In this document: positions 1 through 64,000 of the stretch, in pieces
Position numbering within the stretch: position 1 is the first letter of the stretch
Layout: the number at the start of each line of letters is the position of its first letter
Notes under the pieces: generated by a model
Database searches by the model: none
The model's input: only the letters and a program-made list of their open reading frames with translations
What the model was told of the DNA's origin: nothing
Origin: a virus
IMG/VR virus record: IMGVR_UViG_3300033182_000538
Coordinates: 102,989-166,988 of that record
Strand: one strand, 5' to 3'
DNA: 64,000 nucleotides
Program-made: the position numbers and the translations under genes

Positions 1-236
1 GTTTGTTCTTTGTTCATAATGTCAGTTGGAGCCCACAATTGGTCAATATATTGAGCCATTGCGGCTTTCCTCTTCATAGAGTTGGATAAGTCTGAATTCC
101 ACTCATCCCACTTCTTGTAAAGAGTTTGTTCCTCTACAGTCATAGATTGAAGATAGTCCATATTCTCAATGAACTTCTTCTTCTCGTTATCGTAGTTGAA
201 CTCTGGCTTCGCTGGTTCTGTGTCCCAAAATTGCAT
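1..236 (-). CDS. Partial CDS (N-terminal ~78 aa, runs off the window start); possibly a DUF4338/DruA-like protein
   Basis: Not in the ORF track. ATG at 236 lies 1 nt after the clamp stop, and the frame is open to base 1 (MQFWDTEPAKPEFNYDNEKKKFIENMDYLQSMTVEEQTLYKKW...LWAPTDI). The family guess is from recollection only. Confidence 0.5.
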   Translation of the reverse strand, partial: MQFWDTEPAKPEFNYDNEKKKFIENMDYLQSMTVEEQTLYKKWDEWNSDLSNSMKRKAAMAQYIDQLWAPTDIMNKEQ

Positions 237-237
237 A

Positions 238-933
238 TTACTTAATTTCTACTAAATAATAATTTGATTTAAATCCATCGTGCTCAAACGAAACGTGAGC
301 AAGTCCTTGAGGAGAAATCTTCAATGAAGATGATTTAGCACCTCTATTAGCATTTAGAATTTCTTTCAAATACTTAGCTGAGAAAGAAATAGGTTCAACA
401 TCACCCTCACAAGTACAATCAACATTGATAGAGATTCTATTTGAGTTGATTTTAGAATAACCCAAGATTACCTCACCTTTGTTTTCTTTACAAGTGAATG
501 TAAATGTATCTGAATCAGACATAGCACCCTTTGCTTTTGTAAACGTAGATACAAAGTCATCATCCATTGTGATTGTAGATGTAAAAGGAGGAAGTTGTTT
601 CAACTCAGGTACAACTGGAATCACCGATAAATCAGCCAACATATAGTTTACTGATGTTTTAGTGTCCGAGAAAACCAAAGCTGCGTCACCTTCGTTTACA
701 TCAACTTGACTACCCAATACACCGAGTAGACCTTTTAGTTGAGATGTGGTGTAAACACCATACTCACCATTTGGAAATTCCTTCTCCTCAGATGATACAC
801 TACCCAAAAGAGTTTTGTCATCCGAAATAAAAGATACTTCCATTCCTTCATCGGTTGAGTTGATTTTTACACTCTCAACCTCACCACCCAAGTTATATCG
901 GGCGATAAATCCTTCAAACGAACTTTTTTTCAT
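238..933 (-). CDS. DNA sliding clamp (T4 gp45/PCNA-like)
   Basis: 231 aa, beta-rich, directly downstream of PolB. Has PCNA-like 'FSAKYLKEIL' and a C-terminal 'YYL'. Confidence 0.75.
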   Translation of the reverse strand: MKKSSFEGFIARYNLGGEVESVKINSTDEGMEVSFISDDKTLLGSVSSEEKEFPNGEYGVYTTSQLKGLLGVLGSQVDVNEGDAALVFSDTKTSVNYMLADLSVIPVVPELKQLPPFTSTITMDDDFVSTFTKAKGAMSDSDTFTFTCKENKGEVILGYSKINSNRISINVDCTCEGDVEPISFSAKYLKEILNANRGAKSSSLKISPQGLAHVSFEHDGFKSNYYLVEIK

Positions 934-956
934 ACTTTTTATTGTTTAATGTTAGA

Positions 957-988
957 CTAATATACGAAATTTATTTTTAATATCCAAA
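957..988 (-). promoter_or_regulatory. Bacteroidota sigma70-type promoter
   Basis: Minus strand TTTG-N20-TATATTAG upstream of the clamp gene. Confidence 0.7.
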
Positions 989-3508
989 TTAAAATGAGAA
1001 AAATTGTGATGCAGCTGCAAGGTTCGGATTTGGTTTCTCCCAATCCATAGCTTTGTAGAAGTCATCAAGTTTATTATTCAACTCTTTTTCCCAAATCAAA
1101 TCATAATCAATGTATTGTTGGATAAACTCATTTATTTGTGGTGGGTCTGAGTGACCCGTAAACGCTGTGGTCTGAAGACCAAGCGGGTTCTTCTTCAAAT
1201 ATACCCATTTAATCTTGTCACCATCTTTCATTGGTTCATACTTGTAAGGTGCGTTAAACTTCTTCAACAATTGGTTGTAAGTAATAGCCGCCTTAACGTG
1301 AGCAGGCGTTCCCTTCTTGAATTCACCCAATGCTTGATTCTTAAATAGATACTTTGACATATCCTTTACCGCTGAGTTCTTTGCGATGTCTACAAAGTTT
1401 TGACTGGTCATTCCATCTTTATAATCCAAAATCTTTTGGTCAATCTCATCTTTGTTAGTAGACTTTAGAATGTCCATCAAAACCGTTGACATCACTTCCT
1501 TGAAGTATGTTGGGAATGAACTTCGTTTTACATCAAGTCCCTTCACATCCAACTTATCACAAGGTACAGTATTGTCATTAATAATCCATTGTGCGTATCT
1601 CTTCTTTGATACCCAAAAACCACCCTTTGCGATAGTCTCTTGTTTGATATCAAATCGGTGAGTATCCACATTGAACATCTTATATGCCATTACATCATAT
1701 ACTTTGTTGATATGTGTTTCTACTTCTTTTGCAACTGATAGAATCGCTGGAATCATTTCTTCATCCGAATCTTCGTTGATGTTTGGATTACGAGACTTTA
1801 CCAATGGTGCAGCTTGATAGAATACTGAATCAGTATCAGTATATACATTGTAATCTGCTTCCTTACCAATGTTCTTTGTATAGTATTGGTTAGCAATCAT
1901 CTCAGTAGTCTTAATCACCGACTGACCTGTAATGGTAGTTGCTTCCGCATTATCCACATCGTAGAATCTGAATGATGGTAGACCCAATACACCATAAAGG
2001 GAGTTCAACATAATCTTTTGAACCAATTGTCTCTGAGAGTAGAACTTGTAGAGTTCATCATTACCTTCTTTACCATACTTCTTCATAAGGTCTTTGTACT
2101 CCACACGTTTGTCAAACCAAACATTAAGAATCTCAGGAATCACACCAACTTTGTCTCTACGATAAAGTACACCATTTGCTGCGATTGAGTAATCATTCTT
2201 CTGAACAAACTCTAAGAATCGGTCTTTAGGTAGTGGTGGGAACTCATTACCATCATCATCTACAATTGAGTATGATTCAATCTTACCCTTCATATGGTCT
2301 TCAGATGAATAGTTCTTCAATTTACCAATCTTGGTCTCTGGCGAGATATTGATTGTCATAATGATAGATGGATATAGTGATGTCAAATCCAAATCGTATA
2401 CCCACTTGTAAAGACCAGGTTTTGGTTCTTTTACATAAGCACCCGTAAACTTACCTTCACCATCAGACCCATCAGCATTACGATTCATTCTCTTTGGTTT
2501 ATTAGGAGCTACCCTACCACTCCTTCTCAAGAATGTCAAGATAGCACCCTCTAACCACTTTGATGAGAATAAAAAGTCTTCATAGAAAACGTGACCAGCG
2601 TGACAAATCGCCTGAGCCAATTGAATGAACTGAAGTTTCTTGTCCATATCAACAACCAACTCCACATCCACCAAGTTATACTCAATGAACTTTTCCAAGT
2701 CATCTCTGAATAGTTGGTCAAGGTTTCCTTCATACTCAATCTTACCACGACCCAATGTCATATTAGCAATAGTGTCTAATCGGTAGTTTGGGAATTCTTG
2801 GTAGGTAAAGTTCTTGAACAACGCAAGATAATCCAAACACGAAATACCAGCGATGATATATCTATTACGATACTTGTTCCAACTAACCTTTCCAATAGGA
2901 GACAATTCGTTTGCTTTTCGTTCACCAAAAAGAACCTTAATACGATTGTATAGGTAGGTAACATCAAAGTAGTCAATGTTCCAACCAGTCACAATAGTAG
3001 GATTGATTTCTTTCCATTTGTTGATGAAAGCAATCACCATTTCCTCTTCAGTATCAAACGACTCTACTTGAGCTCCCTTGATAGTTTTGTTGATTTTCTC
3101 ACCTTTGTTTACTACATAGACAAAGTAATCGCCAGTTACGGAATCGTGACCAGCGACTGATGTCATTGCGTTCTGAGCTTCATTAATATCAGGTAAACCA
3201 CTATTCATCTCTACCTCAATATCAAATGTCAAAATAGTATGACCTTTAGAGATTTCATCTGAATCACCATACTCATCAATCAGAAAACGAGTTACTTCAT
3301 TTACATCACTTTCGTATAGCTCCAAGTCATCTTCTTGTTTCCAAAAGTTTATCTTTTTAAGACGCTCTCCGTGAATAGAAGTATGAGCACCATTACCATC
3401 TCTAACGTAACCATATCTACGGTACTTAGATGTGAAGTAACCTTTTTCATCATCCCAACAATGGATGATAGATTTTTCTTTTTCATAGTATACGTTTTGA
3501 TATGCCAT
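989..3508 (-). CDS. Family B DNA polymerase (gp43-like)
   Basis: ExoI FDIE, ExoII GWNIDYFD, motif A DLTSLYPS, motif B KIMLNSLYG, motif C YTDTDS, KKRY. Confidence 0.97.
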   Translation of the reverse strand: MAYQNVYYEKEKSIIHCWDDEKGYFTSKYRRYGYVRDGNGAHTSIHGERLKKINFWKQEDDLELYESDVNEVTRFLIDEYGDSDEISKGHTILTFDIEVEMNSGLPDINEAQNAMTSVAGHDSVTGDYFVYVVNKGEKINKTIKGAQVESFDTEEEMVIAFINKWKEINPTIVTGWNIDYFDVTYLYNRIKVLFGERKANELSPIGKVSWNKYRNRYIIAGISCLDYLALFKNFTYQEFPNYRLDTIANMTLGRGKIEYEGNLDQLFRDDLEKFIEYNLVDVELVVDMDKKLQFIQLAQAICHAGHVFYEDFLFSSKWLEGAILTFLRRSGRVAPNKPKRMNRNADGSDGEGKFTGAYVKEPKPGLYKWVYDLDLTSLYPSIIMTINISPETKIGKLKNYSSEDHMKGKIESYSIVDDDGNEFPPLPKDRFLEFVQKNDYSIAANGVLYRRDKVGVIPEILNVWFDKRVEYKDLMKKYGKEGNDELYKFYSQRQLVQKIMLNSLYGVLGLPSFRFYDVDNAEATTITGQSVIKTTEMIANQYYTKNIGKEADYNVYTDTDSVFYQAAPLVKSRNPNINEDSDEEMIPAILSVAKEVETHINKVYDVMAYKMFNVDTHRFDIKQETIAKGGFWVSKKRYAQWIINDNTVPCDKLDVKGLDVKRSSFPTYFKEVMSTVLMDILKSTNKDEIDQKILDYKDGMTSQNFVDIAKNSAVKDMSKYLFKNQALGEFKKGTPAHVKAAITYNQLLKKFNAPYKYEPMKDGDKIKWVYLKKNPLGLQTTAFTGHSDPPQINEFIQQYIDYDLIWEKELNNKLDDFYKAMDWEKPNPNLAAASQFFSF

Positions 3509-4641
3509 TAACCTTGTAACCTTTTATGTAATTCTTTAATCATTATATCTTCATTCAAAGATAGTTCCACAGCCCTTACGACTGACATACTGTCTCGTTC
3601 TTGTCTGAATGTGTCATCATCCAACAATTTATCAAGATAATCAAATAAGTCTTTTTTATACTTGAAGAACATTCCGTTTGGGTCAATCTCGTGATAACAA
3701 TCAGATTCATTCCAAATCATAGGACACCCGTTCATCATACAATCCGTACCACTTACTGACCACCCATAGTTAGTTTGTCTCATTTGGATACCTACCAAAC
3801 AATCTTGCAATCTCTTGTAGTAATCGTGTTTAGGTACTTTTGTATTATCAATCCAAGAATATGGTGGGTCACCTTTTAGTTGTGGAATCCACACCTTGAA
3901 ATCTTCTCGTTGTTTACGATACTCTTTCATCAGTTCAATAAACTTTGGATATCCCTTGTATGCAGCTGCACGATGGTTAAATACGATTACTCTATCTTTA
4001 GAGTCTTTGATACCATCAACAATCTTGTCTTTAGGTAATCCTAAGTTCCATACTTTTAGAATTCCATCCAACTTCTGAACAAACTCTTCGTTGAATAGTT
4101 CTCTTGCTTCATTCAATACTCTATTCTTTTGGTCTTGAGTATTAAGATAACATACATCCATTTGAGATACACCAAGTAGTTCAATAGGTAACCACAACCA
4201 CTTAGGTTTACCAGCTCTATTGTCCGGCCCATTACACGATTTCATTTCCCACCAATGACAATAACCCACAATCTTAGTGTCCATTGTTTTTTTGTATCTA
4301 CCCACTTGAACCCAATCTGGTAGGTGTGAATAGATTACATCGTAATCAATGTCTTTGAGTAGATTGATAAGTTTAGATGATGGGAATGACCTCTGATTCA
4401 TCATATCACCAGGAATGTCAATTTGGTGTTGTTTGACATTTGGTAGATTCAACTTCTTACTGATTTTGCCAGTGGGCATTAGGATATTCCAATAGTAATC
4501 GCCATAAGAGTCCAATGCTTTGATGTGGTTATGAATCACATCAACAAATGAATCTTTATCAATGTTGGAAGAATTCGTTATGTTTGGTATAACGAGTACC
4601 TTCCTTGCTTTACTATAATCTATTGCTTCCCAAAACTGCAT
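3508..4641 (-). CDS. GT-B fold glycosyltransferase, probably DNA-modifying
   Basis: 'DVIYSHLP', 'VFNHR...YKGY' and 'YGWSVSGTDCMMNGCP' (GT4-like nucleotide-sugar motif). Translationally coupled to PolB (TAATG). Confidence 0.7.
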   Translation of the reverse strand: MQFWEAIDYSKARKVLVIPNITNSSNIDKDSFVDVIHNHIKALDSYGDYYWNILMPTGKISKKLNLPNVKQHQIDIPGDMMNQRSFPSSKLINLLKDIDYDVIYSHLPDWVQVGRYKKTMDTKIVGYCHWWEMKSCNGPDNRAGKPKWLWLPIELLGVSQMDVCYLNTQDQKNRVLNEARELFNEEFVQKLDGILKVWNLGLPKDKIVDGIKDSKDRVIVFNHRAAAYKGYPKFIELMKEYRKQREDFKVWIPQLKGDPPYSWIDNTKVPKHDYYKRLQDCLVGIQMRQTNYGWSVSGTDCMMNGCPMIWNESDCYHEIDPNGMFFKYKKDLFDYLDKLLDDDTFRQERDSMSVVRAVELSLNEDIMIKELHKRLQG

Positions 4642-6416
4642 TATACAAATAAGTTTTTATGAGCAGTATTAACCTTAGATTCTACATTGTAATAATCGGT
4701 GATTAATTCATCTTTTTTATATAATCTAACTCTACCCAAACTTCTATCAATACCAATCCCATACTTTGGTTTCTCATAGTGATTCTTACTATTCACAAAG
4801 TTGAATTTAGTATAAGGGCCTATTTTTCGTTGATTATATTCGTATGTAGAAAACGATGCGTATTTAGTAGCTGAGTGATTATTAGGTACTCGCTGTCCAT
4901 TTTGAATGTTTGGTTTAATGTATTTTTTCCAAGCATCACTAATTGTTTTTATTATTAAATCATCAGATTCAACGCCCACTAACGCATCTTCAACATTAAA
5001 TGATGTAATTGAATTTTCATATAATTCAATTGCGGATGAGAATGATGGTTCATCATAAACATCATCATCGTAAGCAGAGTATAAAGAAATACCCAATTCT
5101 TTAGCTATATCTAAATAATAATCAGTATTTAATTGAAAGTCTTTTGGATTTTCTAATATATCAATTCCCAATTGAGCTGTTGGTTTATCAAATGAAACAA
5201 ACATATTTTGAAATAAATCCTCATAAGTTTTATTAAACTCACCCATATCATCAACATACCTACATAATCTACCTAATAAACCTTGTAGTAAAGATGTAAC
5301 TACCTTTGATGATTCAACAATACCCTTTATGAATGGTTTGTTTTGATGATATAGATTAGTCAATTCTCCATATGTTTGAACAGGGAATAACTCTTTATCA
5401 ACTAACTTATCCAAGTTAACACCACATCCCAAAGAACCATCAATAAACAATGCAACATCTTTTCCATTTAATTTTGAATATTCAAATGTTCTTTTGATTA
5501 TTTCGGTTAAAGTTCTTTCAGATTTATCAACTGTATCCAATCCTATCAACTCCAAACCTTCGTTATATGCTTCAGAGTTAAGTTCAACTTTGTTTGAAGT
5601 TTCACCCATACATATAACAGATGGTATACCCCAATCTGATAACATACGCAATGCAGCTTCCATTATTTCTCTTGGCTTTAATCTAATAATATAGACACCA
5701 AATCTATCTACTTCAGTAGTATTACTATGTTGAGCCAATCTTTGCATTATATACGATACATTATTTTTATCATACTGAATAAAGTAGGTCACTCCATCAT
5801 CAACATTTTTTAACAAATGAGGAACGCCTCTATAATGTTCATTTGGTTCTATTTTATGATAAATGATATCACTACCACGAGATGCATCTAACATAGAAAT
5901 ATTAGTTGCACCAACTGCTCCAAATGTACAACCAATATCTCTTAGCTCCTTAGCCAAATTTACATATCTACTTTTAGCTTGGGGTGTAGTTCCAAACTGG
6001 TCCTCATCAAAGAATACCAAATCTTGAGGCGTTAAATTTTTTATGAATTCATCTTGCTTATGTGGTTTGAAGAAGTGTAGTAATCGCTGAAATCTATAAT
6101 CAACGGAACTCATTTGGGTTACTGCTCTATTCAAACCATCAACGTGAGCAGTAGATGTATATGATGTAGTTATATATGATTTTGATTTTGGGTCTCTATC
6201 TAACCACAAAGAAGCAACACCAATCATAATTTGAGTTTTACCACTCTGCATTGGTGCAGATATTGTAAAGTAAGGAAGTTCAGACTTATACGCAGGGTCA
6301 GTTATCTTTTTGAAGATAGATTGAGCTTCATCAATCTCATCGGGTTTTGGTGGATTAATTGGATTGGTTTTCCAAGTTTCAAATAAGCTTTTTGAATTTT
6401 CTTTTTTTAATCTCAT
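4641..6416 (-). CDS. Divergent SF2 helicase/ATPase-like protein
   Basis: Walker A APMQSGKT, Walker B FFDEDQ, motif III GAT, motif VI QGLLGRLC. Confidence 0.6.
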   Translation of the reverse strand: MRLKKENSKSLFETWKTNPINPPKPDEIDEAQSIFKKITDPAYKSELPYFTISAPMQSGKTQIMIGVASLWLDRDPKSKSYITTSYTSTAHVDGLNRAVTQMSSVDYRFQRLLHFFKPHKQDEFIKNLTPQDLVFFDEDQFGTTPQAKSRYVNLAKELRDIGCTFGAVGATNISMLDASRGSDIIYHKIEPNEHYRGVPHLLKNVDDGVTYFIQYDKNNVSYIMQRLAQHSNTTEVDRFGVYIIRLKPREIMEAALRMLSDWGIPSVICMGETSNKVELNSEAYNEGLELIGLDTVDKSERTLTEIIKRTFEYSKLNGKDVALFIDGSLGCGVNLDKLVDKELFPVQTYGELTNLYHQNKPFIKGIVESSKVVTSLLQGLLGRLCRYVDDMGEFNKTYEDLFQNMFVSFDKPTAQLGIDILENPKDFQLNTDYYLDIAKELGISLYSAYDDDVYDEPSFSSAIELYENSITSFNVEDALVGVESDDLIIKTISDAWKKYIKPNIQNGQRVPNNHSATKYASFSTYEYNQRKIGPYTKFNFVNSKNHYEKPKYGIGIDRSLGRVRLYKKDELITDYYNVESKVNTAHKNLFV

Positions 6417-6443
6417 TGATATGTTTTAGATTTTAATGTTTTA

Positions 6444-6475
6444 CAAACATACGAATAATTTTTTAATTATCCAAA
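6444..6475 (-). promoter_or_regulatory. Bacteroidota sigma70-type promoter
   Basis: TTTG-N20-TATGTTTG, an exact match to the -33 TTTG / -7 TAnnTTTG consensus. Confidence 0.75.
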
Positions 6476-6480
6476 TATTT

Positions 6481-7272
6481 TTACCAAAAACTTACTTGAT
6501 TTTCTGGCTCGTAAGTTTCGTGTCTTTCAATCGGTGGTAAGAACTCTTCTGCGTTCTTAGGATACGGACTCGTTTTGTGTTTGAGTCGTTTAGTTAGTTG
6601 CCGCTTTTCAGATTTGTTCTGACCTAATACTTGAATGTATCGGTGTTTAGGAGCTTCTCTCTTTCTCCAAAACTCTTTGTACCCATCTTTACCAATCTCG
6701 GTTTTGAGATGTTCTACGTTGTGACTACCCCACTTTGAAAATACAGTTCTTGAGTGAATCCACTTATGTGGGTTTTCTAAGGATACTGAATAGTTAGGCA
6801 TTAGTTGAATATCACGACAATCTTGATATAACCAATTCGTTGCTTGATAGATACCACCTAAATGTAATTGTTCAGGGTCAGCGTAACTCAACAACATTTT
6901 TATGTTTGGTGCGTTTTCACGAATCCATTTAAATGATTGACCCATAGCGTATGATTCAATATTTGACCCATAACCATCGTGGATGAACAATCGTGTCAAT
7001 TCCAAACATTGGTCTTTTTCTAATCCATCAATTACTGAAGTGATTGCTGACCTTCCTACTGGATATCCATAAACTAAACATCCGATTAATTTTTCATCAT
7101 TTCCAAGAATGTCTATTTCATCTGATTTATAGAAGATACCAAGAGCATATCTACACATAGTCCAAGCGTGGGAGTAGTGATGGGTTACAATCATCTCCTT
7201 AGCAATAGGTTTATTTATTTCACGAATCGTTACTCGTGATGTGTCAACATATGTCTTATTTGCTTCTTTCAA
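6481..7272 (-). CDS. Mom-family GNAT DNA modification protein (paralog 1)
   Basis: HHYSH, LELTRL and SYADPEQLHLGGIYQATNWLY match Mu Mom-family motifs. Confidence 0.8.
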   Translation of the reverse strand: MKEANKTYVDTSRVTIREINKPIAKEMIVTHHYSHAWTMCRYALGIFYKSDEIDILGNDEKLIGCLVYGYPVGRSAITSVIDGLEKDQCLELTRLFIHDGYGSNIESYAMGQSFKWIRENAPNIKMLLSYADPEQLHLGGIYQATNWLYQDCRDIQLMPNYSVSLENPHKWIHSRTVFSKWGSHNVEHLKTEIGKDGYKEFWRKREAPKHRYIQVLGQNKSEKRQLTKRLKHKTSPYPKNAEEFLPPIERHETYEPENQVSFW

Positions 7273-8011
7273 TCGGTTCTAATTTATAAATCTCTTCCTC
7301 AAATAATTCACTTTTCTTCGGATAGGGTAAAGATGGGTACTTGAGTGTTTTCAATATACGACTTTTTTTTGACTTATCCAAAATATAAACGTATCTATGT
7401 TTCCGTGGTTCTTTTTTAATCCAAAATGGTTTATTTATCATCTCTTGGATTTTTTTTGGGTTGTTTGTCCCAAATTTTACGAATGAAGTCCGACTATGAT
7501 GCCACTCATCATCTTCAGACCACTTGAAAGACCAAGAATCGTTAGGTCTTACTTTGTTTCCTTGATATATCCAATTTGTTGACTGATATACAGTCCCCAA
7601 GTGACCAACCTTTGGGTCTGAGTAGGATATCAATGCTCTAATGTGTTTTGCGTGTTCTCGTAACCACTTGAATGTTTGTCCAACGAACCAGCTTTCTATA
7701 TTACACCCATACCCATCAAATACGAATAATCGTGTAAGTTCTAATACTTCGGTTCGTTCAAGAAGTGGTGATATGGACTGACCAGAGTGTCTACCTATGG
7801 GGTCACCATATGTAGCTACTCCAATCAACTTGTCCGTGGATTCAAAGAATTGGTGAGAGTCATCTTGTATATACAATCCAAGTGCGTAAGATACCTTTGT
7901 CCAAATCCCACTATAATGGTTGTTTACCACTATATCTTTTGCGACTGATTTGGAAATAGGTCTTACTGATAACTTAGAAATGTCAGTATATACCTTCCCT
8001 TCAATTTTCAT
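7256..8011 (-). CDS. Mom-family GNAT DNA modification protein (paralog 2)
   Basis: NHYS, LELTRL, SYSDPKVGHLGTVYQSTNWIY; collinear with the adjacent paralog. Confidence 0.8.
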   Translation of the reverse strand: MKIEGKVYTDISKLSVRPISKSVAKDIVVNNHYSGIWTKVSYALGLYIQDDSHQFFESTDKLIGVATYGDPIGRHSGQSISPLLERTEVLELTRLFVFDGYGCNIESWFVGQTFKWLREHAKHIRALISYSDPKVGHLGTVYQSTNWIYQGNKVRPNDSWSFKWSEDDEWHHSRTSFVKFGTNNPKKIQEMINKPFWIKKEPRKHRYVYILDKSKKSRILKTLKYPSLPYPKKSELFEEEIYKLEPIERSK

Positions 8012-8226
8012 TGATAATCGTTAAATTCACCAAATAATATATGAGTCCAAGTTTCACCTTTCACAATCTTACGAATGTTGGCGGGTGATACACCATTGTT
8101 TCGGGCCAATACTCTAATGTTTCGGTGTCCCACAGCCCATAGTTTACGAATAGACCTTACTTGTTTTTCCGTTAATTTATGTTGTGGATGTGATTCGCCT
8201 CTTAATGCCATTTTGTATCTTTTCAT
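8008..8226 (-). CDS. Small DNA-binding protein (stand-alone HNH-associated NUMOD/HTH module)
   Basis: 'GESHPQHKLTEKQVRSIR...LARNNGVSPANIRKIVKGETW' resembles the C-terminal HTH of HNH homing endonucleases. No HNH core is present. Confidence 0.65.
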   Translation of the reverse strand: MKRYKMALRGESHPQHKLTEKQVRSIRKLWAVGHRNIRVLARNNGVSPANIRKIVKGETWTHILFGEFNDYQ

Positions 8227-8633
8227 TCAAAGGGTATTTCTAATTGACCACCATCAGTCAAAAATTGTCCAATATTAGGTTTAGAAAAGTTAGGCCCCTT
8301 TAATACCTTACCATCTTCACGATAGATAGGTTTACCATCTTCTCCTAATTTAGACATATTAGAACGATGTACCTCATCAAACACTTGTTCAATGATATTG
8401 CTCATTCCGTGAGCAACCATAGTACCCAAAAGGATATATAATTGGTCAGCAAGTGCATCGGTAACCTCAACAAGGTCATCGTTATTACAAGCATCTAAAT
8501 ACTCAACCAATTCCTCTTTACCCAACCGATATCTCAAGTAATAATCATCTGGCTCAAGTAATGTTGGTTTTGAGTTTCTTGTTTGGTTATAAGCTTTCTG
8601 AAAATCCCAAAGTTGTTGTAACTGCTTTTCCAT
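8223..8633 (-). CDS. MazG-like NTP pyrophosphohydrolase
   Basis: EELVE...DALADQLY...EVHRSNMSK...GKVLKGP. Confidence 0.85.
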   Translation of the reverse strand: MEKQLQQLWDFQKAYNQTRNSKPTLLEPDDYYLRYRLGKEELVEYLDACNNDDLVEVTDALADQLYILLGTMVAHGMSNIIEQVFDEVHRSNMSKLGEDGKPIYREDGKVLKGPNFSKPNIGQFLTDGGQLEIPFE

Positions 8634-8639
8634 AATATA

Positions 8640-8671
8640 CTAATATACAAAAATTTATTTAATTTTCCAAA
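8640..8671 (-). promoter_or_regulatory. Bacteroidota sigma70-type promoter (likely leaderless mRNA)
   Basis: TTTG-N20-TATATTAG ending 6 nt before the ATG at 8633. Confidence 0.65.
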
Positions 8672-9216
8672 ATCATTTCATTGTTTTTTAAACCACTTGG
8701 TTCAGTATCCCAAAGGTTTATAGCTATTGCGTATCTTGTACCACGAGTAACTTTAGTAACTCGGTGTGGATACTCACCCGCTGGAAATATTACGAGTCTA
8801 TTATATTTTGCTTCTATACGTTCTGGCTCATTATCTTGACCTTTAGAGAATATTTCTAAATACCCACCATCGATGTCGTGGTTTCTTGGGTAATATACCG
8901 TACCAATTACAGGAGTAACCAAAGTTCTTTCAGTATCCCACAAATATTCATCTTTGTCAAAGTGCATCTTTAATTCATCCCTTTCATCTTCTTGGGAATA
9001 TACACCTGTCCAATATTCAAATCCAACACAATTTATTGGAACGTGTGGTGACCTTTCACCCCAAATGTATTCTATAAGTTCTTTTTTCAAAGTGTTTGCT
9101 GGAGAGTTCCACCACCCATACCACCAAAAGTAACCTTTGGTTTCAAAAAAAGTCTCATCACGTTCTAATCTATTTAAAAACTCTTGGTCTTTTATAAAAT
9201 CATCTATTACTATCAT
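8659..9216 (-). CDS. 2OG-Fe(II) oxygenase
   Basis: HFD (HxD), GGYL, NRLVIF, distal H in PHRV, TRY. Confidence 0.85.
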   Translation of the reverse strand: MIVIDDFIKDQEFLNRLERDETFFETKGYFWWYGWWNSPANTLKKELIEYIWGERSPHVPINCVGFEYWTGVYSQEDERDELKMHFDKDEYLWDTERTLVTPVIGTVYYPRNHDIDGGYLEIFSKGQDNEPERIEAKYNRLVIFPAGEYPHRVTKVTRGTRYAIAINLWDTEPSGLKNNEMILEN

Positions 9217-10307
9217 AATGTCTTCACTTTCTTTAATGCCGAAGCTATAACTTGATGCATATCGTAATATTTGTATTCAGCCAATCTACCACCAAAAATC
9301 ACATTTGGTGTATCATCAGCCATTTGTTTGTATTTACGATATTTCTCATTATTTACCTCATCATTCAAAGGATAAAACGGCTCTACCCCTCTTTTGTAAT
9401 TCTGAGGATATTCATAACTTATATATGTACCTTTTTGATTTTGATTATCAAAATGTTTGTGTTCTATTCTTCGAGTTTGTAGTGATGTTGAATCCGTAAA
9501 ATTCATACCAGCACATCCTTGTAAATTATCTACATCTTCAAAGTAGAAGTTTTCCCATCTAACGGACTTATATTCCAAATCACCATATTTGTAATCAAAA
9601 TACTTGTCGATTGGGCCTGTATAAATTACTTTATCGGTGAGGTCATCCCAATACTCTTTATTTTCCAAATAATCACAATCGGTATAAACTTTAACATCTT
9701 TCAACAACTTTTCAAATATCTGAGTGTATCCTCCGATTGGTATTCCTTGATATTTGTCAAAGTAATAGTTGTTATCCCAAGTAAACCTTACAGGTAATCG
9801 TTTTATGATTGACTTTGGTAGGTCTTTCGGGTCTTTTTTCCATTGTTTGATTGTATAATGTTTTATCAACTTTTCATAGATGTCCGTACCAACAAGTGAA
9901 AGAGCTTGCTCTTCAAGATTTGTAGGATTTCCTTTGAATCGTTGTGATTCAATCTTTTGCTTTGCTTGTTCTGGTGTCTTTACACCCCACATTTGATTGA
10001 ATGTAAACATAGTAAATGGTAAAGAATACAACTCACCATTATAATTAGCTATTGGATTATATCTAAAACTATTGAATTCAGCAAAATGATTAATCCAATC
10101 CCAAATACGCTTATCATTCGTATGAAATATATGTGGGCCGTACTGATGAACGTGAATTCCACCAACATCTTCAGTATATGTATTTCCTCCAATATGATTA
10201 CGCTTTTCCAAAACAAGAACTTTCTTACCTTTCTTGTTTAACTCGTAAGCACATATAGAACCGAAAAATCCAGCCCCAACGATTATGTAATCGTATTTAT
10301 CACTCAT
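9213..10307 (-). CDS. glf: UDP-galactopyranose mutase
   Basis: GAGFFG FAD motif, HIGGN, YGPHIFHT, YQGIP, GRLAEYKYYDMHQ. Confidence 0.95.
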   Translation of the reverse strand: MSDKYDYIIVGAGFFGSICAYELNKKGKKVLVLEKRNHIGGNTYTEDVGGIHVHQYGPHIFHTNDKRIWDWINHFAEFNSFRYNPIANYNGELYSLPFTMFTFNQMWGVKTPEQAKQKIESQRFKGNPTNLEEQALSLVGTDIYEKLIKHYTIKQWKKDPKDLPKSIIKRLPVRFTWDNNYYFDKYQGIPIGGYTQIFEKLLKDVKVYTDCDYLENKEYWDDLTDKVIYTGPIDKYFDYKYGDLEYKSVRWENFYFEDVDNLQGCAGMNFTDSTSLQTRRIEHKHFDNQNQKGTYISYEYPQNYKRGVEPFYPLNDEVNNEKYRKYKQMADDTPNVIFGGRLAEYKYYDMHQVIASALKKVKTL

Positions 10308-11425
10308 ATATTATTCAATGCTATTTGATGTAATTTTTGAGGTTCATCACTTGTATCAAAGTAAGCCCAATCGTTTATAAGAAATACTTTATTTGGAAAC
10401 GGATTTGGTCGATTCTCATCCACCATCATACTTGTAGCTTGATACATCTGAAGATATTCATTTCTATCATTATGGATTTTAGCTAATTCATAGTATGATT
10501 CGTTTCTACTCTTACAAAATTCAGATGCTCTATTGTACCAAATAATGGAATCATCAATTTTACCAATCAATTTACAAATATTACCAATACAATGAGCTGC
10601 ATAGAATGAGAACTCATCATCAAATTCAACAACTTTATCAGATTCGTATTTTGGATGTTTTCTATTTATAAATTGTCTAAAATAAAATATAGCTCTTCTT
10701 GCAAACTCTTCTCTATGTGCGTGTCCGAATGGAAATTCATCTCTAAGTGTATCGTGGTATGATTTACCAATATACCATAGGTGATAATCATCCTCAAGAA
10801 CTTTATTGTTTGGAATTACATCTAATTCTAAATTTAGAGCATCCTTTAGAAACTTCATAGGTTGTAACCAAGTTTGACCATCATTCGTTAGATAGTGTCT
10901 AAATGATTTCGGTAGATTTACTCTTTGAAAGTTTTCACCAATATCATCTCTATCCAAGTAAATTGTTTCGTGAGCTTTCTCAGGATAAAATCTCCAAGGT
11001 TCTTTAGCATTCCATAACCAAGTTCTAAAATAAGAAACACCTGGCGCTGTACAAGGTATATTAAAACTCTGAATTGTTGTATCATCGAATATAGACCAAT
11101 CAAAGTCTTCATCAACTATTAGTTGTTCATCAGCATCTACTCTCAAAATCCAATCACATCCGTGGTCAGCCTCAAGAGCGGTTTGTACACAATGGTCTCT
11201 ATTGATACCGTGACCCTTCCACCAATCTAATTCATATAAAAAGCCAGGTATACCCTTTTCTTCAAAAAAGTTACGAATGATATCTTGAGTACCATCGGTA
11301 GACCCGTTGTCTTGTATAACCCAATAATCAATATATGGATAAACTGAATTCAACATACGTTCGATAACGTGTGCTTCATTGTTTACCATAGTATTAAAAC
11401 AAAACTTTGTTTGTGTGTTTTTCAT
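10304..11425 (-). CDS. GT2-family glycosyltransferase with C-terminal TPR-like helices
   Basis: MVNNEAHVIER, DNGSTDGT, DADE (DxD) and HE motifs, followed by TPR-like helices. Confidence 0.8.
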   Translation of the reverse strand: MKNTQTKFCFNTMVNNEAHVIERMLNSVYPYIDYWVIQDNGSTDGTQDIIRNFFEEKGIPGFLYELDWWKGHGINRDHCVQTALEADHGCDWILRVDADEQLIVDEDFDWSIFDDTTIQSFNIPCTAPGVSYFRTWLWNAKEPWRFYPEKAHETIYLDRDDIGENFQRVNLPKSFRHYLTNDGQTWLQPMKFLKDALNLELDVIPNNKVLEDDYHLWYIGKSYHDTLRDEFPFGHAHREEFARRAIFYFRQFINRKHPKYESDKVVEFDDEFSFYAAHCIGNICKLIGKIDDSIIWYNRASEFCKSRNESYYELAKIHNDRNEYLQMYQATSMMVDENRPNPFPNKVFLINDWAYFDTSDEPQKLHQIALNNI

Positions 11426-11426
11426 A

Positions 11427-11663
11427 TTACACGTTTAGATATTCTGCTTCCGGCTTTGCTCCAATAATTCGTTTAACCTCTTGACCATTCTCTAACAAAA
11501 CGACCGTTGGAATGTTTCTCACATTGTATTGTTGTGCCATCTGAGATTGTTCATCCACATTGATTTTTTGGACAGGAATCGTGTTATTAACTCGTTGCAT
11601 TACAGGCCCTAACATTCTACAAGGCCCACACCAAGGTGCACTAAAATAAAGATATTGTTTCAT
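11427..11663 (-). CDS. Thioredoxin
   Basis: WCGPC active site and cis-Pro 'IPT'. Start moved to ATG 11663 to avoid overlap with nrdA. Confidence 0.92.
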   Translation of the reverse strand: MKQYLYFSAPWCGPCRMLGPVMQRVNNTIPVQKINVDEQSQMAQQYNVRNIPTVVLLENGQEVKRIIGAKPEAEYLNV

Positions 11664-11671
11664 AATATTTC

Positions 11672-13456
11672 CTAACCATCGCAAGATACACAATCAGGGT
11701 CGGTGGCACGAGTTGCGATGTCTCCACGAAGTACCGACTCCGTTCTCATATAATAGAGAGTTTTAATTCCTTGTTTCCACGCTTCCAAATGAACTTGGTT
11801 AATCCACTTTGGAGATGCTTGAGATGGGAACGCCAAGTTAAGTGATACTGCTTGGTCGATGTATTGTTGTCTTACACCGGCTTGTCTCACCAACTCCAAT
11901 TGGTTGATTTCTTTGAATGTTTTAAATACATCCTTTACCCAATCAACCTCTTGTCTATCAATTGACTCTTGTAGTATGTCTTCTTTTTTAGTAAGTTTAC
12001 CATTGACATATCCCCAATTGTCAAGTTCATCCAAACCTTGAACCGAACCTCCATCTTCAAGGATTTGAGCCCAAGTGTCTTTATTGTTCATACCCATTTT
12101 ACGAAGAGCTCTTTCCAACTCAGCGTTTTTACGGATAAACGTACCCTTGGCTGTTTGTTCCGTAAATACGTTTGCAGCCCAAGGTTCAATACCTGGTGAT
12201 ACATTACCACTCAACTTAGAGTTAGATACTGTTGGAGCAATTGCTCTCAAGTGAGTGTTTCTCATACCTGTACCAACACACCATAGTGGTTCACCATATT
12301 CATTAGCAAGGTCACGAGATGCTCTTTCTGATTCAATCTTGATTTGAGAGAATATTCTTCGAGTTTCAAACTGAGCTGGAAGTCCTTCGAAAGACATACC
12401 TTTTTGTTGTAGATATGTATGCCACCCAAGAACACCCAATCCAAGAGCTCTACCCTTTTCAGCCGAACGAACTGAATTCTCAAATCCTCTCATATTCTTT
12501 GCTCTCTGAATAAACTCTTCGAGTACACCATCCAAGAACCAAGTAGCTGTATAAATTAAATCCGTGTTTTTCCACTCTTCATACTTAGCCAAGTTTACTG
12601 ATGATAGACAACATACAAATGAATGTGACTCATCGGTATGAAGTACAATCTCAGAACAAATGTTGGTCATAAAGACTTTGAGTGAGTTTTGTTTATATGC
12701 TTCTGGATTTTGTTTGTTTACATTCCCCTTATACATAATATAAGGTTCACCAGTCGCCTTTCTCTTTTGAAGAAGTTTACCCCACTTTCTTCTAGCTTCA
12801 GGGTCACCATCTTCAAGTTTTCTCATAAACTTATCACCAACAATCGCACATTGATGTAGATTCAAACATTGTCTATTAACATCACCTTTTGGTTCTCTAA
12901 TTTCTACCCACTCATCAAAATCTTCGTGGTCGATGTTTAGATTTACCGATGCGGCTCCTCTTCTTACTGCACCTTGATTGGTAGCAAGAATAGTTGAATC
13001 ATAAATTTTAGCGAATGGTACTACACCATCTGATGTACCATTTTGAGTAATCTTAGACCCGGCTGGTCTAATCATATTAAGACCAATACCTACACCACCT
13101 CCGTGTTTTGCTAACAACATTAATTCAAGATTCTTAGACCCAATCTCTTGAACCGAGTCACCTACATCGATACCAAAACAAGAAATAGGTAATCCTCTAT
13201 CAGTACCTGTATTTGAAAGAACTGGTGATGCCAAGTTTAACCAACCTCTCCAAATGTAATCAAAAAACTTTGATGCCATTTGTGGTTTGTCCAATCTTCT
13301 AGCAACAGCCGTAGCAACTCTCCAATAGGCATCTTTGGGAGTTTCTCCAGCCAAAAGATATCCATTTGAAATGGTTTTAACGTAAATTTCAGTATTTGCC
13401 CAAGTTGGGAAGTCAACTCCCAACTCCCAACCTAATTTTTCTCCGTGATTTTTCAT
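11672..13456 (-). CDS. nrdA: Ribonucleotide reductase class I alpha subunit (short, no ATP cone)
   Basis: ISCF, TNICSEI, APT, TLYY and C-terminal CVSC. Confidence 0.95.
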   Translation of the reverse strand: MKNHGEKLGWELGVDFPTWANTEIYVKTISNGYLLAGETPKDAYWRVATAVARRLDKPQMASKFFDYIWRGWLNLASPVLSNTGTDRGLPISCFGIDVGDSVQEIGSKNLELMLLAKHGGGVGIGLNMIRPAGSKITQNGTSDGVVPFAKIYDSTILATNQGAVRRGAASVNLNIDHEDFDEWVEIREPKGDVNRQCLNLHQCAIVGDKFMRKLEDGDPEARRKWGKLLQKRKATGEPYIMYKGNVNKQNPEAYKQNSLKVFMTNICSEIVLHTDESHSFVCCLSSVNLAKYEEWKNTDLIYTATWFLDGVLEEFIQRAKNMRGFENSVRSAEKGRALGLGVLGWHTYLQQKGMSFEGLPAQFETRRIFSQIKIESERASRDLANEYGEPLWCVGTGMRNTHLRAIAPTVSNSKLSGNVSPGIEPWAANVFTEQTAKGTFIRKNAELERALRKMGMNNKDTWAQILEDGGSVQGLDELDNWGYVNGKLTKKEDILQESIDRQEVDWVKDVFKTFKEINQLELVRQAGVRQQYIDQAVSLNLAFPSQASPKWINQVHLEAWKQGIKTLYYMRTESVLRGDIATRATDPDCVSCDG

Positions 13457-13462
13457 AACTAA

Positions 13463-14458
13463 TTAAAATATATCATCCCAATCTTCACCTTCGTTTGCTT
13501 TAGAGTAATCCGTTGGTCTTACTGCAAAGAAGTCGGTGTGGGTAGTTCCGCCAGTTAAGTGATAAAACCACTCCAACTCATTTGCTGAGTTTTCATCGTA
13601 GTCAAACAACTTACCTTCGTAACCTAATTCATTGTATTTTTCATTTACTCTTCTTCTGATAAAGTTGATTAGGTCATTTTTCTTTAGATTTTCTAAATCA
13701 CCCATTTCAAACATTTTATCAATGTATTTCAACTCCAAGTCTAACATAATGTTAGCAGCTTCTTCTACAGCCTCTTTTGCTTGGTCTTTAAGTTCAGGAT
13801 ACTCCTCACACATATGTCTGAATAGTTGACATCCCATTTTAGAATGTAGAGACTCATCACGAACTGACCATTTCATTTGTTGACCAATTCCCTTTAACAT
13901 ATTTCTCATTTGGAATGAGTATAATACAGCGAATGATGAATACAATGCAACACCTTCAGTAAATGCTGAGAATATAGCAAGAGACCTTGCTACTTCTTTT
14001 CTCGCCTCAGCATTATCTTTCAAATCTTCCCAAGTATATCTATTTGTAATATTAGCTAAGTTTTCGAATCTATCAGCCGTAGCTGGTTCGTGTAAGAATG
14101 CCTCAAAGTCTTCCAACCCAAGAGATTCATTCAAATAAGAGTAAGCAGTAGCGTGAATAGTTTCTTGTGAACCAAACATCATAGCCATTTGTTTGATTTC
14201 GTGTTTAGGAAACCATTCGGTCACCCAACCAGTCCAATAGTCCGACACCGCACATTCCGTTTGAGCAAATCCTAACAAGATATTACCTACCAAATTCTTT
14301 TCAGCGGGTGACAAATTTTCATTCCAATCTTTAATGTCACCTTGCATTGGTATTTCAGTATGTAACCAAAAAGCTTGTGCTTGTTTCAGCCAACCTTCGG
14401 TATAGTATTCAGGATATTCAAACGGTTTAAACGGTATTCGGTTTTCAAATAATGCCAT
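13463..14458 (-). CDS. nrdB: Ribonucleotide reductase beta subunit
   Basis: FWLHTE, ETIHATAY, EGVALYSSF, DESLH, TDFF. Confidence 0.95.
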   Translation of the reverse strand: MALFENRIPFKPFEYPEYYTEGWLKQAQAFWLHTEIPMQGDIKDWNENLSPAEKNLVGNILLGFAQTECAVSDYWTGWVTEWFPKHEIKQMAMMFGSQETIHATAYSYLNESLGLEDFEAFLHEPATADRFENLANITNRYTWEDLKDNAEARKEVARSLAIFSAFTEGVALYSSFAVLYSFQMRNMLKGIGQQMKWSVRDESLHSKMGCQLFRHMCEEYPELKDQAKEAVEEAANIMLDLELKYIDKMFEMGDLENLKKNDLINFIRRRVNEKYNELGYEGKLFDYDENSANELEWFYHLTGGTTHTDFFAVRPTDYSKANEGEDWDDIF

Positions 14459-14520
14459 ATTATTATTTCTCTATTAGATTATTATTGTAAAAGGTTAAAT
14501 TGGGTGATAATATATATTAG

Positions 14521-15879
14521 TTAAAATCCAATATCACCTTGCATTTCCTTATATTTTTGGGCTAATTCTTTTCTTACTAAACTCTCCCCTTGTTTCATCT
14601 GGCTTTTGGTCTTTTTACCATCAATGGAATCATCATTATAAATGTGAATTTGACCCGTTGAGAAGTTTGCTTTAGATGGGAATGTCATCCCATCTGGCCC
14701 AAATCGATTCTTGATAACGTGCCACCTACCAGTTCCAGCTAATTTGTCTTCAATTTTACGAGATAATGATACCACAAAGTCAGCGGTCATCATCTTGGAA
14801 AAAGACCCAGCAATTTTAATACCTGTAATAATGTCATCTTCTGCGCCACTTCTATTGATTTGTGATGCTGTAAATACGGGTACTTCGTATTCACCTGCCA
14901 TACCACGAAGGTCTTCAATGATTTCTTCCAACTCTTCGTGTCTTTTTTCTTTAGATGGGCCCCTCAAAAGGTCAGCGTAATCGACAATAACTACATCTGG
15001 TCTTTTACCTTGAAGAATCATCTTATCCATATGAGCTTTCAACGAAGTTACACTAGCGGTTTTGGTAGGATAATGTTTTACAACTAAGTCACCACTTACA
15101 TTTTGTACTGACTTTTTAACATCTTCCATATTGTACTTGAGATTGGCGACAGCGACACCACTTAAAACGGCATCATACCTTTGACCTACATAACCTTCAT
15201 TCAATTCTAATGTGTAATGTGCCACAACTTTACCCTTTTTCATAGCATTCACACCTATGTTGACCAAAGACCAAGATTTACCAATACCAGGAGGAGCTGC
15301 AAAAAGAATCAACTCTCCTTTACCAAAACCGCCTTGTGTAATTTCATCAATAACATCCCAACCACTTGAAACTACGTTTCTAACTTCAGATTCGTACCTT
15401 TCATCAATCATAGTCTTGTATTCGTGACCAATATCCGAATCTTGACCAGCTTTCATAGCAGTATCAATCTTCTTTTTGATGGTATCGTACTTACCATCCT
15501 CCAAAAGGGTCACAGAGTCTAAGATTGCGTTCTTAATAGACTGATTCTTACAAAAGTCAAGAACTTGTTCTTTTACGAATTGTAAATCTTCACTATCTAA
15601 GTGATTCCAAGCGTACTTGAGAGTATCTACAACGGAAGTTTTTAATACCTCTCTTTCAATACTATTAATTTTTACCTTGAGAACATCCAAAGTCGGCATC
15701 TTCTCATATTGGTCAAAATAGTTCATAATAGTTTTTACCAACCACTCTGAAGCCTCAGCATCAAAGTACTCTGGCTTTAGAATATCATAGATTTGGCGTG
15801 TAAACGACCTATCCGATATAATAGCGGAGATTACTTTGTTCTGAAATGATGTACTAAATTTACTTCCTAATTTCTCCAT
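14521..15879 (-). CDS. Replicative helicase (DnaB / T4 gp41-like)
   Basis: Walker A APPGIGKS, VDYAD, TASQINR, KNRFG. Confidence 0.92.
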   Translation of the reverse strand: MEKLGSKFSTSFQNKVISAIISDRSFTRQIYDILKPEYFDAEASEWLVKTIMNYFDQYEKMPTLDVLKVKINSIEREVLKTSVVDTLKYAWNHLDSEDLQFVKEQVLDFCKNQSIKNAILDSVTLLEDGKYDTIKKKIDTAMKAGQDSDIGHEYKTMIDERYESEVRNVVSSGWDVIDEITQGGFGKGELILFAAPPGIGKSWSLVNIGVNAMKKGKVVAHYTLELNEGYVGQRYDAVLSGVAVANLKYNMEDVKKSVQNVSGDLVVKHYPTKTASVTSLKAHMDKMILQGKRPDVVIVDYADLLRGPSKEKRHEELEEIIEDLRGMAGEYEVPVFTASQINRSGAEDDIITGIKIAGSFSKMMTADFVVSLSRKIEDKLAGTGRWHVIKNRFGPDGMTFPSKANFSTGQIHIYNDDSIDGKKTKSQMKQGESLVRKELAQKYKEMQGDIGF

Positions 15880-15886
15880 ATAGGTT

Positions 15887-15917
15887 CAAATATACGAAAT
15901 TATTTCTTATTATCAAA
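15887..15917 (-). promoter_or_regulatory. Bacteroidota sigma70-type promoter (likely leaderless mRNA)
   Basis: TTTG-N19-TATATTTG, 7 nt before the ATG at 15879. Confidence 0.7.
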
Positions 15918-16955
15918 ATGGTTTCTCAAATAATTTTCAAGAGATGTAAATGAGTTCCGTAACCAACTATCAACATTAGCAAATGCTGTGTATAGTTTAT
16001 CGTACATAAACATCTTCTTGAACTCTACTAAATCCAACTGAGGTCGGTGAGAATCCATTATTTCTCGTACATTTGATTTTATGGATGAGGATATATCTGG
16101 GTTTTTCAACTGCATCAACTGATAGTTTAACTCAATAGTTGTCACAAATTTAGTCAATTTTTGTGACAACTTCTCATCACACTCTGTTGAACATTTCTGA
16201 ATGAATGTATCTAAAGAAATCTCATCTTCATTCAAAAATCCCATTTTATTGTGTATTGTCTTTACACCAACTCCACGAACACCATCAATATTATCAGATT
16301 TGTCGCCCGTTAATACTCTATAATATACAAGGTTTTGAGGAATCACACCATACTCTTCTTTTACAAGAGCTTCATCATACATTTTCTTCTTTGTGGGTGC
16401 CCACACTTTGATTCTTGGGTTAACAAGTTGAAGAAAATCTTTGTCTGATGAGATGATTGTAACTTCTTTTTTGAAATAGTGGTTAGCCAAATATGCGATG
16501 ATATCATCAGCTTCCACATAATCAATGTAGGTGAGTGAAATGGGTAGGACTTGAAGATATTCTATCAATCTTGAGAATTGATTTCTCATTGATACTCTTT
16601 GGTCTTCTAAGTCTTCATATCCAGCCAATCTATTTACTTTGGTAAGGCCAGTTCGACCTTCTTTATACCCTTTATAGACTTGCTTTCTACGATTTGACCC
16701 ACCTTTACCATCAAATACGATAACAACTCGTGTAGGTTTCAATGTTCTAATGGTTGCAGCGGTGGACAAGAGAAATCCTGTCACACCACCACAATGTTCA
16801 CCATCATCGTTCAACGCAGGAACTGCCCCAAACACTCTGATAAATTGGTTAAGTCCATCAATTATGAGAACTCTATCGTTTAGACTCTCACTTTTTACTT
16901 CATTATGTTCCTTGTTTACCTCTTTGAGGAGTTCTGCGTATTTACTATTCATCAA
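15900..16955 (-). CDS. 5'-3' exonuclease / flap endonuclease (T4 RNase H-like)
   Basis: IIDG, VFDG, YKEGR, EADD, SSDKDFLQL, GDKSDNIDGVRGVGVKT (H3TH). Confidence 0.92.
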   Translation of the reverse strand: MMNSKYAELLKEVNKEHNEVKSESLNDRVLIIDGLNQFIRVFGAVPALNDDGEHCGGVTGFLLSTAATIRTLKPTRVVIVFDGKGGSNRRKQVYKGYKEGRTGLTKVNRLAGYEDLEDQRVSMRNQFSRLIEYLQVLPISLTYIDYVEADDIIAYLANHYFKKEVTIISSDKDFLQLVNPRIKVWAPTKKKMYDEALVKEEYGVIPQNLVYYRVLTGDKSDNIDGVRGVGVKTIHNKMGFLNEDEISLDTFIQKCSTECDEKLSQKLTKFVTTIELNYQLMQLKNPDISSSIKSNVREIMDSHRPQLDLVEFKKMFMYDKLYTAFANVDSWLRNSFTSLENYLRNHFDNKK

Positions 16956-18075
16956 AATCTGCTACTTCGATATTATCTATATTTGATTCTTCACTTGATT
17001 TTTTGTAAGACATAATATATGCATCACAAATTTGATTGTAGATTGATTCTTTGAGTTCACTTCTTTCTGATAGAAGGTCTTCAAAGTTCTTGGCTTGGAA
17101 TTTTATTTCCTCACCAGTTTCAACATCTACATAAGTGTACCAAGCACCACTTTGATTTACCAACTTGTAAGTCTTCATCATTTGTAACCAAGACCCATAG
17201 TTGTCGATACCACTATCAAAGTAGATATCATAGTCTACTGAACGAAGTGGTGGCCCCATTCTATTCTTGATTACTTGTGCACGAGTCTTAATACCTACAA
17301 CTTGGTCAACTCCACCAATCTTGGATTTCAATTGACCCATTTGTTTCAACCTAATTCTACAAGAAGAGTGGAATGCGATTGCCTTACCACCACTCGTAGT
17401 CCAAGGGTCACCAAATGAAACACCTAATCGTGTTCTCAATTGATTTGTAAAGATTAGTGAAATTCTTTCTCTACCAATAAGGTTAGTTACTTTTCTCATT
17501 GCCTTCGAGATAATGATAGCTTTTTGAGTTGCATAACCAGCTTGGTCATAATCAGCTGAAATCTCAACTTTAGTAGATGCACCAGCAACGGAGTCTACTA
17601 CGATTGTAACCAACTTTTTCTTATCAGATGCTCTTACCGATTCAATGATTGAATCAATTGCCTCAAAGATGTCTTCAACTGTCTCAAGTGGAACATACAA
17701 CATCTTTTTAATGTCAACACCAATCGCTTCTAAAAACTCTTGGTTCAGTGCGTTCTCAGTATCAATATAAACACCAAGACCACCTTTTTGTTGGGTATCT
17801 GCTATAGCGTGAGCAGCCAACAACGATTTACCACTTCCTTCTAATCCTGTAATCTCAGTAATTCTACCTACTGGTAAACCACCACTTGGTCTATTCGAGA
17901 TTGCCAGGTCTAACATTGGAGAGCCAGTTGATACCCACTCATCTAAGTCGGTAGGTGTCTGCTCTTCCCCATCCAAGAAGTAAGCCACCTTGTGGGCGGA
18001 CTTAAACTTCTTGTTGAGGTTGTTAGCTAGAATCGAAGATAGTTCATCGCGAGAACTTTCTTTCTTCTTTGCCAT
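16945..18075 (-). CDS. recA: RecA/UvsX recombinase
   Basis: STGS, GRITEITGLEGSGKS, VDSVA, NQLR, SGGKAIAF, KNR, GAWY. Confidence 0.93.
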   Translation of the reverse strand: MAKKKESSRDELSSILANNLNKKFKSAHKVAYFLDGEEQTPTDLDEWVSTGSPMLDLAISNRPSGGLPVGRITEITGLEGSGKSLLAAHAIADTQQKGGLGVYIDTENALNQEFLEAIGVDIKKMLYVPLETVEDIFEAIDSIIESVRASDKKKLVTIVVDSVAGASTKVEISADYDQAGYATQKAIIISKAMRKVTNLIGRERISLIFTNQLRTRLGVSFGDPWTTSGGKAIAFHSSCRIRLKQMGQLKSKIGGVDQVVGIKTRAQVIKNRMGPPLRSVDYDIYFDSGIDNYGSWLQMMKTYKLVNQSGAWYTYVDVETGEEIKFQAKNFEDLLSERSELKESIYNQICDAYIMSYKKSSEESNIDNIEVADFDE

Positions 18076-18082
18076 ACTTTAA

Positions 18083-18844
18083 TTATTCGTTGAATAAATC
18101 ATCAAAAGCATCCTTCACATTAGCAGCTGGTGAAGTAGCTTGAGTTGTTTGAGTTGTTTCAGCTTTTGGTTCTTCTTTGGTATCTGATACCTCGCCAGTT
18201 TCCAACCACTGCTTCAACATATTTTCCATTTCTTCGTAAGATACCTTCTTGAACATACTTGGAAGTTCAATCTGGTCTTTAGCCAAATTCAAGATGTTTG
18301 AATCTTCTGAAATAGCTGATGTGTTTGGTTTTACTCTGATGTAAGTCTCAGGATAAGTTTTACCCAACTCAGCTGCAGTTTTGAATTCTACGGTAATATC
18401 ACGACCATTTACAGGATCAGTCAAATCACCATAATCAGGGTCAGCGAAGAAACCAAGAAGTTCTTGATATACATTCTTACCGAATCCCCAAAACTTAACA
18501 CCTTCAGATTCTTCACCACGAACCAATACTGGAACGTAAGTTCTCATCTTAGGAGTCAGTTTTCTTGAAAGTTGGTAATCTTCACGAGAACCAGTCGCTT
18601 TCAATTTTTCTGCGAACTCTAATAGTGGGTCAGCTTCACCAAAAGAAGATGGTGAAATAATGTTCTTACCACCAAATCCAAAGTGGAAGTATAATTCAAT
18701 AAATGGATTTGAAGGGTTGTGTACATAAGGCAAAATGCGAATTTGTTGTTTGCCTGGTTGAGGTTTCCAAAGATTATCAGTCTTTGTTACTTTTGTTTGA
18801 AGTGTATTCAAACGATTGCGGATTGCGTCTAAATCAATAGCCAT
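18083..18844 (-). CDS. Single-stranded DNA-binding protein (T4 gp32-like)
   Basis: WKP...IRILP, KFWGFGK, DLTDPVNGRD and acidic tail DAFDDLFNE; adjacent to recA. Confidence 0.8.
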   Translation of the reverse strand: MAIDLDAIRNRLNTLQTKVTKTDNLWKPQPGKQQIRILPYVHNPSNPFIELYFHFGFGGKNIISPSSFGEADPLLEFAEKLKATGSREDYQLSRKLTPKMRTYVPVLVRGEESEGVKFWGFGKNVYQELLGFFADPDYGDLTDPVNGRDITVEFKTAAELGKTYPETYIRVKPNTSAISEDSNILNLAKDQIELPSMFKKVSYEEMENMLKQWLETGEVSDTKEEPKAETTQTTQATSPAANVKDAFDDLFNE

Positions 18845-18884
18845 AATTGTACCTTTTTTTAATTATTAATTGTTAAACTTGTCA

Positions 18885-18916
18885 TTAATATACAACATTT
18901 GGGTGACAAATCCAAA
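18885..18916 (-). promoter_or_regulatory. Bacteroidota sigma70-type promoter
   Basis: TTTG-N20-TATATTAA upstream of SSB. Confidence 0.55.
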
Positions 18917-18999
18917 TGTTTTTTCAATTTTTTTTTCAATGTTCAATTTTGTAGTGATACTACCTGTATAAATATTGGCCTACAACTAATAACACTAAT

Positions 19000-19722
19000 T
19001 TACGCAGGTTTTCTTCTATTTGCTACTAAGTTATTTTGTGCAATCTCTTTGTTGGACAATGCCCTATCATACAAACATAACATTTTTACATTTGCGGCTA
19101 AGAAAGAACTTGCACCTGTGAATAACTCATCAAACACCATAGGTGCAGTTGGCGTGGTTGCCCAATATGAGTTTGAACCTGGGTCTAATATTGTTGCATT
19201 TGCTCCATTTACACTTGTAGAGGTTCTACCATTTACCGCAGTACCAAATGCGTATGATGAATATCCCGTAGATGCCATATCACTGTGCGCAGCAGTACCT
19301 GCGTATGAGATATTATCTTTGTAGTGGAAATGGTCTGCGCCTGTACCATATTGACCAAATTCGTATTTGTGACTATTTGATGGATTGTGATATATGAAGT
19401 AATTCCAACCACCACTTGACTGAGATGGTAAATCCCAAACTACCCAAAAGGTAAATCCAGTATGTACATCGATTGAGAAATTAGAACCCCAGGTCAGTTT
19501 GTCGTTAGACCCATCAAATTGAAATTCATCGGTGTTAAATGTAGCACCTACAATAGTAGCGTCATTATTATTACCACTCAAATCATACCAAGTATTACCA
19601 CTACCAGGATATGATTTAGGATTCTCGGCATCCAAGAACAAAATCAGAGAATCATCAATAATTAGGTGTGGGTTTACCTCACCTTTCCCTAAAATACTTG
19701 TATTTGAAATTTGAACACTCAC
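19000..19722 (-). CDS. LamG/concanavalin A-like domain protein
   Basis: LDAENPKSYPGSGNTWYDLSGNNNDAT...FDGSND...YDRALSNKEIAQN. Confidence 0.75.
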   Translation of the reverse strand: MSVQISNTSILGKGEVNPHLIIDDSLILFLDAENPKSYPGSGNTWYDLSGNNNDATIVGATFNTDEFQFDGSNDKLTWGSNFSIDVHTGFTFWVVWDLPSQSSGGWNYFIYHNPSNSHKYEFGQYGTGADHFHYKDNISYAGTAAHSDMASTGYSSYAFGTAVNGRTSTSVNGANATILDPGSNSYWATTPTAPMVFDELFTGASSFLAANVKMLCLYDRALSNKEIAQNNLVANRRKPA

Positions 19723-19768
19723 TAAAATACCAATTTAATTTACACTAATATAAATATCCCGATTACTT

Positions 19769-20551
19769 TTATTTAATAAACTTTTTTCTCGTTGTCATCC
19801 AACTACCATCCATATAAGTTACTTCTGGCCTACCTAATAACTCATCTACTGCTCTTGTAACCCCATCGTGTTGATTATTTTGACCGTAATCGTGTCCAGC
19901 CAAAATCATAGATGTTTTGAATCTATAATCAAAAATATCTTTGTAAATATCTTCATATTTATGAGACCCATCAATGTATATAAAGTCAAAATGACCATCA
20001 ACAAACGAATTTGCTAAATTGTAACTATAATCTCTATGGTAAACAATTTTATTTTTGAACAATCGTGTATTTGTAAAAAAGTCTGACTGAACGCTATTCC
20101 AATCTTCCGTAAATAACTCATTTGCCTCTTCATACCCAGCGTGAGGGTCTATACAATGTATTTCATCAAATAATCCAGAAGCAGCAAACATAAGTGTAGA
20201 TTCACCTTTGTATGACCCAATCTCTAACATTCTTCTACGTTTTCTTGGAGCGTGTATTGTCGGATTTATCCCAGCACCCCTTTGAGTTGTGTCATCAATA
20301 TAAAATTTATTGTGAACATCTTGTAGTAAATGTGTTAATCCAAAAAAATGGTTGTTAAAGTAAAACTTACCAAACCATTCTCGTGGTGGATTGAATCTTA
20401 AACTGTAATTGTTTGGATTTTTCTCTTTAGGTCTAAACGGAAATAGCGGAGATTTCACTTTTTTACCATTCACCTCAGCATCTACTTCTTCAGGCGTATT
20501 GGATGAAAAGCTAATATTGCTAAAATCCTCAATAACTTCTTGTTCTTGCAT
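19769..20551 (-). CDS. Class I SAM-dependent methyltransferase (Methyltransf_24-like)
   Basis: LEIGSYKGES, CIDP, FDFIYIDGSH.YE, AGHDY. Confidence 0.85.
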   Translation of the reverse strand: MQEQEVIEDFSNISFSSNTPEEVDAEVNGKKVKSPLFPFRPKEKNPNNYSLRFNPPREWFGKFYFNNHFFGLTHLLQDVHNKFYIDDTTQRGAGINPTIHAPRKRRRMLEIGSYKGESTLMFAASGLFDEIHCIDPHAGYEEANELFTEDWNSVQSDFFTNTRLFKNKIVYHRDYSYNLANSFVDGHFDFIYIDGSHKYEDIYKDIFDYRFKTSMILAGHDYGQNNQHDGVTRAVDELLGRPEVTYMDGSWMTTRKKFIK

Positions 20552-20558
20552 TATAAAC

Positions 20559-20957
20559 TTATTTTACATCAACTATTCTGAATAGAGATGTTTTTAAAAC
20601 TTTATACCCATCACCATCGGTTAAAATCATAGAATTTCTATAATTTTCCCAATTTACTTGATAGCTTTTATCAACAACCCCACCATTTAGATTTGATATC
20701 AATCTATTAAGAGCGTTGATAGTGTACATTGTATTTGTTTCTTTTTTTCTATGTGTCAATATTGTACTACTTAAAAATTTAGTATTATGATTTGGTATAA
20801 TATTGTAACTCACAACTAATTCGTTTGAAGGAGATAGTTTGAATATGAATATTTTTCTACTATATAAGTCAAATTGATTGATGTCTTGTAATATGGACTC
20901 AAAATTATCTTCATTAGTAAATGTACATAGTAATTGTGTTCTCACCCATATCTCCAA
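20559..20957 (-). CDS. Conserved phage hypothetical protein
   Basis: Clean ORF; motif HRKKETNTMYTINALN. No function recognised. Confidence 0.6.
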   Translation of the reverse strand: MEIWVRTQLLCTFTNEDNFESILQDINQFDLYSRKIFIFKLSPSNELVVSYNIIPNHNTKFLSSTILTHRKKETNTMYTINALNRLISNLNGGVVDKSYQVNWENYRNSMILTDGDGYKVLKTSLFRIVDVK

Positions 20958-22796
20958 TTATTTCTTTAAAAGACCTGTACCTTGGTCTTCCATATCAACG
21001 ATATCATCTTCAAATTTCTTCAAAGCTTTTGGACTCCAATCATCCGTGTTGAACGTACCTTGTTTCAATGCGTGAGCCATAAATGGAGTTTGTGCCATTT
21101 CCATAACAGGAGAAGCTCCTATACCACGAGTTCTACCTTTCATATAAAACAATGGGTACTTTTTATTGTTCTCGTGTTTGAATAATATTTGGCCTGAATC
21201 ATAGTCGATTTCTATCGAATCTTGTATTACTCGATTCAACTCTTCTTTCGAAGTATTTCCTTTTCTTACCTCATTTAGGTCTTCATCTAAAGTTTGTTTG
21301 AATCTTGACCCAAATAATGTGATAAGAGTATTTTCATTTAATACAGCCCCATCAGGGTCAATACCATATGTAGTCATAAACTCATCTACACCACCATCTT
21401 TTATGGTTTCGTTTAATCCTAAAGTTTCAGAGATATGCATTGATTTTATAATGTGAGATTTCATACCTCTTTTAGCATCTTCAGATGAATTTATAGCATC
21501 AAAAGCCCTTTTAGTCAATCCATTATCAGATTCTCTGAGATGTTTGTATTCTTTAACGTGGTAAGTTTGTAGTAATTTAGCGTAAGCTTTTTGCTCATTA
21601 CTATTGGCTGTACCTAATTCGATTTTCTTGATTAAAGTTTGAGGGTCACTAAGTATCTTAAAATAAGTTTCTCTACTCGAACCCATAAATTGTTTTTGGT
21701 CTTGTGGATTTTCTAATAGCTTTTTATATGATTCCTCAATCTCTCTAGCTCCAACTGTACCCGTTACATATTTGAATCTATCTTCCAAATCTTGTTTGTA
21801 TGCATCGATAGACATAGCTTCTGATAACCTTTTGTGGTCATTTGCATTCATTGTACCTTCTAAGTCAGCCAACAATAATTCAGATTGTTTAGCCCATCCA
21901 CCATTATTTAAAAATACAGCACCATCTTTTTTGAGAGATACCCCAATATTTTTACCATCTTTTGTTCTAACGAACATATCCGATGATGTTTCAAGATTTG
22001 GGTCTACACCAATCGCTGTTCTACCTTCTGGCGTATCCCACGATACAGTATCTATATTTTCCGAACCAATTGTTTCACTAATTTTCGTTAAAGTAGCTGA
22101 TGCTGATTTTACCCACTTTTTACCCGATGATGTATTTAGAACGTGGTCTTTTGAATTTACAACTTGGTTGAAATATTCGGAAATTTCTTCAATTGACTTA
22201 CCCTCTTGCATCATTCTAAGCCCTTTATGAACCATAGCTTCACCAGCTCTTGATTCAGCTGTACCAGCACCTACACCTTTTACACCTTTTTGTTTGGCTT
22301 GTGCAGCGGCTTCGGTTTTTGTCATCATCAATTGTTTATCAGTAATTTCGTGGTCTTTTGAGGTAAGTTCTGATTTAGTTTGGTTTGTACTATCTGACCC
22401 TTGTGGTTTATTTGTAGATTTAGCATCTTTCTCAGCTTGAGTCATCATAGCTTCTTGGTCAGATTTAGAAAACTTTTCATCATCTTTCTTTTCTTCACCA
22501 TCAGGTTGTATGGCTGTATACTTATCACCATCCTTTTTAAATCTCTGAGCGTCTTTCTTGTCCTCATCACCCTTTTTAACGTAAACACCCTTACCAACGT
22601 GAGAGTATTTATCATCATCATCGGCTTCTAATAGATTTACAATAAGTTTTTCTGCGATTTCTTCACCCAATAGTTCGGATGCTACTTTATATGTAGCTTT
22701 CAAGGATTCTTCGGTAGTAATACCCTCATTTAAGGATATACCTACTTCATTCCAAACTTTTTTAGCGATGTAATTGATAAGTTTCTTCATAACCAT
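20958..22796 (-). CDS. Hypothetical protein, possible internal head protein with a PD-(D/E)xK-like motif
   Basis: 612 aa with N-terminal LNE/LLE motifs and 'SSDMFVRTKDGKNIGVSLK'. A late-type motif abuts the start; the real start may be 22790. Confidence 0.5.
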   Translation of the reverse strand: MVMKKLINYIAKKVWNEVGISLNEGITTEESLKATYKVASELLGEEIAEKLIVNLLEADDDDKYSHVGKGVYVKKGDEDKKDAQRFKKDGDKYTAIQPDGEEKKDDEKFSKSDQEAMMTQAEKDAKSTNKPQGSDSTNQTKSELTSKDHEITDKQLMMTKTEAAAQAKQKGVKGVGAGTAESRAGEAMVHKGLRMMQEGKSIEEISEYFNQVVNSKDHVLNTSSGKKWVKSASATLTKISETIGSENIDTVSWDTPEGRTAIGVDPNLETSSDMFVRTKDGKNIGVSLKKDGAVFLNNGGWAKQSELLLADLEGTMNANDHKRLSEAMSIDAYKQDLEDRFKYVTGTVGAREIEESYKKLLENPQDQKQFMGSSRETYFKILSDPQTLIKKIELGTANSNEQKAYAKLLQTYHVKEYKHLRESDNGLTKRAFDAINSSEDAKRGMKSHIIKSMHISETLGLNETIKDGGVDEFMTTYGIDPDGAVLNENTLITLFGSRFKQTLDEDLNEVRKGNTSKEELNRVIQDSIEIDYDSGQILFKHENNKKYPLFYMKGRTRGIGASPVMEMAQTPFMAHALKQGTFNTDDWSPKALKKFEDDIVDMEDQGTGLLKK

Positions 22797-22802
22797 AAAT
22801 AT

Positions 22803-24029
22803 CTAAATATTAACCTTAACCATATCTTTATAATTTTCCCCAATTTCCACTTCAGTAGGAAATCCATCAACTTCCATTATTTGTTTTATCCCAACTATAA
22901 ACTCATCTTTATCATCTGGATGTAAGTCAAACAAAAGTGAGTCATATGTATAAAGAATTGGCAAGGAGTTTTCACATAATTGTGATTTTGACAATTTCTC
23001 TAATATAAGTATGTTTCTTTCAGTCTCAACGGCCTGAAGGATATAGTTAAATAGTTTATTTTTGTTCAAATTTGAATCAAAGACTATCTTTCTACCAAGA
23101 ATTGGTGTATATACTTCTTTCTTTAGTAAGAATTCACTCCAAAGGGATTCCACATAATCTGAGGTTTTTTTGAAGAATGGAATATGTTTGTATTCATCTT
23201 GAACACCCCCATATAATTGTCTAAACGTGATTGCCTTTGCATCCTTGAGGTCAGCACCATATTGGTCTGCCAACCATTTGTGTGCTTTGATGTCCAATGG
23301 TATGTCTACACCTATCAATTTAGCAATCAAACGAATGTGATACCCATCAAAGTCTAATTGACATAATTTACCACCCTCAAATCGTGATATAAATCTTTTA
23401 CGAGTATCTCCATCTTTTGGAAGTGCTGCATAGTTGACTCCACCAAAAGTATTAGATGGTCTTGAGGTCGTAGTCAACATATTATATTGTGTATATTCAG
23501 TTATATGTGAATCCGTATAAAGACCCCCCAATTCCACCCAATTGTATGTTTTCGGATATAATTGAGCGAATTTGCTAGGTTTCACATCCACCCACTTCTT
23601 CTTCCACTCTTGGAATTGTTCGTAGTGTTTCCAAATTGGGATGAGGTCGTTTGCTTTGGGTGCTTTCCTTCTTCTGAATATGGTGTAGATGGGTTTTTCC
23701 TCTACATCAAAGTCTCTTGCTTCGTGGAATAGACTCATTTCGAGGTCATACATATTAGGTAGGAAATCGTAGTGGTGTAAGAACTCTTTCATTCCCACTA
23801 TCATCACCTCTTCGAATCGACTGAAGTCTATTCCATCCCAAACACAATCTGCATCTATGTTGTTATAATTCACAAATAGGTCAGTTACCCCATCGGATAT
23901 CAAAACAGCGGATATACGAGTTTGGTGAGGGTGTTTCTCCAAACTGGTTAGAATGGGAAACACCAACACCTTACTTGACAGGGCAGAGATGCGTTTATGT
24001 AATCTTTCGTTTGTATCTACTATCTTCAC
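22803..24029 (-). CDS. Short family A DNA polymerase-like protein
   Basis: TTTSRPS, RKRFISR, motif A LDFDGYHIRL, motif B AKAITFRQLYG, FNYILQA, motif C YTYDSLLFD. Confidence 0.8.
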   Translation of the reverse strand: MKIVDTNERLHKRISALSSKVLVFPILTSLEKHPHQTRISAVLISDGVTDLFVNYNNIDADCVWDGIDFSRFEEVMIVGMKEFLHHYDFLPNMYDLEMSLFHEARDFDVEEKPIYTIFRRRKAPKANDLIPIWKHYEQFQEWKKKWVDVKPSKFAQLYPKTYNWVELGGLYTDSHITEYTQYNMLTTTSRPSNTFGGVNYAALPKDGDTRKRFISRFEGGKLCQLDFDGYHIRLIAKLIGVDIPLDIKAHKWLADQYGADLKDAKAITFRQLYGGVQDEYKHIPFFKKTSDYVESLWSEFLLKKEVYTPILGRKIVFDSNLNKNKLFNYILQAVETERNILILEKLSKSQLCENSLPILYTYDSLLFDLHPDDKDEFIVGIKQIMEVDGFPTEVEIGENYKDMVKVNI

Positions 24030-24034
24030 AAATA

Positions 24035-24066
24035 CTAATATACGAAATTATTCCTTAATATCCAAA
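24035..24066 (-). promoter_or_regulatory. Bacteroidota sigma70-type promoter (likely leaderless mRNA)
   Basis: TTTG-N20-TATATTAG, 5 nt before the GTG at 24029. Confidence 0.65.
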
Positions 24067-24072
24067 TATCTA

Positions 24073-24303
24073 TCACTTTAGATGATATGAGTATTTGTAA
24101 CCACAATCATCATCGTAGTCAGACTCCTCAACTGCGGTGTTAAGATGACCAAGAATTTCGTTCAGTTTAGTAACATCAACTTGTTTCCAATATCCAAATC
24201 TTAGATAGACATCATTATCTCCACCCCAAACTTGACCAATTTCAAAGTCACCAAATACTTGATTGATTTTCTCAAGAACTTTAAAAGCGAGTTTGTTTCT
24301 CAT
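24073..24303 (-). CDS. Small hypothetical protein
   Basis: Third of three tightly packed small ORFs behind the promoter at 24838-24869. Confidence 0.6.
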   Translation of the reverse strand: MRNKLAFKVLEKINQVFGDFEIGQVWGGDNDVYLRFGYWKQVDVTKLNEILGHLNTAVEESDYDDDCGYKYSYHLK

Positions 24304-24306
24304 ATC

Positions 24307-24522
24307 TTATCTATAAAGAGTTACTATTGAACCGAAGTTCTTATCAAACACTTGAAGAAGGTTTTCGTAATCACCACTCTTCATTTCTTCCATAATTTGG
24401 TTACCATCCAACCCCAATTGGGAAGCCAGTTTTTTGGCAGTCCCAAGAAGGAAGAATGCGTTCCCTTGAGGACCTGTTAGGTCAATCTCAATTCCGTTGG
24501 TTTTGGGTTTCTGAACAATCAT
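24307..24522 (-). CDS. Small conserved phage protein
   Basis: 'IDLTGPQGNAFFLLG...MKSGDYENLL' is a motif I recognise from small phage proteins. Confidence 0.65.
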   Translation of the reverse strand: MIVQKPKTNGIEIDLTGPQGNAFFLLGTAKKLASQLGLDGNQIMEEMKSGDYENLLQVFDKNFGSIVTLYR

Positions 24523-24525
24523 ATC

Positions 24526-24798
24526 TTACTTGTTTAGTTCAATCATACTTAGTGGGACATTGTAAGAACCATATCCGTTCAACACCTTGAGAACTGCCTT
24601 AGTTCGGTTAATTTTCTCAACTCGGAGTTGTTTACCCTTCATCTTAGGGTGATTAACACTCACATTAGCACCGACATAAAGTTGTTGCTTCATTTCGTAA
24701 CCTTCTAAGGTTCTCTTACTTTTGATAACTTCAACTACTTTAGAGTTTAACTCCCTTAGTTGTTCAATTGTCATTTGATTTAATTCTGAATAAGTCAT
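24526..24798 (-). CDS. Small hypothetical protein (helix plus SH3-like fold)
   Basis: 'VGANVSV...VEKINRTKAVL...YNVPLSMI'. Confidence 0.6.
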   Translation of the reverse strand: MTYSELNQMTIEQLRELNSKVVEVIKSKRTLEGYEMKQQLYVGANVSVNHPKMKGKQLRVEKINRTKAVLKVLNGYGSYNVPLSMIELNK

Positions 24799-24837
24799 AA
24801 ATTGTTTTTTATATGTTTAACTCTCAATCTTACAGTA

Positions 24838-24869
24838 CTAAAGTACCACTTTTTTTTCACTTTTCCAAA
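24838..24869 (-). promoter_or_regulatory. Bacteroidota sigma70-type promoter starting the early/replication block
   Basis: TTTG-N20-TACTTTAG at the boundary between structural and replication genes. Confidence 0.65.
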
Positions 24870-24889
24870 TTTCTAATGTTAAGAAATTG

Positions 24890-25465
24890 TTAAACTTTTG
24901 CGAACTGAGTTAGATTATTTAGATAAAATTCTAACCCTTCAAAGTCGTTTTTGTATATATTGATGGTTCTTCTATTAGTGTCTATGATACCACTATCCAA
25001 TCCAACATCGTTTAGAGGGCCGGAGATTTTCCACTTTATTTCTAATTTTTGATAATTAGGACTTTCGAATGAGAACCCATCTTCATCAACATCCCATATA
25101 AATGGATTACCCTTCTTTTTTAAAAGATATCGAGTAATGTACCCTACTTTATAATCCTCATCAGTTGGAGTTATTTGAATTGGGTCTGGCACAATCACAT
25201 CAAATTCATAATCCTCAATTTCTTTGATTCTATTGTAATCAAAGTTCTTTTTGATGTTTTGTTCTCTTAAATCAGAATATCTTATTAACTTTACAGATTT
25301 ACCTTTAACGTATTCACTTTCGCTGAAGATTTCGTTTGTGTTAGTGTATATATGATATTGACCAAAATACTCTAACCCATCTTCCGACATTAATTCTTGA
25401 CCACTTGTGTAAAGGCCTTTTTGGATAGCTCCACTTGGATAATATATTCTTTTTCTTCCTGCCAT
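24890..25465 (-). CDS. Hypothetical baseplate-region protein
   Basis: Last ORF of the tail operon; assigned by synteny only. Confidence 0.5.
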   Translation of the reverse strand: MAGRKRIYYPSGAIQKGLYTSGQELMSEDGLEYFGQYHIYTNTNEIFSESEYVKGKSVKLIRYSDLREQNIKKNFDYNRIKEIEDYEFDVIVPDPIQITPTDEDYKVGYITRYLLKKKGNPFIWDVDEDGFSFESPNYQKLEIKWKISGPLNDVGLDSGIIDTNRRTINIYKNDFEGLEFYLNNLTQFAKV

Positions 25466-25467
25466 AA

Positions 25468-27156
25468 TTATGCATCCAACATCATTGTACCTGTTATATC
25501 AGTTGTCCAATCACCACCACTAAATTCGTGACCAATTTTTGTAACAACAAAATATGCTTTTTTCAATCTACTTGGTAATCTATCAAGTGTAAAGTTACTA
25601 CCAAACTGAGCACCAAAATATCCATCACAAGTAAAACTAACATCTAAACCATACATTATATTTGGTTGAAAAGTATCAGATTTTGATTTTACATATGCTG
25701 ATAATGCGTTTTTTACTGTAGTGATTTCTTGTTCATCAATTTTATCACCAAGAGTAGCCATAGCATCTTTTAAGTCTTTAGCAACTTCATTATTATTCAC
25801 CGCATCAGGATAACAATTCTTGTACACCTTATCCAATTGTTTACTACCTTGACCAGATTGAGCTGCATTTAATGCCATACCTATTAATTCCGAATCCAGG
25901 TTGGATGATACATTTACATTTCGTATACCATTTTTATATCCAGCTTTTACAGATATTGATGTAACATCACCACGTTGGATAGCAGTACCTCTATTTGCAA
26001 CAAAAAATTTGTCTCCTTGAGATTTAGATAAAGATGGGTCATTATATAAGAACATTTTAAGATACCCACCTGTTAAGTCAGAAATCTTTTGGAATATTTT
26101 ATTTAAAAATGCTGTTGTAGCTGGTTTTGGTTTTACCCCACCCCCACCAGGGTCGGTTAACTGATTCCATACATTACTTATCATTGGAATGGCTAACCAC
26201 AAACTACCAGCAATACCGCTATTGGTCAAAGCACTATAATCAGCGTTTGGGCCATATTCAGCAGACCAACCACATACCATTTCTAATGGATTTGCTGATT
26301 GAATCTCAGATGGTGGGCTTCCATTTGGTACTGTTAATTTTGATGTATCAAATTTAACTTTCGCCCCCTTTGATGATGAATTTTCATTGATTTTATCAAT
26401 TAAATATTGTAAAGTAACGTATGATATATTATTATCATTGTTTTGCCACCAACTCATATCCATTTGGTGATTTACTAAACCAATATTACCCACAACCTTA
26501 GCCTTACCATCCTTAGCTTTAGTTTTTACTTGAGAAGCTTCTCCTACTAAATTACCTATAATATCTTTTGGAACAGTTTCATCTCCACTTTCAGGGTCTT
26601 TGTAGTTATTGATTTTTTTAGTATCAGCCGATAATGTTAAGAAATCCGCTGAAAGTACTGAATCCATAACACCACCAAGTTTGATAGTAATATCATAACT
26701 CAAGTCATAATTTATACTAAAATTAAACCCAACAACATCACCTTGAATTGTTTCTAAACCAGTTCCTGCGTATCCGATACCAATGTTACATCTATGTCCA
26801 GGGGTCATAAATGTTTTTTCAATTTCATCAAAGTCTGATGAGTTATAACATTTTAACTTTACATCAGCTTGGAATAACATAGCGTCTTCAATATTCTGAC
26901 CACCATCGTTTGAAATAGAAATTGATTCTAAACTTGGAGCGGCTGTAACCCTACCACCTTCAGATGATAATAACTCTGAGTGTTTTTTCTTTACATCACT
27001 TTCTATTGATTTTATAGTACCACTACATTTACCAATTCCACCACCAACATATGTTAGTTTAGCAAAGGCACGTTTATGAACACCCACTCCCTTTATAGTA
27101 GTAGATTCCATTCTTTGAGTTGGAGATTTTAATCCTGATTGGCCGAAAACACCCAT
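25468..27156 (-). CDS. Probable baseplate hub protein
   Basis: Follows the LysM-like gene. The C-terminal 'FVVTKIGHEFSGGDWTTDITG' is typical of gp27/hub-type proteins. Confidence 0.6.
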   Translation of the reverse strand: MGVFGQSGLKSPTQRMESTTIKGVGVHKRAFAKLTYVGGGIGKCSGTIKSIESDVKKKHSELLSSEGGRVTAAPSLESISISNDGGQNIEDAMLFQADVKLKCYNSSDFDEIEKTFMTPGHRCNIGIGYAGTGLETIQGDVVGFNFSINYDLSYDITIKLGGVMDSVLSADFLTLSADTKKINNYKDPESGDETVPKDIIGNLVGEASQVKTKAKDGKAKVVGNIGLVNHQMDMSWWQNNDNNISYVTLQYLIDKINENSSSKGAKVKFDTSKLTVPNGSPPSEIQSANPLEMVCGWSAEYGPNADYSALTNSGIAGSLWLAIPMISNVWNQLTDPGGGGVKPKPATTAFLNKIFQKISDLTGGYLKMFLYNDPSLSKSQGDKFFVANRGTAIQRGDVTSISVKAGYKNGIRNVNVSSNLDSELIGMALNAAQSGQGSKQLDKVYKNCYPDAVNNNEVAKDLKDAMATLGDKIDEQEITTVKNALSAYVKSKSDTFQPNIMYGLDVSFTCDGYFGAQFGSNFTLDRLPSRLKKAYFVVTKIGHEFSGGDWTTDITGTMMLDA

Positions 27157-27168
27157 AACAAAATTACC

Positions 27169-27471
27169 TTAAACTTCTATGTTATTTAGGTCTTTGTATT
27201 CTTGAATGATAAGTTGAACATCAGATGGAATTCTAAGTTGAATACCAACTTTAGGAAACAAAGAACCTGTATTAATATTGTTTGCTCTTGCGATTATCCA
27301 CCATAAACTTGGGTCTTTATAATACTCCCAAGATAAGTTATCCAATCGGTCACCATATGATGTGATTATATAAGTATCAGATATCTTTGGCGTAATTATC
27401 GGATATACGACTGTGTTGGTAGACCTTCTACCATCAACTTTTGTTCTTTCTATATCTTTATATCGTTTCAT
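27169..27471 (-). CDS. LysM-like baseplate wedge protein (gp53/tail X-like)
   Basis: GDRLDNLSWEYYKDPSLWWIIARANN...LRIP. Confidence 0.8.
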   Translation of the reverse strand: MKRYKDIERTKVDGRRSTNTVVYPIITPKISDTYIITSYGDRLDNLSWEYYKDPSLWWIIARANNINTGSLFPKVGIQLRIPSDVQLIIQEYKDLNNIEV

Positions 27472-27473
27472 AC

Positions 27474-30047
27474 TTAAACTCTAAAACTTCCATCAAATGC
27501 AAATACTTTTTCACTGTCATATTCGTGTATATTATTTCCAAGAACTGTACATCCAACTTGTATATCAATACCCATTGGTAATCCAAAATCAACATCCCAA
27601 GCCGTGTCATCCGAATACGAATATGATAGAGATGTTAGTATCATTGGTGTTTTATTATATAATTTACCGATTGTTAATAAAAGTTCACTATCACTAGCAC
27701 TATTACCCGGAGCACTGTAGCCACCACTTGATTCATATCTTGGCATAGTATATGTAGATAATCTTTCTAATTTTGTGTATAGAGGTTGCATTTCAACTCG
27801 TGATGTTGGATATACTTTAAAATTGAATGTAATATCTCTTTTGAATGAATCGTAAATATACACGGGTTCAGCACGACCACTATACTTAACTTCAGTATAA
27901 TTTGGTGAGAAATTTTCACTTAAACCTGATATTGTTCCTCTGAATTGTAATCTACTACCATCACTACCTAATTGGAAAATTAATGGTACGATATCATCAG
28001 CATCATCAGCATCACCAATTAATTTAGCATTAACTTCATCATAGAATCCTTTAAGGTCATTCTTTTTACTAAAGTCAGCAATTTTTTGTTGGATATTATC
28101 GGGAACAATTCCACCGGGAGTTCCAAATTTAAATTTCTTTTCAATATTCTCATCTTTAAAGTTTTGAGATTTAGCCCTTTCTTGAGAACGTGACCCCAAA
28201 TCATCTCTAAAGTCTCGTGGTACTTTTGTACCAGCCGCTGTTCTACCTTCAGCCACTTCTTTTACTTTACCATATGATATCGCTTGATAATCTTTGATAT
28301 CCGGCCGGTCAGCATCAATACCATCTGATTTTAAAAGTTTAGGTTTTAACTTATTCTTTTCATCGATATCATCTGCTAACTTATCATCTCTAAGAGTTCT
28401 ACCAAATTTTAACTTTTCTTCATCAGTAGTTGGTATTGTACTATTGTATGTATCTTTAAATTCTTTGTCATTAAGAATATCTAATGGGTTGAATAATTGT
28501 TTGTAATTTGATTGGCCTGTATTTTTGTTGCCCGTTACAATATCAGTTTTACCATCAATAATAAATGTATTGTAGTTACGTTTTGTATCAGTTATACCAA
28601 GACCATATAATGAATCAAACCCACCAGGTTGTGATTTCCAATTACCACCAACTTGAGTTTTACGAGCATCTCCCCACAAACTTTTCAACGAATCAGATGG
28701 AATTTGTAATTGAATAGGATTACCTATTTTTAGATAACTCGTAATTTCGTTAATTAATTTAACACCAGCTCTTTCAGGTCTTTCACCCAAATGTTGAGCT
28801 CCAATTGTAGCAAGTAAATTTACAGGTGTCCACGTTGTTTGGTGTTTTTGACTACTCTGCATTCCAACTTGTTTTAGAGACCAAATAATACCACGAGGAG
28901 TCAATAAAAACTCACTAATTCTAAGCACATCTAATGCGGCTCTTGCAGTCGAAGTTAGAGCACCACCTCTAATAAATGAAGTTGACCCTAATCCAAGAGT
29001 TGTAGGTTCACCATTCTTTTTCTGAATACCACTTAGTATAAATGGTTGTTGAATAGTGGACAAACTATGTTTATATGAATCTTTTTTTAGATTAAACTTA
29101 TTATATGTATCTCTTAATATACTATTAGAATAAAATGAACCTAATCCTGAGTCATTATCTAATCTAACATCATATGGAGTGTCTTTGATTGACCCATATA
29201 AAGAGTTAGCACCATCAAATTCCGTTTGTGAAGGGTCTACCCCAACAAATGTAGAATTATTCTTTGGTTGTTGATATGGTGAAAATCCTTTAGCATTATC
29301 ATCCGTAATAAAGTTTACAAATTTAGGGTCTTTAGCTTGTGAATCAAAGTTTGGATTAAATTTGAAATCATTTGGAGTAGTTTCACCCTTTTCTTTATCA
29401 CCTTGATTGAGTCTTGCAACTTCAGTTTCACCCTTGAATTTATCACCTTGATTGAGTCTTGCAACTTCAGTCTCACCTTTAAATTTATCACCTTGATTAA
29501 TTGGTGTAGTTTCAGTCTCACCTAAAAACTTAGATGATAGGTCTGATTTGATTTGTTCAGTCTCACCTAAAAACTTAGATGAAATGTCAAATGTATTTGG
29601 AGTAGTCTCACCCAAGAATTGTTGACTGAATGTGAATTCTCTTGGTTCAGTTTCTCCTAAGAATTGTTGAGTAAATGTAAAATTATTCGGAGTAGTTTCA
29701 CCTTTGAACTTATCACCTTGAGTTGCCTCAGTTGGTGTAGTTTCACCTTTGAACTTATCACCTTGTTTTATTTCTTGTGTTTCAGTCTGACCTAAGAATC
29801 TTTCTTCTAAAGACATTGGTTTTGGTGTAGTTTCACCTTTGAACTTATCACCTTGTTTTACTTCAGTTGGTGTGACACCTAATTTTTCAGGAGTTGGGTT
29901 TGGGGTAGGAGCTTTCTTTCCTTGTACCTTATCTGATAAAGGAGTAGTATTAAATGTAGAAGGTTCAACACGAGGTTTGTCACTTAATGGTTTCGGTTGA
30001 GGTTTTCTAAATTTAGATAAATCCGATTTTAAATCTTTCAATGCCAT
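27474..30047 (-). CDS. Baseplate/tube-initiator-like protein with N-terminal GET repeats
   Basis: C-terminal tube-like domain (FRGTISGLSENFSPNY...GRAEPVYIY...LSYSY...WD), downstream of the tape measure. Confidence 0.6.
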   Translation of the reverse strand: MALKDLKSDLSKFRKPQPKPLSDKPRVEPSTFNTTPLSDKVQGKKAPTPNPTPEKLGVTPTEVKQGDKFKGETTPKPMSLEERFLGQTETQEIKQGDKFKGETTPTEATQGDKFKGETTPNNFTFTQQFLGETEPREFTFSQQFLGETTPNTFDISSKFLGETEQIKSDLSSKFLGETETTPINQGDKFKGETEVARLNQGDKFKGETEVARLNQGDKEKGETTPNDFKFNPNFDSQAKDPKFVNFITDDNAKGFSPYQQPKNNSTFVGVDPSQTEFDGANSLYGSIKDTPYDVRLDNDSGLGSFYSNSILRDTYNKFNLKKDSYKHSLSTIQQPFILSGIQKKNGEPTTLGLGSTSFIRGGALTSTARAALDVLRISEFLLTPRGIIWSLKQVGMQSSQKHQTTWTPVNLLATIGAQHLGERPERAGVKLINEITSYLKIGNPIQLQIPSDSLKSLWGDARKTQVGGNWKSQPGGFDSLYGLGITDTKRNYNTFIIDGKTDIVTGNKNTGQSNYKQLFNPLDILNDKEFKDTYNSTIPTTDEEKLKFGRTLRDDKLADDIDEKNKLKPKLLKSDGIDADRPDIKDYQAISYGKVKEVAEGRTAAGTKVPRDFRDDLGSRSQERAKSQNFKDENIEKKFKFGTPGGIVPDNIQQKIADFSKKNDLKGFYDEVNAKLIGDADDADDIVPLIFQLGSDGSRLQFRGTISGLSENFSPNYTEVKYSGRAEPVYIYDSFKRDITFNFKVYPTSRVEMQPLYTKLERLSTYTMPRYESSGGYSAPGNSASDSELLLTIGKLYNKTPMILTSLSYSYSDDTAWDVDFGLPMGIDIQVGCTVLGNNIHEYDSEKVFAFDGSFRV
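29375..29880 (-). repeat. Intragenic tandem peptide repeats (QGDKFKGETTP / FLGETE)
   Basis: About a dozen 13-15-aa GET[TE] units, including two near-identical 45-bp copies (GETEVARLNQGDK) at about 29395-29490. Confidence 0.85.
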
Positions 30048-30049
30048 TA

Positions 30050-32236
30050 TTATAAGTTCCTACTACTTTTTACCTTTTGTACTCTCGATATCTCACTAAT
30101 AACTTTATTATCAACCACAATCTGAATTGGTTGTGTTTGCATATCTTGTCGTAATCCTCTAATCTCTTCCAACAATGGGTCACTTTCACCACCACCTGCG
30201 GTAGTAGTATCACTTTCAGAATCACCACCAAGACCAAATGCGCTTGCAATTAGTGGTAACATCATACCTAATACGACCAATGTACCTAAGAATGGAGTAA
30301 TTAACGCTAATCCAATTGCTAATGGAATCATAGATAACCCTAACATTGTAAATACAGCAGCCAATGCAATCAGACCAGGAGCAATCATTACCAAACTTGT
30401 TAGTTGTGTGGTCAACTCACCCATCATACCAAATCCAACGGCTATTTCTTGTATAGCCTTTCCTAATACAAACAGCGCTGATGCTATAACTAACATAGCA
30501 GCTGCCCCAGCGAGGATTGCTACAGCACCCACACCTGACATCATAATAGCACCAACTAATGCGAGTGCTCCAACGAGTGCCAACATAGATACAACTGCCA
30601 TTCCAACCGCTTCCCAAGAAACATTCATAAACTCTTGAACTGCTTTAGCGAATACAAACACGGATGCGGCTACAAGTACAAGTGCGGCACCACCTGCGAT
30701 TAGTTTCTTAGCGTCAATCTTTTCGATAGCACCAGTCATACCACTCATACCACCACCTCCACCACCTTTTGGCATAGATGGAGCTTCTGGTTTACCACCA
30801 CCAGGCATTAGATTTCCTAAGCCACTTCCTTTACCTTGCATTTTGTTCATAATGGCCACTTGAGCCACCATCGGTATCAAAGCAGCAAGGGCTTGACCAG
30901 CACCATCTTTTATTGTACCATAAAGTGCCTGTTGTCGCTCTTTGGCCTCTTGTAAGGCCATCAATTCTTCAGGACTAGCTCCAGGATTGGAGGCTTCTAA
31001 CTTAGCAAATTCTTCACGTTGTTGAACCATCTTTGTTAATTCAGATGCTTCTAATCCATACATAGCAGCAGTAGCTTGTTTTTGAGCTTTGGACATTTCT
31101 CCTAACTTATCGGAACTTAGTCCAGCTTCATCGAAGGCTTTTGCCATCATCTCAATACCTTTGGCCTCATCACCAAATCTCATTTCCATAGCCGCACTTC
31201 TGACATCTTGAGCGTGTGCTGCTAAGTCACCCATACCCATCGCTCTGGCTTTCATCTCAGCTTGCATTGAACTTTCAATGTTTAACATATTGTCTGAGAT
31301 ACCTTCCATCATTTTCATAGAAAGACCTTGCTTTTGAAGTTCAGCAGTCTTTTTAGCCAAATTAGCCAATTCTTCTTTTGAAGCGCCGACTAACATATCA
31401 GCCGATTCAGCCATTTCTTTGAATAGTAGATTAGCGTTTACACCTTCTTTGGCGGCTATAGCTCTAATTTCATCAGTCATATCAGCGGCATTGCCAGCTG
31501 CGTCTGAAAATATTCTATCTAATTTTACGGAGTTTGATGCATCACCAGTTAAAGCCGTTAACTCAGCAATATTTTTCTGCATATCAGCAGTTATACCTCT
31601 TGTAGTTCCGAAATATTCACCCGCCTCTTTAGCGGCATTTGCTATACCTTCAGTACCATATAATAATCCTTCAATACTAAATGAAGCGGCAAGAGTTTGA
31701 GCTCCCAACCTACTAGCTTCAGATGCGGAGGCTCCCATATTGATATATAAATCTTTGGCTAATCCAACGGTATTATTTAAAGTGTTGGATAAGAATTCGA
31801 CTGCTTTATTAGCAATAGCCATACCGATACCAAACGCTATACCATTTTTAAGCATATCTTTGGATAGTCCAACTGACCCTAATAACCCATCTTGAAGTTT
31901 ATCACCAAGGTCTGCGATTTCTTGACTTTTGTCTTTTCGGTCTTTTTCTAATTTTAAAAGTTCTTCAGTAGTTTCTAACTCTTCTAATAGTTTTTCTGCT
32001 CGGTCTTCTGTTAGATTGAAGTTACCTTCTAATAAATCTTGTTTAGCTTGTAATACAGTTTGTAGTTTGTCTTCTAAGTCTTTTTGGCCAGCCATAGTTT
32101 GCGCAAGCTCTTTAGCTACCTTACCTTGTTTGGTACGATAGTCTAAGTTTTTTTTGAGTTGTTCAGCTAAATTAGCTTGAAGTACCTCTTCTTGCTTTAA
32201 CGCATTTATTCTTGCTTGAGTGTCTTTGTTGGCCAT
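30050..32236 (-). CDS. Tape measure protein
   Basis: Helical and Ala/Met-rich with a hydrophobic C-terminal region; sits between the tube/chaperone genes and the baseplate genes. Confidence 0.75.
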   Translation of the reverse strand: MANKDTQARINALKQEEVLQANLAEQLKKNLDYRTKQGKVAKELAQTMAGQKDLEDKLQTVLQAKQDLLEGNFNLTEDRAEKLLEELETTEELLKLEKDRKDKSQEIADLGDKLQDGLLGSVGLSKDMLKNGIAFGIGMAIANKAVEFLSNTLNNTVGLAKDLYINMGASASEASRLGAQTLAASFSIEGLLYGTEGIANAAKEAGEYFGTTRGITADMQKNIAELTALTGDASNSVKLDRIFSDAAGNAADMTDEIRAIAAKEGVNANLLFKEMAESADMLVGASKEELANLAKKTAELQKQGLSMKMMEGISDNMLNIESSMQAEMKARAMGMGDLAAHAQDVRSAAMEMRFGDEAKGIEMMAKAFDEAGLSSDKLGEMSKAQKQATAAMYGLEASELTKMVQQREEFAKLEASNPGASPEELMALQEAKERQQALYGTIKDGAGQALAALIPMVAQVAIMNKMQGKGSGLGNLMPGGGKPEAPSMPKGGGGGGMSGMTGAIEKIDAKKLIAGGAALVLVAASVFVFAKAVQEFMNVSWEAVGMAVVSMLALVGALALVGAIMMSGVGAVAILAGAAAMLVIASALFVLGKAIQEIAVGFGMMGELTTQLTSLVMIAPGLIALAAVFTMLGLSMIPLAIGLALITPFLGTLVVLGMMLPLIASAFGLGGDSESDTTTAGGGESDPLLEEIRGLRQDMQTQPIQIVVDNKVISEISRVQKVKSSRNL

Positions 32237-32244
32237 TTAAACCC

Positions 32245-32478
32245 TTACTTTTTCTTAAACGCCTTTAAGTCGCCTAATTTGAAATCTTTACCATATGGCA
32301 CAGGTTCAATATTATATTTTTTCAATATCGCTTGATACTTAGGGTCATTAGTCAACTTATCAAGTTGCTTTTTCTTTATAGCAATCCTGATGGAGTTCAA
32401 AAAGTCTGATACTGCTCCTTCACTCATACCCCTCTTCTGAAGAGATTCAATGATATTTTCAAGTTTGGTGTTTTTCAT
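32245..32478 (-). CDS. Small hypothetical late protein
   Basis: Start moved to ATG 32478, downstream of the late motif at 32494-32501. Confidence 0.55.
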   Translation of the reverse strand: MKNTKLENIIESLQKRGMSEGAVSDFLNSIRIAIKKKQLDKLTNDPKYQAILKKYNIEPVPYGKDFKLGDLKAFKKK

Positions 32479-32504
32479 ACGTTCTCCATATAGTATAAAT
32501 ATGG

Positions 32505-32529
32505 AAAAACCCAACAATTATGTTGGGTC
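32505..32529 (-). terminator. Rho-independent terminator
   Basis: ACCCAACA-taat-TGTTGGGT-TTTT. Confidence 0.7.
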
Positions 32530-32533
32530 TTTC

Positions 32534-32758
32534 TTACTTTCTAACTTTACTACGAATTTTAGCGGCTTCAGCATCGTGAGCCTTCTTTTCTTGTTTCTTG
32601 TATTCTATAATCTTATTGATATAGAATTTTCTAGCCCAAACTGGCATATTATACACATCAGTATGAGTAAACCCACCATTTCCGTGGAAGATTAAATCAA
32701 AGATGTGAGAATGTAAATGTTTTCTATAATCAGGAGTTAGGCCAAAAAAAGGTGACAT
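32534..32758 (-). CDS. Tail/baseplate assembly chaperone, second ORF (gp51/GT-like; possibly reached by frameshift)
   Basis: 'IFDLIFHGNGGFTHTDVYNMPVWARKFYI'. Overlaps the upstream ORF across a T7 run. Confidence 0.6.
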   Translation of the reverse strand: MSPFFGLTPDYRKHLHSHIFDLIFHGNGGFTHTDVYNMPVWARKFYINKIIEYKKQEKKAHDAEAAKIRSKVRK

Positions 32759-33608
32759 CCAACGGTAGTTGCATATCCCTCCCTTCCCCAGTCTCCTCCG
32801 AAATAAATTCCCAAGTTAAATCCATATCAGGAATTACTTCGTTGATATACGCTCGGAGGGCTTTTGAATCTACAGCGAATAATTCATTATCAACGAAATG
32901 ATTAATTACTTTTTGTTCGGTCTCACCATCAACTGAAAGAATCATATTCTTCAACCTCGTAGTAAGTTCTCTTGAAGTATTATCTTTCAATTTACGATTT
33001 GCTTTACTCAATTCTTTAACTTGATGTTTTACTCTTCTTTCTCTACTTTCAGTCATAGCCATAAAAGTAATTTTTCTATTAGAAGTTGGAAGTGTAAATT
33101 CAAACTCATTTTTATGTGGTTCTACTTGATTTGAACCATCGTATTCTTTATTCTCAAACTGAGTAAGGTCAATAGTTTCCTTTTGTCTTACACCTGGTGA
33201 TGTTGGGTCTTCGATTTCTACTTGGTAATCTTTACCATAACCCAAAATTCTAGCAGCAATCATAATTGCGTTTTTGTCACCTGTAACTAAATCCACATAT
33301 TTGATAGGTTTACCTTCACCATTACCAATAATAAGTGATTGGAATAGTCTATCAAGTACAGACCCATCTTTAATGTATGATTGTGTTGTGAGAATATCTT
33401 CCTCTTTAGCGGTCATATACTTCATTTCTACTTTACCACTTGAAAGAGGGTTATCTTGTGAATAAATTAATCCACCTGAGGGTAGTTCTATAACTTCCGT
33501 TGGAAATTTATAGTCTCTGACTTCCTTTTGTTCGAAGTCTTGTTTTGCTTTGTTGACCATTTCTTCATTGGTCATCGGATAATCATCTTGTAACTGTTGT
33601 TTGCTCAT
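32730..33608 (-). CDS. Baseplate hub / tail assembly chaperone (T4 gp26-like)
   Basis: IELPSGG, MTAKEEDIL, GDKNAIMIAARILGYG, FTLP and C-terminal FFWP. Confidence 0.7.
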   Translation of the reverse strand: MSKQQLQDDYPMTNEEMVNKAKQDFEQKEVRDYKFPTEVIELPSGGLIYSQDNPLSSGKVEMKYMTAKEEDILTTQSYIKDGSVLDRLFQSLIIGNGEGKPIKYVDLVTGDKNAIMIAARILGYGKDYQVEIEDPTSPGVRQKETIDLTQFENKEYDGSNQVEPHKNEFEFTLPTSNRKITFMAMTESRERRVKHQVKELSKANRKLKDNTSRELTTRLKNMILSVDGETEQKVINHFVDNELFAVDSKALRAYINEVIPDMDLTWEFISEETGEGRDMQLPLDVTFFWPNS

Positions 33609-33669
33609 AATAAAACCTTTTTATACAACTTGTGTATTAATATATATGTAACTCGCAAATTATTAATAC

Positions 33670-33700
33670 AAAAACCCCCTCACAAAGTGAAGGGGCTTTA
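33670..33700 (-). terminator. Rho-independent terminator
   Basis: GCCCC-TTCAC-ttt-GTGA-GGGGG-TTTTT. Confidence 0.7.
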
Positions 33701-33724
33701 TTTTTTTTAATCTATACTCGTGTA

Positions 33725-34000
33725 TTATGCCCAAGTATATGAACCATCAGACCCATTAAGTACAGTAGTACCTGATTGGAAATCTTCTGGAATAGTGAGT
33801 GAGCCAGTAGCAATAGTTAGAGGTTCTCTTGAACCATAATCCCAACCATTAGCAGGTAGGCCCCATTCAGCGGTTCTTTCAACGATTGAAAAGTGAGTAG
33901 CGCTACCCGAACCATCAGTTGCTACATCCTCAAACGTAAAACCTTCACCAATCCACTCGATTATGTTGGTGGTTTTTTGTCTAACTAAATTGTGTGCCAT
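33725..34000 (-). CDS. Small acidic, probably virion-associated protein in its own transcription unit
   Basis: AGGAG SD, two late motifs upstream and a terminator on each side. Confidence 0.65.
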   Translation of the reverse strand: MAHNLVRQKTTNIIEWIGEGFTFEDVATDGSGSATHFSIVERTAEWGLPANGWDYGSREPLTIATGSLTIPEDFQSGTTVLNGSDGSYTWA

Positions 34001-34049
34001 ATTTTCTCCTTGTTTTGGTTAACCATTTATAAATATGGATATAAATAAT

Positions 34050-34074
34050 AAAAAACCCCCTAAAAAGGGGGTTT
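34050..34074 (-). terminator. Rho-independent terminator after the tail tube gene
   Basis: AAACCCCC-ttttta-GGGGGTTTTTT. Confidence 0.75.
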
Positions 34075-34108
34075 CAAATCTCACTTCACATTTATCACAA
34101 TCCGTATT

Positions 34109-34597
34109 TTAATATTGTAAGATAGCGTAGTCGTAAGTTAATGTCAATTCAACAGTTGCAAGGTCTTCACCAGCGTAGTCCATATCTGAGAAATTAGCTG
34201 ATTGAACGTATGCACCTTTGAGTGTCCACTCTTCTACTTTATCACCAACAGGACCCAAACTGTTGAATGTGATATCTTTCTTATAGAAATCAGAGTATCC
34301 ATCACGACCAGTTACCGATTCGTGGTGTAGTCTTACCCACTCCATTACCGCTTGTGCCGCAGAAGGGACAACAGGGTCGTATAAAGTGATTGATAAATCT
34401 TGCCATTCTGAACGACCTTTTACATATCTTCTTACGTTGATATGGTCAATAGTCACTTTACCATTTTGAATCTCTGGTCTGGCAGCCGTTTTCACTAAGT
34501 ACGCAGGAATACCTTCGATGTACATAATGAACCTATTTGACATTTTAGGTTCAAAGTTAGTGAACATAATTTCATTTGGGTCTAATAATTGTGCCAT
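34109..34597 (-). CDS. Tail tube protein (T4 gp19-like)
   Basis: NRF...WQDLSITLYDP...EWTLKGAY...LTYDY; directly follows the sheath gene. Confidence 0.88.
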   Translation of the reverse strand: MAQLLDPNEIMFTNFEPKMSNRFIMYIEGIPAYLVKTAARPEIQNGKVTIDHINVRRYVKGRSEWQDLSITLYDPVVPSAAQAVMEWVRLHHESVTGRDGYSDFYKKDITFNSLGPVGDKVEEWTLKGAYVQSANFSDMDYAGEDLATVELTLTYDYAILQY

Positions 34598-34644
34598 TTA
34601 TATTCTCCTATTATCTCTTTCTAATAAATAGTCTTTTTTATTTT

Positions 34645-36978
34645 TTATCCTTCAGGAAAAGCTGCGCCAGTTGGAAGTACGTTGAAATCAAGTACAATGA
34701 ACTCAGCAGTTTTAGCTGGTTGGATAAAAATCTCACCTTTTAATATATTTCTATCAATCACATCTGGCGTGTTGTTTGTTTCATCCATAATCACTCTAAA
34801 TGCGTACAAACCTTGTCTTTGTTGTACTGATTCTAAGTAAGGATTAACAATCGACAAGAATCTATTTCTTGTAGCAGCCGTGTTATTTTCAAAGATTAAG
34901 TATCTTGAAGATGATGCGATGAATTTTTTCAATGCAATCAACAATCTTCTTACATTGATTCTATCTAATGCCGATGGTTTAGCTTGAAGTGTTTTCTGAC
35001 CGAATACCGTAGCACCTTGTCCAGGGAACGTAGCGATTGGGTTAATACGACCTTCATACAAGTCATCTCTCTCAGCGTGAGTCAATCTTGTTTTTACTTC
35101 AATTACGTTTGGTAAACCACCTCTATTCAAACCGGCAGGTGCGAACCAAGGTTCAGCAACTGAGTCGTTAAATGCGATAACACCAGGAATTACAACACTT
35201 GGTGGTACCCAGACTGGTTTGTTTTTATCAGTATCTAAAATCTTAGCCCAAGGGTGGTAAGTAGCAACGTAGTTAGAATCAAACGAAGTTAGTGAGTTTT
35301 TCACAGTAGCGATTGAATCTTGGTAGCCACCTGCATCCATTACATAGAATGTATCTTGTCTATCTTCACACATATCTTTAGCGAATGTAGTAACTGAAGA
35401 GTGTAGTCTATTGATTACACCAGGAATTACTAACATATTGATATCAAACTCATCAGGGTTTGAGATAGCGTTGATAGCTTTTCTATAAGCAACAGTACCA
35501 GCAGCGGTAGCCGAAGAACAATCTAAACCTTGTGTGTTACCAGCAACAATATCCGTACCCACGTTGATTACTCTATTTGGCTCCCATCCATCGAATCCAC
35601 CTTGGAATGGTACTAAGAATTTCTTATCATCTACGCCAGAAGTTAATGTGATAGGTGACCCATTTGATTCACAATCAGCCAAGTCGAAATCGTTACCAAC
35701 AGTTTCGGTGTTAGCATCTGGAGTTGGGTATAAGAAGTTTAAGTTATCAGTATTCGTAAAGTCAAAGTTGTAACCTAAGAATACTCTTTTATTGTATGTA
35801 TCGTTCAATGATTGAGATACAGCGTATGTTGGACTTGGTAATGTGTGACCACTATGTAATGGTGAAACTACTGCGCCGAATCCGAATGGAACTAAAGTTG
35901 AATCAACCGAACCATTTTTAACATCATCAGTTACCTCAACTCTAATGTGAGCCGAAGCGTTGTTGTAATCACCATTAGTAGACAACTTACCATTTGCGTC
36001 AACAGTAATATATTTGTCACCAATTACTCTTGAAATAAAGTTTGGTGAGTTAGGGTCTAAGTTAAGACCTGTATACTCTTCTACAATGTTTGGTCTCAAG
36101 TCAGTATCTTGTACACCTTGACCAAAAATTGAGTTAGGAATCTTAGAAGTATCTACTCTTCTTATGATAAGACTGAATGAACCATATTCTGAGCCAGGAA
36201 CATCAGAAGCTGGTTTTACATCTCTAATACCTACTTTGAATTCGTAGTTAGTAGCGTTACCGTGAGATAAAGTATGTACTTTAAATAAGTTAGTAGCATT
36301 ACCACCCACTTTTTGTGATTTAATCCAAGGAGTAGAAGCGTATGAATAAGCTTTTGTGTAATCAGTATCGTATTGTTCAACTGAAACAAGTACTTGTTCG
36401 CCAGTAGCGAAAGATGCTGATTGGAATGTGTTAAAGTTTAAGTATGTATACGCGTCTTTAGAAGATTTAGGAGAGTATCCAAATGTTTTAGTAATGTAAT
36501 TAGCATTTGTTGGATTTAAAGATGCAGATGTGTTTGTCACACTAACATCACTACCTGTTAACGTAAGTACAAATGATGATGCACTTGCAACTGAGTCAAT
36601 TGATGATGAATCAAAATCACCAGTTGTAGAGGTAGTTGTTGGGTGAAGTACAGCAGCTACTTTTTGACCTTGTGATGATGAAATCACTAAAGCCAATGGT
36701 TTAGCCGTATATCCTTCTTGTCCTAATACTCTTACGATATTAGCTGTTCCAGCTTCTTCTAAATAAGATTGAGCGGTATACGGAAGGTATGAATCTTCAG
36801 TAAGACCACCAAACTTTTGTTGGAATTCTTGGAAAGACTCTACTTGAGTTGGTACAAACGCAGGGCCTTTAATACTTTGTCCTATAAGAGCCGCACCAAT
36901 CTCACCAATACCTTGTGGTAAGAATGAGAGGTCTTTTTCTCTTGTAAATACACCTGGACTTACAATTCTTTCTGCCAT
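34645..36978 (-). CDS. Tail sheath protein (T4 gp18-like)
   Basis: SPGVFTREKD, WFAPAGLNRG, LYEGRINPI, FGQKTL, RINVRRL, FENN. Confidence 0.95.
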   Translation of the reverse strand: MAERIVSPGVFTREKDLSFLPQGIGEIGAALIGQSIKGPAFVPTQVESFQEFQQKFGGLTEDSYLPYTAQSYLEEAGTANIVRVLGQEGYTAKPLALVISSSQGQKVAAVLHPTTTSTTGDFDSSSIDSVASASSFVLTLTGSDVSVTNTSASLNPTNANYITKTFGYSPKSSKDAYTYLNFNTFQSASFATGEQVLVSVEQYDTDYTKAYSYASTPWIKSQKVGGNATNLFKVHTLSHGNATNYEFKVGIRDVKPASDVPGSEYGSFSLIIRRVDTSKIPNSIFGQGVQDTDLRPNIVEEYTGLNLDPNSPNFISRVIGDKYITVDANGKLSTNGDYNNASAHIRVEVTDDVKNGSVDSTLVPFGFGAVVSPLHSGHTLPSPTYAVSQSLNDTYNKRVFLGYNFDFTNTDNLNFLYPTPDANTETVGNDFDLADCESNGSPITLTSGVDDKKFLVPFQGGFDGWEPNRVINVGTDIVAGNTQGLDCSSATAAGTVAYRKAINAISNPDEFDINMLVIPGVINRLHSSVTTFAKDMCEDRQDTFYVMDAGGYQDSIATVKNSLTSFDSNYVATYHPWAKILDTDKNKPVWVPPSVVIPGVIAFNDSVAEPWFAPAGLNRGGLPNVIEVKTRLTHAERDDLYEGRINPIATFPGQGATVFGQKTLQAKPSALDRINVRRLLIALKKFIASSSRYLIFENNTAATRNRFLSIVNPYLESVQQRQGLYAFRVIMDETNNTPDVIDRNILKGEIFIQPAKTAEFIVLDFNVLPTGAAFPEG

Positions 36979-37015
36979 TATTTTCTCCTAAATTAAATCT
37001 TTGGGTTTACCTTTA

Positions 37016-37023
37016 TATAAATA
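37016..37023 (-). promoter_or_regulatory. Putative late promoter TATTTATA (representative of about 15 copies)
   Basis: TAYTTATW recurs in intergenic DNA upstream of structural genes; see findings. Confidence 0.6.
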
Positions 37024-37048
37024 CTCCAAAAATTCTCAAAACGACTAT

Positions 37049-37330
37049 TTATTCAGTAGGTGTGAAGGTATTGGTCGTTACATCGTAAGTTCCATCACCA
37101 TATTTCTCTCTTAATTCAGTAGATAATTTAGATTCTTCCAATTTAAGCTCACCATATGAACCTAATAATTGTTCCTTTTCATCTTTAAGTTGTTTGAATC
37201 TATCATCCAACCCTCGGACATCTACTTCTATTTCACCTAATCGTGCTGTGATTGACACAACCTTTGACTGAATACTTAATATTCGTTCTTTTTCTTCGTT
37301 GGTAAACGATTTTACTACTTTTTCTGCCAT
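37049..37330 (-). CDS. Small coiled-coil protein
   Basis: Heptad-rich sequence ending KYGDGTYDVTTNTF. Confidence 0.6.
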   Translation of the reverse strand: MAEKVVKSFTNEEKERILSIQSKVVSITARLGEIEVDVRGLDDRFKQLKDEKEQLLGSYGELKLEESKLSTELREKYGDGTYDVTTNTFTPTE

Positions 37331-37375
37331 AACACTTATTTAATTGTTTGTTTCACTAATATAAATATGAAAAAA

Positions 37376-38215
37376 TTATTCATTACCTATGTTTGGGTAT
37401 GATTCATTTCCACTTAATTTTGGACTTTCACCCCAAGACACCTTACCAATAGATATTTTTCTATTAGTATTGTTAGCCATAGCCGCATATTCTGGAACTA
37501 TGTATGCTTTTGTAGTTAGATTAATATTTGCTTTTGTGATTCTATCTTGACCCATTTCTGAAATAGTTTCGAATGAATATGAATCACCCTTTATCACAAA
37601 TTTATATCTATCACCAAATGAACGACCTTGGAAAAACACGATTTGTTCTACAATCTTGTTTACTTGTTCCATATAATCACACCAAACAACCACTTCATAT
37701 TCTAAGTTTACATAATCAGGTCTTTCAACCGACATAAACTCTCTCTTTTCTTGTTGTTCAGTTAATATGGAAAACTGGTCGTATCTATTTACTCGTGTAT
37801 ATTTTCTTTCAAACATTTGATGAGTATCTTCATTTTGAGCAACTTTTAATTTTGCCAACTCGGTATTGATTGAAAGATTATTTCTTTTAAATGAGATAAC
37901 TGGTGTTAGAATCATACCATTGTCATCTCTCATAAACCCATCTCTTTGAGCAGAAGCCCATTTTTCAGGAGATGCATACATTACTGGTACTGGATAAAAT
38001 CTACCATCATCTTCGACAGTAGGTTTAACATCTTTTTCTAAAAAGTTTTTAAACGCAGAATCTACATCGTAGATACCAACTGAAAAATTCTTTACGTTAT
38101 CTTGGTCTCTACGAAGTTGTTTAGCCTTATTTAATTTAGGGTCAACCGTAGTGGAAGACTCAGTTTGAATAATTCTTGGCTTTGATTTATCTTCGTTTCT
38201 ATACTTTATTGCCAT
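37376..38215 (-). CDS. Tail completion / sheath terminator (gp15-like)
   Basis: VPVMYASPEKW, PDYVNLEY, QVNKIVEQI; order gp13-gp14-gp15-sheath. Confidence 0.7.
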   Translation of the reverse strand: MAIKYRNEDKSKPRIIQTESSTTVDPKLNKAKQLRRDQDNVKNFSVGIYDVDSAFKNFLEKDVKPTVEDDGRFYPVPVMYASPEKWASAQRDGFMRDDNGMILTPVISFKRNNLSINTELAKLKVAQNEDTHQMFERKYTRVNRYDQFSILTEQQEKREFMSVERPDYVNLEYEVVVWCDYMEQVNKIVEQIVFFQGRSFGDRYKFVIKGDSYSFETISEMGQDRITKANINLTTKAYIVPEYAAMANNTNRKISIGKVSWGESPKLSGNESYPNIGNE

Positions 38216-38216
38216 T

Positions 38217-38744
38217 TTATAATCCTAATGGTACTTCGTTATCGTTTTGTCGAGAGTTACCTTTATAAGTATCTACTAATTTAATAGTTGATTGTCTTGT
38301 AACGTGAGCATCACATATAATAGATACATTAAGACCTTGTGTATCACCACCATCCCAAGTATCTGGATTTTTACCAGCAAAATACTGATATGAATATGAA
38401 GCATCTATTAAATGATATTCATTATTCCATTGAATAATATCACCAACTTCAGGTACAAGATTTTTATCAACTAAAGTATCTCTTAAAAATCTAAACTGAA
38501 CTTCACGAGAGTATGATTGTCCAAAGTCATCAGATATTTGAGCTGCTTGACCTCTTTCTATTAAACAAGGAACTTTTATTGGTTGGTTATAAACTTTATC
38601 TTTACCCTCACCATATAAATTAGATTTAGTTTCGGTCAATGCGACTTGATAATAGTATATCTCCGTATCAACAATATCATTGATAAGTTCTTTGTTTACT
38701 TTATTAAACAACGACATATCTCTTTGTCCACCGAATAATGCCAT
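38217..38744 (-). CDS. Neck / head-closure protein (gp14-like)
   Basis: NLYGE and PEVGDII; synteny. Confidence 0.7.
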   Translation of the reverse strand: MALFGGQRDMSLFNKVNKELINDIVDTEIYYYQVALTETKSNLYGEGKDKVYNQPIKVPCLIERGQAAQISDDFGQSYSREVQFRFLRDTLVDKNLVPEVGDIIQWNNEYHLIDASYSYQYFAGKNPDTWDGGDTQGLNVSIICDAHVTRQSTIKLVDTYKGNSRQNDNEVPLGL

Positions 38745-38748
38745 TTAA

Positions 38749-39912
38749 TTATCCTATGTAAATTGGTCTTGGGACTCTATTAAGTGTTTCTTCTAAATAT
38801 TCAGATTCTTCTTTTTTAGCTTCCATCAATGCTCTACGAGAAGTAGATTCTAACATCTCAGTTAATTGAGTCATCAATGTTTCCTTTTCAGCAGATGCTT
38901 CGTTACGAAGGTCAGACCCATCAAGAGTTACATCAGCGCCAGGAATTGGAATCGCTGAGAACTTAGCTCTTACAGCACCCAACATCTCTTTAGCCAATGC
39001 TAATGTGTATCTTGCAATCCATTGTTTTCCAGCTGAGTTAATTTTATTATATTCTAATCTTCCAAATGGAGCGTTTGATAAATCACTCACAACATTTGAA
39101 GCTGCGATTGGTGAATTCACTTCTGAATCTAATGTATAATCGAAGTATACTTTACTACCTTCATCACCGCTCGTTGGTTTTGGGAATAATCTAATTCTTT
39201 GACCATCAACGTGGAAACCAAATGATGATTTTCTAATATGGTCATTGAACTCAATAGCTTGAAGTCTTAAAAGGTCATCAAACATTGGTTGCATCATAAA
39301 TGATACGCCCGGTGAATAAGCTCCCCATCCAAATGTTTGTAACATTTGTTGTGAACCAAGACCTGTACCTACGAATGGGTCAAAGTATCTAATGATTGCC
39401 GGTGGTTGAGTGTGGTATACTCTACGAAGAGTTACACCATTTGAAACTGAACCACTTTCTAAATCAACAACATCAGCATTACCCAAATCATAAATTTGTT
39501 GACCACCAACCATTTGGAAAGAACCTGTATAGACAGTAACCTTACCACCACTCAATGCCTCAGTACCATAATCTTTTGCGATATTTACTAAGTTTTGCAT
39601 ATTGTTGTTCATATTGGTATTTGATAAATCCAAATCCAAAGATGAACCTTGAAGTGATAATAAATTTTCCTTAGCTCTATATTGATTCACTTGAGATGAA
39701 TACTCATTTGTTGCTTCTTCAAAACAAGCAAAGAAATTGATGTCTTGAAGTTCAACATCAACGATTGGGTATCCTAATCTCTTAGCACACCATTCAGCTA
39801 CTTTCGGTGCGTCTGATTGGAATTGTGTATCCGTATCAAAATATCCGAAAGGAGTTGATGAACCTGTGACAAATGAACCAGAACCTGGCCATATTGGAAT
39901 ATTTACTGACAT
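38749..39912 (-). CDS. Neck protein (gp13-like)
   Basis: RLGYPIVDVEL, WIARYTLALAKEMLGAVRAKF, IPGADVTLDG. Confidence 0.8.
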   Translation of the reverse strand: MSVNIPIWPGSGSFVTGSSTPFGYFDTDTQFQSDAPKVAEWCAKRLGYPIVDVELQDINFFACFEEATNEYSSQVNQYRAKENLLSLQGSSLDLDLSNTNMNNNMQNLVNIAKDYGTEALSGGKVTVYTGSFQMVGGQQIYDLGNADVVDLESGSVSNGVTLRRVYHTQPPAIIRYFDPFVGTGLGSQQMLQTFGWGAYSPGVSFMMQPMFDDLLRLQAIEFNDHIRKSSFGFHVDGQRIRLFPKPTSGDEGSKVYFDYTLDSEVNSPIAASNVVSDLSNAPFGRLEYNKINSAGKQWIARYTLALAKEMLGAVRAKFSAIPIPGADVTLDGSDLRNEASAEKETLMTQLTEMLESTSRRALMEAKKEESEYLEETLNRVPRPIYIG

Positions 39913-39947
39913 TTACATCTCCTTTATGTATATAAATATGGTAATAC

Positions 39948-41624
39948 TTACCTTTCCAAATTATTCATAAAAGAAACTACGATATATCGTGTTCCATCGG
40001 TGGTAGCTCGTGCTCCGTGCTTATGAGTAATATTTCCAGGATGTAGACTAGCATACCCTATTGGTGCCTTTACTAATTGCTTTTGTCTTCTGAACCAAGT
40101 ACCACCCCCTTCATACTCATCTAAGTCTGAAAGTTGTACCAAACACGTTATGTCTGACTTATCGTGGTGGATTGATAAATGACCTTGAGCAGTTGGTGTA
40201 TATTTAGCTAAAAAGTTTTCAGATGTTAAATTATCCCAACCAGGTCCTTCCAATGCCCACATATAAACTCCAAGTGGCATTACATATTCACGAAGAACTT
40301 CCATATAAATATCCTGCATTCCAATTGTTTCTAAAATCATATCGGTTGTAGGATAGTTTTCGTGTCTATCAACAGTCCAAGAGTTTGAGTGTTCGGCTTC
40401 TTCACGAATCATTCTACAAAAGTCGGCTGTAAATAGTGGGAAATTAAAACAACTATCAAATGGCTCATCCACTATCAATTCCCATTCTTTTGTTCTCATA
40501 GCATATGCTATAAACTTACGCTTCCACTCATCTGGGTTATCATAGTAACTATATAATTCAGGATGTAATCTATTTGATGATTCTATCATATCAATCCATT
40601 CGTTGTATCTAATTGACCAATCTTGATTTCTAGCAAATTCTTCAGCTAAAGTTAAAAGTTTAGAAGATATATCATCTCGCTCATTTAAGAATAAATAAGA
40701 TGATACAATTGCTTCGTTCATTGCGTTTGTTGGTAAGGTTGAATCTACCAAAGTACTTCTACCACCCAATAGTGACACTAAATTACCCGTATCTGAAGAT
40801 ATTATCTTTACACCACCCATCATCATTTCAAGGGCTGTGATACAATATGTTTCATCATACTTTGATGGGTAAATCCAATACTCGGATGATTTAATTTGTC
40901 TATATAAGTCTCTTGGTGACAAACTTCCTAACCAATTAACATCATCTAAATCTTTTTTATAGTCATCATACCACTCCATAGCGTATGGTGGTGATGCTAC
41001 CCATAAAGTTAGTTGAGGATTTATACTTTTTAGCTTAGGCCAAATTTTTAATAAGTTTTCAAGACCTCTATCTGCTGCTGATGTGTATATTACTTTATTT
41101 TTATATTTTTCTTGGTCAATTTCATCAAAATCAGATACACTTATAGCATTTCCCAATACTTTCACTCGTGTGGGAGTAATATTGTAAGTATCACACAAAA
41201 TATTCTTTTGATATTCTGATACTGCTATAAAGTTTGTGATTCTATTGTCTTTTAGGTAGTCTAATCCATTATTTGGTAACATTTCACCATTATACCACCC
41301 ATAAAACTCATTATTATGTATCCAAAAATAAGATTTGTCATATGTAATACCAAAATCATCCAATAGAGGTAAATAATGAATATAATTACTTGCGATTACA
41401 ACATCAAAGTGAGTATTACCCTCTAAATCGGAATACTCCGTGAATGTAACACCAGAATCATAATCGGAATTAACATCTCCCGATACAATTACCTCGTGAC
41501 CATTTTGTGCAAACTCTTCAGCTAACTTTATAACACAATATTCTGAACCACCAAGTCCGTTTTCTAACCAATATTGTTTATTTATTGATTCTTTTTGATA
41601 ACCTAAACAAAATAATACTCTCAT
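39948..41624 (-). CDS. Fusion of a GT-B (GT4-like) glycosyltransferase and a PLOD-like lysyl hydroxylase
   Basis: N-terminal: GLGGSE, VSEYQ, YTSAADRGL, YPSKYDETYCITALE. C-terminal: LHPELY..NP.EWK, FPLF..DFC, ENYPTTDM, HHD, YEGGG, LHPGNITHKHG, GTRYIVVSF. Confidence 0.85.
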   Translation of the reverse strand: MRVLFCLGYQKESINKQYWLENGLGGSEYCVIKLAEEFAQNGHEVIVSGDVNSDYDSGVTFTEYSDLEGNTHFDVVIASNYIHYLPLLDDFGITYDKSYFWIHNNEFYGWYNGEMLPNNGLDYLKDNRITNFIAVSEYQKNILCDTYNITPTRVKVLGNAISVSDFDEIDQEKYKNKVIYTSAADRGLENLLKIWPKLKSINPQLTLWVASPPYAMEWYDDYKKDLDDVNWLGSLSPRDLYRQIKSSEYWIYPSKYDETYCITALEMMMGGVKIISSDTGNLVSLLGGRSTLVDSTLPTNAMNEAIVSSYLFLNERDDISSKLLTLAEEFARNQDWSIRYNEWIDMIESSNRLHPELYSYYDNPDEWKRKFIAYAMRTKEWELIVDEPFDSCFNFPLFTADFCRMIREEAEHSNSWTVDRHENYPTTDMILETIGMQDIYMEVLREYVMPLGVYMWALEGPGWDNLTSENFLAKYTPTAQGHLSIHHDKSDITCLVQLSDLDEYEGGGTWFRRQKQLVKAPIGYASLHPGNITHKHGARATTDGTRYIVVSFMNNLER

Positions 41625-41625
41625 A

Positions 41626-42918
41626 CTACTCTACTATATAATTTAATACTTCTTCTCTATCAAAATACCTACTTCTATCCATCCAAGCTTGAAGTTGGTA
41701 TGACTTATTGTTTTCTTCATCCCAAGACCAATCAAATTTACCCAACTCTTGAATCCGTTCGTGAATATATGGGTCATAATAATCTCTAATTAGTCTAGCT
41801 CTACGATTTATATCAACTCTATTGTTGTCAACTGTAGAATTACCATCATTATATTGTACATACAACATCTTTTTTAAGTGAATCATTCGAGTTTCTAAGA
41901 ATGTCTTTACAACTAACTCATAATCATCAGCTACTGATATATTTCTACTATGTCCTCGTATCTTATGATAAGTATCTCGATTCCAAACTCTACAATGATT
42001 TGGCATTCCGATATTAAATCGTATTGTTTTTGGATTTATTTCAGGATAATGATGTGTTAACCATTTTTGCCCATCAAATTCTTCCCAACTATGACCTCCA
42101 TACGACCAAACAAATCCATTTTCAGGATGTGCGTACCAATCATCACCAATTCTACCATATTGTCTTGGTGACCCATCGGCTTCAATCTCAGTTACATCAG
42201 TATAAACAAACCCAGCGTCTGGATATTTCTTACTTGCGTTTAAAACATCTTCCAAACAAGTTGAAATAAGGACATCATCGTGGTCTAATTCAAATAACCA
42301 CTCACCATTACACAACATCGCCGCTCTATGTTTGACCTCGCCAACATTTCCATTAGAAGTTGGACTCATTTTATAGATATTAACTCTATAATCAGTCTCA
42401 GCTATATCTTGTAAGTACTCCCAAGTTAAATTATGACCTTCGGGTGAATCATCTACAACAACCCATTCCCAATTTTCATAAGTTTGATTTACTAAACTTT
42501 CATATGTTCTAAAAATCCTCTCAGTTGTTTTGTACGCTGGAGTAAATACTGATAATATTGGTGTGTCTTTATCACCATAAACTTCTTTTTGTGATTTACA
42601 AGACCAAAATGTTGACTGACACACTACATCATTAGCCAAAATGTTGTCGGCTGGGATACTATCATATGATACTATCTTACTTGAAATCATCGTGTGGTGT
42701 CCCATTTGTAAAATTTGATTAGGATACTCACCTATAACAAGTATTACATCAGGTCTATGTTTAGCAAAGTGTTTTTTAAAATCAATTGAAGATTCATATG
42801 AGTATAAAATTATTTTTTCATATAAGTTTTCCTCAAAATAAACATCTGATATTAGTTGGTGTTCACCAAACCTATCCCAACCATAAACCAAAGCCGTTGG
42901 AAGTCCTGTTTTTCTCAT
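41626..42918 (-). CDS. GT2-family glycosyltransferase
   Basis: SVFTPAYK, QTYENWEWVVVDDS, LDHDD (DxD), ADDYEL. Confidence 0.88.
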   Translation of the reverse strand: MRKTGLPTALVYGWDRFGEHQLISDVYFEENLYEKIILYSYESSIDFKKHFAKHRPDVILVIGEYPNQILQMGHHTMISSKIVSYDSIPADNILANDVVCQSTFWSCKSQKEVYGDKDTPILSVFTPAYKTTERIFRTYESLVNQTYENWEWVVVDDSPEGHNLTWEYLQDIAETDYRVNIYKMSPTSNGNVGEVKHRAAMLCNGEWLFELDHDDVLISTCLEDVLNASKKYPDAGFVYTDVTEIEADGSPRQYGRIGDDWYAHPENGFVWSYGGHSWEEFDGQKWLTHHYPEINPKTIRFNIGMPNHCRVWNRDTYHKIRGHSRNISVADDYELVVKTFLETRMIHLKKMLYVQYNDGNSTVDNNRVDINRRARLIRDYYDPYIHERIQELGKFDWSWDEENNKSYQLQAWMDRSRYFDREEVLNYIVE

Positions 42919-42921
42919 AAT

Positions 42922-43524
42922 TTATCTATATGGTTCACCACCCACCCAAAGTACAAACGATTTTCGAATACCCTTGGTTACAGGTTTTACTCTATGTAAA
43001 TAAAATGATGGGAAAATCACAGCAGCTCCTTGATTTTTAGGAACTGTAATATGTCTACCTATGTTGAATTCTAAATCACCACCTTCGTAATCTTCGGATG
43101 ATGACAATTGAACAGTTACTGATATTTTTCTTTGATTTTGAATATCTACACCACAATCCATATGCCATTCATAACCACCTTCATTAGTTCCATAGTACTC
43201 AGTATATTGAATTTTTTCTTCCATAGTACTTAAATCAAACTTCCACATAGTATCGTTAGCTTCAGTAATCATATTATGTAGTTTTTCATAAACCCAAGCC
43301 CACTCTAAATTTTGTGGACACCATTTTATTCTTGATTTTCTATAATCTGAAACTTTTGCCGAATCTCCTTCGCCAGTTACAGCATCTTGAAATTCTAAGT
43401 TGGATGTCATTTGTTCAATGAGTACTAATTCTTGGGGAGTGAATCCATTTTTGAACCAATAATAATCATTGAAAGTTACATCTTGCCTATATGAGTTACG
43501 GCTAAATGAGAATTTTTTATTCAT
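42922..43524 (-). CDS. 2OG-Fe(II) oxygenase, prolyl-4-hydroxylase/PKHD type
   Basis: WHMD, RKISVTVQLS, YEGGDL, FPS...HRVKPVTKGIRKSFVLW. Confidence 0.88.
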   Translation of the reverse strand: MNKKFSFSRNSYRQDVTFNDYYWFKNGFTPQELVLIEQMTSNLEFQDAVTGEGDSAKVSDYRKSRIKWCPQNLEWAWVYEKLHNMITEANDTMWKFDLSTMEEKIQYTEYYGTNEGGYEWHMDCGVDIQNQRKISVTVQLSSSEDYEGGDLEFNIGRHITVPKNQGAAVIFPSFYLHRVKPVTKGIRKSFVLWVGGEPYR

Positions 43525-43562
43525 AACTAATTTCTTTATATATAAATATGATTTTTTATTTA

Positions 43563-46500
43563 TTAAATACTACCACTATTAAATGTTCTGATAATATATA
43601 CAGGGTCTCCAGTTGTCCATCCATTTGGTTTAAATGTTAATTCACCACCATTATTACCATCTAATACTTCAAAGTACCCACCGCCAGTCATTTGATTACC
43701 TTTAGCGCCTTTTTGACCACCGCCACCAATGTTTCCTTTTAAACCTTGATTTCCTTTTGAACCTTTAGCTCCAGAATAACCAGTAAAGCCCGTATTACCT
43801 TTAGAACCCTTGTTACCAGCGGCACCTTTCTGACCTTTGTCACCAGCCCCACCAGTTGAACCAACGCTTCCCTTATCACCCAAATCACCATCAGAGTCAG
43901 TATCACCTTGATTACCAACAGTACCTGTTCTACCAGAGTTACCTGTAAGACCTGGCCCACCTTGAGCTCCCGTTGACCCATCTAATCCATCGGCGCCTTG
44001 AGCACCAACAGCACCAGTATTACCTTTACCACCCTGAGGGCCTAAGTTACCCTTTTGACCTTTATTTGCAGCTACACCAATATGACCTTTATCACCTTGG
44101 TTACCAGTTTGACCTTTTATTCCTTTATTACCTACCGAGCCAATATGACCTTTATCACCTTGAGTTCCTTGGTTACCTGTACTTCCCTTATCACCTGCGG
44201 CACCTGTTGTACCTTTTTGGCCTTTAAATCCTTGATTACCTTGAGAACCTAAGTCACCAGCCACACCAATATGACCTTTAACTCCAATAGCCCCATCTAA
44301 TCCATCAACACCTTGAGCTCCGGTGGCACCTTTTTGACCTTTTTGACCTTTAACACCTAAGACACCAATAGCTCCTTTATTTCCAGCATCACCTGCTGAG
44401 CCCTTTTGTCCTTTGATACCAGTTGTTCCCTTAGCTCCTTTATTTCCAGCAGCGCCTGGACCACCGACTGAGCCAGTATGTCCTTGATTACCCGTACTTC
44501 CCTTATCACCCGCGGCACCAGTATTACCTTTGTTACCTTTGAACCCCATAGTACCAATCGAGCCTTTGTTTCCAGCATCACCAGCCGCACCTTTTTGGCC
44601 TTTTATACCAATAGCACCTTTCGTACCTTTATTACCTGCGGCTCCCTTAGAGCCGGTTACACCAGTACCACCCGTGTTACCTTTAGAACCTTTTCCACCA
44701 CCAGCACCTGAACCACCTTGATTACCTTTTTGACCTGTGTTACCTTGAGCTCCTAAGTCGCCAGCTAAACCAATATGACCTTTAGAACCAACTGAACCAG
44801 GATTTCCATCAGAACCTTTATTTCCAGCGGCACCTTTCGTACCTTGATTACCTTTAGAACCAGTATTACCTTTAGAACCTTTATTTCCAGCATCACCAGC
44901 CGCACCTTTTTGGCCTTTGACGCCAGTAGCACCTTTAGAACCCTTACTTCCAGTAGCTCCAGTATTACCCTTAGCACCTACTGTACCGGGGTTTCCATCA
45001 GAACCTTTATCTCCGGCAGCGCCCGTATTACCTTTTTGGCCTTTTTGGCCTGTGTTACCTTGAGCTCCTAAGTCGCCAGCTACACCAATATGACCTTTAG
45101 CTCCTTGATTACCAGTATTACCTTTAGAGCCTTTGTTTCCAGCAGCACCTTTTCCACCACCAACACCTGACCCACCTGTGGCGCCTTTACTTCCTTTATT
45201 ACCGGCATCGCCCGTATTACCTTTGTTACCTTGTGGGCCTAAATTACCTTTTTGACCTTTACTCGCGGCTAAACCTATATGACCTTTAGCTCCTTGATTA
45301 CCAGTATTACCTTTAGAGCCTTTATTTCCAGCATTTCCACTAACACCAACGGCTCCAGTAGCTCCCGTTTGACCTTTTTGTCCTTTAGAGCCAGTATCAC
45401 CAGCAGCTCCATCAGCTCCCGAACTACCCGTAGCTCCAGCTGCACCGGCTTGACCACTTGTTCCTTTATTACCCGCGGCACCTGTGTTACCTTTAGCCCC
45501 TTGAGCTCCGGCTACACCCGTATTACCTTTTTGACCTTTATTTCCAGCAGCACCAGTTGCTCCAGCACTTTCGGGCTGTGCACCTTGAGCGCCTTGATTA
45601 CCCTTAGCACCTTTGTTTCCAGCAGCACCAACAGAACCTTGAGCTCCTGAAGTACCTTGTGGACCAGTATTACCTTTTGAACCTTTAGAGGCTCCACCAC
45701 CACTCGCACCAGTTTGACCTTTGGCACCAGTTTGGCCTTTTTGACCTTTACCACCTTGAGGGCCTTGATTACCAGCTGCACCTGTAGCACCAGTATCACC
45801 GTCTGGGCCAGTAGCACCTTGTGCACCTTTTGGCCCTGTATCACCTGCAGCACCCGTAGCACCCGTAGCACCACCTTGGCCTTTTTGGCCTTTACCACCT
45901 TGAGGGCCTTGATTACCAGCGGCACCTTGGGAACCAGTCCCACCGATTTCACCTTTTTGGCCTTTACTGCCTTGATGACCTTGCTCGCCAGCGGCACCTT
46001 GAGCTCCAGTTGCCCCACCTTGGCCTTTTTGTCCTTTACCACCTTGAGGGCCTTGATTACCAGCTGCACCTGTATTACCTTTTGCTCCTTGAGCACCAGT
46101 TACACCAGTATTACCTTTTGCGCCCGTAGCACCTGCGGCACCCTGACCGCCACCTTGGCCTTTTTGTCCTTTACCACCTTGAGGGCCTTGATTACCAGCA
46201 GCTCCAGCAGAACCTTGAGCTCCCGATGTACCTTGTGGACCAGTATTACCCTTAGCTCCCTTAGAAGCACCCCCACCACTTGCGCCGGTGTTACCCTTTT
46301 GCCCCTTTATACCTTTTGCGCCCGTAGCTCCCGCGGCACCTGTGTTACCTTTAGCCCCTTGAGCTCCAACCGCACCTTGGCCACCACCTGAACCTGGAGA
46401 ACCGGTTTGACCGCCCGGCGCAGAACCTACAGCACCTTGAGCACCTGAAGCACCAAGTCCTCCTTGAGCACCCTGACCACCCTGATTACCTTTTTGACCT

Positions 46501-47300
46501 TTTGAACCTTGAGGGCCTGTTCCTAAGTCTAAATCACCGCCTCCACCTCCGATAGAGCTTTCACAAGTAGTACAATTTGTATGTTCATCGTAGTCCCAAC
46601 TATTACCTGTATCGGTTAACTCGATTACTTCCCAACACCCATCTAACTCACCATTTGGAAATGAAACTACAGACCCAACTCCTAAAGCTCTGAGGGGGTC
46701 TGCTAAATTGTCAGTATCCTCTTCACCACATTTTTGAATTACCCAGCTTTTTGCGTTGTGAACTACAAATCCATCATTAATGTAGATATCTTGAGGTTCA
46801 ACATTGATATGATATGTTGTTTGTTGGGTTACTTCGGTAAATGCGTTTTCTATTCTTACATATTCAAATGAATTAGATGTTGTATCATAATGTATCAACC
46901 AATCACTTGTTGGTGATATATCTCCAAGACTTTTCCAAGAAACATCCCAATCAATTGAACCACTATCCCCACTTGTGGGTAGTGCTGTTAATATTTTTTC
47001 TCTATCTGAAAGAGTTATAGAGCCAGAATCAGTTTCTAATGTATATACAGTTTCAGCATTTACAGAACTACCCGAACCTACTACTGTTACATTGGTAGTA
47101 GTTAAAAAAGATGCTTCGTTAGTTGAACCTGATGGTGAATTGAAACTTCCAGTCCATTGAATAGAAGATTCATTATTCCAAGTATCATTTATACCACTAA
47201 GTTGTACACCAATAATGGTAGAACCTGAAGTGATATTATTAATTTGGTTTGACCCACCTTGGGTATTCAGTAATATGTCAGATGATGCTATAAAACCCAT
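43563..47300 (-). CDS. Collagen-like fibre protein 1 (Hint domain, Cys-rich domain, ~940-aa Gly-X-Y region, short C-terminal cap)
   Basis: Long Gly-X-Y run rich in GxKG; Hint C-terminal motif TYHINVEPQDIYINDGFVVHN. Confidence 0.9.
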   Translation of the reverse strand: MGFIASSDILLNTQGGSNQINNITSGSTIIGVQLSGINDTWNNESSIQWTGSFNSPSGSTNEASFLTTTNVTVVGSGSSVNAETVYTLETDSGSITLSDREKILTALPTSGDSGSIDWDVSWKSLGDISPTSDWLIHYDTTSNSFEYVRIENAFTEVTQQTTYHINVEPQDIYINDGFVVHNAKSWVIQKCGEEDTDNLADPLRALGVGSVVSFPNGELDGCWEVIELTDTGNSWDYDEHTNCTTCESSIGGGGGDLDLGTGPQGSKGQKGNQGGQGAQGGLGASGAQGAVGSAPGGQTGSPGSGGGQGAVGAQGAKGNTGAAGATGAKGIKGQKGNTGASGGGASKGAKGNTGPQGTSGAQGSAGAAGNQGPQGGKGQKGQGGGQGAAGATGAKGNTGVTGAQGAKGNTGAAGNQGPQGGKGQKGQGGATGAQGAAGEQGHQGSKGQKGEIGGTGSQGAAGNQGPQGGKGQKGQGGATGATGAAGDTGPKGAQGATGPDGDTGATGAAGNQGPQGGKGQKGQTGAKGQTGASGGGASKGSKGNTGPQGTSGAQGSVGAAGNKGAKGNQGAQGAQPESAGATGAAGNKGQKGNTGVAGAQGAKGNTGAAGNKGTSGQAGAAGATGSSGADGAAGDTGSKGQKGQTGATGAVGVSGNAGNKGSKGNTGNQGAKGHIGLAASKGQKGNLGPQGNKGNTGDAGNKGSKGATGGSGVGGGKGAAGNKGSKGNTGNQGAKGHIGVAGDLGAQGNTGQKGQKGNTGAAGDKGSDGNPGTVGAKGNTGATGSKGSKGATGVKGQKGAAGDAGNKGSKGNTGSKGNQGTKGAAGNKGSDGNPGSVGSKGHIGLAGDLGAQGNTGQKGNQGGSGAGGGKGSKGNTGGTGVTGSKGAAGNKGTKGAIGIKGQKGAAGDAGNKGSIGTMGFKGNKGNTGAAGDKGSTGNQGHTGSVGGPGAAGNKGAKGTTGIKGQKGSAGDAGNKGAIGVLGVKGQKGQKGATGAQGVDGLDGAIGVKGHIGVAGDLGSQGNQGFKGQKGTTGAAGDKGSTGNQGTQGDKGHIGSVGNKGIKGQTGNQGDKGHIGVAANKGQKGNLGPQGGKGNTGAVGAQGADGLDGSTGAQGGPGLTGNSGRTGTVGNQGDTDSDGDLGDKGSVGSTGGAGDKGQKGAAGNKGSKGNTGFTGYSGAKGSKGNQGLKGNIGGGGQKGAKGNQMTGGGYFEVLDGNNGGELTFKPNGWTTGDPVYIIRTFNSGSI

Positions 47301-47319
47301 TTATTAATACCTTTAATTA

Positions 47320-50300
47320 TTATACTGAACCACTCTGGTACATCAGAACAATTCCGGTAAATGAACCACTCGAAAACTCTAACAAACCACTATTCGTGTT
47401 AAATGCAAACCCACCATTTGCCAATCCACTAATAGTTGTACCCAACGCAGATTCACCTTTTTGACCTTGTGGCCCTTTAGCACCTTGTGCGCCACCAGCA
47501 CCTTGAGCTCCTTGTGGAGATGAACCTTGAGCTCCTTGAGCTCCTTGTGCGCCAGTTGGAGAAGCTCCTTGAGCTCCTTGAGGACTTGACCCTTGAGCGC
47601 CGTGGTCACCTTGTGGCCCTTTAGCACCTTGTGCTCCAGCGGCTCCTTGAGCTCCCTGCGCACCTTGTACACCCTGCGCACCTTGAGCGCCTTGTTGACC
47701 CTGATTACCTTGTGCACCTTGCGGGCCTTGAGCACCTGTTGGAGAAGCACCTTGAGCGCCTTGAGCCCCTTGTGGGCCTTTCGCACCTTGAGCTCCTTGA
47801 GGACTTGAACCTTGAGCACCTTGAGCACCTTGTGGGCCCTGTGCACCTTGGTCACCTTGTGGACTACCACCTTGAGCACCTTGAGCGCCTTGGTCACCCT
47901 GCGCACCCTGTGCACCCGTTGGAGAAGCTCCTTGAGCCCCTTGGTCACCCTGTTGTCCTTTTGAACCTTGAGCTCCTTGAGGTGATGAACCTTGTGCACC
48001 TTGAGCACCCGTTCCACCTTGAGCACCTTGAGCTCCAGTTGGAGAAGCTCCTTGAGCCCCTTGGTCACCTTTTGGCCCCTTAGCACCCTGTGCACCTTGA
48101 GGACTTGACCCTTGAGCACCTTGGTCACCCTTTGGCCCCTTAGCACCCTGTGCACCTTGAGGACTTGACCCTTGAGCACCTTGAGCCCCTTGGTCACCCT
48201 GCGCACCTTGAGCGCCAGTTGGAGAAGCCCCTTGAGCACCTTGTGCTCCCGTTGGCCCCTTTGGCCCTTGAGCGCCTTGAGGACTTGAACCTTGAGCACC
48301 TTGGTCACCTTTTGGCCCCTTAGCACCCTGTGCACCTTGAGGACTTGACCCTTGAGCACCTTGATTACCCTGAGCACCTTGCGCACCTTGGTCTCCTTGA
48401 GGTGATGACCCTTGAGCACCTTGAGCTCCTTGCGGGCCTTTCGCCCCTTGGGCTCCTTGAGGACTTGAACCTTGAGCACCTTGAGCACCCTGATTACCCT
48501 GTGCACCTTGGTCTCCTTTAGGAGATGAACCTTGAGCACCAGTTGCACCTTGAGCACCAGTAGCACCCTGCGCACCTTGTGGAGAAGCTCCTTGAGCCCC
48601 TTGGTCACCTTGTGGCCCTTTGGCTCCTTGAGCACCTTGAGGTGATGACCCTTGAGCACCTTGAGCACCCTGATTACCTTGTGCACCTTGGTCACCTTTA
48701 GGACTTGAACCTTGAGCCCCTTGGTCACCTTTCGGCCCTTTAGCTCCTTGAGCACCTTGAGGTGATGACCCTTGAGCACCTTGAGCTCCTTGCGGGCCTT
48801 TCGCCCCTTTAGCTCCTTGAGGTGAAGCCCCTTGAGCGCCTTGATTACCTTGCGCACCTTGTGCACCCTGAACCCCTTGAGGTGATGAACCTTGAGCACC
48901 TTGAGCACCTTGTGGGCCTTTTGCACCTTGAGCTCCTTGAGGACTTGAACCTTGAGCACCTTGAGCACCTTGTGGGCCCTGTGCACCTTGGTCTCCTTTA
49001 GGACTTGAACCTTGAGCACCAGTAGCACCTTGAGCGCCTTGTTGCCCCTTTTGACCTTTAGACCCTTGAGGTGAAGCCCCTTGAGCACCTTGTGGGCCCT
49101 GAGCACCTTGTTGCCCCTTTTGACCCTTAGCTCCTTGAGGTGATGCTCCTTGAGCACCTTGGTCGCCTTTTGGGCCTGTACTACCTTGAGCACCTTGAGC
49201 ACCTTGAGGTGATGAACCTTGTGCACCTTGATTACCCTTAGCACCTGTGGCACCTTGCGCGCCTTGGTCACCTTTGGGAGATGAACCTTGAGCACCTTGT
49301 GGGCCTTGTGGGCCCTGTGCACCTTGAGCACCTGTATCACCTTTTGGCCCTTGTGTTGCTGAACCTTGAGCACCTTGACCACCCTGATTACCTTTTTGCC
49401 CCTTTTGACCTTTAGCTCCTTGAGGTGAAGCCCCTTGAGCTCCCTGTAGGCCCTGAGCACCTGTTGGGCCCTGATTACCTTTAGCACCTTGGGGTGATGC
49501 TCCTTGAGCACCTTGTGGACCCTGAGCACCTGTGGCACCTTTCTGACCCTTAGCACCTTGGGGTGATGCTCCTTGAGCACCTTGTGGGCCCTGAGCACCT
49601 TGTTGCCCCTTTTGACCCTTAGCACCTTGAGGTGATGCTCCTTGAGCACCCTGACCACCCTGATTACCTTTTTGCCCCTTTTGACCCTTAGCTCCTTGGG
49701 GTGATGCTCCTTGAGCACCTTGGTCGCCTTTTGGGCCTGTACTACCTTGAGCACCTTGAGCACCTTGAGGTGATGAACCTTGAGCACCCGTGGCACCTTT
49801 TTGACCTTTCTGACCTTTAGCTCCTTGAGGTGAAGCACCTTGAGCACCTTGTGGGCCTTGTGGGCCCTGTGCACCTTGAGCACCTGTATCACCTTTTGGC
49901 CCTTGGGTTGCTGAACCTTGAGCACCCGTGGCACCTTTTTGACCTTTAGCTCCTTGAGGTGAAGCCCCTTGAGCACCTTGGTCGCCTTTTGGGCCTGTAC
50001 TACCTTGAGCGCCGGTTGAACCCGCTGGGCCTTGAGCACCTTTTTGACCCTTTGACCCGGCAGCACCTTGAGCTCCTTGCGGGCCTTTCGTACCTTGTGG
50101 ACCAGTTGGACCAGTGTTACCTTTTTGCCCTTTTTGACCCTTAGCACCCGTTGGGCCGGTGTTATGCATTAGAATAGAACCTACAAAGTAATTATGGTCA
50201 GGTTCTACTTCTATACTTACTATATCTAATTCTTCTTCTACTAATTGTAGTGAAGTTATTTTTACATTATCGTAAAATAAGTGAGTTGGACATCCGTGTT

Positions 50301-50583
50301 CACAATCACACGAATAAGCGTTTCCAATCGGAGATACCCATTCACCATTTTGAAAGAATTTTACATCAAGTGATGTTTTTAATTCAGTACCATCTGAAAG
50401 TGAGATTTGTAAATACGAGTCAACTTTAGAGGTTCTTATACAAACTACTCGGTTATCTCTAACGAGACCCGTTTCAATATCATAACCCTTTACGAAATCA
50501 CCAAGTTTAATGTCACCGATTTTGGTAACATTTCCATTGATTTCTATTAAGGTATCTTTATGTAATCCGTGTATCAATTCCAT
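47320..50583 (-). CDS. Collagen-like fibre protein 2 (Hint domain, ~900-aa interrupted Gly-X-Y region, short C-terminal cap)
   Basis: GAQ/GPQ/GAK triplets with periodic G[AS]SPQ interruptions; Hint C-terminal motif VSIEVEPDHNYFVGSILMHN/T. Confidence 0.9.
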   Translation of the reverse strand: MELIHGLHKDTLIEINGNVTKIGDIKLGDFVKGYDIETGLVRDNRVVCIRTSKVDSYLQISLSDGTELKTSLDVKFFQNGEWVSPIGNAYSCDCEHGCPTHLFYDNVKITSLQLVEEELDIVSIEVEPDHNYFVGSILMHNTGPTGAKGQKGQKGNTGPTGPQGTKGPQGAQGAAGSKGQKGAQGPAGSTGAQGSTGPKGDQGAQGASPQGAKGQKGATGAQGSATQGPKGDTGAQGAQGPQGPQGAQGASPQGAKGQKGQKGATGAQGSSPQGAQGAQGSTGPKGDQGAQGASPQGAKGQKGQKGNQGGQGAQGASPQGAKGQKGQQGAQGPQGAQGASPQGAKGQKGATGAQGPQGAQGASPQGAKGNQGPTGAQGLQGAQGASPQGAKGQKGQKGNQGGQGAQGSATQGPKGDTGAQGAQGPQGPQGAQGSSPKGDQGAQGATGAKGNQGAQGSSPQGAQGAQGSTGPKGDQGAQGASPQGAKGQKGQQGAQGPQGAQGASPQGSKGQKGQQGAQGATGAQGSSPKGDQGAQGPQGAQGAQGSSPQGAQGAKGPQGAQGAQGSSPQGVQGAQGAQGNQGAQGASPQGAKGAKGPQGAQGAQGSSPQGAQGAKGPKGDQGAQGSSPKGDQGAQGNQGAQGAQGSSPQGAQGAKGPQGDQGAQGASPQGAQGATGAQGATGAQGSSPKGDQGAQGNQGAQGAQGSSPQGAQGAKGPQGAQGAQGSSPQGDQGAQGAQGNQGAQGSSPQGAQGAKGPKGDQGAQGSSPQGAQGPKGPTGAQGAQGASPTGAQGAQGDQGAQGAQGSSPQGAQGAKGPKGDQGAQGSSPQGAQGAKGPKGDQGAQGASPTGAQGAQGGTGAQGAQGSSPQGAQGSKGQQGDQGAQGASPTGAQGAQGDQGAQGAQGGSPQGDQGAQGPQGAQGAQGSSPQGAQGAKGPQGAQGAQGASPTGAQGPQGAQGNQGQQGAQGAQGVQGAQGAQGAAGAQGAKGPQGDHGAQGSSPQGAQGASPTGAQGAQGAQGSSPQGAQGAGGAQGAKGPQGQKGESALGTTISGLANGGFAFNTNSGLLEFSSGSFTGIVLMYQSGSV

Positions 50584-50595
50584 AATCTATACCCC

Positions 50596-51447
50596 TTATT
50601 GTGTTACGTTTAGGATTAAAACCACATTAAAACTATAACCTGATGCTCTCGATAAACTTGTTCTATTAACAAAGAGACTTAAATGGTCGCCACTATCAAA
50701 TGAATAATTGGTTGCGCCAAATGTATATGTTGTTGATGCACCAGCTGTACTACTTATAGTTTGAGTTTGTGTAGTTAGGCCCGTGCTATTTAAGAATGGA
50801 GTAATTGAAAGATTTCCACCTAGAGCATTTTGATGTGGGTGTACTATAATCTCTTTTATGTATCCATCATACGGAGCGTACCATCTATTATATCCAAATG
50901 GTATTAGTGATGTAGCATTTATACCAGCCCAAGGTGCAAATCCACTTAGATAAAAACTTGGGAATTCAAATGCTAACGGAATTAATTCAGGGGTTTGTAT
51001 CCACGAAAAAGAAGCAGACTCGGCTGTTATTAAACCACTTGAAGAAACTTCGAACTGAGATATACCAGACCCATCATTTACTTGGAAGAGGGTGTCTGAG
51101 ATGGTGTCAGTTACCTTGATTAACTCACCATTTGAACCAGATACAATAAAGATATCATTACCATCATTATCGTGAATTATTTCAGTCTTTTCTTCATTGT
51201 GGAATATAGAAGATGTCATAATCTCCGTAGACCCACTAAACATTGGTATGTAATTTAAGGTACCTGAACCTGTTACTGTAACAGGAGTTCCCCCATTCAG
51301 TTGAAATCGTTGTGTGGATGACCCCAATGAAAGGGTGTTATCCGAATCTGGCATAATATCTTGGGATGTGAGTATTCCACCAGATGCTGTTATTTCGTTT
51401 AATACTGCATCGCTTCCGGAAACGATGACTTTTTTCCAATTTGGCAT
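50596..51447 (-). CDS. Putative fibre-associated virion protein
   Basis: N-terminus MPNWKKVIVSGS is shared with 52000-53676; first gene of the collagen operon. Confidence 0.55.
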   Translation of the reverse strand: MPNWKKVIVSGSDAVLNEITASGGILTSQDIMPDSDNTLSLGSSTQRFQLNGGTPVTVTGSGTLNYIPMFSGSTEIMTSSIFHNEEKTEIIHDNDGNDIFIVSGSNGELIKVTDTISDTLFQVNDGSGISQFEVSSSGLITAESASFSWIQTPELIPLAFEFPSFYLSGFAPWAGINATSLIPFGYNRWYAPYDGYIKEIIVHPHQNALGGNLSITPFLNSTGLTTQTQTISSTAGASTTYTFGATNYSFDSGDHLSLFVNRTSLSRASGYSFNVVLILNVTQ

Positions 51448-51464
51448 ATTCTCTTCCTATTTGC

Positions 51465-51509
51465 GGTTGGTTACACTTACGTGCCCACTTCCCATTCGGG
51501 CCAACAACC
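51465..51509 (-). ncRNA. Candidate structured cis-regulatory RNA (three-way junction) in a 5' leader
   Basis: GUUGG-[CCC gaau GGG]-AAGUGG-[GCAC guaa GUGU]-AA-CCAAC; a GC-rich island in AT-rich intergenic DNA. Confidence 0.45.
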
Positions 51510-51546
51510 AGGTTTATTCTACTTTACTTATATAAGTATTAAATTT

Positions 51547-51576
51547 AAAAAATAAAATCCCCATAGGTGGGGATTC
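51547..51576 (-). terminator. Rho-independent terminator
   Basis: AATCCCCA-ccta-TGGGGATT-TTATTTTTT. Confidence 0.7.
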
Positions 51577-51578
51577 AT

Positions 51579-51770
51579 TTATTCTTTTGTGATAATATCA
51601 CCTTTTTTAGGTCTTTTAGATTTTGGAATTTCTAATAAATCAATTTCCATTTGAACTTTTCTTTGTAAGTCAACCATCATCATTGCGTCAGCGCCTGTGA
51701 TTGGTAGCTTTTCTAAAGCCATTCTTATAACTTTCAAATCAGTTTGATTTAAACCTTCATAAGCTTTCAT
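51579..51770 (-). CDS. Small hypothetical protein (possible fibre chaperone)
   Basis: 63 aa; 'ITGADA' segment resembles 'FQGKDL' in the neighbour. Confidence 0.5.
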   Translation of the reverse strand: MKAYEGLNQTDLKVIRMALEKLPITGADAMMMVDLQRKVQMEIDLLEIPKSKRPKKGDIITKE

Positions 51771-51776
51771 AACATT

Positions 51777-51980
51777 TTATTTTTCTTGATTTAACATAAC
51801 TTGTAATTTTACAGCCAAATTATACATTGACTCTAAATCTTTTCCTTGAAATGTAGAATTTGCGATTAAAGAAAGTAAAACCTCAAGCTCTTGTTGAGAG
51901 AGCTTGAGGATTACTTCATTATTGATTACATTTTTGGGTTTAACTTGTTTTTTTACATCTAATTTTTTATGTAAACTCAT
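51777..51980 (-). CDS. Small hypothetical protein (possible fibre chaperone)
   Basis: 67 aa, helical, tightly packed after a fibre gene. Confidence 0.5.
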   Translation of the reverse strand: MSLHKKLDVKKQVKPKNVINNEVILKLSQQELEVLLSLIANSTFQGKDLESMYNLAVKLQVMLNQEK

Positions 51981-51999
51981 AACTAAATTTATTTAAAAA

Positions 52000-53676
52000 T
52001 TAAGAATAAATCCAAATTGTTTCATCATCAGTTCTAACATTGATAGCACCCACACCTTGTAAAGAAACTGTAGATGGGTTTGCACCATTTGTTGTTTGAA
52101 TTTCACCGATTTTACTCAAGATAGCACCACCGCCACCTTCCCAATCGGTATCACCAGCAGATACATCTTCTGCAAAGATAAAGTTACCAGCAGAATCATC
52201 CCAACCAATAGCGTGACCTTGATTAGCACTATCACCAGAACCACCGAAGATAATACCTACATCAGCACCACCACTTGAACCTGAGTTCAATAGGATAAGC
52301 GGGTCTTCTACGTTTAAGTTAGCTACTTGTAATTCAGTTCTTGTACCTTCAACAGTTAAATCACCAGTTACAGTTAAGTTAGTAAATGATGGAGAATCTG
52401 ATGTAGCAACTGATTGGTCTTGACCACCTAAGTAACCCCATTGAGTATTTGAGATTGTTACTGAATTGATGTTACCAATCTGACTTGCTTCACCCGAAGT
52501 GATAGATTGGTTATGTAAATCTGATGCGTTACCAGCAGTACCATCTACATCACCTTTAAGAGATGCAGTTACGTTTGTTACAGTTACTGCATCAGGCAAT
52601 CCAATTGTAAATGCAGATGAACCATCGGCATAAGCAACTGTTACTTCATTTGAAGTACCTTGAATAGTAAGAGTTTCTGCATCACTAATTGCACCATTAC
52701 CAGAACCACCATCGCTTACTTGTAGGTCGTAAACGAAATCAGAACCTTCAAGAGTTGTGATTCTTGACGCTAATGAAGATGAATCAGTAGTGAATGCACC
52801 AGAGATAGCAGTTTTAGCGCCCGCTGAGAAGTGTACGTTATCGATAGCACCATCAACGATTTCTGCAGAATCAACTGAATCATCTGCCATCATTGAGTTC
52901 TCAACTGCGTTTGATTGAATAGTCAATGCGATTTGAACTGCGTCAGTAGATAGAGCCGCCTGACCAGCCACATCACCAGAAGCAGTAACTGATAAAGCAC
53001 CATCGTTCAACATACCCAAATCAATTGCGTCATTAGCGATAGTCAATGCACCACCTGCAGCGATTGTAGCATCACCACTAATATCGTTAAATACCGCGTC
53101 TCTAACAACACTAAAGTCAGCTCTTTTAACTGTACCTGCATCTGAAACTAATAATTCATCAGTATCAGCAACATCTCCTGTCATTTGACCTTGACCTGAA
53201 ATAATGTTGTTGTTTAACATATCCGCTTCAACGGCGTTGTTTTGAATAGTTAAAGCACCACCTGCAGCGATTGTAGCATCACCCGATACATTACCAAAGA
53301 TTTCATCTTCTAAGTTAGAGAATGTAATTTTTTGTGAACCGTTGTCAGTTGCGTCTACCATTGCGATAAAATCATCTTGTGCAATTGTAGTTTCAGTACC
53401 TAATTCATTTAAATCAACCGCGATGTCAGCGATTGTTTCATCAGAACCTTGGTTCAATGTAAATACACCATCGCCTGAAGCGAATGAGATACCATTACCT
53501 GCCGTAATGGTAATTTGGTTATTGTTCACACCTGCCAAGTCAGATACCTGACCCGAAGATGAAACAATACCTGCACCTAACGCTTGGATACCTGCGTTGT
53601 CAATCAAGTATGCCGAGTCGTTATTTAGTTGTGAGATATTCGACCCACTAACTATGACTTTTTTCCAACTTGCCAT
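52000..53676 (-). CDS. Acidic fibre/whisker-like virion protein
   Basis: Repeated SGDATIAAGGALTI, coiled coil LASRITTLE and 'LTVTGDLTVEGT..LNVEDPLILLN'. Confidence 0.65.
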   Translation of the reverse strand: MASWKKVIVSGSNISQLNNDSAYLIDNAGIQALGAGIVSSSGQVSDLAGVNNNQITITAGNGISFASGDGVFTLNQGSDETIADIAVDLNELGTETTIAQDDFIAMVDATDNGSQKITFSNLEDEIFGNVSGDATIAAGGALTIQNNAVEADMLNNNIISGQGQMTGDVADTDELLVSDAGTVKRADFSVVRDAVFNDISGDATIAAGGALTIANDAIDLGMLNDGALSVTASGDVAGQAALSTDAVQIALTIQSNAVENSMMADDSVDSAEIVDGAIDNVHFSAGAKTAISGAFTTDSSSLASRITTLEGSDFVYDLQVSDGGSGNGAISDAETLTIQGTSNEVTVAYADGSSAFTIGLPDAVTVTNVTASLKGDVDGTAGNASDLHNQSITSGEASQIGNINSVTISNTQWGYLGGQDQSVATSDSPSFTNLTVTGDLTVEGTRTELQVANLNVEDPLILLNSGSSGGADVGIIFGGSGDSANQGHAIGWDDSAGNFIFAEDVSAGDTDWEGGGGAILSKIGEIQTTNGANPSTVSLQGVGAINVRTDDETIWIYS

Positions 53677-53773
53677 TTTGTTTTCCTTTTTTTTGTGTTA
53701 ACACTTTATTTTATTGATATATCAATTCGTAACTTGTTTACTTTATATAAGTATATTTTTTTTATTTAAAACA

Positions 53774-54466
53774 TTACTCAATACCAAAATAAAACGAAGA
53801 TGCTGAATAAGCAATAGCACCTTCTTCTGCTGTTGGTAATGTTGAGTATTCTTTTAATTTTAATAACCCATCCGCTATTGAAAGAGAACCTGTTATTTCT
53901 ATATCGTTTGTTGTAGAATATGCTGAGCCAGTAGCTCTAAACAATCCTAATTCATTTACTGCGTTTATGAAGTGTACTGATGAAGTATTTAATGTTAAAG
54001 TTACGCCACCAGTCAATCCACCACCACTTAAACCATCACCAGCAGTAACGCCTGTGATATCGCCTGAACCACCTCCACCTGAACCAGTCAATGCTGATAA
54101 ATCTACTGAAGATGAGATTCGAGTTGAACCTATCAAATCTTGACCAAAGAATGTTAGTGTATTTACTCCATCAAATGAAGCGGATACAAATGAACCACTA
54201 TAAAATGAAAATTCAGTAAAAGATACACTATCTTCATAAATACCTTCACCTGGATTTGCTAATGTAACATTGGCTTTGTATAATGAAGCACTATCAATAG
54301 CATAAACTATATCCCCATCGTAGAAATAGTTTGGGTGTATAGAATTCATCTCATTAGCAGTATCATATACTCTAAAGGCACCTCTGATTCTATCAATATC
54401 GGCTAAACGCGTATTGTTATTCTGAGCTGCGGTTGATAATACTAATTTTGAATTAAAGCTTGGCAT
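53774..54466 (-). CDS. Virion fibre-associated protein
   Basis: GGGSGDITGVTAGDGLSGGG motif shared with 54480-59066; AGGAG SD. Confidence 0.55.
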   Translation of the reverse strand: MPSFNSKLVLSTAAQNNNTRLADIDRIRGAFRVYDTANEMNSIHPNYFYDGDIVYAIDSASLYKANVTLANPGEGIYEDSVSFTEFSFYSGSFVSASFDGVNTLTFFGQDLIGSTRISSSVDLSALTGSGGGGSGDITGVTAGDGLSGGGLTGGVTLTLNTSSVHFINAVNELGLFRATGSAYSTTNDIEITGSLSIADGLLKLKEYSTLPTAEEGAIAYSASSFYFGIE

Positions 54467-54479
54467 CTATATACTCCTA

Positions 54480-57400
54480 TTATACTCCACCCGAACCACT
54501 TGATGGGCTTAGTCCAAGGTTAATATTAGTTGTAGATGAAACTTGATTAGCCGCACCTACCATAAACCAAGTTGTATACCCAAAGTGACTTGTTACTAAG
54601 TCAAATTGATTAATTTCTGATGTTTCGATTGTATTTGTACCATCAATAGTTGTTCCATCAGTACCAACTTCTAATACATATTCTCCAGCAGTAGAACCAC
54701 CATAACTATCACGAGTACTTGTTGGTACACCCGACATTTGTGACCCACTTGGCATAATTAATACAAAGTGAACACTTGAGTTACGAGAAATAGTACCACT
54801 ACTACCCATACCCCTTAATACATCGTGAACATTTGTTCCACTACCCGATGCTAGTAACGTAGCAGTTCGTGTTGAACCATAGGTATAATCAAATGAACTA
54901 CTACCAATTTTGTTATCGTTAATAATTGCATCAACAAATCCTTGATTACTAAATGGTGTAGCAACTGGTGGAGTTGAACTATCTTCGCTACTAATACCTA
55001 CTGAAGTATTGTAAGCTGCGTTGTTAAATCCAACATCATAAAGATATACTTTACCATATAATTCAGTATCAGGCGCGAATACGTTAACAGTAACTGACCC
55101 ACTACCTAAGTTACCATACTGGTCTTGGAATGTAATATCCGTTGTAATTGTATCACCACTACCAGATGTTGTTGAACTTACATCAACATTCATTGACAAC
55201 CCACCATTACTATCAACTGCGATTGCTGAATTTGATGATGTGAATGATGAAACTGCTTGTGAGTTGTAACTTGGTGAGTATGATACATTTAAGTCGGAAT
55301 CACTACCATTACCTTCACCAGTAACATTTTGTAGATTTGTACCACTTACAGCATTTGATATAATAAATGAGTTAGTATCACCTGTCAAAGTACCCACTGT
55401 TGATTGTGCGATGGTAAATGTATGTTCTTCCGTGTTTGTTCTAAATCCGTGAGTATCTTCAATACTCGCCGTAATAGCGTATGTTGTAGACCCACTTAAA
55501 TTTTCAGTAGCTTGTACTAAGTAAGTAGCACCACTACGTTTAGAGTTTAATTGACCACTTGGGTCAGTAAACGTAAATACATCGTGATTTATACTATCAC
55601 TCTCAACATCACTAAATGAAATTGTTGTCAGAGTACTACCACTTCTTGCACCATTGGTATTTAGGTTAGCCGATGTATTTGTGAATATGATATCTGGAGC
55701 ACTATTTGGTTCTACTTTAATTGTGTAATCAAAGTATTGTTTTGTAGTTTCAAATGAGTGTTCTGATGCGGTTATCGCTAGTGCGATAATACTTCCTGAT
55801 GTATAGATAGACCCACTAATATTTTGATTTGCTTGTAAGTATGTAGCAGAGCCAGTAACATTACTTGCTTTAATCATATCACCAGTAGATGAAACTTCCC
55901 ATCGTTGTATCACAGAACCACCGGCTGATGTTAATTGGGCAAATGTACCAGTTAGTCCTAAAATACCATTTTCTTTTCTAACATAGTAGTTTTCACCAAC
56001 GGATTCCATAATGTGTAATGAATCCCAATTGTCCGTAATTGATGCAGCTAAATCATCTGCGATAGGAATTGTAATCAAACCTGTATCAGTAGTTGTATTA
56101 AATGCGTCAGTCACCGTTACTTCATAAATGTAATTATTGGCAACATCTGAATTTAGGAATACTCCAATCTTTCTTGTAACCACACCCGTAGAACTTACTT
56201 GGAATGGGTCACGTGCGGGATTGTACAAATCACCAGCACCAGCATCCAAACTTGCTTTGATATCAGCGCCACCATCTAAGTTTACTTCTTGTAAAGTAAA
56301 GTTAGAGAATGTGATTGTATTTGTCTCAGGGTCAGTTGCACTAATTGTACCAGCATTTGCACCATTTGATGAATTCTCATTTACACCGCTAAGAGTTTGA
56401 TTATTTACACTTGGCCCAATGTTATCAACAACTGCGATTTGGAATGGTAAATATTTTATTGATTCAATATCATCACCATCTTCATAATGTTGGTCACTTG
56501 CTGTCAATACAAATTCGTATTGAGTTATATCTTCATAATCTAACGAAGCCGTTAATTGATTTAATTGAACATATGTTGATTCAATGTCTAATGAGAATTT
56601 ATTAGTAAAGTCAGTTGATAACGAACCGGTACCAATTGTGATTGTATCACTTTCATCATCCGTAAAGAATACTCTTGCTTTGTTACTACCTGCGGCTGAG
56701 TCTTCATTTAAAGATGATGTGAATGTTGTAATTACTGAACCAGCGATTGAAACTTCTCTCCACTTTGGAGCAGTATTTGGATTTACTCTAATGTATATTG
56801 TTTTTGAACCAACACCATTAAACGTATCTACCGCTTCTACTAAGAATGGATGTGAACCTGAACTTGGTGTGTTGTCAGTATTCATAGAAGCCGTTGATTT
56901 AACATTTAAGGTAACAGCCCCACCACTTGATATTCTAAAGAAATCATCAGTATATGCACTTGATGTTCTGAATGTTACCGATTGACCTTCAGCATCAGAA
57001 GCGACAACTGTTCCAACTGATGAACCACTTACTTCAAATTCTTCGATTGTGAATCCGTGAGATGTAATTGATGGTACAGTATTTGGGAAGAATACTTTTT
57101 CAATAAAGTTTGATAATGACCCACTTGTTCCAAAGTTTACATTATAAATACCACTTGGCAAGTCGGTATTAGAAACAGTTCTATTTCCATCAAATTCAGA
57201 ACCACTAATTTCAACAAGACCACTAGCTGAATTTATTGTGATATCAACGCCACCGGCGAACACTTGGTCACCAGTAAATCCTGAAGCAGCAGCCGATGCT
57301 GATACTTGAGCTGAACTTGATACCACACCATTTGGTAAACTATCTACAACTTGTGTTGAACTTGATATTGTACCACTTGGTAAACTTGATATTACTTGAG

Positions 57401-59066
57401 CCGATGATGAAATCGTACCATCTGGAATAGAACTACCACCCGACCCAAATCCAGCAGTTGCCGCTGATGCGGATACAGCCGTTGTAAAGTGAGTAGATGA
57501 TGTATCTAATGTTAGTGTAGCGTCTCCGCTACTTGCACCACCTTCAAGACCAAGACCTGCGTTTACAGCGGTAATATCACCAGAACCACCACCTGATAAA
57601 GCTTCGGCAAGAGATGCCGAGACATTAGGGAATCCTGTGATACCCAATCCGCCTGTAATTTCTACTTTTAGGTCAGTACCACCATCGCCAGTTTGCATTC
57701 TAATTCGTTGGAGGTTACTGCCACTATCATAATATTCAAATACTTTAGTACCACCATTATTAGCTATACTAACACCACCCACACCATCACTTCCACCAGC
57801 ACCAACACTACTCTTACCTCTAAGAGATAATTGACCGCCTGTTTTTGTAAAGGTTATGTGTTGATATCCATCAGCCGCCATCCCAAACCCTTTAGTAGGG
57901 AAGACTATATTGTTTCGGGTTGTGGATACATTATCCTCACCAAATGCTGTGATTCTACCATCTACGCGTAAGCTACCTGTTATTTCAGCTGAACCTGTAT
58001 GTGGGAATGCGTTTCCTGCCCCACCACTACCAAATCCAGCTTCTGCAACCGAGCGAGATACCTCAGTATCAAAGTTTGTGATACTTGAAGTTGTAATTGG
58101 AAGTATTTGGTCTGAGCTTGAAATAATACCTGCAGCTAAACCTGCAATAGCAGTTGCTGAAAGTGAACCTGAAATATCATCTGCAATTTGAGCTGATGAA
58201 CTTAATATGTTTGAAGGAACATCTGAAATATTATTATATGATACTTGAGCAGAAGCACTTATAGTGCCATTTGGTAAATTTGCTATTGTTTGTGCCGAAC
58301 TCGATACAAGTCCACTTGGTACATTAGTTAGACTATTGAAGTCATTTGTTCCACCACCACTACCAAATCCAGCTTCTGCAACCGAGCGAGATACCTCAGT
58401 ATCAAAGTTTGTGATACTTGAAGTTGTAATTGGAAGTATTTGGTCTGAGCTTGATACAAGACCACTTGGTAATTGTTCAGATGAACTTAGAATACCACTT
58501 GGTACGTTGGTAAGGTTGTCATAATCAATAGAACCTGTTAAAGATGTTGCGTGTAATGAACCTGTTACTTGTAAATCTGCATTTACAAAATAGTAATCAG
58601 ACCCAGTAGACCAAATAGATGAACCACCTCCACCACCTCCACCAGCAAGTGATGAAAGGTCAACTGAATTACCATCTGAAATAGTAAGATTATTGTTTAC
58701 TGAATTAAAACTTAGTGTTTGTGAATCTGAGCCAGTACTATCAGTTGCGTTTTCTAATGTAGTTAATCTCGAAGAAACCGAACCCGAATCGGTTGGGTAA
58801 GTTACTTCTCTAAATCTATTATTAGCTGTTATAGAGTTTTTTTGGAACGCAGAAATTACGTTTGGTTTATTTGCTATTTGAGTATAACTTATCTGAGCTG
58901 ATGATGATATTAATCCCGTACCATCATAACTAACTTGGTCAGATGATGAAATAACACCACTTGGTAAATTAGCTATAATCTGCGCAGATGATGAAATAAC
59001 ACCATTTGATGCGGTAATTTCTCCAAAAAATGACCCACTAAATGAACCTGTATAGTCAAATGACAT
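54480..59066 (-). CDS. Large Ser/Gly/Thr-rich virion protein with cadherin-like repeats
   Basis: N-terminal LPSGxxSSSxQ repeats and cadherin-type motifs (E...GSSVGTVVASDAEG, LDYE, ENSSNGANAGTISATDPE). Confidence 0.7.
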   Translation of the reverse strand: MSFDYTGSFSGSFFGEITASNGVISSSAQIIANLPSGVISSSDQVSYDGTGLISSSAQISYTQIANKPNVISAFQKNSITANNRFREVTYPTDSGSVSSRLTTLENATDSTGSDSQTLSFNSVNNNLTISDGNSVDLSSLAGGGGGGGSSIWSTGSDYYFVNADLQVTGSLHATSLTGSIDYDNLTNVPSGILSSSEQLPSGLVSSSDQILPITTSSITNFDTEVSRSVAEAGFGSGGGTNDFNSLTNVPSGLVSSSAQTIANLPNGTISASAQVSYNNISDVPSNILSSSAQIADDISGSLSATAIAGLAAGIISSSDQILPITTSSITNFDTEVSRSVAEAGFGSGGAGNAFPHTGSAEITGSLRVDGRITAFGEDNVSTTRNNIVFPTKGFGMAADGYQHITFTKTGGQLSLRGKSSVGAGGSDGVGGVSIANNGGTKVFEYYDSGSNLQRIRMQTGDGGTDLKVEITGGLGITGFPNVSASLAEALSGGGSGDITAVNAGLGLEGGASSGDATLTLDTSSTHFTTAVSASAATAGFGSGGSSIPDGTISSSAQVISSLPSGTISSSTQVVDSLPNGVVSSSAQVSASAAASGFTGDQVFAGGVDITINSASGLVEISGSEFDGNRTVSNTDLPSGIYNVNFGTSGSLSNFIEKVFFPNTVPSITSHGFTIEEFEVSGSSVGTVVASDAEGQSVTFRTSSAYTDDFFRISSGGAVTLNVKSTASMNTDNTPSSGSHPFLVEAVDTFNGVGSKTIYIRVNPNTAPKWREVSIAGSVITTFTSSLNEDSAAGSNKARVFFTDDESDTITIGTGSLSTDFTNKFSLDIESTYVQLNQLTASLDYEDITQYEFVLTASDQHYEDGDDIESIKYLPFQIAVVDNIGPSVNNQTLSGVNENSSNGANAGTISATDPETNTITFSNFTLQEVNLDGGADIKASLDAGAGDLYNPARDPFQVSSTGVVTRKIGVFLNSDVANNYIYEVTVTDAFNTTTDTGLITIPIADDLAASITDNWDSLHIMESVGENYYVRKENGILGLTGTFAQLTSAGGSVIQRWEVSSTGDMIKASNVTGSATYLQANQNISGSIYTSGSIIALAITASEHSFETTKQYFDYTIKVEPNSAPDIIFTNTSANLNTNGARSGSTLTTISFSDVESDSINHDVFTFTDPSGQLNSKRSGATYLVQATENLSGSTTYAITASIEDTHGFRTNTEEHTFTIAQSTVGTLTGDTNSFIISNAVSGTNLQNVTGEGNGSDSDLNVSYSPSYNSQAVSSFTSSNSAIAVDSNGGLSMNVDVSSTTSGSGDTITTDITFQDQYGNLGSGSVTVNVFAPDTELYGKVYLYDVGFNNAAYNTSVGISSEDSSTPPVATPFSNQGFVDAIINDNKIGSSSFDYTYGSTRTATLLASGSGTNVHDVLRGMGSSGTISRNSSVHFVLIMPSGSQMSGVPTSTRDSYGGSTAGEYVLEVGTDGTTIDGTNTIETSEINQFDLVTSHFGYTTWFMVGAANQVSSTTNINLGLSPSSGSGGV
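58021..58454. repeat. Perfect ~101-bp direct repeat (58021-58121 and 58354-58454)
   Basis: Identical DNA encoding SSDQILPITTSSITNFDTEVSRSVAEAGFGSGG, offset 333 bp. Confidence 0.9.
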
Positions 59067-59129
59067 TAAATACTCCTCACAAACTTGGTTTTAATATATA
59101 ATAAATAGTTGTAGAATCTTAAATCAGTC

Positions 59130-59792
59130 TTATTCATAAGAAAATAACAATTTTAAAACTTCATCTAAAGACTCGTGTCTATGATTATCTTTCAAAACAA
59201 TGTTATAAACATATTCTGATTCTTTTAATTTATGAACTTCGTGTACTGCCGAATCGTTATTGAATTTTAAATCAATTTGTTGAGGGTCTCCACAAAGTAT
59301 CATACGAGAATTCTTACCTAATCTACCCAATACCATAGCTAATTGCTGTTTGGTAAGATTTTGAAACTCATCTACTATAACTATTGAATTATCAAAAGTT
59401 CTTCCACGAAAATGAGATAAGGATACCAACTCAATGGATTCTTCCTTTTCCATCTTTTCTAAAATGTTTGGTTTATTGTAAACCTTTCTCATATTAGAAC
59501 GAATTGGAACTAACCACGGCTCCATCTTTTCTTCTAATGAACCCGGTAAGAATCCATTATCTTCATTTGAGACCGTTGGTCTTGTTATAACAATTTTATC
59601 TACTTCTCTTTTGAAGAACGAATCCAAAGCAATCTGAACCGCTAGTAGCGTTTTACCACTTCCTGCTTTTCCTAAAATAAAATTAAATGGATGTTGTCTG
59701 ATTTCGGTTTTTGCTAATTTTTGTTCTTCCGATAGAGTAATTGAAAATCTGATGTTTCCTTTTGGAACTCTTTTCTCTGTATTTTCAGGCAT
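59130..59792 (-). CDS. phoH: PhoH-family ATPase
   Basis: GKAGSGKT, TRP, GFLPG, RGRTF, DEFQN, GDPQQID. Confidence 0.95.
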   Translation of the reverse strand: MPENTEKRVPKGNIRFSITLSEEQKLAKTEIRQHPFNFILGKAGSGKTLLAVQIALDSFFKREVDKIVITRPTVSNEDNGFLPGSLEEKMEPWLVPIRSNMRKVYNKPNILEKMEKEESIELVSLSHFRGRTFDNSIVIVDEFQNLTKQQLAMVLGRLGKNSRMILCGDPQQIDLKFNNDSAVHEVHKLKESEYVYNIVLKDNHRHESLDEVLKLLFSYE

Positions 59793-59851
59793 ATTGTTAT
59801 ATCCTTTTGTTTTACAAGTCTATGTCTAATATAAATATAAGGATATAAAAT

Positions 59852-59879
59852 AAAAAAGGGTGACCGAAGCCACCCTTTT
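59852..59879 (-). terminator. Rho-independent terminator after the major capsid gene
   Basis: AAAAGGGTGGC-ttcg-GTCACCCTTTTTT. Confidence 0.85.
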
Positions 59880-59901
59880 ATATCATTATGGTTAATTTAG
59901 A

Positions 59902-61494
59902 TTACCCTAAAGTATCCAAACCTGCGCAGTATACTTTACCATAGAACTCACCTCTCACCATTTGCTTAGCGTAACGAGTCATTACACCTTTTCTTGGTTG
60001 GAAGTTAGTTGGGTCGTATACTAACGGAGTCATAATTAACGGAATGTAAGGAGCGTAAACAGCACCAGTTTCAAGGAATTGTGAACCTTTGAAACCTAAT
60101 AAGATTACGTTCTCTTTCATATAAGGATTCTTGTACACTTGGTATCTGTTAGCGAATGAACCTACTTGAGAAACACCCATAGCAAATTGCATTTCGTTAC
60201 CTGTACCAGCAGCAGTAAATCCTGAGATAGATTCTAACACTGTAGCAACATCAGGAGATACTACCATAAAGTTAGCACCACCTCTCATTGTCTTAGAGTG
60301 GATTTGGTTAGAAACTCTTTGTAACACTGTACCAAGAGTCTGGAACCATTGTTGTTGAGTGTATCTAGCAGCAGTACCTGAAGCAGCAAATGCTGAACCA
60401 TTCCACTCATCACCTACTTTAGCAGACCAGTGACCTTCAGTCAACGCATTAGACATTAACATATCTAAGATTTCTAAGTCAATCTCTTGTGAGATGTACT
60501 CTGATAACATAGAAGTTAATTCAGCTTCAGCATCGATTGAGTGGTATGCGTTCAAGTCTTGCGCGAATTCTGGTGTCCACTGTGCTTTTAACTTTCTTGT
60601 CTTAGCAACGATTGGCACACTTCTTAATTCTACGTTCAACTCTGGAATACCTAAGTCAGTACCACCAGAAGTAGTATCTTCGAAATCACCTCTTGTGATA
60701 TCAGTTGGTTGTTTTTGGTAGTTAACTACAATATTAGTAATTGAGTCAGACCCTTCAACAACGAATCTTACATTTGAACCTACAATAGCAGTGTATGCTG
60801 GGAAGTAGTTAGTAATGTTCGAACCTGAAATTTCAAATGCTCTTACACCTTCTGAATCGTAACCTGACAATGAAGATACAGGCACAGACACTGTTCTTAA
60901 AGTAGCATTAGCCATTGAAGCTGAGAACTTAGAATCGTAGTTTACAATACCGAAACCAGCAGCTGAACCTAGGTCGATAGCACCTGATACAGGAGTAGCG
61001 ATAACTGCAGATGAAGTTTCGTTGATTGTGTAACCAAATCTACCAGCACCATAAAGACCTTCTACAGCGTTTGAACCAGTTTCAGTAATACCGAATACTG
61101 AGTCAGTTTGTGAATCTTTACCTGCGCCAGTTTCAAAACCAGGTTGTGCAGTACCATACTTGAAGTCCAAGTAGAATACAAGACCTGATGGTAAGTTCAT
61201 TGGTTGTACAGAAACGAATTCTTTAGCAGCGATTTCGCTGAAAATTCTTCTTACCAATGGTAAAGCTACACCAGCCCACTCTTCTGAGTTTGCAGATGTA
61301 CCAGTTTGTGAAGCCTCTTTTACCAACTCTCTAGCTTGGTTTTCAAGAAGAGTAGCAATAGAGCTTCTTTCGAATTCAGACTCGATACCTTCTAAAAGGC
61401 CAGTCTGTGTCCACTTATCTACCAATCCTTTTGTCTCTTCAGACATTTTTCTTTGGAAACCGGCAGACTCGTTTAATAATGAATTTGTATCCAT
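59902..61494 (-). CDS. Major capsid protein (T4 gp23-like)
   Basis: LLENQ, VQPMNLPSGLVF, TRKLKAQWTPEFAQDLNAYH, YAPYIPL, FQPRKGVMTRY. Confidence 0.96.
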   Translation of the reverse strand: MDTNSLLNESAGFQRKMSEETKGLVDKWTQTGLLEGIESEFERSSIATLLENQARELVKEASQTGTSANSEEWAGVALPLVRRIFSEIAAKEFVSVQPMNLPSGLVFYLDFKYGTAQPGFETGAGKDSQTDSVFGITETGSNAVEGLYGAGRFGYTINETSSAVIATPVSGAIDLGSAAGFGIVNYDSKFSASMANATLRTVSVPVSSLSGYDSEGVRAFEISGSNITNYFPAYTAIVGSNVRFVVEGSDSITNIVVNYQKQPTDITRGDFEDTTSGGTDLGIPELNVELRSVPIVAKTRKLKAQWTPEFAQDLNAYHSIDAEAELTSMLSEYISQEIDLEILDMLMSNALTEGHWSAKVGDEWNGSAFAASGTAARYTQQQWFQTLGTVLQRVSNQIHSKTMRGGANFMVVSPDVATVLESISGFTAAGTGNEMQFAMGVSQVGSFANRYQVYKNPYMKENVILLGFKGSQFLETGAVYAPYIPLIMTPLVYDPTNFQPRKGVMTRYAKQMVRGEFYGKVYCAGLDTLG

Positions 61495-61517
61495 TTTTAT
61501 TTCCTCTATTTTTAATT

Positions 61518-62585
61518 TTACTTAATTAGACCGGCCAATTTCTTAAATCGGTCAGCCACATCATTACCTTCTGAGATTATAGATTTGCTAGGAGCAGTTG
61601 ATGTAGTTGGTTTTGAAGCCAAAGACTCCTTAACAACTGTTTTAGGTTTTCTTGCAACATTTAAGTTTTCACCTAATGTAGCGAATACCAATTTAACTTC
61701 TCTTAAATTAGCAGCTCTATCAAAATTCTCAATAACTTTCATTTTTTGTGACTCATTCAAATCAAAAGTTCTGAATACTTTATTAGTATAAAGAAGTTTA
61801 GCGTTCAAAAGATTTACTTCGTTAATAGTGTTTCTTAAAGATTCGATAGTCTTGTAAGCTTCTTCTAACTCAGCTTCTTTTTCTTCGTTATAACCTTCTT
61901 CTTTTACTTCTTCTTCAGATACTTCTTCTTCTTCAGACATCTCTTTCAAAGTTGAGATGATTTCTTCTAAAGAAAGTTCTTCATCATTCTCTACTTCAGA
62001 TGAATCAGCAGCATCATCACTTGGTTCAGCGTTTTCACCATCACCAATATCAGATGAGTCTAATTCTTCTTCGATAGATTCTTCTTCATCACCTTCTTCA
62101 ACTTCTTCATCTTCTTCTTCGTTCAAAGAAGCTTCAAGTTCAGCGATTACTGATTCAAGGTCGAGTTCATCCTCTTCCTCTTCATCCATCATCTCTTCAA
62201 CTTCTTCTTCTTCGTTGTAAGTTTCTTCAACTTCTTCTTCAGACTCTTCATCGTGCATTTCCTCTTCGTGAGACTCAATTTCATCAGAAGCGATATCTTT
62301 TACCTCTTCTTCTTCATCGTTGTCTAACTCTTCTTCAACCTCTGCTTCTTCTTCAGAAACTTCAGCGTCATCACCTTCGTGTGAATCTTCAGCCGCCATC
62401 ATTTCTTCCATTTCTTCTTCAACTTCATCTTCTTCATCTAACTCTTCAGCTAGTTTGTGAGAAAGCATTGATTGGAGTTTTGGAGTAAAAGCCTCTTCAA
62501 GAGCCATCTTAGCGTTTGCCAATGCAGTTTCTTTAACCGCTTTAGCGTCAGCAATAGCCTCTTTTAATAAATCAGATTTAGCCAT
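61518..62585 (-). CDS. Prohead core/scaffold protein (gp22-like)
   Basis: Extremely Glu-rich coiled coil immediately upstream of the major capsid gene; ends RFKKLAGL. Confidence 0.8.
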   Translation of the reverse strand: MAKSDLLKEAIADAKAVKETALANAKMALEEAFTPKLQSMLSHKLAEELDEEDEVEEEMEEMMAAEDSHEGDDAEVSEEEAEVEEELDNDEEEEVKDIASDEIESHEEEMHDEESEEEVEETYNEEEEVEEMMDEEEEDELDLESVIAELEASLNEEEDEEVEEGDEEESIEEELDSSDIGDGENAEPSDDAADSSEVENDEELSLEEIISTLKEMSEEEEVSEEEVKEEGYNEEKEAELEEAYKTIESLRNTINEVNLLNAKLLYTNKVFRTFDLNESQKMKVIENFDRAANLREVKLVFATLGENLNVARKPKTVVKESLASKPTTSTAPSKSIISEGNDVADRFKKLAGLIK

Positions 62586-62738
62586 TACAAATCTCCTAAA
62601 TTATTGTTTTGGACAGTAAGATTATTGGGAATCTTAATAGTGTGTTACTATTTCGTAAGTGACCACTCATTAGATGGGAGTGGTATTTATTCTACAATAA
62701 GTATATAACAAAAATCAAAAACGATAAAGTGTTTACTA

Positions 62739-62978
62739 TTATTGTTCTTTGATTCTCCTTATGTACTCTCTACGAATCGCATCGTTTCTTTGTTTTCTTC
62801 TACGAGTCGTTGGTTTTGTGTATTCTCTTCGGTCTTTTAGTTCTTGGATAACTCCTGATTCTTTTAGGTTTCTTTTCCAAAAACGTAATGCCGCTTCGAT
62901 ATTTCCATTGATAACCTTAGCTCCCTTAAATACGCCAGGTATAATCATAGATTCTTTTTTTGTTTTTTTTCTTGCCAT
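62739..62978 (-). CDS. rpsU: Phage-encoded 30S ribosomal protein bS21
   Basis: V..GNIEAALRFWKR....SGVIQELKDRREYTKPTTRRRK matches the bS21 signature. Start taken as ATG 62978. Confidence 0.85.
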   Translation of the reverse strand: MARKKTKKESMIIPGVFKGAKVINGNIEAALRFWKRNLKESGVIQELKDRREYTKPTTRRRKQRNDAIRREYIRRIKEQ

Positions 62979-63061
62979 ATAGTGTAGTTTAAAAATAAAA
63001 AACACCTACCACTAATTGCGATAGGTGCTTATAAATATAAAAATAAATTTAATCAAATTAG

Positions 63062-63232
63062 TTATTTTTGAATTCCTTCTGATAAATCATCTAATAGGTC
63101 TTTCATATCTCCGAAAGCTCTACCAAATTCTTTTTGTGTTTTAGCGTCAAGTTTTCTAATGTTCTTAATGTGTTTTTTCACTAATTGTGAAAAGTCAACT
63201 GAAATGTCTTGTAAGATATCTGCTTTGTCCAT
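63062..63232 (-). CDS. Small hypothetical protein (56 aa, missing from the ORF track)
   Basis: MDKADILQDISVDFSQLVKKHIKNIRKLDAK...GIQK*, coupled to the upstream gene by TAATG. Confidence 0.6.
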   Translation of the reverse strand: MDKADILQDISVDFSQLVKKHIKNIRKLDAKTQKEFGRAFGDMKDLLDDLSEGIQK

Positions 63233-64000
63233 TATTTCTTCACCTTACCTTTTTCGATGTCTCTCTGCAATTCCTCGCCAGCACCAAGTACATACATCAT
63301 AGCAGTTTTAATATCAACATTCATATACTTAGAAATTTTTCTAACTGCCATCATTACGATTCTTTTTTCTTCAGTAGTGTATCCTTCTACGATAGAAGTA
63401 AGTTTCATTGATTTGTTACCTTCTACTTCTTCAAAGTAAAGGTCAGACATAATGTCTTTTAGTTTTGGGTTGTTGATATCAAATTTATATTTTTCCAAAG
63501 CTCTTCTTGCTTTCAAAGCGCTCTTTACTGGAATTACAAAGTATCCTTTTTTCTCACCACCCATTTTCTTAGATAACTTAACGGCCTGAATTTTCATTCC
63601 TTGACCCATTACGTTACCATTCTTTGGATTAACAACAGTGTACTTTTCTGATTCGTTTACTACAACTTCCATTAATCCGATTGCTGTATCACCAACAACT
63701 CTTTCAGCACCATCTGCGTATTTGTTATTTAGAATTGCAATCTTAGCTGGCTTATCAATTATATACATTGGTATCATATTAGTACCAAATGAATACTTGA
63801 TTCCATTCTTTTTCAATTCCTTACCAATATCCATAAATGATTTAGCACCTTTTACGATATCAGCAAGTTTGTCTAACATAGCATCGTGCTTACCTTCGTT
63901 TACTGATTCATCTTTTTCAAGTTCATCGTAAATTTCTAATCCTCTTTTCTGAACATATGATTTAGATTGATTTGGTACAAACGGAATTATTCTTGCTAAT
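63232..64000 (-). CDS. C-terminal part of a larger hypothetical (probable internal head) protein
   Basis: The frame stays open upstream of 63879 to the window end. Short domains are separated by VNE/VE motifs. Confidence 0.55.
   Translation of the reverse strand, partial: LARIIPFVPNQSKSYVQKRGLEIYDELEKDESVNEGKHDAMLDKLADIVKGAKSFMDIGKELKKNGIKYSFGTNMIPMYIIDKPAKIAILNNKYADGAERVVGDTAIGLMEVVVNESEKYTVVNPKNGNVMGQGMKIQAVKLSKKMGGEKKGYFVIPVKSALKARRALEKYKFDINNPKLKDIMSDLYFEEVEGNKSMKLTSIVEGYTTEEKRIVMMAVRKISKYMNVDIKTAMMYVLGAGEELQRDIEKGKVKK

Follow-up and report, generated by a model that had tools for sequence, protein, structure and literature searches.

Late-gene Shine-Dalgarno sites accompany a phage-encoded bS21 in a T4-like marine phage and its relatives: a possible translation switch

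Shine-Dalgarno sites and a bS21 gene in the virion modules

We analyzed a window of 64,000 nt (positions 102,989 to 166,988) of the 167-kb viral contig IMGVR_UViG_3300033182_000538. The window contains virion genes preceded by Shine-Dalgarno (SD) sites, late promoters and a gene for ribosomal protein bS21 (rpsU):

15887-15894, minus strand: early-type promoter -7 box TATATTTG, 7 nt before the helicase ATG (15879)
32245-32478, minus strand: 77-aa gene; SD GGAG at 32484-32487, 5 nt before the ATG
32494-32503, minus strand: late promoter CATATTTATA ahead of the 77-aa gene
33725-34000, minus strand: 91-aa gene (ATG 34000); SD AAGGAG at 34006-34011 (AGGAG 34006-34010), spacing 5 nt
34028-34037, minus strand: late promoter CATATTTATA ahead of the 91-aa gene
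34109-34597, minus strand: tail tube gene (ATG 34597); SD AGGAG at 34605-34609, spacing 7 nt
34623-34630, minus strand: late promoter TATTTATT ahead of the tail tube gene
34645-36978, minus strand: tail sheath gene (ATG 36978); SD AGGAG at 36985-36989, spacing 6 nt
37016-37023, minus strand: late promoter TATTTATA ahead of the tail sheath gene
38749-39912, minus strand: gp13-like (head completion/neck) gene (ATG 39912); SD AAAGGAG at 39919-39925 (AGGAG 39919-39923), spacing 6 nt
39931-39940, minus strand: late promoter CATATTTATA ahead of the gp13-like gene
53774-54466, minus strand: 230-aa gene (ATG 54466); SD AGGAG at 54474-54478, spacing 7 nt
54480-59066, minus strand: 1528-aa virion-module gene (ATG 59066); SD GAGGAG at 59073-59078, spacing 6 nt
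59100-59107, minus strand: late promoter motif TATTTATT ahead of the 1528-aa gene
59902-61494, minus strand: major capsid gene (ATG 61494); SD GAGGA at 61502-61506, spacing 7 nt
61518-62585, minus strand: scaffold gene (ATG 62585); SD AGGAG at 62593-62597, spacing 7 nt
62739-62978, minus strand: rpsU (bS21, 79 aa); PF01165 at 49.3 bits, with matches to bS21 in the PDB
63003-63027, minus strand: stem-loop with U-run (arms CACCTA.. / ..TAGGTG, -15.7 kcal/mol), between a 56-aa gene and rpsU
63028-63039, minus strand: late-promoter-like TATATTTATAAG, just upstream of the stem-loop

The original prediction placed an AGGAG/GAGGA site 5-7 nt before the ATG of eight late genes, from the scaffold to the 91-aa gene, and all eight are present at these coordinates on the minus strand. 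SD sites were defined by at least 4-5 nt of complementarity to the anti-SD core, a distance of 5-9 nt from the start and enrichment over the local background. The late-gene sites present this complementarity (the motif is the exact complement of the anti-SD core), spacing and enrichment, as expected of SDs. Their predicted duplexes are moderate (-7 to -9 kcal/mol for AGGAG/GAGGA at 5-7 nt) and weaker than the Flavobacterium johnsoniae sites studied (below -13 kcal/mol). A GGA-containing motif at the spacing seen in the major capsid gene is kept in nearly all of 80 relatives of this gene (57-80% identity).

The rpsU gene lies two genes upstream of the major capsid gene and presents no SD (aaactacactat ATG). 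The order is similar in relatives: protease, bS21, scaffold and major capsid in Mel-JY01, and bS21, scaffold and major capsid in a complete relative (G046). The stem-loop ahead of rpsU resembles a terminator. Terminase and portal genes were not found in the 167-kb contig.

Distribution of SD sites over early and late genes

We scored SD sites across the whole 167-kb contig using SD-blind gene calls, with late genes defined by gene module and promoter motif rather than by expression data. In late-module genes, GGAG/GAGG starts peak at -12 to -7 (0.31 per gene, six-fold over control windows), against 0.00-0.08 per gene in all other 6-nt bins from -60 to +60. Likewise, 29% of late genes contain GGAG/GAGG in the 14-nt window at -17 relative to 2-8% (about 5%) in control windows, and early genes are at background (7% and 1-9%, respectively). 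The core motif was found in 19 of 44 structural genes and 21 of 168 others (P = 1.8e-5; Fisher test), and any SD-like motif in 31/51 late and 29/160 other genes (P = 2e-8; Fisher test). The sites also follow promoter class, being present in 13 of the 25 genes adjoining a late promoter and in one of the 19 adjoining an early promoter (P = 1e-3; Fisher test); they accompany the late promoter motif even in three genes outside the virion modules (g90, g98 and g125). Their position is fixed relative to the start codon (-12 to -7), with the late promoter at a variable 12-80 nt upstream, and they are also found on promoterless internal operon genes such as the 230-aa gene.

RecA, helicase, NrdA, NrdB and rpsU lack SDs, as initially proposed, and present A/T-rich upstream sequences or a promoter directly adjoining the start. 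The -7 box 7 nt from the helicase ATG suggests a leaderless or near-leaderless, SD-less early mRNA, and promoter boxes at 0-8 nt from the start are seen in many early genes. SDs are likewise missing from those early genes whose leaders are ordinary. The predicted split between late and early genes is therefore confirmed by this sharp late-only peak, and it recurs in relatives (see below). We conclude that the split is real and exceeds chance; the pattern linking late SDs to bS21 is apparently unreported so far.

The phage bS21 protein

The phage protein matches the PF01165 profile (49.3 bits with a cut-off of 27; E = 7.7e-14) and solved bS21 chains in the PDB (phmmer), with E-values of about 1e-6 to 1e-7 for bS21 of Staphylococcus aureus, mitochondria and E. 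coli, and 1.3e-3 for F. johnsoniae. By these sequence matches it is a true bS21. It is a small basic protein with a Lys-rich N-terminal extension (MARKKTKKES). The ALKxFKR helix is preceded by 29 residues (phage median 31-34), relative to an invariant 14 in 29 Bacteroidia copies; overall, phage copies are longer than these Bacteroidia proteins by 17-20 residues at the N-terminus and more basic in their C-terminal tail, and the basic extension is common to all phage copies. The KPT motif (K55-P56-T57), located between two helices, is invariant or near-invariant in both alignments. The tail that follows it, TRRRKQRNDAIRREYIRRIKEQ, has a net charge of about +7 (counted on that string). Median tail charges are +6 for phage copies with Arg at the Tyr54 site (R-type), +5 for those with Tyr or Phe (Y/F-type) and +3 for the 29 Bacteroidia copies, with overlapping ranges.

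The prediction that the protein carries Arg at the Tyr position of the Bacteroidia KAxY motif was correct: R69 aligns with Tyr54 without gaps, alongside the conserved Ala67 (DAIR in the phage vs KAAY in Bacteroidia). Tyr is found at this site in 28 of about 30 chromosomal Bacteroidia copies, R69 is nearly invariant within the R-type clade, and bS21 of the sister clades has Tyr or Phe. The phage protein thus lacks the traits of Bacteroidia-type sequestration, namely Tyr54, a weakly basic C-terminal domain and a short N-terminus. Upstream of R-type genes, GGTAGGTG and a T-run are kept in relatives. The bS21 gene is without an SD in 47 of 50 distinct relatives; its neighbours present a strong SD in a quarter to a third of cases and some SD-like site in about half. 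The SD-less bS21 genes and the shared basic extension are compatible with a translation switch. A search for phage-encoded bS18, bS6 and IF3, which could act as alternative effectors, was negative.

bS21 and late SDs across related phages

Among named phages, the two nearest relatives are one of Flavobacterium and Mel-JY01, which is the closest by major capsid protein and has Microcystis as its recorded host. The proven Flavobacterium phage of the family, immuto, shares about 60 genes in synteny. A tblastn search of the phage bS21 against GenBank phages returned five weak matches, the annotated Mel-JY01 RpsU not being among them; as a negative tblastn result is thus unreliable, we relied on profile searches from then on. 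The immuto protein in the syntenic slot (immuto_202) was considered as a diverged bS21 and rejected, being acidic and unrelated.

The late bias was recovered in the complete relative (55% of late vs 19% of other genes), in a relative whose bS21 keeps Tyr (G047; 20/30 vs 23/81, i.e., 67% vs 28%) and, for strong sites, in Mel-JY01 (26% vs 8%). Immuto, which lacks bS21, shows no split (3% vs 4%) although it shares the late promoter motif. Across head-module loci, strong sites were found in 31% of genes in loci with R-type bS21, 23% in those with Y/F-type bS21 and 7% in those without bS21. Among immuto-like loci, the frequency was 2.9% in the 47 without bS21 and 23.5% in the four with bS21. In total, 45 of 56 bS21-positive contigs and one of 51 bS21-negative contigs used SDs in the late region (about 107 related contigs). 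On the phylogenies (a quick IQ-TREE tree and a FastTree tree), bS21 was gained or lost independently three times, and all three contrasts go in the same direction (sign test; P = 0.25). Eleven bS21-positive loci are SD-poor (e.g., 1/20 in L039); a weak AAGGA still precedes the major capsid and scaffold genes in a clade without bS21 (L063/L081), and AAAGGAG the major capsid gene in L076/L084. Late-gene SDs therefore co-occur almost only with phage bS21 across these relatives, which suggests that phage bS21 may re-tune host ribosomes for late protein production.

A candidate translation switch and its alternatives

The ribosomes of F. johnsoniae are SD-blind, as bS21, bS18 and bS6 sequester the anti-SD (Jha et al. 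2021, PMC7797042). The Y54A mutation, C-terminal deletion or depletion of bS21 increases SD-dependent translation 2-5 fold and decreases SD-less initiation (McNutt et al. 2023, PMC9976891). From the SD distribution, the co-occurrence with bS21 and the protein features, we infer a programme with two regimes. Early and middle genes would rely on starts that are A/T-rich or leaderless and carry no SD, as is the case in SD-blind Bacteroidia. Late virion genes would combine a TATTTATA-type late promoter with an SD (AGGAG) at the canonical spacing of 5-7 nt. Phage bS21, made from an SD-less start within the head-gene module, would replace or out-compete host bS21 on 30S subunits; on these ribosomes the 16S 3' tail would be released from the bS21/bS18/bS6 pocket, making the anti-SD available. 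Ribosomes would then favour the abundant late mRNAs at the expense of SD-less mRNAs from the host and from early genes. We assign this whole explanation a probability of about 0.45.

The original prediction attributed the switch to Arg at the Tyr54 site. Its late/early split, the association with bS21 and Arg69 itself stand; the discriminating role of the substitution does not. Loss of the stacking tyrosine could in principle free A1534 and the 3' tail: Y54A alone lifts SD-dependent translation about three-fold in F. johnsoniae (PMC9976891), R69 aligns exactly with Tyr54, and R-type loci are slightly richer in strong SDs than Y/F-type loci. However, although a Tyr-type phage bS21 should in theory continue to sequester the anti-SD, G047 is equally enriched in late SDs, and Y/F clade 2 reaches about 32% strong sites (tally of per-locus counts). 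Moreover, the sole sampled Bacteroidia genome whose own bS21 has Arg at this site (G041) shows no SD use (1/86), which gives no support to an association between this Arg and SD use in bacteria. Tyr-to-Arg is therefore not discriminating; as the switch it is improbable, and it probably does not release the anti-SD alone. The releasing feature is probably one that the phage copies all have in common, namely their basic N-terminal extension and more basic C-terminal tail.

Alternatively, and in our view rather unlikely, the hosts might already read SDs, as non-Bacteroidia or atypical Bacteroidota, with bS21 merely co-occurring with host range. SDs would then have arisen solely on the late genes with the highest expression, early genes being without them because promoter and start codon directly adjoin, and the function of bS21 would lie elsewhere, for instance in ribosome supply or generic takeover. 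The recorded Microcystis host of Mel-JY01, which belongs to the same clade and has both bS21 and SDs, is in line with this idea, as are the early promoter boxes that leave no SD room and the better PDB matches outside F. johnsoniae; with just three changes along the tree, bS21 presence could also mark host shifts. However, SDs are equally lacking from early genes with ordinary leaders, the family includes immuto, contigs with phage-type bS21 were binned in a Flavobacterium MAG, and sister-clade bS21 carries the KAxY tyrosine, uniquely conserved in Bacteroidetes (Jha et al., PMC7797042). Other host markers were uninformative. The phage GroEL is about 50% identical to those of Bacteroidia and five other phyla alike and so carries no host signal. 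A Bacteroidota-form promoter (TTTG-N18-21-TAnnTT[TA]G) is 7-fold enriched on the gene strand here and in G046, but not in the positive control immuto, making it unusable as a host marker. A scan of bacterial contigs for bS21 relatives, limited by its peptide patterns, gave mostly Bdellovibrionota (28-36% identity) and two small contigs in Flavobacteriales MAGs, which says little on origin. Overall, a Bacteroidota host appears likely. It is very improbable that the motif is another late-mRNA signal (phage-factor binding or processing, or a transcription start region), or that its link to bS21 reflects phylogenetic inertia. The motif does follow the late promoter, the independent contrasts are few and a weak AAGGA persists in a clade without bS21; against this, it is an exact anti-SD-core complement placed relative to the start codon and not the promoter, it is present on promoterless operon genes, and immuto has the same late promoter without it.

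Comparison with known systems

The proposed switch resembles F. johnsoniae in that anti-SD availability depends on the state of bS21, and C-terminal loss or mutation shifts ribosomes toward SD-bearing and away from SD-less mRNA (PMC9976891, PMC7797042). There, the absence of host bS21 serves one gene with an exceptionally strong SD (rpsU autoregulation, PMC9976891), whereas in the phage case the beneficiaries would be dozens of late genes with moderate SDs, and the agent a foreign bS21 variant; the SD-less phage rpsU is the opposite of the host gene. In freshwater-lake Bacteroidetes phages, bS21 likewise lies in the head-morphogenesis module (protease, scaffold, major capsid) and is expressed with late genes, and it was proposed to enter host ribosomes and favour late phage transcripts (Chen et al. 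2022, PMC9723584). All of those proteins are aromatic at Tyr54, from which the authors argue that anti-SD blocking is preserved; in contrast, the present phage is marine and T4-like and has Arg. That study reports no early-vs-late SD analysis, whereas here late genes carry SDs. The T4-like marine myovirus HTVC008M of Pelagibacter also encodes a bS21, which can enter ribosomes (Mizuno et al. 2019, PMC6375957; Watson et al. 2020, PMC7550191). A comparison of ribosome-binding sites between S21 phages and hosts found no clear relationship (Watson et al. 2020, PMC7550191), and neither study describes an early/late split or a bS21-SD association. In Francisella tularensis, a swapped-in bS21 paralogue likewise changes which mRNAs are translated (PMC9578407), but these are cellular paralogues of a Gammaproteobacterium and are unconnected with anti-SD sequestration or phage timing.

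Published proposals on the reason for the frequent presence of bS21 in aquatic phages end at the suggestion that it may favour phage mRNAs, with no mRNA feature identified. SDs restricted to late genes, present only with phage bS21 and missing from the bS21 gene itself constitute a concrete candidate feature that can be scored. The idea is testable with existing F. johnsoniae reporters and cryo-EM. We tentatively propose, at somewhat less than even odds, that a whole clade of phages, with Bacteroidota as probable hosts, employs its own bS21 paralogue to make SD-blind host ribosomes read SDs as a temporal late switch, with bS21 and late SDs gained and lost together. If causal, this would offer a clear example from nature of a virus that reprograms the specificity of ribosomes through a single swapped ribosomal protein, and it would tie directly to the recently solved mechanism of anti-SD sequestration in Bacteroidia.

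Genome organization

The window is the final 64 kb of an IMG/VR record of 166,988 bp (GC-content 35.7%; CheckV completeness estimate of 87%) that carries about 212 genes, only one of which lies on the plus strand. The phage is a distant member of the T4-like myoviruses. Its major capsid protein (MCP) is 58% identical to that of Microcystis phage Mel-JY01, 55% to that of Flavobacterium phage vB_FspM_immuto (hereafter immuto) and 40% to that of Rhodothermus phage RM378, and about 60 of its proteins have matches in immuto, with their order conserved. The record is incomplete, with open frames leaving both ends (window 63232-64000; genome 1-1203), and the genes of terminase, portal and prohead protease are absent because the contig ends fall within the head module. 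The modules are located as follows:

Window 25-64 kb: head and tail genes
Genome 14-32 kb: baseplate and fibre genes
Remaining genome: replication, nucleotide metabolism and many small early genes

Shine-Dalgarno sites on late genes

The original prediction proposed that phage bS21 frees the anti-Shine-Dalgarno (anti-SD) sequence and directs ribosomes to SD-bearing late genes. The eight AGGAG/GAGGA sites on which it was based are all present, with start codons 5-7 nt downstream, and inspection of the start regions of RecA, helicase, NrdA, NrdB and rpsU confirmed that these lack an SD. We then scored SDs genome-wide, using gene starts that were picked independently of SD presence. GGAG/GAGG starts in late-module genes peak at -12 to -7 (0.31 per gene; at most 0.08 in any other bin from -60 to +60), whereas early genes remain at background. 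Some SD-like site was found in 31/51 late genes versus 29/160 other genes (P = 2e-8), and GGAG/GAGG in 15/51 versus 12/160.

Some SDs break the late-only rule. At -11.7 kcal/mol, the strongest one in the genome (AAAGGAGG) belongs to g121, a small early-region gene of 80 aa with an early-type promoter (genome position 65055, outside the window), and a few further genes of the early region (g109, g133) carry AAGGAG. Within the late head module, a PhoH-like gene (window 59130-59792, minus strand) is preceded by a terminator hairpin, the late promoter motif (59830-59837) and AAAGGA, and its expression thus seems to be late.

Promoter classes

Two classes of motifs were found in intergenic regions, and these classify genes independently. 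The late-gene motif, (C)ATATTTATA, lies 12-80 nt upstream of late genes, with 35 occurrences on the gene strand, 5 on the opposite strand and about 10-11 in shuffled sequences. The early-gene motif, TTTGG-N17-20-cgTAtaTT(A/T)G, precedes many early genes; its -7 box (TATATT[AT]G) often stands 0-8 nt before the start codon, both at 14-24 kb of the window and genome-wide (e.g., 15887-15894, 24029 and 8633), which suggests that many early mRNAs are probably leaderless. A TTAACA-rich repeat was also observed upstream of several early-type promoters.

SD cores are present in 13/25 genes adjoining the late motif versus 1/19 adjoining the early motif (P = 1e-3). The late motif is also present at three genes (g90, g98 and g125) that bear SDs but lie outside the virion modules, and therefore SD presence tracks late transcription, not virion function alone.

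The phage bS21 and its gene

The 79-aa protein is a true bS21 (PF01165 match of 49 bits, and PDB matches). We compared it to bS21 sequences gathered from 40 Bacteroidia genomes; in 28 of the chromosomal copies, a KA[AVI]Y pattern places a tyrosine 12 residues past the serine of KPS. The alignment has no gaps, DAIR of the phage protein stands opposite KAAY and Arg69 occupies the Tyr54 column, as the original prediction had stated. Two features are common to all phage copies: an N-terminus longer by 17-20 residues, including a Lys-rich extension, and a basic C-terminal tail (median net charge of +6 in copies with Arg in this column [R-type], +5 in those with Tyr or Phe [Y/F-type] and +3 in host copies).

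No SD-like motif was found at the bS21 start in 47/50 distinct relatives, which present only an A-rich ..aagttat ATG, whereas about half of the genes at the same loci carry some SD-like site. Such a start is consistent with a protein that has to be translated by unmodified ribosomes. The host rpsU shows the reverse, an exceptionally strong SD (PMC9976891).

A strong stem-loop lies just upstream of the phage rpsU (window 63003-63027, minus strand; -15.7 kcal/mol) and is followed by a U-run; it is probably a terminator. Its arms (CACCTA.. / ..TAGGTG) resemble the anti-SD and SD. GGTAGGTG and a T-run (63028-63039) are retained ahead of the R-type bS21 gene of many relatives.

Distribution of bS21 and SD use across relatives

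The gene of bS21 is located about 1.3 kb upstream of the MCP gene in 57/80 IMG/VR contigs whose MCP is 57-80% identical to that of the phage; 27 of these copies are Arg-type, 28 Tyr/Phe-type and two present other residues. Strong SDs per gene in head-module loci reach 31% for R-type, 23% for Y/F-type and 7% for loci with an empty slot (n = 9), and no PF01165 match was found anywhere on three bS21-less contigs of 34-70 kb. In Mel-JY01, RpsU is annotated in the same slot and GGAG precedes the MCP, sheath, tube and portal genes. Immuto, by contrast, has no bS21, is essentially SD-less throughout (SD-like sites in 2/66 late and 6/153 other genes; only A-rich MCP, sheath and tube starts) and also possesses the late promoter motif. 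Among 80 immuto-like contigs, 47 with adequate flanks lack bS21 and present strong SDs in 2.9% of 661 genes, versus 23.5% in four contigs with a Tyr-type bS21. Overall, SD frequency was high in 45 loci with bS21 and low in 11, and high in one locus without bS21 and low in 50. Only three changes of the bS21 state were placed on the MCP tree, and the three independent pairs all point in the same direction (P = 0.25), significance being out of reach with three.

The mechanism originally advanced, a Tyr-to-Arg substitution, is unsupported as stated. A relative with a Tyr-type bS21 (G047; 20/30 versus 23/81) presents an early/late split as strong as those of the phage studied here and of a complete R-type relative (G046; 32/58 versus 30/160). 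Moreover, the only bS21 detected in one Bacteroidia genome (G041, L164) has Arg at the Tyr54 site (NRAIRRQELY), and its genes do not use SDs (1/86 in the 130 kb sampled). The substitution, although real, therefore does not distinguish SD-using genomes from SD-less ones. Chen et al. stressed that the aromatic residue is kept in their phage proteins (PMC9723584).

Host

Several lines of evidence point to a Bacteroidota host: the kinship with immuto, the SD-less early genes, a Flavobacterium MAG whose bin includes contigs with phage-type bS21 and, in sister-clade bS21, the Bacteroidia-specific tyrosine, which is reported to be uniquely conserved in that phylum (PMC7797042). Against this, Mel-JY01 is labelled a Microcystis phage. 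Neither GroEL nor the promoter motif was informative about the host.

This recorded cyanophage falls in an otherwise Flavobacterium-linked family, with which it has in common the bS21 slot (L011:22183-22410) and TATATTTG promoter boxes, and the host recorded for it should be re-examined. Besides its own Tyr-type bS21, the Flavobacterium MAG (G001) contains three bS21 genes of the phage type, carried by contigs of about 2 kb (L148, L150 and L151) that are probably pieces of phage genomes placed in the host bin.

A possible translation switch

It is established that the anti-SD is sequestered by bS21, bS18 and bS6 and that bS21 mutation increases SD-dependent translation (PMC7797042; PMC9976891). 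Others have already proposed that late phage transcripts are favoured by phage bS21 (PMC9723584; PMC6375957), and Watson et al. found no clear relationship between the ribosome-binding sites of S21 phages and those of their hosts (PMC7550191). In the literature searched, we found no earlier description of SDs that are restricted to late genes and linked to phage bS21. Our results confirm the late-gene SD pattern and show that it generalizes to relatives. We infer the host, the incorporation of phage bS21 into ribosomes and the release of the anti-SD. Based on this comparative evidence, a bS21-driven translation switch is plausible.

Follow-up and report, generated by a model that had tools for sequence, protein, structure and literature searches.

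A candidate phage module for collagen hydroxylation and glycosylation, with two giant collagens and a predicted glycosyltransferase–lysyl hydroxylase fusion

The window analyzed here is a stretch of 64,000 nucleotides of viral DNA (IMG/VR record IMGVR_UViG_3300033182_000538, positions 102,989 to 166,988). Its list of open reading frames (ORFs) contains five contiguous, co-oriented genes on the minus strand from 50583 to 39948, as described in a first-pass annotation of the same DNA. The virus is an uncultured, T4-like marine bacteriophage, whose group is related by capsid to Flavobacterium phage immuto and Microcystis phage Mel-JY01. These encode two collagens, a small 2-oxoglutarate (2OG)/Fe(II) oxygenase, a GT2 glycosyltransferase (GT), and a protein in which a GT4 domain is fused to a lysyl hydroxylase (LH) domain. 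The features are listed below from upstream to downstream.

51531..51539, minus strand: promoter-like motif variant ATACTTATA, a one-mismatch copy of the recurrent sense-strand ATATTTATA
50596..51447, minus strand: 283-aa ORF, 12 nt upstream of collagen 1, putatively co-transcribed with it
47320..50583, minus strand: collagen 1, 1087 aa (ORF and Pfam Collagen)
43563..47300, minus strand: collagen 2, 1245 aa (ORF and Pfam Collagen)
43541..43549, minus strand: promoter-like motif ATATTTATA, 17 nt before the start codon of the oxygenase
42922..43524, minus strand: small 2OG/Fe(II) oxygenase, 200 aa, PKHD/PiuC/YbiX-type (Pfam 2OG-FeII_Oxy_3)
41626..42918, minus strand: GT2 glycosyltransferase, 430 aa (Pfam Glycos_transf_2)
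39948..41624, minus strand: predicted GT4–lysyl hydroxylase fusion, 558 aa (Pfam GT domains and OGFOD2-like domain)
40590..41624, minus strand: predicted GT-B/GT4 domain of the fusion, residues 1 to ~345 (Pfam, Foldseek, E258-x7-E266)
39951..40577, minus strand: predicted PLOD/L230-type LH domain of the fusion, residues 350–558 (LH3/L230 homology, fold)

The module is flanked by the major capsid gene (59902–61494) on one side and by adaptor-like, sheath (34645–36978), and tube genes on the other; judging from this gene order, the collagen genes appear to lie where T4 has fibritin, immediately before the neck genes. The 283-aa ORF, for which Pfam and PHROG searches returned no match, is probably co-transcribed with collagen 1. 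A late motif had been reported at 43541. It is real and enriched, with 14 matches against 7.2 expected and none of 100 shuffles reaching 14, and further copies precede the starts at 39912, 36978, 37330, 59792, and 19722 by 17–38 nt. However, its gene-sense sequence is ATATTTATA and not T4's TATAAATA, and the copy at 43541 was therefore rejected as a T4-type late promoter in gene sense. Thirteen of the 14 motif copies are on the plus strand, and all genes are on the minus strand. The ATACTTATA variant follows a terminator-like hairpin and precedes the 283-aa ORF, collagen 1, and collagen 2; its promoter-like role is putative.

Both collagens are recognized by the Pfam Collagen profile (PF01391; 4e-74 and 245 bits for collagen 1, 1.6e-108 and 355 bits for collagen 2) and are assigned as collagen triple-helix repeat proteins, for which a trimer is predicted. 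Their collagenous spans of 903 and 942 residues, respectively, give ~260–270 nm at 0.286 nm per residue, in agreement with the earlier estimate of about 260 nm. The repeat of collagen 1 carries a two-residue insertion each 18–21 residues, mostly PQ, as in GAS-PQ-G, so that the triple helix need not be continuous; the longest unbroken Gly-X-Y run, of 396 residues, belongs to collagen 2. Lysine overwhelmingly occupies the Y position, as the first reading of the sequence had it, with 51 lysines in Y among the 273 triplets of collagen 1, 95 among the 307 of collagen 2 (31% of triplets), and none in X in either protein. Proline is found in X in 45 triplets (34 in collagen 1 and 11 in collagen 2) and in Y in 0/273 and 5/307, respectively, while collagen 1 contains ~35 additional S-P-Q/K/T-G sites. 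The Y positions of collagen 2 also hold 57 Thr and 12 Ser.

The repeats are preceded by N-terminal domains and followed by C-terminal caps, that of collagen 1 being ~42 aa long and that of collagen 2 conserved. Residues 1–142 of collagen 1 form a putative Hint-like domain ending in MHN, directly followed by TG; residues 1–145 match Intein_splicing at 1.6e-4 (22 bits, below the cut-off of 35.8) and the Pho RadA intein at E 0.005, an alignment that includes the terminal HN. The N-domain of collagen 2 (261 aa) contains the sequence V-H-N (residues 180–182), invariant in seven orthologues and followed by a Cys-containing stretch. This domain gave no intein or Hint match, and its AlphaFold2 model, built with the seven orthologues, reached a pLDDT of only 43.5. 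Both N-domains are devoid of the position-1 nucleophile (Cys/Ser/Thr) for splicing. In BLAST comparisons of collagen 1 with collagen 2, neither the N-domains (E 0.21) nor the C-terminal caps (E 0.53) matched significantly; thus, pairwise comparison does not show that the two proteins are related.

The LH domain of the fusion matches residues 525–737 of human LH3 at E 7e-34, over residues 3–205 of the 209-residue query, and mimivirus L230 at E 1.6e-19. The LH3 match reaches the LH-specific N-terminal helices (LHPELYSYYDNPDEWKRKFI), which lie outside the generic 2OG-oxygenase core. With the AlphaFold2 model of the fusion (pLDDT 88.6), the top Foldseek matches were LH3 (E 1e-19) and the LH domain of L230 (TM 0.86, rmsd 2.2 Å, ~205 columns). 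The Fe ligands H486/D488/H536 correspond to H667/D669/H719 of LH3 and H825/D827/H877 of L230, and the 2OG-binding R546 to R729 and R887, respectively; all four residues are invariant in 32 homologues (42–88% identity) and in 85 wider relatives. Additionally, I532, invariant in 32 homologues, aligns with L873 of L230, a hydrophobic dimer contact that is required for activity (PMC9614988). By sequence and modeled fold, the 558-aa protein ends in a domain that is genuinely related to the collagen lysyl hydroxylases of animals and mimivirus, and the comparison with LH3 and L230 that had been proposed as a check upholds this identification. In the PLOD/L230 hydroxylase family, the only members that have been characterized use X-Lys-Gly in collagen as a substrate (PMC9614988, PMC5802723). 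In a tree of LH domains, phage and bacterial sequences group together in one large and diverse clade, which is split from the PLOD-type clade with 99% SH-aLRT. The LH-domain relatives number 2102 in all.

The N-terminal domain of the fusion scores above the cut-offs of PF00534, PF13692, and PF13439 (Glycos_transf_1/Glyco_transf_4), and its Foldseek matches include PimA, MshA, and BshA, with a TM of ~0.68 normalized to the target. The E258-x7-E266 motif of the GT4 domain is invariant in 32 homologues. On the profile matches and the model, this domain is a retaining-type GT-B/GT4 enzyme, not a GT-A enzyme as in PLOD; since the corresponding fold is GT-A in animals and mimivirus, hydroxylysine is only proposed as the acceptor of GT4. 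A Pfam search of the 558-aa protein returned no match to PF01755 (GT25), the family to which COLGALT1 and the GT domain of L230 belong (PMC9614988). Sister phage proteins of ~790–820 aa are arranged as GT4-GT25-LH, with GT25 inserted between GT4 and LH. The separate GT2 belongs to a GT-A, inverting-type family (PF00535, 5e-15, 56 bits, cut-off 23.3), contains the motifs DDS and DHD (DXD), and has chondroitin synthase as its best solved match (5.5e-12). It had been counted among the parts of the module, and the gene does lie at this place; however, it occurs in 10/19 related loci, and, being missing from about half of them, it is dispensable and an accessory member.

The 200-aa oxygenase contains a 2OG-FeII_Oxy_3 domain (Pfam, 9e-14) with the residues H121-x-D123, H177, and R187. 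When a profile of eight orthologues was compared with solved structures, PKHD-type proteins were matched at 3e-10 and 1e-9 and a solved P4H (6IUQ) only marginally, at E 0.049; in NCBIfam, the protein falls in the PRK05467 group, below cut-offs. The family label of P4H, under which the first-pass annotation had placed this gene, was therefore rejected, and the enzyme is better described as PKHD/PiuC/YbiX-type. Animal C-P4H acts on Y-position Pro, and its canonical substrate X-Pro-Gly is nearly missing from both collagens (five Pro in Y). None of the 18 related loci that extend this far lacks the oxygenase gene, and a second myophage lineage carries a homologue with 47% identity. Homologues elsewhere adjoin Pro-rich, Lys-free collagens, so that a prolyl hydroxylase role stays plausible, and the gene context makes this enzyme a plausible candidate collagen hydroxylase for prolyl or other residues. 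No literature on PiuC was found. The phage also encodes further 2OG oxygenases and GTs away from the module; a PF13640 profile search of its own genome listed two other oxygenases and missed the 200-aa one, which is ascribed to search sensitivity.

Among related viruses, a collagen gene is located directly upstream of the enzymes in all 22 loci with enough upstream DNA. Many of these loci are close kin of one another, and about eight distinct groups can be counted. The conserved order of collagen, small oxygenase, optional GT2, and GT-LH fusion is kept in two myophage lineages with different flanking genes, one of them with a non-T4-type sheath. The contigs of many relatives stop within the collagen gene, as expected of repeat-broken assemblies. 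Marine metagenomes contain more than 200 full-length homologues, and matches at E<=1e-30 comprise 88 clusters at 50% identity. The nearest 150 LH-domain cluster representatives comprise 46 with a GT25 and/or GT4 fusion, 23 with a PLOD-type N-terminal region, and 81 with the LH domain alone, many of the latter being short fragments; throughout the clade of the phage fusion, GT4 and LH are parts of one protein. A tblastn search of the cultured phages of the collection did not find the fusion and gave partial GT or generic oxygenase matches only. Bacterial GT4-LH genes are solitary; they lie amid housekeeping genes and have no collagen gene less than 10 kb away. Lys-in-Y collagens are encoded elsewhere in 4/5 bacterial genomes with the fusion, compared with a baseline of collagen matches in 42/201 Rhodobacteraceae genomes (one-sided p = 0.009).

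The preference of lysine for Y had also been read as a pointer to hydroxylation, a use that did not survive the controls. In 69 random viral collagen ORFs, lysine occurs 460 times in Y and 54 times in X; viral collagens in general share Lys-in-Y and Pro-in-X, which alone do not identify the substrate. Together with a second control of 20 collagen-like regions from Rhodobacteraceae genomes without the fusion, this led to the rejection of Lys-in-Y as specific evidence for an LH substrate. Among the random viral collagens, an LH domain is encoded on 2/11 contigs with Lys-rich collagens vs. 0/55 others (p = 0.026), and one of these two contigs encodes a collagen of 2235 aa whose Y positions hold 229 lysines. 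The remaining nine of the 11 are without LH, two of them being at least 90% complete, and such nearly complete phage genomes indicate that Lys-rich collagens need no LH enzyme.

Because a true LH relative is fused to a bacterial-type GT and encoded directly after two giant collagen genes, the phage probably hydroxylates and sugar-coats its own fibers. The earlier proposal that a PLOD-type LH/GT fusion acts on the adjacent collagens retains the LH3/L230 homology, the intact active site, and the 22/22 synteny in its favor, but loses the arguments from Lys-in-Y and P4H. We consider it likely, on the predicted gene functions, that the locus is a late-expressed operon for two ~260-nm trimeric collagen-like fibers, which are modified in the infected cytoplasm by LH, GT4/GT2, and the small oxygenase. 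The LH domain would use Fe(II) and 2-oxoglutarate to convert Y-position Lys (Gly-X-Lys-Gly) of unfolded chains to hydroxylysine. The GT4 domain would then add a sugar to the new hydroxyls, alone or with GT2, and GT25 would serve the same purpose in sister phages. The small PKHD-type oxygenase may act as a second collagen hydroxylase, with proline as the most likely target. Folding would probably be nucleated from the conserved C-terminal cap, so that the chain would stay open to the enzymes until translation ends. What the analysis establishes is the family, the preserved catalytic residues, the arrangement of domains, and the constant linkage to collagen genes; we infer the substrate, the order of the reactions, the action of a GT on hydroxylysine, the sugar, and the site of the fibers on the virion.

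It is conceivable, though rather unlikely, that LH makes hydroxylysine while the GTs instead O-glycosylate Thr/Ser of the collagens in a BclA-like manner or build a glycan on another virion protein, in which case hydroxylysine alone would serve helix stability, charge, or cross-linking. The GT-B fold of the GT4 domain, unlike that of all known hydroxylysine glycosyltransferases, would suit such a division of labor, as would the 57 Thr and 12 Ser in Y of collagen 2 and the optional nature of GT2; moreover, hydroxylysine has been found in mimivirus virions, and its glucosylation was not confirmed there (PMC9614988). Nevertheless, GT4 is covalently fused to LH throughout the clade, the recognizable partner domains of LH across the family are glycosyltransferases, including those of the proven bifunctional LH3 and L230, and a COLGALT/L230-type GT25 sits between GT4 and LH in the sister proteins.

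Whether the collagens are the target at all can also be questioned. The enzymes might modify a different structural protein or, in the host, an envelope protein or a glycan, with collagen adjacency reflecting a shared late structural module, which would agree with the bacterial homologues not lying beside collagens, with the other 2OG oxygenases and GTs encoded elsewhere by the phage, and with the lack of LH alongside most Lys-rich viral collagens. We regard this as quite improbable given that the collagen-oxygenase-GT-LH order recurs in 22/22 loci and in two myophage lineages with differing flanks, that the only family members to have been characterized act on collagen X-Lys-Gly (PMC9614988, PMC5802723), and that fusion-bearing bacteria are enriched for Lys-in-Y collagens. 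That the module is what remains, decayed or inactive and now without function, of a PLOD gene acquired horizontally from a eukaryote or giant virus is scarcely credible; the LH domain is closer to the animal enzyme (E 7e-34) than to L230 (E 1.6e-19), as such an origin would have it, yet its catalytic residues are invariant in 32 homologues at 42–88% identity, full-length homologues in marine metagenomes exceed 200, and the large, diverse phage/bacterial clade stands apart from the PLOD-type clade (99% SH-aLRT) and is no recent offshoot within it.

The hydroxylation of collagen Lys followed by O-glycosylation is credited to animals as their invention, mimivirus being the sole case outside them, and reviews describe prokaryotic and phage collagens as generally unmodified (PMC8968730, PMC9614988). 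We found no publication on phage or bacterial PLOD-type lysyl hydroxylases; the published descriptions found of this pathway concern animals and giant viruses. If modification of the adjacent collagens is borne out, a widespread phage PLOD-type enzyme would bring collagen Lys chemistry into the bacterial world, provide a new GT-B partner for hydroxylysine glycosylation, and offer compact enzymes, working in a bacterial cytoplasm, for the production in E. coli of recombinant collagen that carries both modifications. Abundant marine myoviruses would carry very long sugar-coated fibers, which could alter host recognition, protease resistance, or particle stickiness. A testable way into the evolutionary origin of PLOD enzymes would also be gained. 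More tentatively, we propose as a possibility that tailed phages and a few marine bacteria perform a full animal-style collagen maturation in the cytoplasm, comprising LH activity, hydroxylysine glycosylation by a GT-B enzyme with no earlier tie to collagen, a second, probably prolyl, hydroxylation, and possibly Hint-mediated self-cleavage of an N-terminal propeptide, and that a large microbial and viral radiation of GT-fused LH enzymes was the source of animal PLOD and giant-virus L230-type enzymes.

Analogous to the phage fusion, mimivirus L230 (LH domain PDB 6AX6) is a single virus-encoded polypeptide in which a glycosyltransferase precedes a PLOD-type LH, and the two share the Fe ligands, the 2OG-binding Arg, the dimer-contact residue, and the fold (TM 0.86). 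Mimivirus also encodes Pro-poor, Lys-bearing collagens (PMC9614988). The hydroxylase and hydroxylysine glucosyltransferase activities of L230 are proven, whereas those of the phage fusion are predicted from sequence. L230 contains a GT25-like (GLT25D1-like, GT-A) domain and a long middle region, in contrast to the GT-B/GT4 domain of the phage fusion, which is devoid of GT25; furthermore, the host is an amoeba in one case and a bacterium in the other, and the phage enzyme genes directly adjoin the collagen genes.

In sequence, the LH domain matches human LH3/PLOD3 (PDB 6FXK, 8ZGC) best, over a stretch that extends beyond the generic double-stranded beta-helix core, and the logic of LH3 and COLGALT1, in which Y-position Lys is hydroxylated and then glycosylated, is the one proposed for the phage. 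LH3 differs in having two GT-A-type domains (Pfam GT_PLOD) and in working in the ER lumen, where COLGALT1 (GT25) adds Gal first; the phage enzyme would be cytoplasmic, with a retaining GT4 and a separate GT2, and belongs to a microbial/viral tree clade distinct from the PLOD clade. For the 200-aa oxygenase, the nearest solved relatives are PKHD-type proteins (Shewanella Sbal_3634, PDB 3DKQ; PiuC/YbiX), which are without an established substrate, whereas the phage gene is fixed between the collagen gene and the LH fusion.

T4 fibritin (wac) is encoded just upstream of the neck/adaptor and sheath genes as a trimeric fiber with a small C-terminal trimerization cap. It is a positional analogue only of the phage collagens, with no sequence similarity to them, and is a coiled coil with no known modification. 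BclA of Bacillus anthracis is a collagen-like surface fiber in which Thr of the GXT repeats is glycosylated by dedicated glycosyltransferases, with no hydroxylase involved. Both BclA and the phage proteins represent prokaryotic-type collagen fibers; what sets the phage system apart is a predicted PLOD-type hydroxylase fused to a glycosyltransferase.

The 558-aa protein is a member of the PLOD/L230 family of collagen lysyl hydroxylases (LH), has an intact active site, combines its C-terminal LH domain with a GT4 domain, and is linked to collagen genes. Its gene is located in the structural block of the window, in which every gene is carried by the minus strand, in the following order of transcription.

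59902-61494 (-), major capsid protein, first in the block
59130-59792 (-), PhoH-like gene, directly 3' of the major capsid gene, within the structural block
Between the PhoH-like gene and collagen 1 (-), 1528-aa ORF and three unassigned ORFs
50583-47320 (-), collagen 1, 1087 aa, Pfam Collagen
47300-43563 (-), collagen 2, 1245 aa, Pfam Collagen
43524-42922 (-), small oxygenase (2OG oxygenase), 200 aa
42918-41626 (-), GT2, 430 aa
41624-39948 (-), GT4-LH fusion protein, 558 aa
Downstream of the fusion gene (-), adaptor-like protein (phrog_211), then two small ORFs
36978-34645 (-), tail sheath, then tail tube and baseplate hub

The window covers the final 64 kb of an IMG/VR virus record of 166,988 bp, the completeness of which is estimated at 87%; its GC content is ~35%, with 47-56% over the collagen genes. 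The capsid protein is 58% identical to that of Microcystis phage Mel-JY01 and 55% to that of Flavobacterium phage vB_FspM_immuto, with T4 further off, so that the source phage is a distant T4-like marine myovirus.

The comparison of 39948-41624 with human LH3 (PLOD3) and the mimivirus enzyme L230, which had been proposed in the first-pass annotation, bore out its reading of a GT4/lysyl hydroxylase fusion. Within the fusion protein, residues 350-554 align with the lysyl hydroxylase domains of LH3 (E 7e-34) and L230 (E 1.6e-19), and the LH-specific segment preceding the oxygenase core falls within this alignment. Counting along the printed alignments, H486/D488/H536 correspond to H667/D669/H719 in LH3 and H825/D827/H877 in L230, R546 corresponds to R729 and R887, respectively, and I532 corresponds to L873 of L230, mutation of which abolishes dimerisation and activity (PMC9614988, PMC5802723). 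All five residues are conserved without exception across 32 aligned homologues (42-88% identity), as is the GT4 hallmark E-x7-E (E258...E266). The AlphaFold2 model built on this alignment (mean pLDDT 88.6) retrieved LH3 as the first-ranked Foldseek match (E 1e-19); its C-domain superposes on the L230 LH crystal structure with a TM of 0.86 and an rmsd of 2.2 A, and its N-domain matches the retaining GT-B/GT4 enzymes PimA, MshA, BshA, and glycogen synthase (target-normalised TM ~0.68).

Full-length homologues of the fusion protein number more than 200 in marine metagenomes. The co-occurrence across phage genomes, another check suggested at first pass, was assessed in viral loci gathered with three queries: a collagen ORF lies directly upstream in 22/22 loci that retain DNA upstream of the enzyme genes, which represent roughly eight distinct groups rather than 22 independent observations (L073 and L075 being left out of the count). 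In the six loci without a visible collagen, the contig breaks off at the enzyme genes or a short distance 5' of them, and many contigs terminate within the collagen gene, consistent with its repeats. The conserved arrangement starts with the collagen(s), continues with the small oxygenase (47-70% identity) and, where present, GT2 (10/19 loci), and closes with the GT-LH fusion, which in several groups reaches ~790-820 aa because GT4 and LH are separated by an additional GT25 domain. GT25 is the animal collagen galactosyltransferase family, to which the GT domain of L230 is similar (PMC9614988). The L072/L074 loci belong to a different myovirus type, with a 587-aa Phage_sheath_1 sheath and other flanking genes, and keep collagen, small oxygenase, and GT4-GT25-LH in order, which argues that the module travels as a unit. 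This second lineage adds a 781-aa GT1-GT9 double transferase (L074:1978-4320) between two collagens (L074:2-1687 and 4388-8302), suggesting a larger glycan.

Both window collagens match Pfam Collagen very strongly, and a search of the record for collagen genes found none besides these two. Collagen 1 contains 39 runs totalling 273 Gly-X-Y triplets, broken every 18-21 residues by two-residue insertions, mostly PQ (GAS-PQ-GAK; pattern G-A/S-S-P-Q/K/T-G over 47500-50010, -), which would interrupt or bend a 260-nm helix at ~38 regularly spaced points; its coding region is a diverged tandem array of 60-nt (x23) and 69-nt (x10) units with ~72% matches. Collagen 2 contains 307 triplets, and its longest runs reach 396 residues. 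The collagenous spans of 903 (collagen 1) and 942 residues (collagen 2) correspond to ~260-270 nm.

The collagen 2 family shares a conserved ~40-aa C-terminal cap, GGYFEW..KL.FK..GW..GD...IVE.YRSGSY (43563-43700, -; orthologous loci L010, L012, L015, L026, L070, and L071), which is likely a trimerisation nucleus by analogy with the T4 fibritin foldon. Both window collagens end in SGS[VI] (collagen 1 C-terminus at 47320-47460, -); pairwise BLAST of the two caps gave no significant match. The N-terminal non-collagen domains (50158-50583, -, and 46515-47300, -) end in His-Asn in both collagens. That of collagen 1 ends MHN|TG, immediately ahead of the first triplet, and has weak intein matches, with the Pho RadA intein aligning to its terminal HN. 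An invariant V-H-N, followed by a Cys-rich stretch, is shared by collagen 2 and the same six orthologues despite 24-30% overall identity. Protein splicing is ruled out because the N-domains have no position-1 Cys/Ser; propeptide self-cleavage by Asn cyclisation is conceivable.

The claim that lysine lies overwhelmingly in Y holds for both proteins (51 in collagen 1 and 95 in collagen 2, with 0 in X), and proline is nearly all at X; as specific evidence for modification, however, the lysine bias loses its weight, since control counts indicate that Lys-in-Y and Pro-in-X are generic. Of 20 collagen-like regions taken from fusion-free Rhodobacteraceae genomes, most are poor in lysine, and the few lysines present are again in Y (20 versus 1 in X), one protein with lysine at both positions excepted. 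A pattern scan of viral contigs yielded 80 loci and, with a minimum of 30 triplets, 69 collagen ORFs, in which lysine occurs 460 times in Y versus 54 in X and proline 1069 times in X versus 236 in Y. Fourteen of the 69 are Lys-rich, 11 of them on searchable contigs; an LH domain is present on 2/11 and absent from 9/11, two of these being at least 90% complete. One of the two LH-bearing contigs encodes a 2235-aa collagen (L131:2655-9359) with 229 Y-lysines (52% of triplets) and, ~8 kb away, a 754-aa protein with an LH match (E 1.6e-59; 17201-17767 on the contig of L131). No LH was found in the flanks of 55 Lys-poor viral collagen loci (2/11 vs 0/55, p 0.026, only flanks being searched for the Lys-poor set). 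The presence of the enzyme is thus predictive of a collagen next to it, whereas the converse does not hold for Lys-rich collagens.

Enzymes routinely found without Lys-rich collagens had been named at the outset as counting against the proposal, and bacteria provide part of such a picture. The fusion is present in six bacterial genomes (Granulosicoccaceae, a Chromatiales symbiont of Bugula, Aliishimia, a Rhodobacteraceae MAG, and a Flavobacteriaceae MAG); the GT4-LH gene is a singleton amid housekeeping genes (loci L018, L020, L022; L028, L029, L031; marine Gammaproteobacteria and Rhodobacteraceae), with no collagen within 10 kb. However, Lys-in-Y collagens are encoded at distant sites in 4/5 of the fusion-bearing genomes searched, as exemplified by a GEKGDTGAQ-repeat protein in Aliishimia; one 667-aa GEKGDTGAQ protein has 64 lysines in Y versus 1 in X. 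Among 201 Rhodobacteraceae genomes, the fusion occurs in 1 and a collagen match above the cut-off in 42 (4/5 vs 42/201, one-sided Fisher p 0.009).

A profile-free search with the LH domain alone over 1.84 billion cluster representatives returned 2102 relatives, of which 88 have E<=1e-30. Among 70 of these relatives examined with Pfam, 35 contain GT25, 22 the PLOD GT domain, and 12 GT1/GT4, and our HMM classes for the best 150 of 2102 were GT4-GT25-LH (23), GT25-LH (19), GT4-LH (4), PLOD-type (23), and LH alone (81, many being fragments). In a quick maximum-likelihood tree built from 121 LH domains, PLOD-type (34) and microbial/viral sequences (87) form two clades set apart with 99% SH-aLRT. 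The fusion protein falls among 23 GT4/GT25 fusions that group together at 99% support, closest to a GT4-GT25-LH protein that shares 77% identity with it over the LH domain. Bacterial GT4-LH proteins nest inside the phage GT4-LH group; since the tree is unrooted, no direction of transfer is claimed.

As a family-2 GT-A enzyme, the GT2 is unremarkable; it carries the motifs DDS and DHD, and its nearest solved relative is chondroitin synthase (E 5.5e-12). The small oxygenase retains its H-x-D...H...R set and was initially labelled P4H-type, an assignment that we replace with the PKHD/PiuC/YbiX branch, since a profile built from eight orthologues matches 3DKQ (3e-10) and PiuC (1e-9) versus 0.049 for a solved prolyl 4-hydroxylase. 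Its similarity to the LH domain is weak (E 1e-4). In the random sample of viral collagens, its homologues occur beside Pro-rich, essentially Lys-free collagens on contigs without LH.

L121:590-8634, homologue E 5.6e-49, Pro-rich, Lys-free collagen, no LH on contig
L141:6079-7570, homologue E 1.8e-33, directly adjoining a GPT-repeat collagen, no LH on contig
L142:6756-14031, homologue E 5.9e-21, Pro-rich, Lys-free collagen, no LH on contig

These pairings tie the small oxygenase to collagen independently of lysine, and because of them proline is most likely its target, at a position that must differ from the animal Y-site since proline here lies at X. They look like a separate collagen-oxygenase pairing worth a study of its own. 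Two more 2OG-FeII_Oxy_3 genes occur in the same phage genome (window 8659-9216, -; G000:C1:87305-87565, outside the window), so that the collagen module is not the only place in which this phage encodes small oxygenases.

The late motif noted at 43541 is enriched ~2x over expectation, strongly strand-biased (13/14 copies on one strand), and found 17-40 nt 5' of start codons, with a distance of 17-38 nt for several structural genes; it is not, however, T4's TATAAATA, a reading rejected because in gene sense it reads ATATTTATA.

19749, 34028, 34040, 37016, 37360, 39931, 43541, and 59830, among 13 sites in the window, ATATTTATA in gene sense

The copy at 43541 precedes the small oxygenase and that at 39931 the adaptor-like gene; a one-mismatch copy at 51531 lies after a terminator-like hairpin, ahead of a 283-aa ORF and both collagens. 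ATATTTATA is a plausible phage promoter element, probably the late or middle one of this phage group. The hairpin, AATCCCCACCTATGGGGATTTTATTTTTT, lies in 51448-51600 (-) and is followed by the motif variant and a GC-rich leader, ahead of the operon comprising the 283-aa ORF and the collagens; the interval 51600-52000 contains two small ORFs.

We propose that collagen chains would be synthesised late in infection, and that the LH domain, probably as a dimer, would hydroxylate Y-position lysines on the unfolded chains, while the PKHD-type oxygenase would hydroxylate proline. Hydroxylysine would receive its sugars from the retaining GT4 fused to LH and from GT2, which belongs to an inverting family (or from GT25 in sister phages), and the conserved C-terminal cap would start trimerisation. 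Because GT4 is the constant LH partner in the clade, with GT2 and GT25 variable, it would either glycosylate hydroxylysine directly or elongate a first sugar already in place. The collagen genes lie just 5' of the neck genes, the position of the fibritin gene in T4; this likeness, which is positional only, suggests that the collagens are neck or whisker fibres.

In the full-text literature, collagen lysyl hydroxylase/glycosyltransferase chemistry was found for animals and mimivirus only, and none for phages or bacteria; according to a 2022 review, no collagen-glycosylating enzyme outside animals was known before L230 (PMC9614988). Judged from the genes, what appears new here is a PLOD/L230 system in tailed phages, in a tight operon with its presumed substrates and with a different fusion partner: PLOD3 and L230 carry GT-A partner domains, whereas the phage protein has a GT-B fold instead.

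What the first reader, a model, noticed from the sequence alone, without database searches (positions are those of the whole stretch)
39948..41624. Animal-type lysyl hydroxylase domain fused to a different glycosyltransferase fold
Seen: the C-terminal ~210 aa (about 39948-40570) read LHPELYSYYDNPDEWK...IVDEPFDSCFNFPLF...ENYPTTDM...HHDKS...YEGGG...LHPGNITHKHG...GTRYIVVSF. From memory, these track the human PLOD3 segments LHPDLWQIFDNPVDWK / IVEQPCPDVYWFPL / ENVPTVDI / HHDSS / LHPGRLTHYHEG / GTRYIMVSF. The match extends beyond the generic 2OG core, and the Fe ligands and 2OG-binding Arg appear intact. The N-terminal partner has GT-B (GT4-like) motifs, whereas PLOD's own glycosyltransferase is GT-A. 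Inference: the bifunctional LH/GT architecture arose convergently, which bears on the origin of PLODs.
Basis: partly seen in the sequence, partly recalled or inferred. Interest (0 to 1): 0.82.

Follow-up and report, generated by a model that had tools for sequence, protein, structure and literature searches.

The report
Phage GT4–lysyl hydroxylase fusion enzyme
A large uncultured T4-like bacteriophage encodes one protein that joins a bacterial-type sugar transferase to a clear relative of the animal collagen lysine hydroxylase, right behind two giant lysine-rich collagen-like fibre genes, so the phage probably hydroxylates and sugar-coats its own fibres, a chemistry I found described only for animals and giant viruses.

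Summary
ORF 39948-41624 (-), 558 aa, has an N-terminal GT-B/GT4 domain and a C-terminal domain that matches the human LH3/PLOD3 hydroxylase domain at E=1.4e-33. Generic PKHD hydroxylases score E~0.7. The iron ligands and the 2OG-binding Arg are invariant across the family.

The gene is the last of a co-directional block: two collagen-like proteins, a small 2OG oxygenase, a GT2, then the fusion. The collagens have 146 Lys at the Y position of Gly-X-Y and none at X. At least 424 IMG/VR contigs encode a relative. The block recurs wherever enough flank is held (collagen 42/42).

The "convergent fusion" reading is only partly supported. The closest relatives of the LH domain are GT4-GT25-LH proteins whose middle domain is of the GT25 family (that of COLGALT). 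This genome and five related two-domain genomes each carry a stand-alone GT25; the one three-domain genome checked carries only the internal one. LH also occurs as GT25-LH, PLOD-type GT-A-LH and alone. Domain shuffling in an aquatic microbial and viral pool fits better than a single convergence.

The animal and giant-virus clade is separate, and the deeper branching and the root are unresolved. No activity was tested. This scan has flagged the same family in other phage genomes.

The parts
39948..41624 (-). GT4-LH fusion gene, 558 aa (stop codon included)
   Evidence: ORF. Pfam GT4-type and OGFOD2-like hits. PDB sequence matches. AF2 model and Foldseek matches.
40593..41624 (-). N-terminal GT-B (GT4-like) glycosyltransferase domain, residues 1-344, with EX7E motif E258...E266
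   Evidence: PF00534 34.5 bits, PF13692 33.6 and PF13439 32.0, all above their gathering scores. Structural matches to PimA, MshA, BshA, HepE and glycogen synthase, target TM 0.56-0.71. E266 is invariant and E258 is at least 90% conserved.
39951..40577 (-). C-terminal PLOD-type lysyl hydroxylase domain, residues 350-558. Fe ligands H486, D488 and H536; 2OG-binding R546.
   Evidence: E=1.4e-33 to human LH3 residues 500-714. Ligands invariant in the family. TM 0.87 and rmsd 2.3 A to L230 structure 6ax6.
41626..42918 (-). GT2-family (GT-A, inverting-type) glycosyltransferase, 430 aa, one base upstream of the fusion
   Evidence: PF00535 E=5.4e-15. Best PDB match is chondroitin synthase, E=5.5e-12. 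Present in 61 of 64 related viral loci.
42922..43524 (-). Small PKHD-type 2OG-Fe(II) oxygenase, 200 aa
   Evidence: PF13640 E=9e-14. PiuC-type PDB hits at E~4e-6. Present in 64 of 64 related viral loci.
43563..47300 (-). Collagen-like protein 1, 1245 aa: 307 Gly-X-Y triplets, Lys 95 at Y and 0 at X, Pro 5 at Y. Proposed substrate.
   Evidence: PF01391 E=1.6e-108 and tail-fibre PHROGs. Position counts.
47320..50583 (-). Collagen-like protein 2, 1087 aa: 273 triplets, Lys 51 at Y and 0 at X, Pro 0 at Y. Proposed substrate.
   Evidence: PF01391 E=4e-74. Position counts.
43539..43549 (-). Intergenic motif ATATTTATATA just upstream of the three enzyme genes. It is a possible lineage-specific late promoter element.
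   Evidence: 15 matches with up to 1 mismatch in the window, against 5.1 expected, and 14 of them on the coding (-) strand. Several I checked lie just upstream of gene starts.

Best explanation
The gene encodes a bifunctional collagen-modifying enzyme of a T4-like phage. Proposed mechanism: the C-terminal domain uses Fe(II), 2-oxoglutarate and O2 to hydroxylate the Y-position lysines (X-Lys-Gly) of the two collagen-like fibre proteins encoded just upstream. The N-terminal retaining-type GT4 domain then takes part in glycosylating the resulting hydroxylysines. It most likely adds an alpha-linked sugar onto a first sugar installed by an inverting GT-A enzyme, either the stand-alone COLGALT-like GT25 of the same genome or the adjacent GT2, or both. 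On this reading the GT4 domain is the analogue of the GT-A glucosyltransferase domain of animal LH3. Shown here: domain identities, folds, intact catalytic residues, conserved gene context, substrate-like lysine placement, and the complementary distribution of GT25. Inferred: the substrate, the order of steps, the sugars and linkages, and any effect on the fibres.
For: LH identity: E=1.4e-33 to LH3, against E~0.7 for generic PKHD enzymes. The fold matches L230 and LH3. H486, D488, H536 and R546 are invariant in 32 homologues. GT4 identity: Pfam hits above gathering scores, a GT-B fold and a conserved EX7E motif. Substrate: all 146 triple-helix lysines of the two neighbouring collagens are at Y and none at X. 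X-Lys-Gly is the site that LH3 and L230 hydroxylate (PMC9614988). Context: the genes abut with gaps of 1-38 nt on one strand. Among the 80 best of 424 IMG/VR relatives, a same-strand collagen-like ORF lies upstream in 42/42 loci with more than 4 kb of flank. The small oxygenase is present in 64/64, the GT2 in 61/64 and gp13 downstream in 80/80. GT25 link: sister phages carry GT4-GT25-LH in the same slot. All 6 of 6 two-domain genomes checked (this one, CheckV completeness 87%, and five at 90% or more) carry a stand-alone GT25. The one 98%-complete three-domain genome carries only the internal GT25. The stand-alone GT25's best solved match is human COLGALT1, E=3e-16.
Against: No biochemical or proteomic data exist. 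Hydroxylysine has not been shown in any phage fibre as far as I could find. Bacterial chromosomal homologues (42-47% identical; Aliishimia, Granulosicoccaceae, a Chromatiales bacterium, a Rhodobacteraceae MAG) have no collagen-like ORF within 6-10 kb, so the family is not tied to collagen everywhere. More distant three-domain members in jumbo-phage-like contigs also lack an adjacent collagen. Lys at Y is common in bacterial collagen-like proteins for stability reasons (my own knowledge), so its placement alone is weak evidence. The acceptor of the GT4 domain is pure inference. The complementarity of GT25 rests on a single three-domain genome.
Confidence: 0.7

Rival explanations
1. Split roles. 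The LH domain hydroxylates fibre lysines, but the GT4 domain does not act on hydroxylysine. It glycosylates something else: Ser/Thr of the fibre, another virion protein, or a host envelope polymer. Hyl glycosylation, if any, is done by GT25 or GT2 alone.
For: GT4 enzymes are typical polysaccharide, LPS and glycolipid transferases, and the nearest NCBIfam and PDB hits are of that kind. Thr and Ser are frequent at Y in the collagens. In mimivirus L230 the GT25-like domain alone glucosylates Hyl (PMC9614988).
Against: GT4 and LH stay fused across bacteria and phages, while GT25 comes and goes between them. That argues for a shared substrate. The gene sits inside the fibre and virion late block in 80/80 loci.
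Confidence: 0.17
2. Non-collagen target. The enzyme hydroxylates and glycosylates lysines, or another residue, of a host or phage protein that is not collagen-like. The adjacency to the collagen genes reflects only the layout of the late operon.
For: Bacterial homologues stand alone, with no collagen gene nearby. Distant three-domain members also lack adjacent collagens.
Against: The 42/42 co-occurrence with collagen-like ORFs in the T4-like lineage. The exclusive Y placement of lysine. Both experimentally characterised relatives, LH3 and L230, act on X-Lys-Gly.
Confidence: 0.09
3. Inactive remnant. One or both domains are catalytically dead and serve as a scaffold or a fibre chaperone.
For: The AF2 model has low-confidence loops at residues 483-485 and 532-537, next to the metal ligands.
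Against: The Fe ligands, the 2OG-binding Arg and the EX7E glutamates are invariant or nearly so down to 27% identity. Metal-site loops are often poorly modelled without the metal.
Confidence: 0.03

Closest known systems
Human LH3 / PLOD3 (multifunctional procollagen lysine hydroxylase and glycosyltransferase; PDB 6fxk, 8zgc)
   Same: The C-terminal LH domain is homologous over its whole length, including the helical part before the DSBH core (E=1.4e-33). It has the same HxD...H triad and 2OG-binding Arg. A hydroxylase and a glycosyltransferase sit on one chain. The presumed substrate is Lys at Y of Gly-X-Y.
   Different: In LH3 the glycosyltransferase is a GT-A domain followed by an accessory domain. 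Here it is a GT-B/GT4 domain with no accessory domain. The phage LH domain lies outside the well-supported eukaryote and giant-virus clade. The protein is a cytoplasmic phage enzyme, not an ER enzyme.
Acanthamoeba polyphaga mimivirus L230 (lysyl hydroxylase / hydroxylysine glucosyltransferase; PDB 6ax6)
   Same: It is a virus-encoded LH domain (E=3.6e-19; TM 0.87) that acts on the virus's own proline-poor, lysine-rich collagen-like proteins (PMC9614988).
   Different: L230 belongs to a virus of eukaryotes. Its transferase domain is GT25/GLT25D1-like (PMC9614988), and L230-like metagenomic proteins align with nearly the whole of LH3. The phage protein uses GT4, and its genome keeps GT25 as a separate gene.
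GT4-GT25-LH three-domain proteins of sister phages (e.g. P0076, 788 aa; uncharacterised)
   Same: The LH domain is 76-77% identical and the GT4 domain scores E=1e-110. The gene occupies the same slot, between GT2 and gp13 and downstream of collagen-like genes.
   Different: About 235 residues of GT25 lie between GT4 and LH. The window's protein lacks them, and its genome has a 248-aa GT25 gene about 100 kb away that is only 30% identical to that insert.
Human COLGALT1 (GT25 procollagen galactosyltransferase; PDB 9evj, 8zgc), as partner enzyme
   Same: It is the best solved match of the genome's stand-alone GT25 (E=3e-16, against 4e-4 for a bacterial GT25). An EDD motif is invariant in the four aligned phage GT25 sequences.
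   Different: The phage protein is a single 248-aa domain without COLGALT1's N-terminal non-catalytic domain. It lies outside the window, and its acceptor and donor are unknown.
Retaining GT4 glycosyltransferases (PimA, MshA, BshA, HepE)
   Same: GT-B fold with target TM 0.64-0.71, and an EX7E motif.
   Different: Sequence identity is only 13-17%. None of them is fused to an oxygenase or known to act on hydroxylysine.

Membership tests
PLOD/LH-type collagen lysyl hydroxylase domain | Sequence homology across the whole LH domain, including the helical extension before the DSBH core | tested here: met
   Residues 350-554 align with LH3 500-714 at E=1.4e-33. Generic PKHD enzymes score E~0.7.
PLOD/LH-type collagen lysyl hydroxylase domain | Fe(II) triad HxD...H and the 2OG-binding Arg | tested here: met
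   H486, D488, H536 and R546 align with the corresponding LH3 residues and are invariant in 32 homologues.
PLOD/LH-type collagen lysyl hydroxylase domain | Three-dimensional fold of the LH domain | tested here: met
   AF2 model against L230 structure 6ax6: target TM 0.87, rmsd 2.3 A over 205 columns. LH3 entries are the top hits.
PLOD/LH-type collagen lysyl hydroxylase domain | Hydroxylation of Lys in X-Lys-Gly | not testable with these tools
   Only the context speaks for it: 146 Lys at Y and 0 at X in the adjacent collagens.
PLOD/LH-type collagen lysyl hydroxylase domain | Dimerisation through the LH domain, as in L230 and the human LHs | not tested
   No homodimer prediction was run.
Metazoan/giant-virus PLOD proteins proper (LH1-3, L230) | N-terminal PLOD-type GT-A domain followed by an accessory domain | tested here: not met
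   There is no PF25342 (GT_PLOD) hit. The N-domain is GT-B.
Metazoan/giant-virus PLOD proteins proper (LH1-3, L230) | Placement inside the eukaryote plus L230-like clade of LH domains | tested here: not met
   That clade (anchored by Lingula, Choanoeca and Gordionus, plus GT25-GT_PLOD-LH forms) has SH-aLRT 99. The window's domain lies outside it, next to GT4-GT25-LH proteins.
Mimivirus L230-type architecture | GT25-like transferase domain on the same chain as LH | tested here: not met
   The fusion has no PF01755 hit. GT25 is a separate gene at G000:C1:45852-46598.
GT4 (retaining GT-B glycosyltransferases) | Family-level sequence match | tested here: met
   PF00534, PF13692 and PF13439 all score above their gathering cut-offs. 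A formal CAZy assignment could not be made with these tools.
GT4 (retaining GT-B glycosyltransferases) | GT-B fold of two Rossmann-like domains | tested here: met
   Foldseek matches to PimA, MshA, BshA, HepE and a Bacillus anthracis GT4 enzyme, target TM 0.64-0.71.
GT4 (retaining GT-B glycosyltransferases) | EX7E motif | tested here: met
   E258-x7-E266 is visible in the sequence. E266 is invariant and E258 is at least 90% conserved.
GT4 (retaining GT-B glycosyltransferases) | Retaining transfer from a nucleotide sugar; donor and acceptor identity | not testable with these tools
   This needs an enzyme assay.
Generic bacterial PKHD/P4H-type 2OG oxygenases | Best matches are to PiuC/YbiX-type or P4H-type models | tested here: not met
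   PiuC scores E~0.7 and the NCBIfam PKHD models E>=1e-3, far below cut-off. By contrast, the neighbouring 200-aa oxygenase is of this type.

The most novel reading that the evidence does not exclude
A widespread lineage of aquatic T4-like phages carries the full logic of animal collagen lysine glycosylation. It has a PLOD-type hydroxylase, a COLGALT-type GT25 and a second retaining transferase (GT4 in place of LH3's GT-A), and applies them to its own fibres. On this reading the animal and giant-virus PLOD/COLGALT system descends from this microbial and viral pool of shuffled LH, GT25 and GT-A modules, rather than being an animal invention later copied by viruses.
Probability: 0.25. Interest if true: 0.88.

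Novelty: new variant of a known kind. Interest (0 to 1): 0.7.

Why it matters
[quoted passage not shown] In this window a bacteriophage encodes a PLOD-type hydroxylase, a COLGALT-like GT25 and lysine-rich collagen-like fibres. At least 424 IMG/VR viral contigs encode a relative of the fusion, and the fibre-enzyme block recurs in those with enough flank.

If the enzyme is active, three things follow:
- Post-translationally hydroxylated and glycosylated collagen would be extended to viruses of bacteria.
- It would provide a small, soluble LH-GT enzyme that should be expressible in E. coli, useful for making modified recombinant collagens.
- It would provide the sequence diversity needed to test where the animal PLOD and COLGALT enzymes came from.

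For phage biology, it points to glycan-coated collagen fibres as a host-recognition or stability device.

Tried and rejected
1. A complex prediction of the fusion (alignment A1) with the stand-alone GT25 (alignment A3) returned "no answer", score 0.00. It is not evidence either way.

2. Using a 28-sequence alignment of single-domain LH proteins to scan bacterial genomes failed, because no stretch was conserved enough. The family alignment A1 was used instead.

3. The window's own 200-aa oxygenase and a Pseudomonas phage oxygenase were tried as outgroups. They gave branches of 8.6 and 3.5 substitutions per site and fell inside the ingroup. I treat that as a long-branch artefact and disregard those two rows. 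Only the S-CAM9, S-8S56 and CRP-6 C-terminal domains behaved as an outgroup.

4. The sigma-70 promoter and intrinsic terminator scans of 38700-51700 gave counts no higher than in shuffled sequence.

5. tblastn of the fusion against 50,697 deposited phage genomes found no record covering 80% or more of it. No cultured phage outside any withheld near-identical record is shown to carry the fusion.

6. Five full-text literature searches found no paper on a phage or bacterial PLOD-type lysyl hydroxylase. The Luther et al. 2011 L230 paper is not held, so L230 facts come from the review PMC9614988.

7. I rejected the idea that the window's GT25 arose by simple fission of the three-domain gene. It is only 30% identical to the GT25 insert of the closest three-domain relative.

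Full report
**What is there**

The window is the last 64 kb of a 167-kb IMG/VR virus record with a CheckV completeness of 87%. It is a T4-like myovirus. It encodes a gp23-type capsid protein, gp13, gp15, a tail sheath and PhoH. The sheath is 57% identical to that of Microcystis phage Mel-JY01, its nearest deposited relative.

ORF 39948-41624 on the - strand gives a 558-aa protein.

**The hydroxylase domain**

- Residues 350-554 align with residues 500-714 of human LH3/PLOD3 at E=1.4e-33.
- They align with the solved LH domain of mimivirus L230 at E=3.6e-19.
- The next oxygenase, the PKHD-type PiuC, scores E~0.7.
- The alignment begins about 90 residues before the DSBH core, so the similarity is specific to lysyl hydroxylases.
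- H486-x-D488, H536 and R546 align with LH3's iron ligands and 2OG-binding arginine. All four are invariant in 32 homologues, down to 27% identity.
- In an AlphaFold2 model (mean pLDDT 88.6) this domain superposes on L230 with TM 0.87 and rmsd 2.3 A. LH3 entries are the top Foldseek hits.

**The transferase domain**

- Residues 1-344 pass the Pfam gathering scores of three GT4/GT1-type families.
- They carry an EX7E motif (E258...E266) that is conserved in the family.
- They model as a GT-B fold that matches PimA, MshA, BshA, HepE and glycogen synthase, with target TM 0.56-0.71.
- There is no hit to the PLOD GT-A domain (PF25342) or to GT25.

**Context**

Five genes abut on the - strand with gaps of 1-38 nt:

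- collagen-like protein 2 (47320-50583)
- collagen-like protein 1 (43563-47300)
- a 200-aa PKHD-type oxygenase (42922-43524)
- a GT2 (41626-42918)
- the fusion (39948-41624), followed by gp13

The two collagens hold 307 and 273 Gly-X-Y triplets. Lysine is at Y 95 and 51 times and never at X. Proline is almost absent from Y, at 5 and 0. X-Lys-Gly is the site hydroxylated by LH3 and L230 (PMC9614988). These are the only collagen-like ORFs in the genome.

An intergenic motif, ATATTTATATA on the coding strand, precedes the oxygenase-GT2-fusion trio and also precedes gp13. Related copies lie ahead of other late genes. There are 15 matches against 5.1 expected, and 14 are on the coding strand.

**How general it is**

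- The 5.8-billion-protein search found more than 100 clusters of full-length relatives. They include a roughly 790-aa form with a GT25 domain between GT4 and LH.
- In IMG/VR, 424 contigs encode a relative.
- Among the best 80 loci, gp13 follows in 80/80.
- The small oxygenase precedes in 64/64 and the GT2 in 61/64 of loci with enough flank.
- A same-strand collagen-like ORF, rich in Lys at Y and almost without Pro at Y, precedes in 42/42 loci with more than 4 kb upstream.
- The three-domain phages have the same layout.
- Eight bacterial genomes or MAGs also carry a relative, five of them full-length at 42-47% identity. They include Granulosicoccaceae, a Chromatiales symbiont of Bugula, Aliishimia, a Rhodobacteraceae MAG, Flavobacteriaceae, Thiotrichales and Aquimarina. 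None has a collagen-like ORF nearby.
- No deposited phage genome covers the fusion. No NCBIfam model names it.

**The GT25 link**

The genome has a separate 248-aa GT25 gene at G000:C1:45852-46598, outside the window. Its best solved match is human procollagen galactosyltransferase COLGALT1 at E=3e-16, against 4e-4 for a bacterial GT25. It is 30% identical to the GT25 insert of P0076.

All five related two-domain genomes that are at least 90% complete also have a stand-alone GT25. The one 98%-complete three-domain genome has only the internal domain. This complementary pattern suggests that GT25 works with GT4-LH whether fused or free. It rests on a single three-domain genome.

**Evolution**

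An exhaustive profile-free search with the LH domain gave 2,098 representatives at E<=1e-3 and 88 at E<=1e-30. Their architectures include GT4-GT25-LH, GT25-LH, GT4-LH, LH alone, PLOD-type GT-A-LH, GT25-GT-A-LH and GT25-LH-TPR.

- In an LH-domain tree, the named eukaryotes (Lingula PLOD1, a Choanoeca protein, Gordionus) and the L230-like GT25-GT-A-LH proteins form one clade with support 99. One of those L230-like proteins aligns with nearly the whole of LH3 at E=1e-102.
- The window's domain lies in the other part of the tree, next to P0076.
- PLOD-type GT-A-LH forms also occur in that microbial part, for example the marine P0144.
- A tree of GT4 plus LH shows a bacterial two-domain clade, a phage two-domain clade with a nested three-domain subclade, and a large three-domain clade. 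GT25 was therefore gained or lost at least three times, while GT4 and LH stayed together.
- Rooted with the C-terminal oxygenase domains of phages S-CAM9, S-8S56 and CRP-6, the eukaryote and giant-virus clade appears as one branch of a mostly microbial radiation. However, the backbone is an unresolved polytomy and these are quick trees.

**Reading**

The most likely function is hydroxylation of the Y-position lysines of the phage's own collagen-like fibres, followed by glycosylation of the hydroxylysines. The retaining GT4 domain would play the role of LH3's retaining GT-A domain. An inverting GT-A enzyme (GT25, GT2 or both) would install the first sugar. I put this at about 0.7.

The identities, folds, catalytic residues, context and distribution are shown. 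The substrate, the order of steps, the sugars and the biological effect are inferred.

It misses two points. The family's closest members, and this genome itself, carry the same GT25 family that animals and mimivirus use. The LH domain has also been recombined with several transferases many times.

**Prior notes and literature**

Other first-stage notes and three follow-up reports of this scan describe the same family on other phage genomes. My results agree with them. They add the domain census, the trees and the GT25 complementarity.

I found no paper describing a phage or bacterial PLOD-type lysyl hydroxylase in the held library. A 2010 comparative-genomics paper predicted that other bacterial dioxygenase families modify collagen-like proteins (PMC2938197).

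Noticed in passing
window 43539-43549, 39929-39939, 51529-51539, 53744-53754, 37014-37024, 34026-36 (- strand): The motif ATA(T/C)TTATATA lies on the coding strand shortly upstream of several late-gene starts. There are 15 matches against 5.1 expected, and 14 are on the - strand. It reads as the reverse complement of the T4 late promoter core TATAAATA, so the plus-strand 'late motif' hits are on the wrong strand for these genes. It may be a lineage-specific late promoter.
   Followed up: partly
G000:C1:45852-46598 (outside the window; L001:1105-1851, - strand): A stand-alone 248-aa GT25 glycosyltransferase whose best solved match is human COLGALT1 (E=3e-16). It is conserved in five related phage genomes. 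In one of them (G001) two GT25 units sit in a single 517-aa open frame.
   Followed up: yes
L116:13293-16154 (contig labelled as a Neptunomonas phycophila MAG, phage-like gene content): A 953-aa Peptidase_M9 (microbial collagenase family) gene lies about 750 nt downstream of a GT4-GT25-LH gene, with two small ORFs between them. This is an enzyme that cuts collagen next to one predicted to modify it.
   Followed up: no
window 42922-43524 (-): The 200-aa oxygenase in the block is a generic PKHD/PiuC-type enzyme, not a collagen P4H. The neighbouring collagens have proline almost only at X, not at the Y position that P4H hydroxylates. Its substrate is therefore unclear.
   Followed up: partly
L095, L097, L098 (Synechococcus phages S-CAM9 and S-8S56, Roseobacter phage CRP-6): The nearest oxygenase relatives in cultured phages are the C-terminal parts of roughly 590-620-aa 'hypothetical proteins' (24-29% identity to the LH domain). 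Their N-terminal parts were not examined.
   Followed up: no
L115:4893-8426: A tellurite-resistance-like TelA/TerF/TerC/TerD gene set lies just upstream of a three-domain GT4-GT25-LH gene in a 163-kb phage-like contig.
   Followed up: no
L036, L037, L073-L077, L089, L093: A sub-lineage of the two-domain phages lacks the GT2 gene between the small oxygenase and the fusion. The GT2 step is therefore dispensable or replaced there.
   Followed up: no
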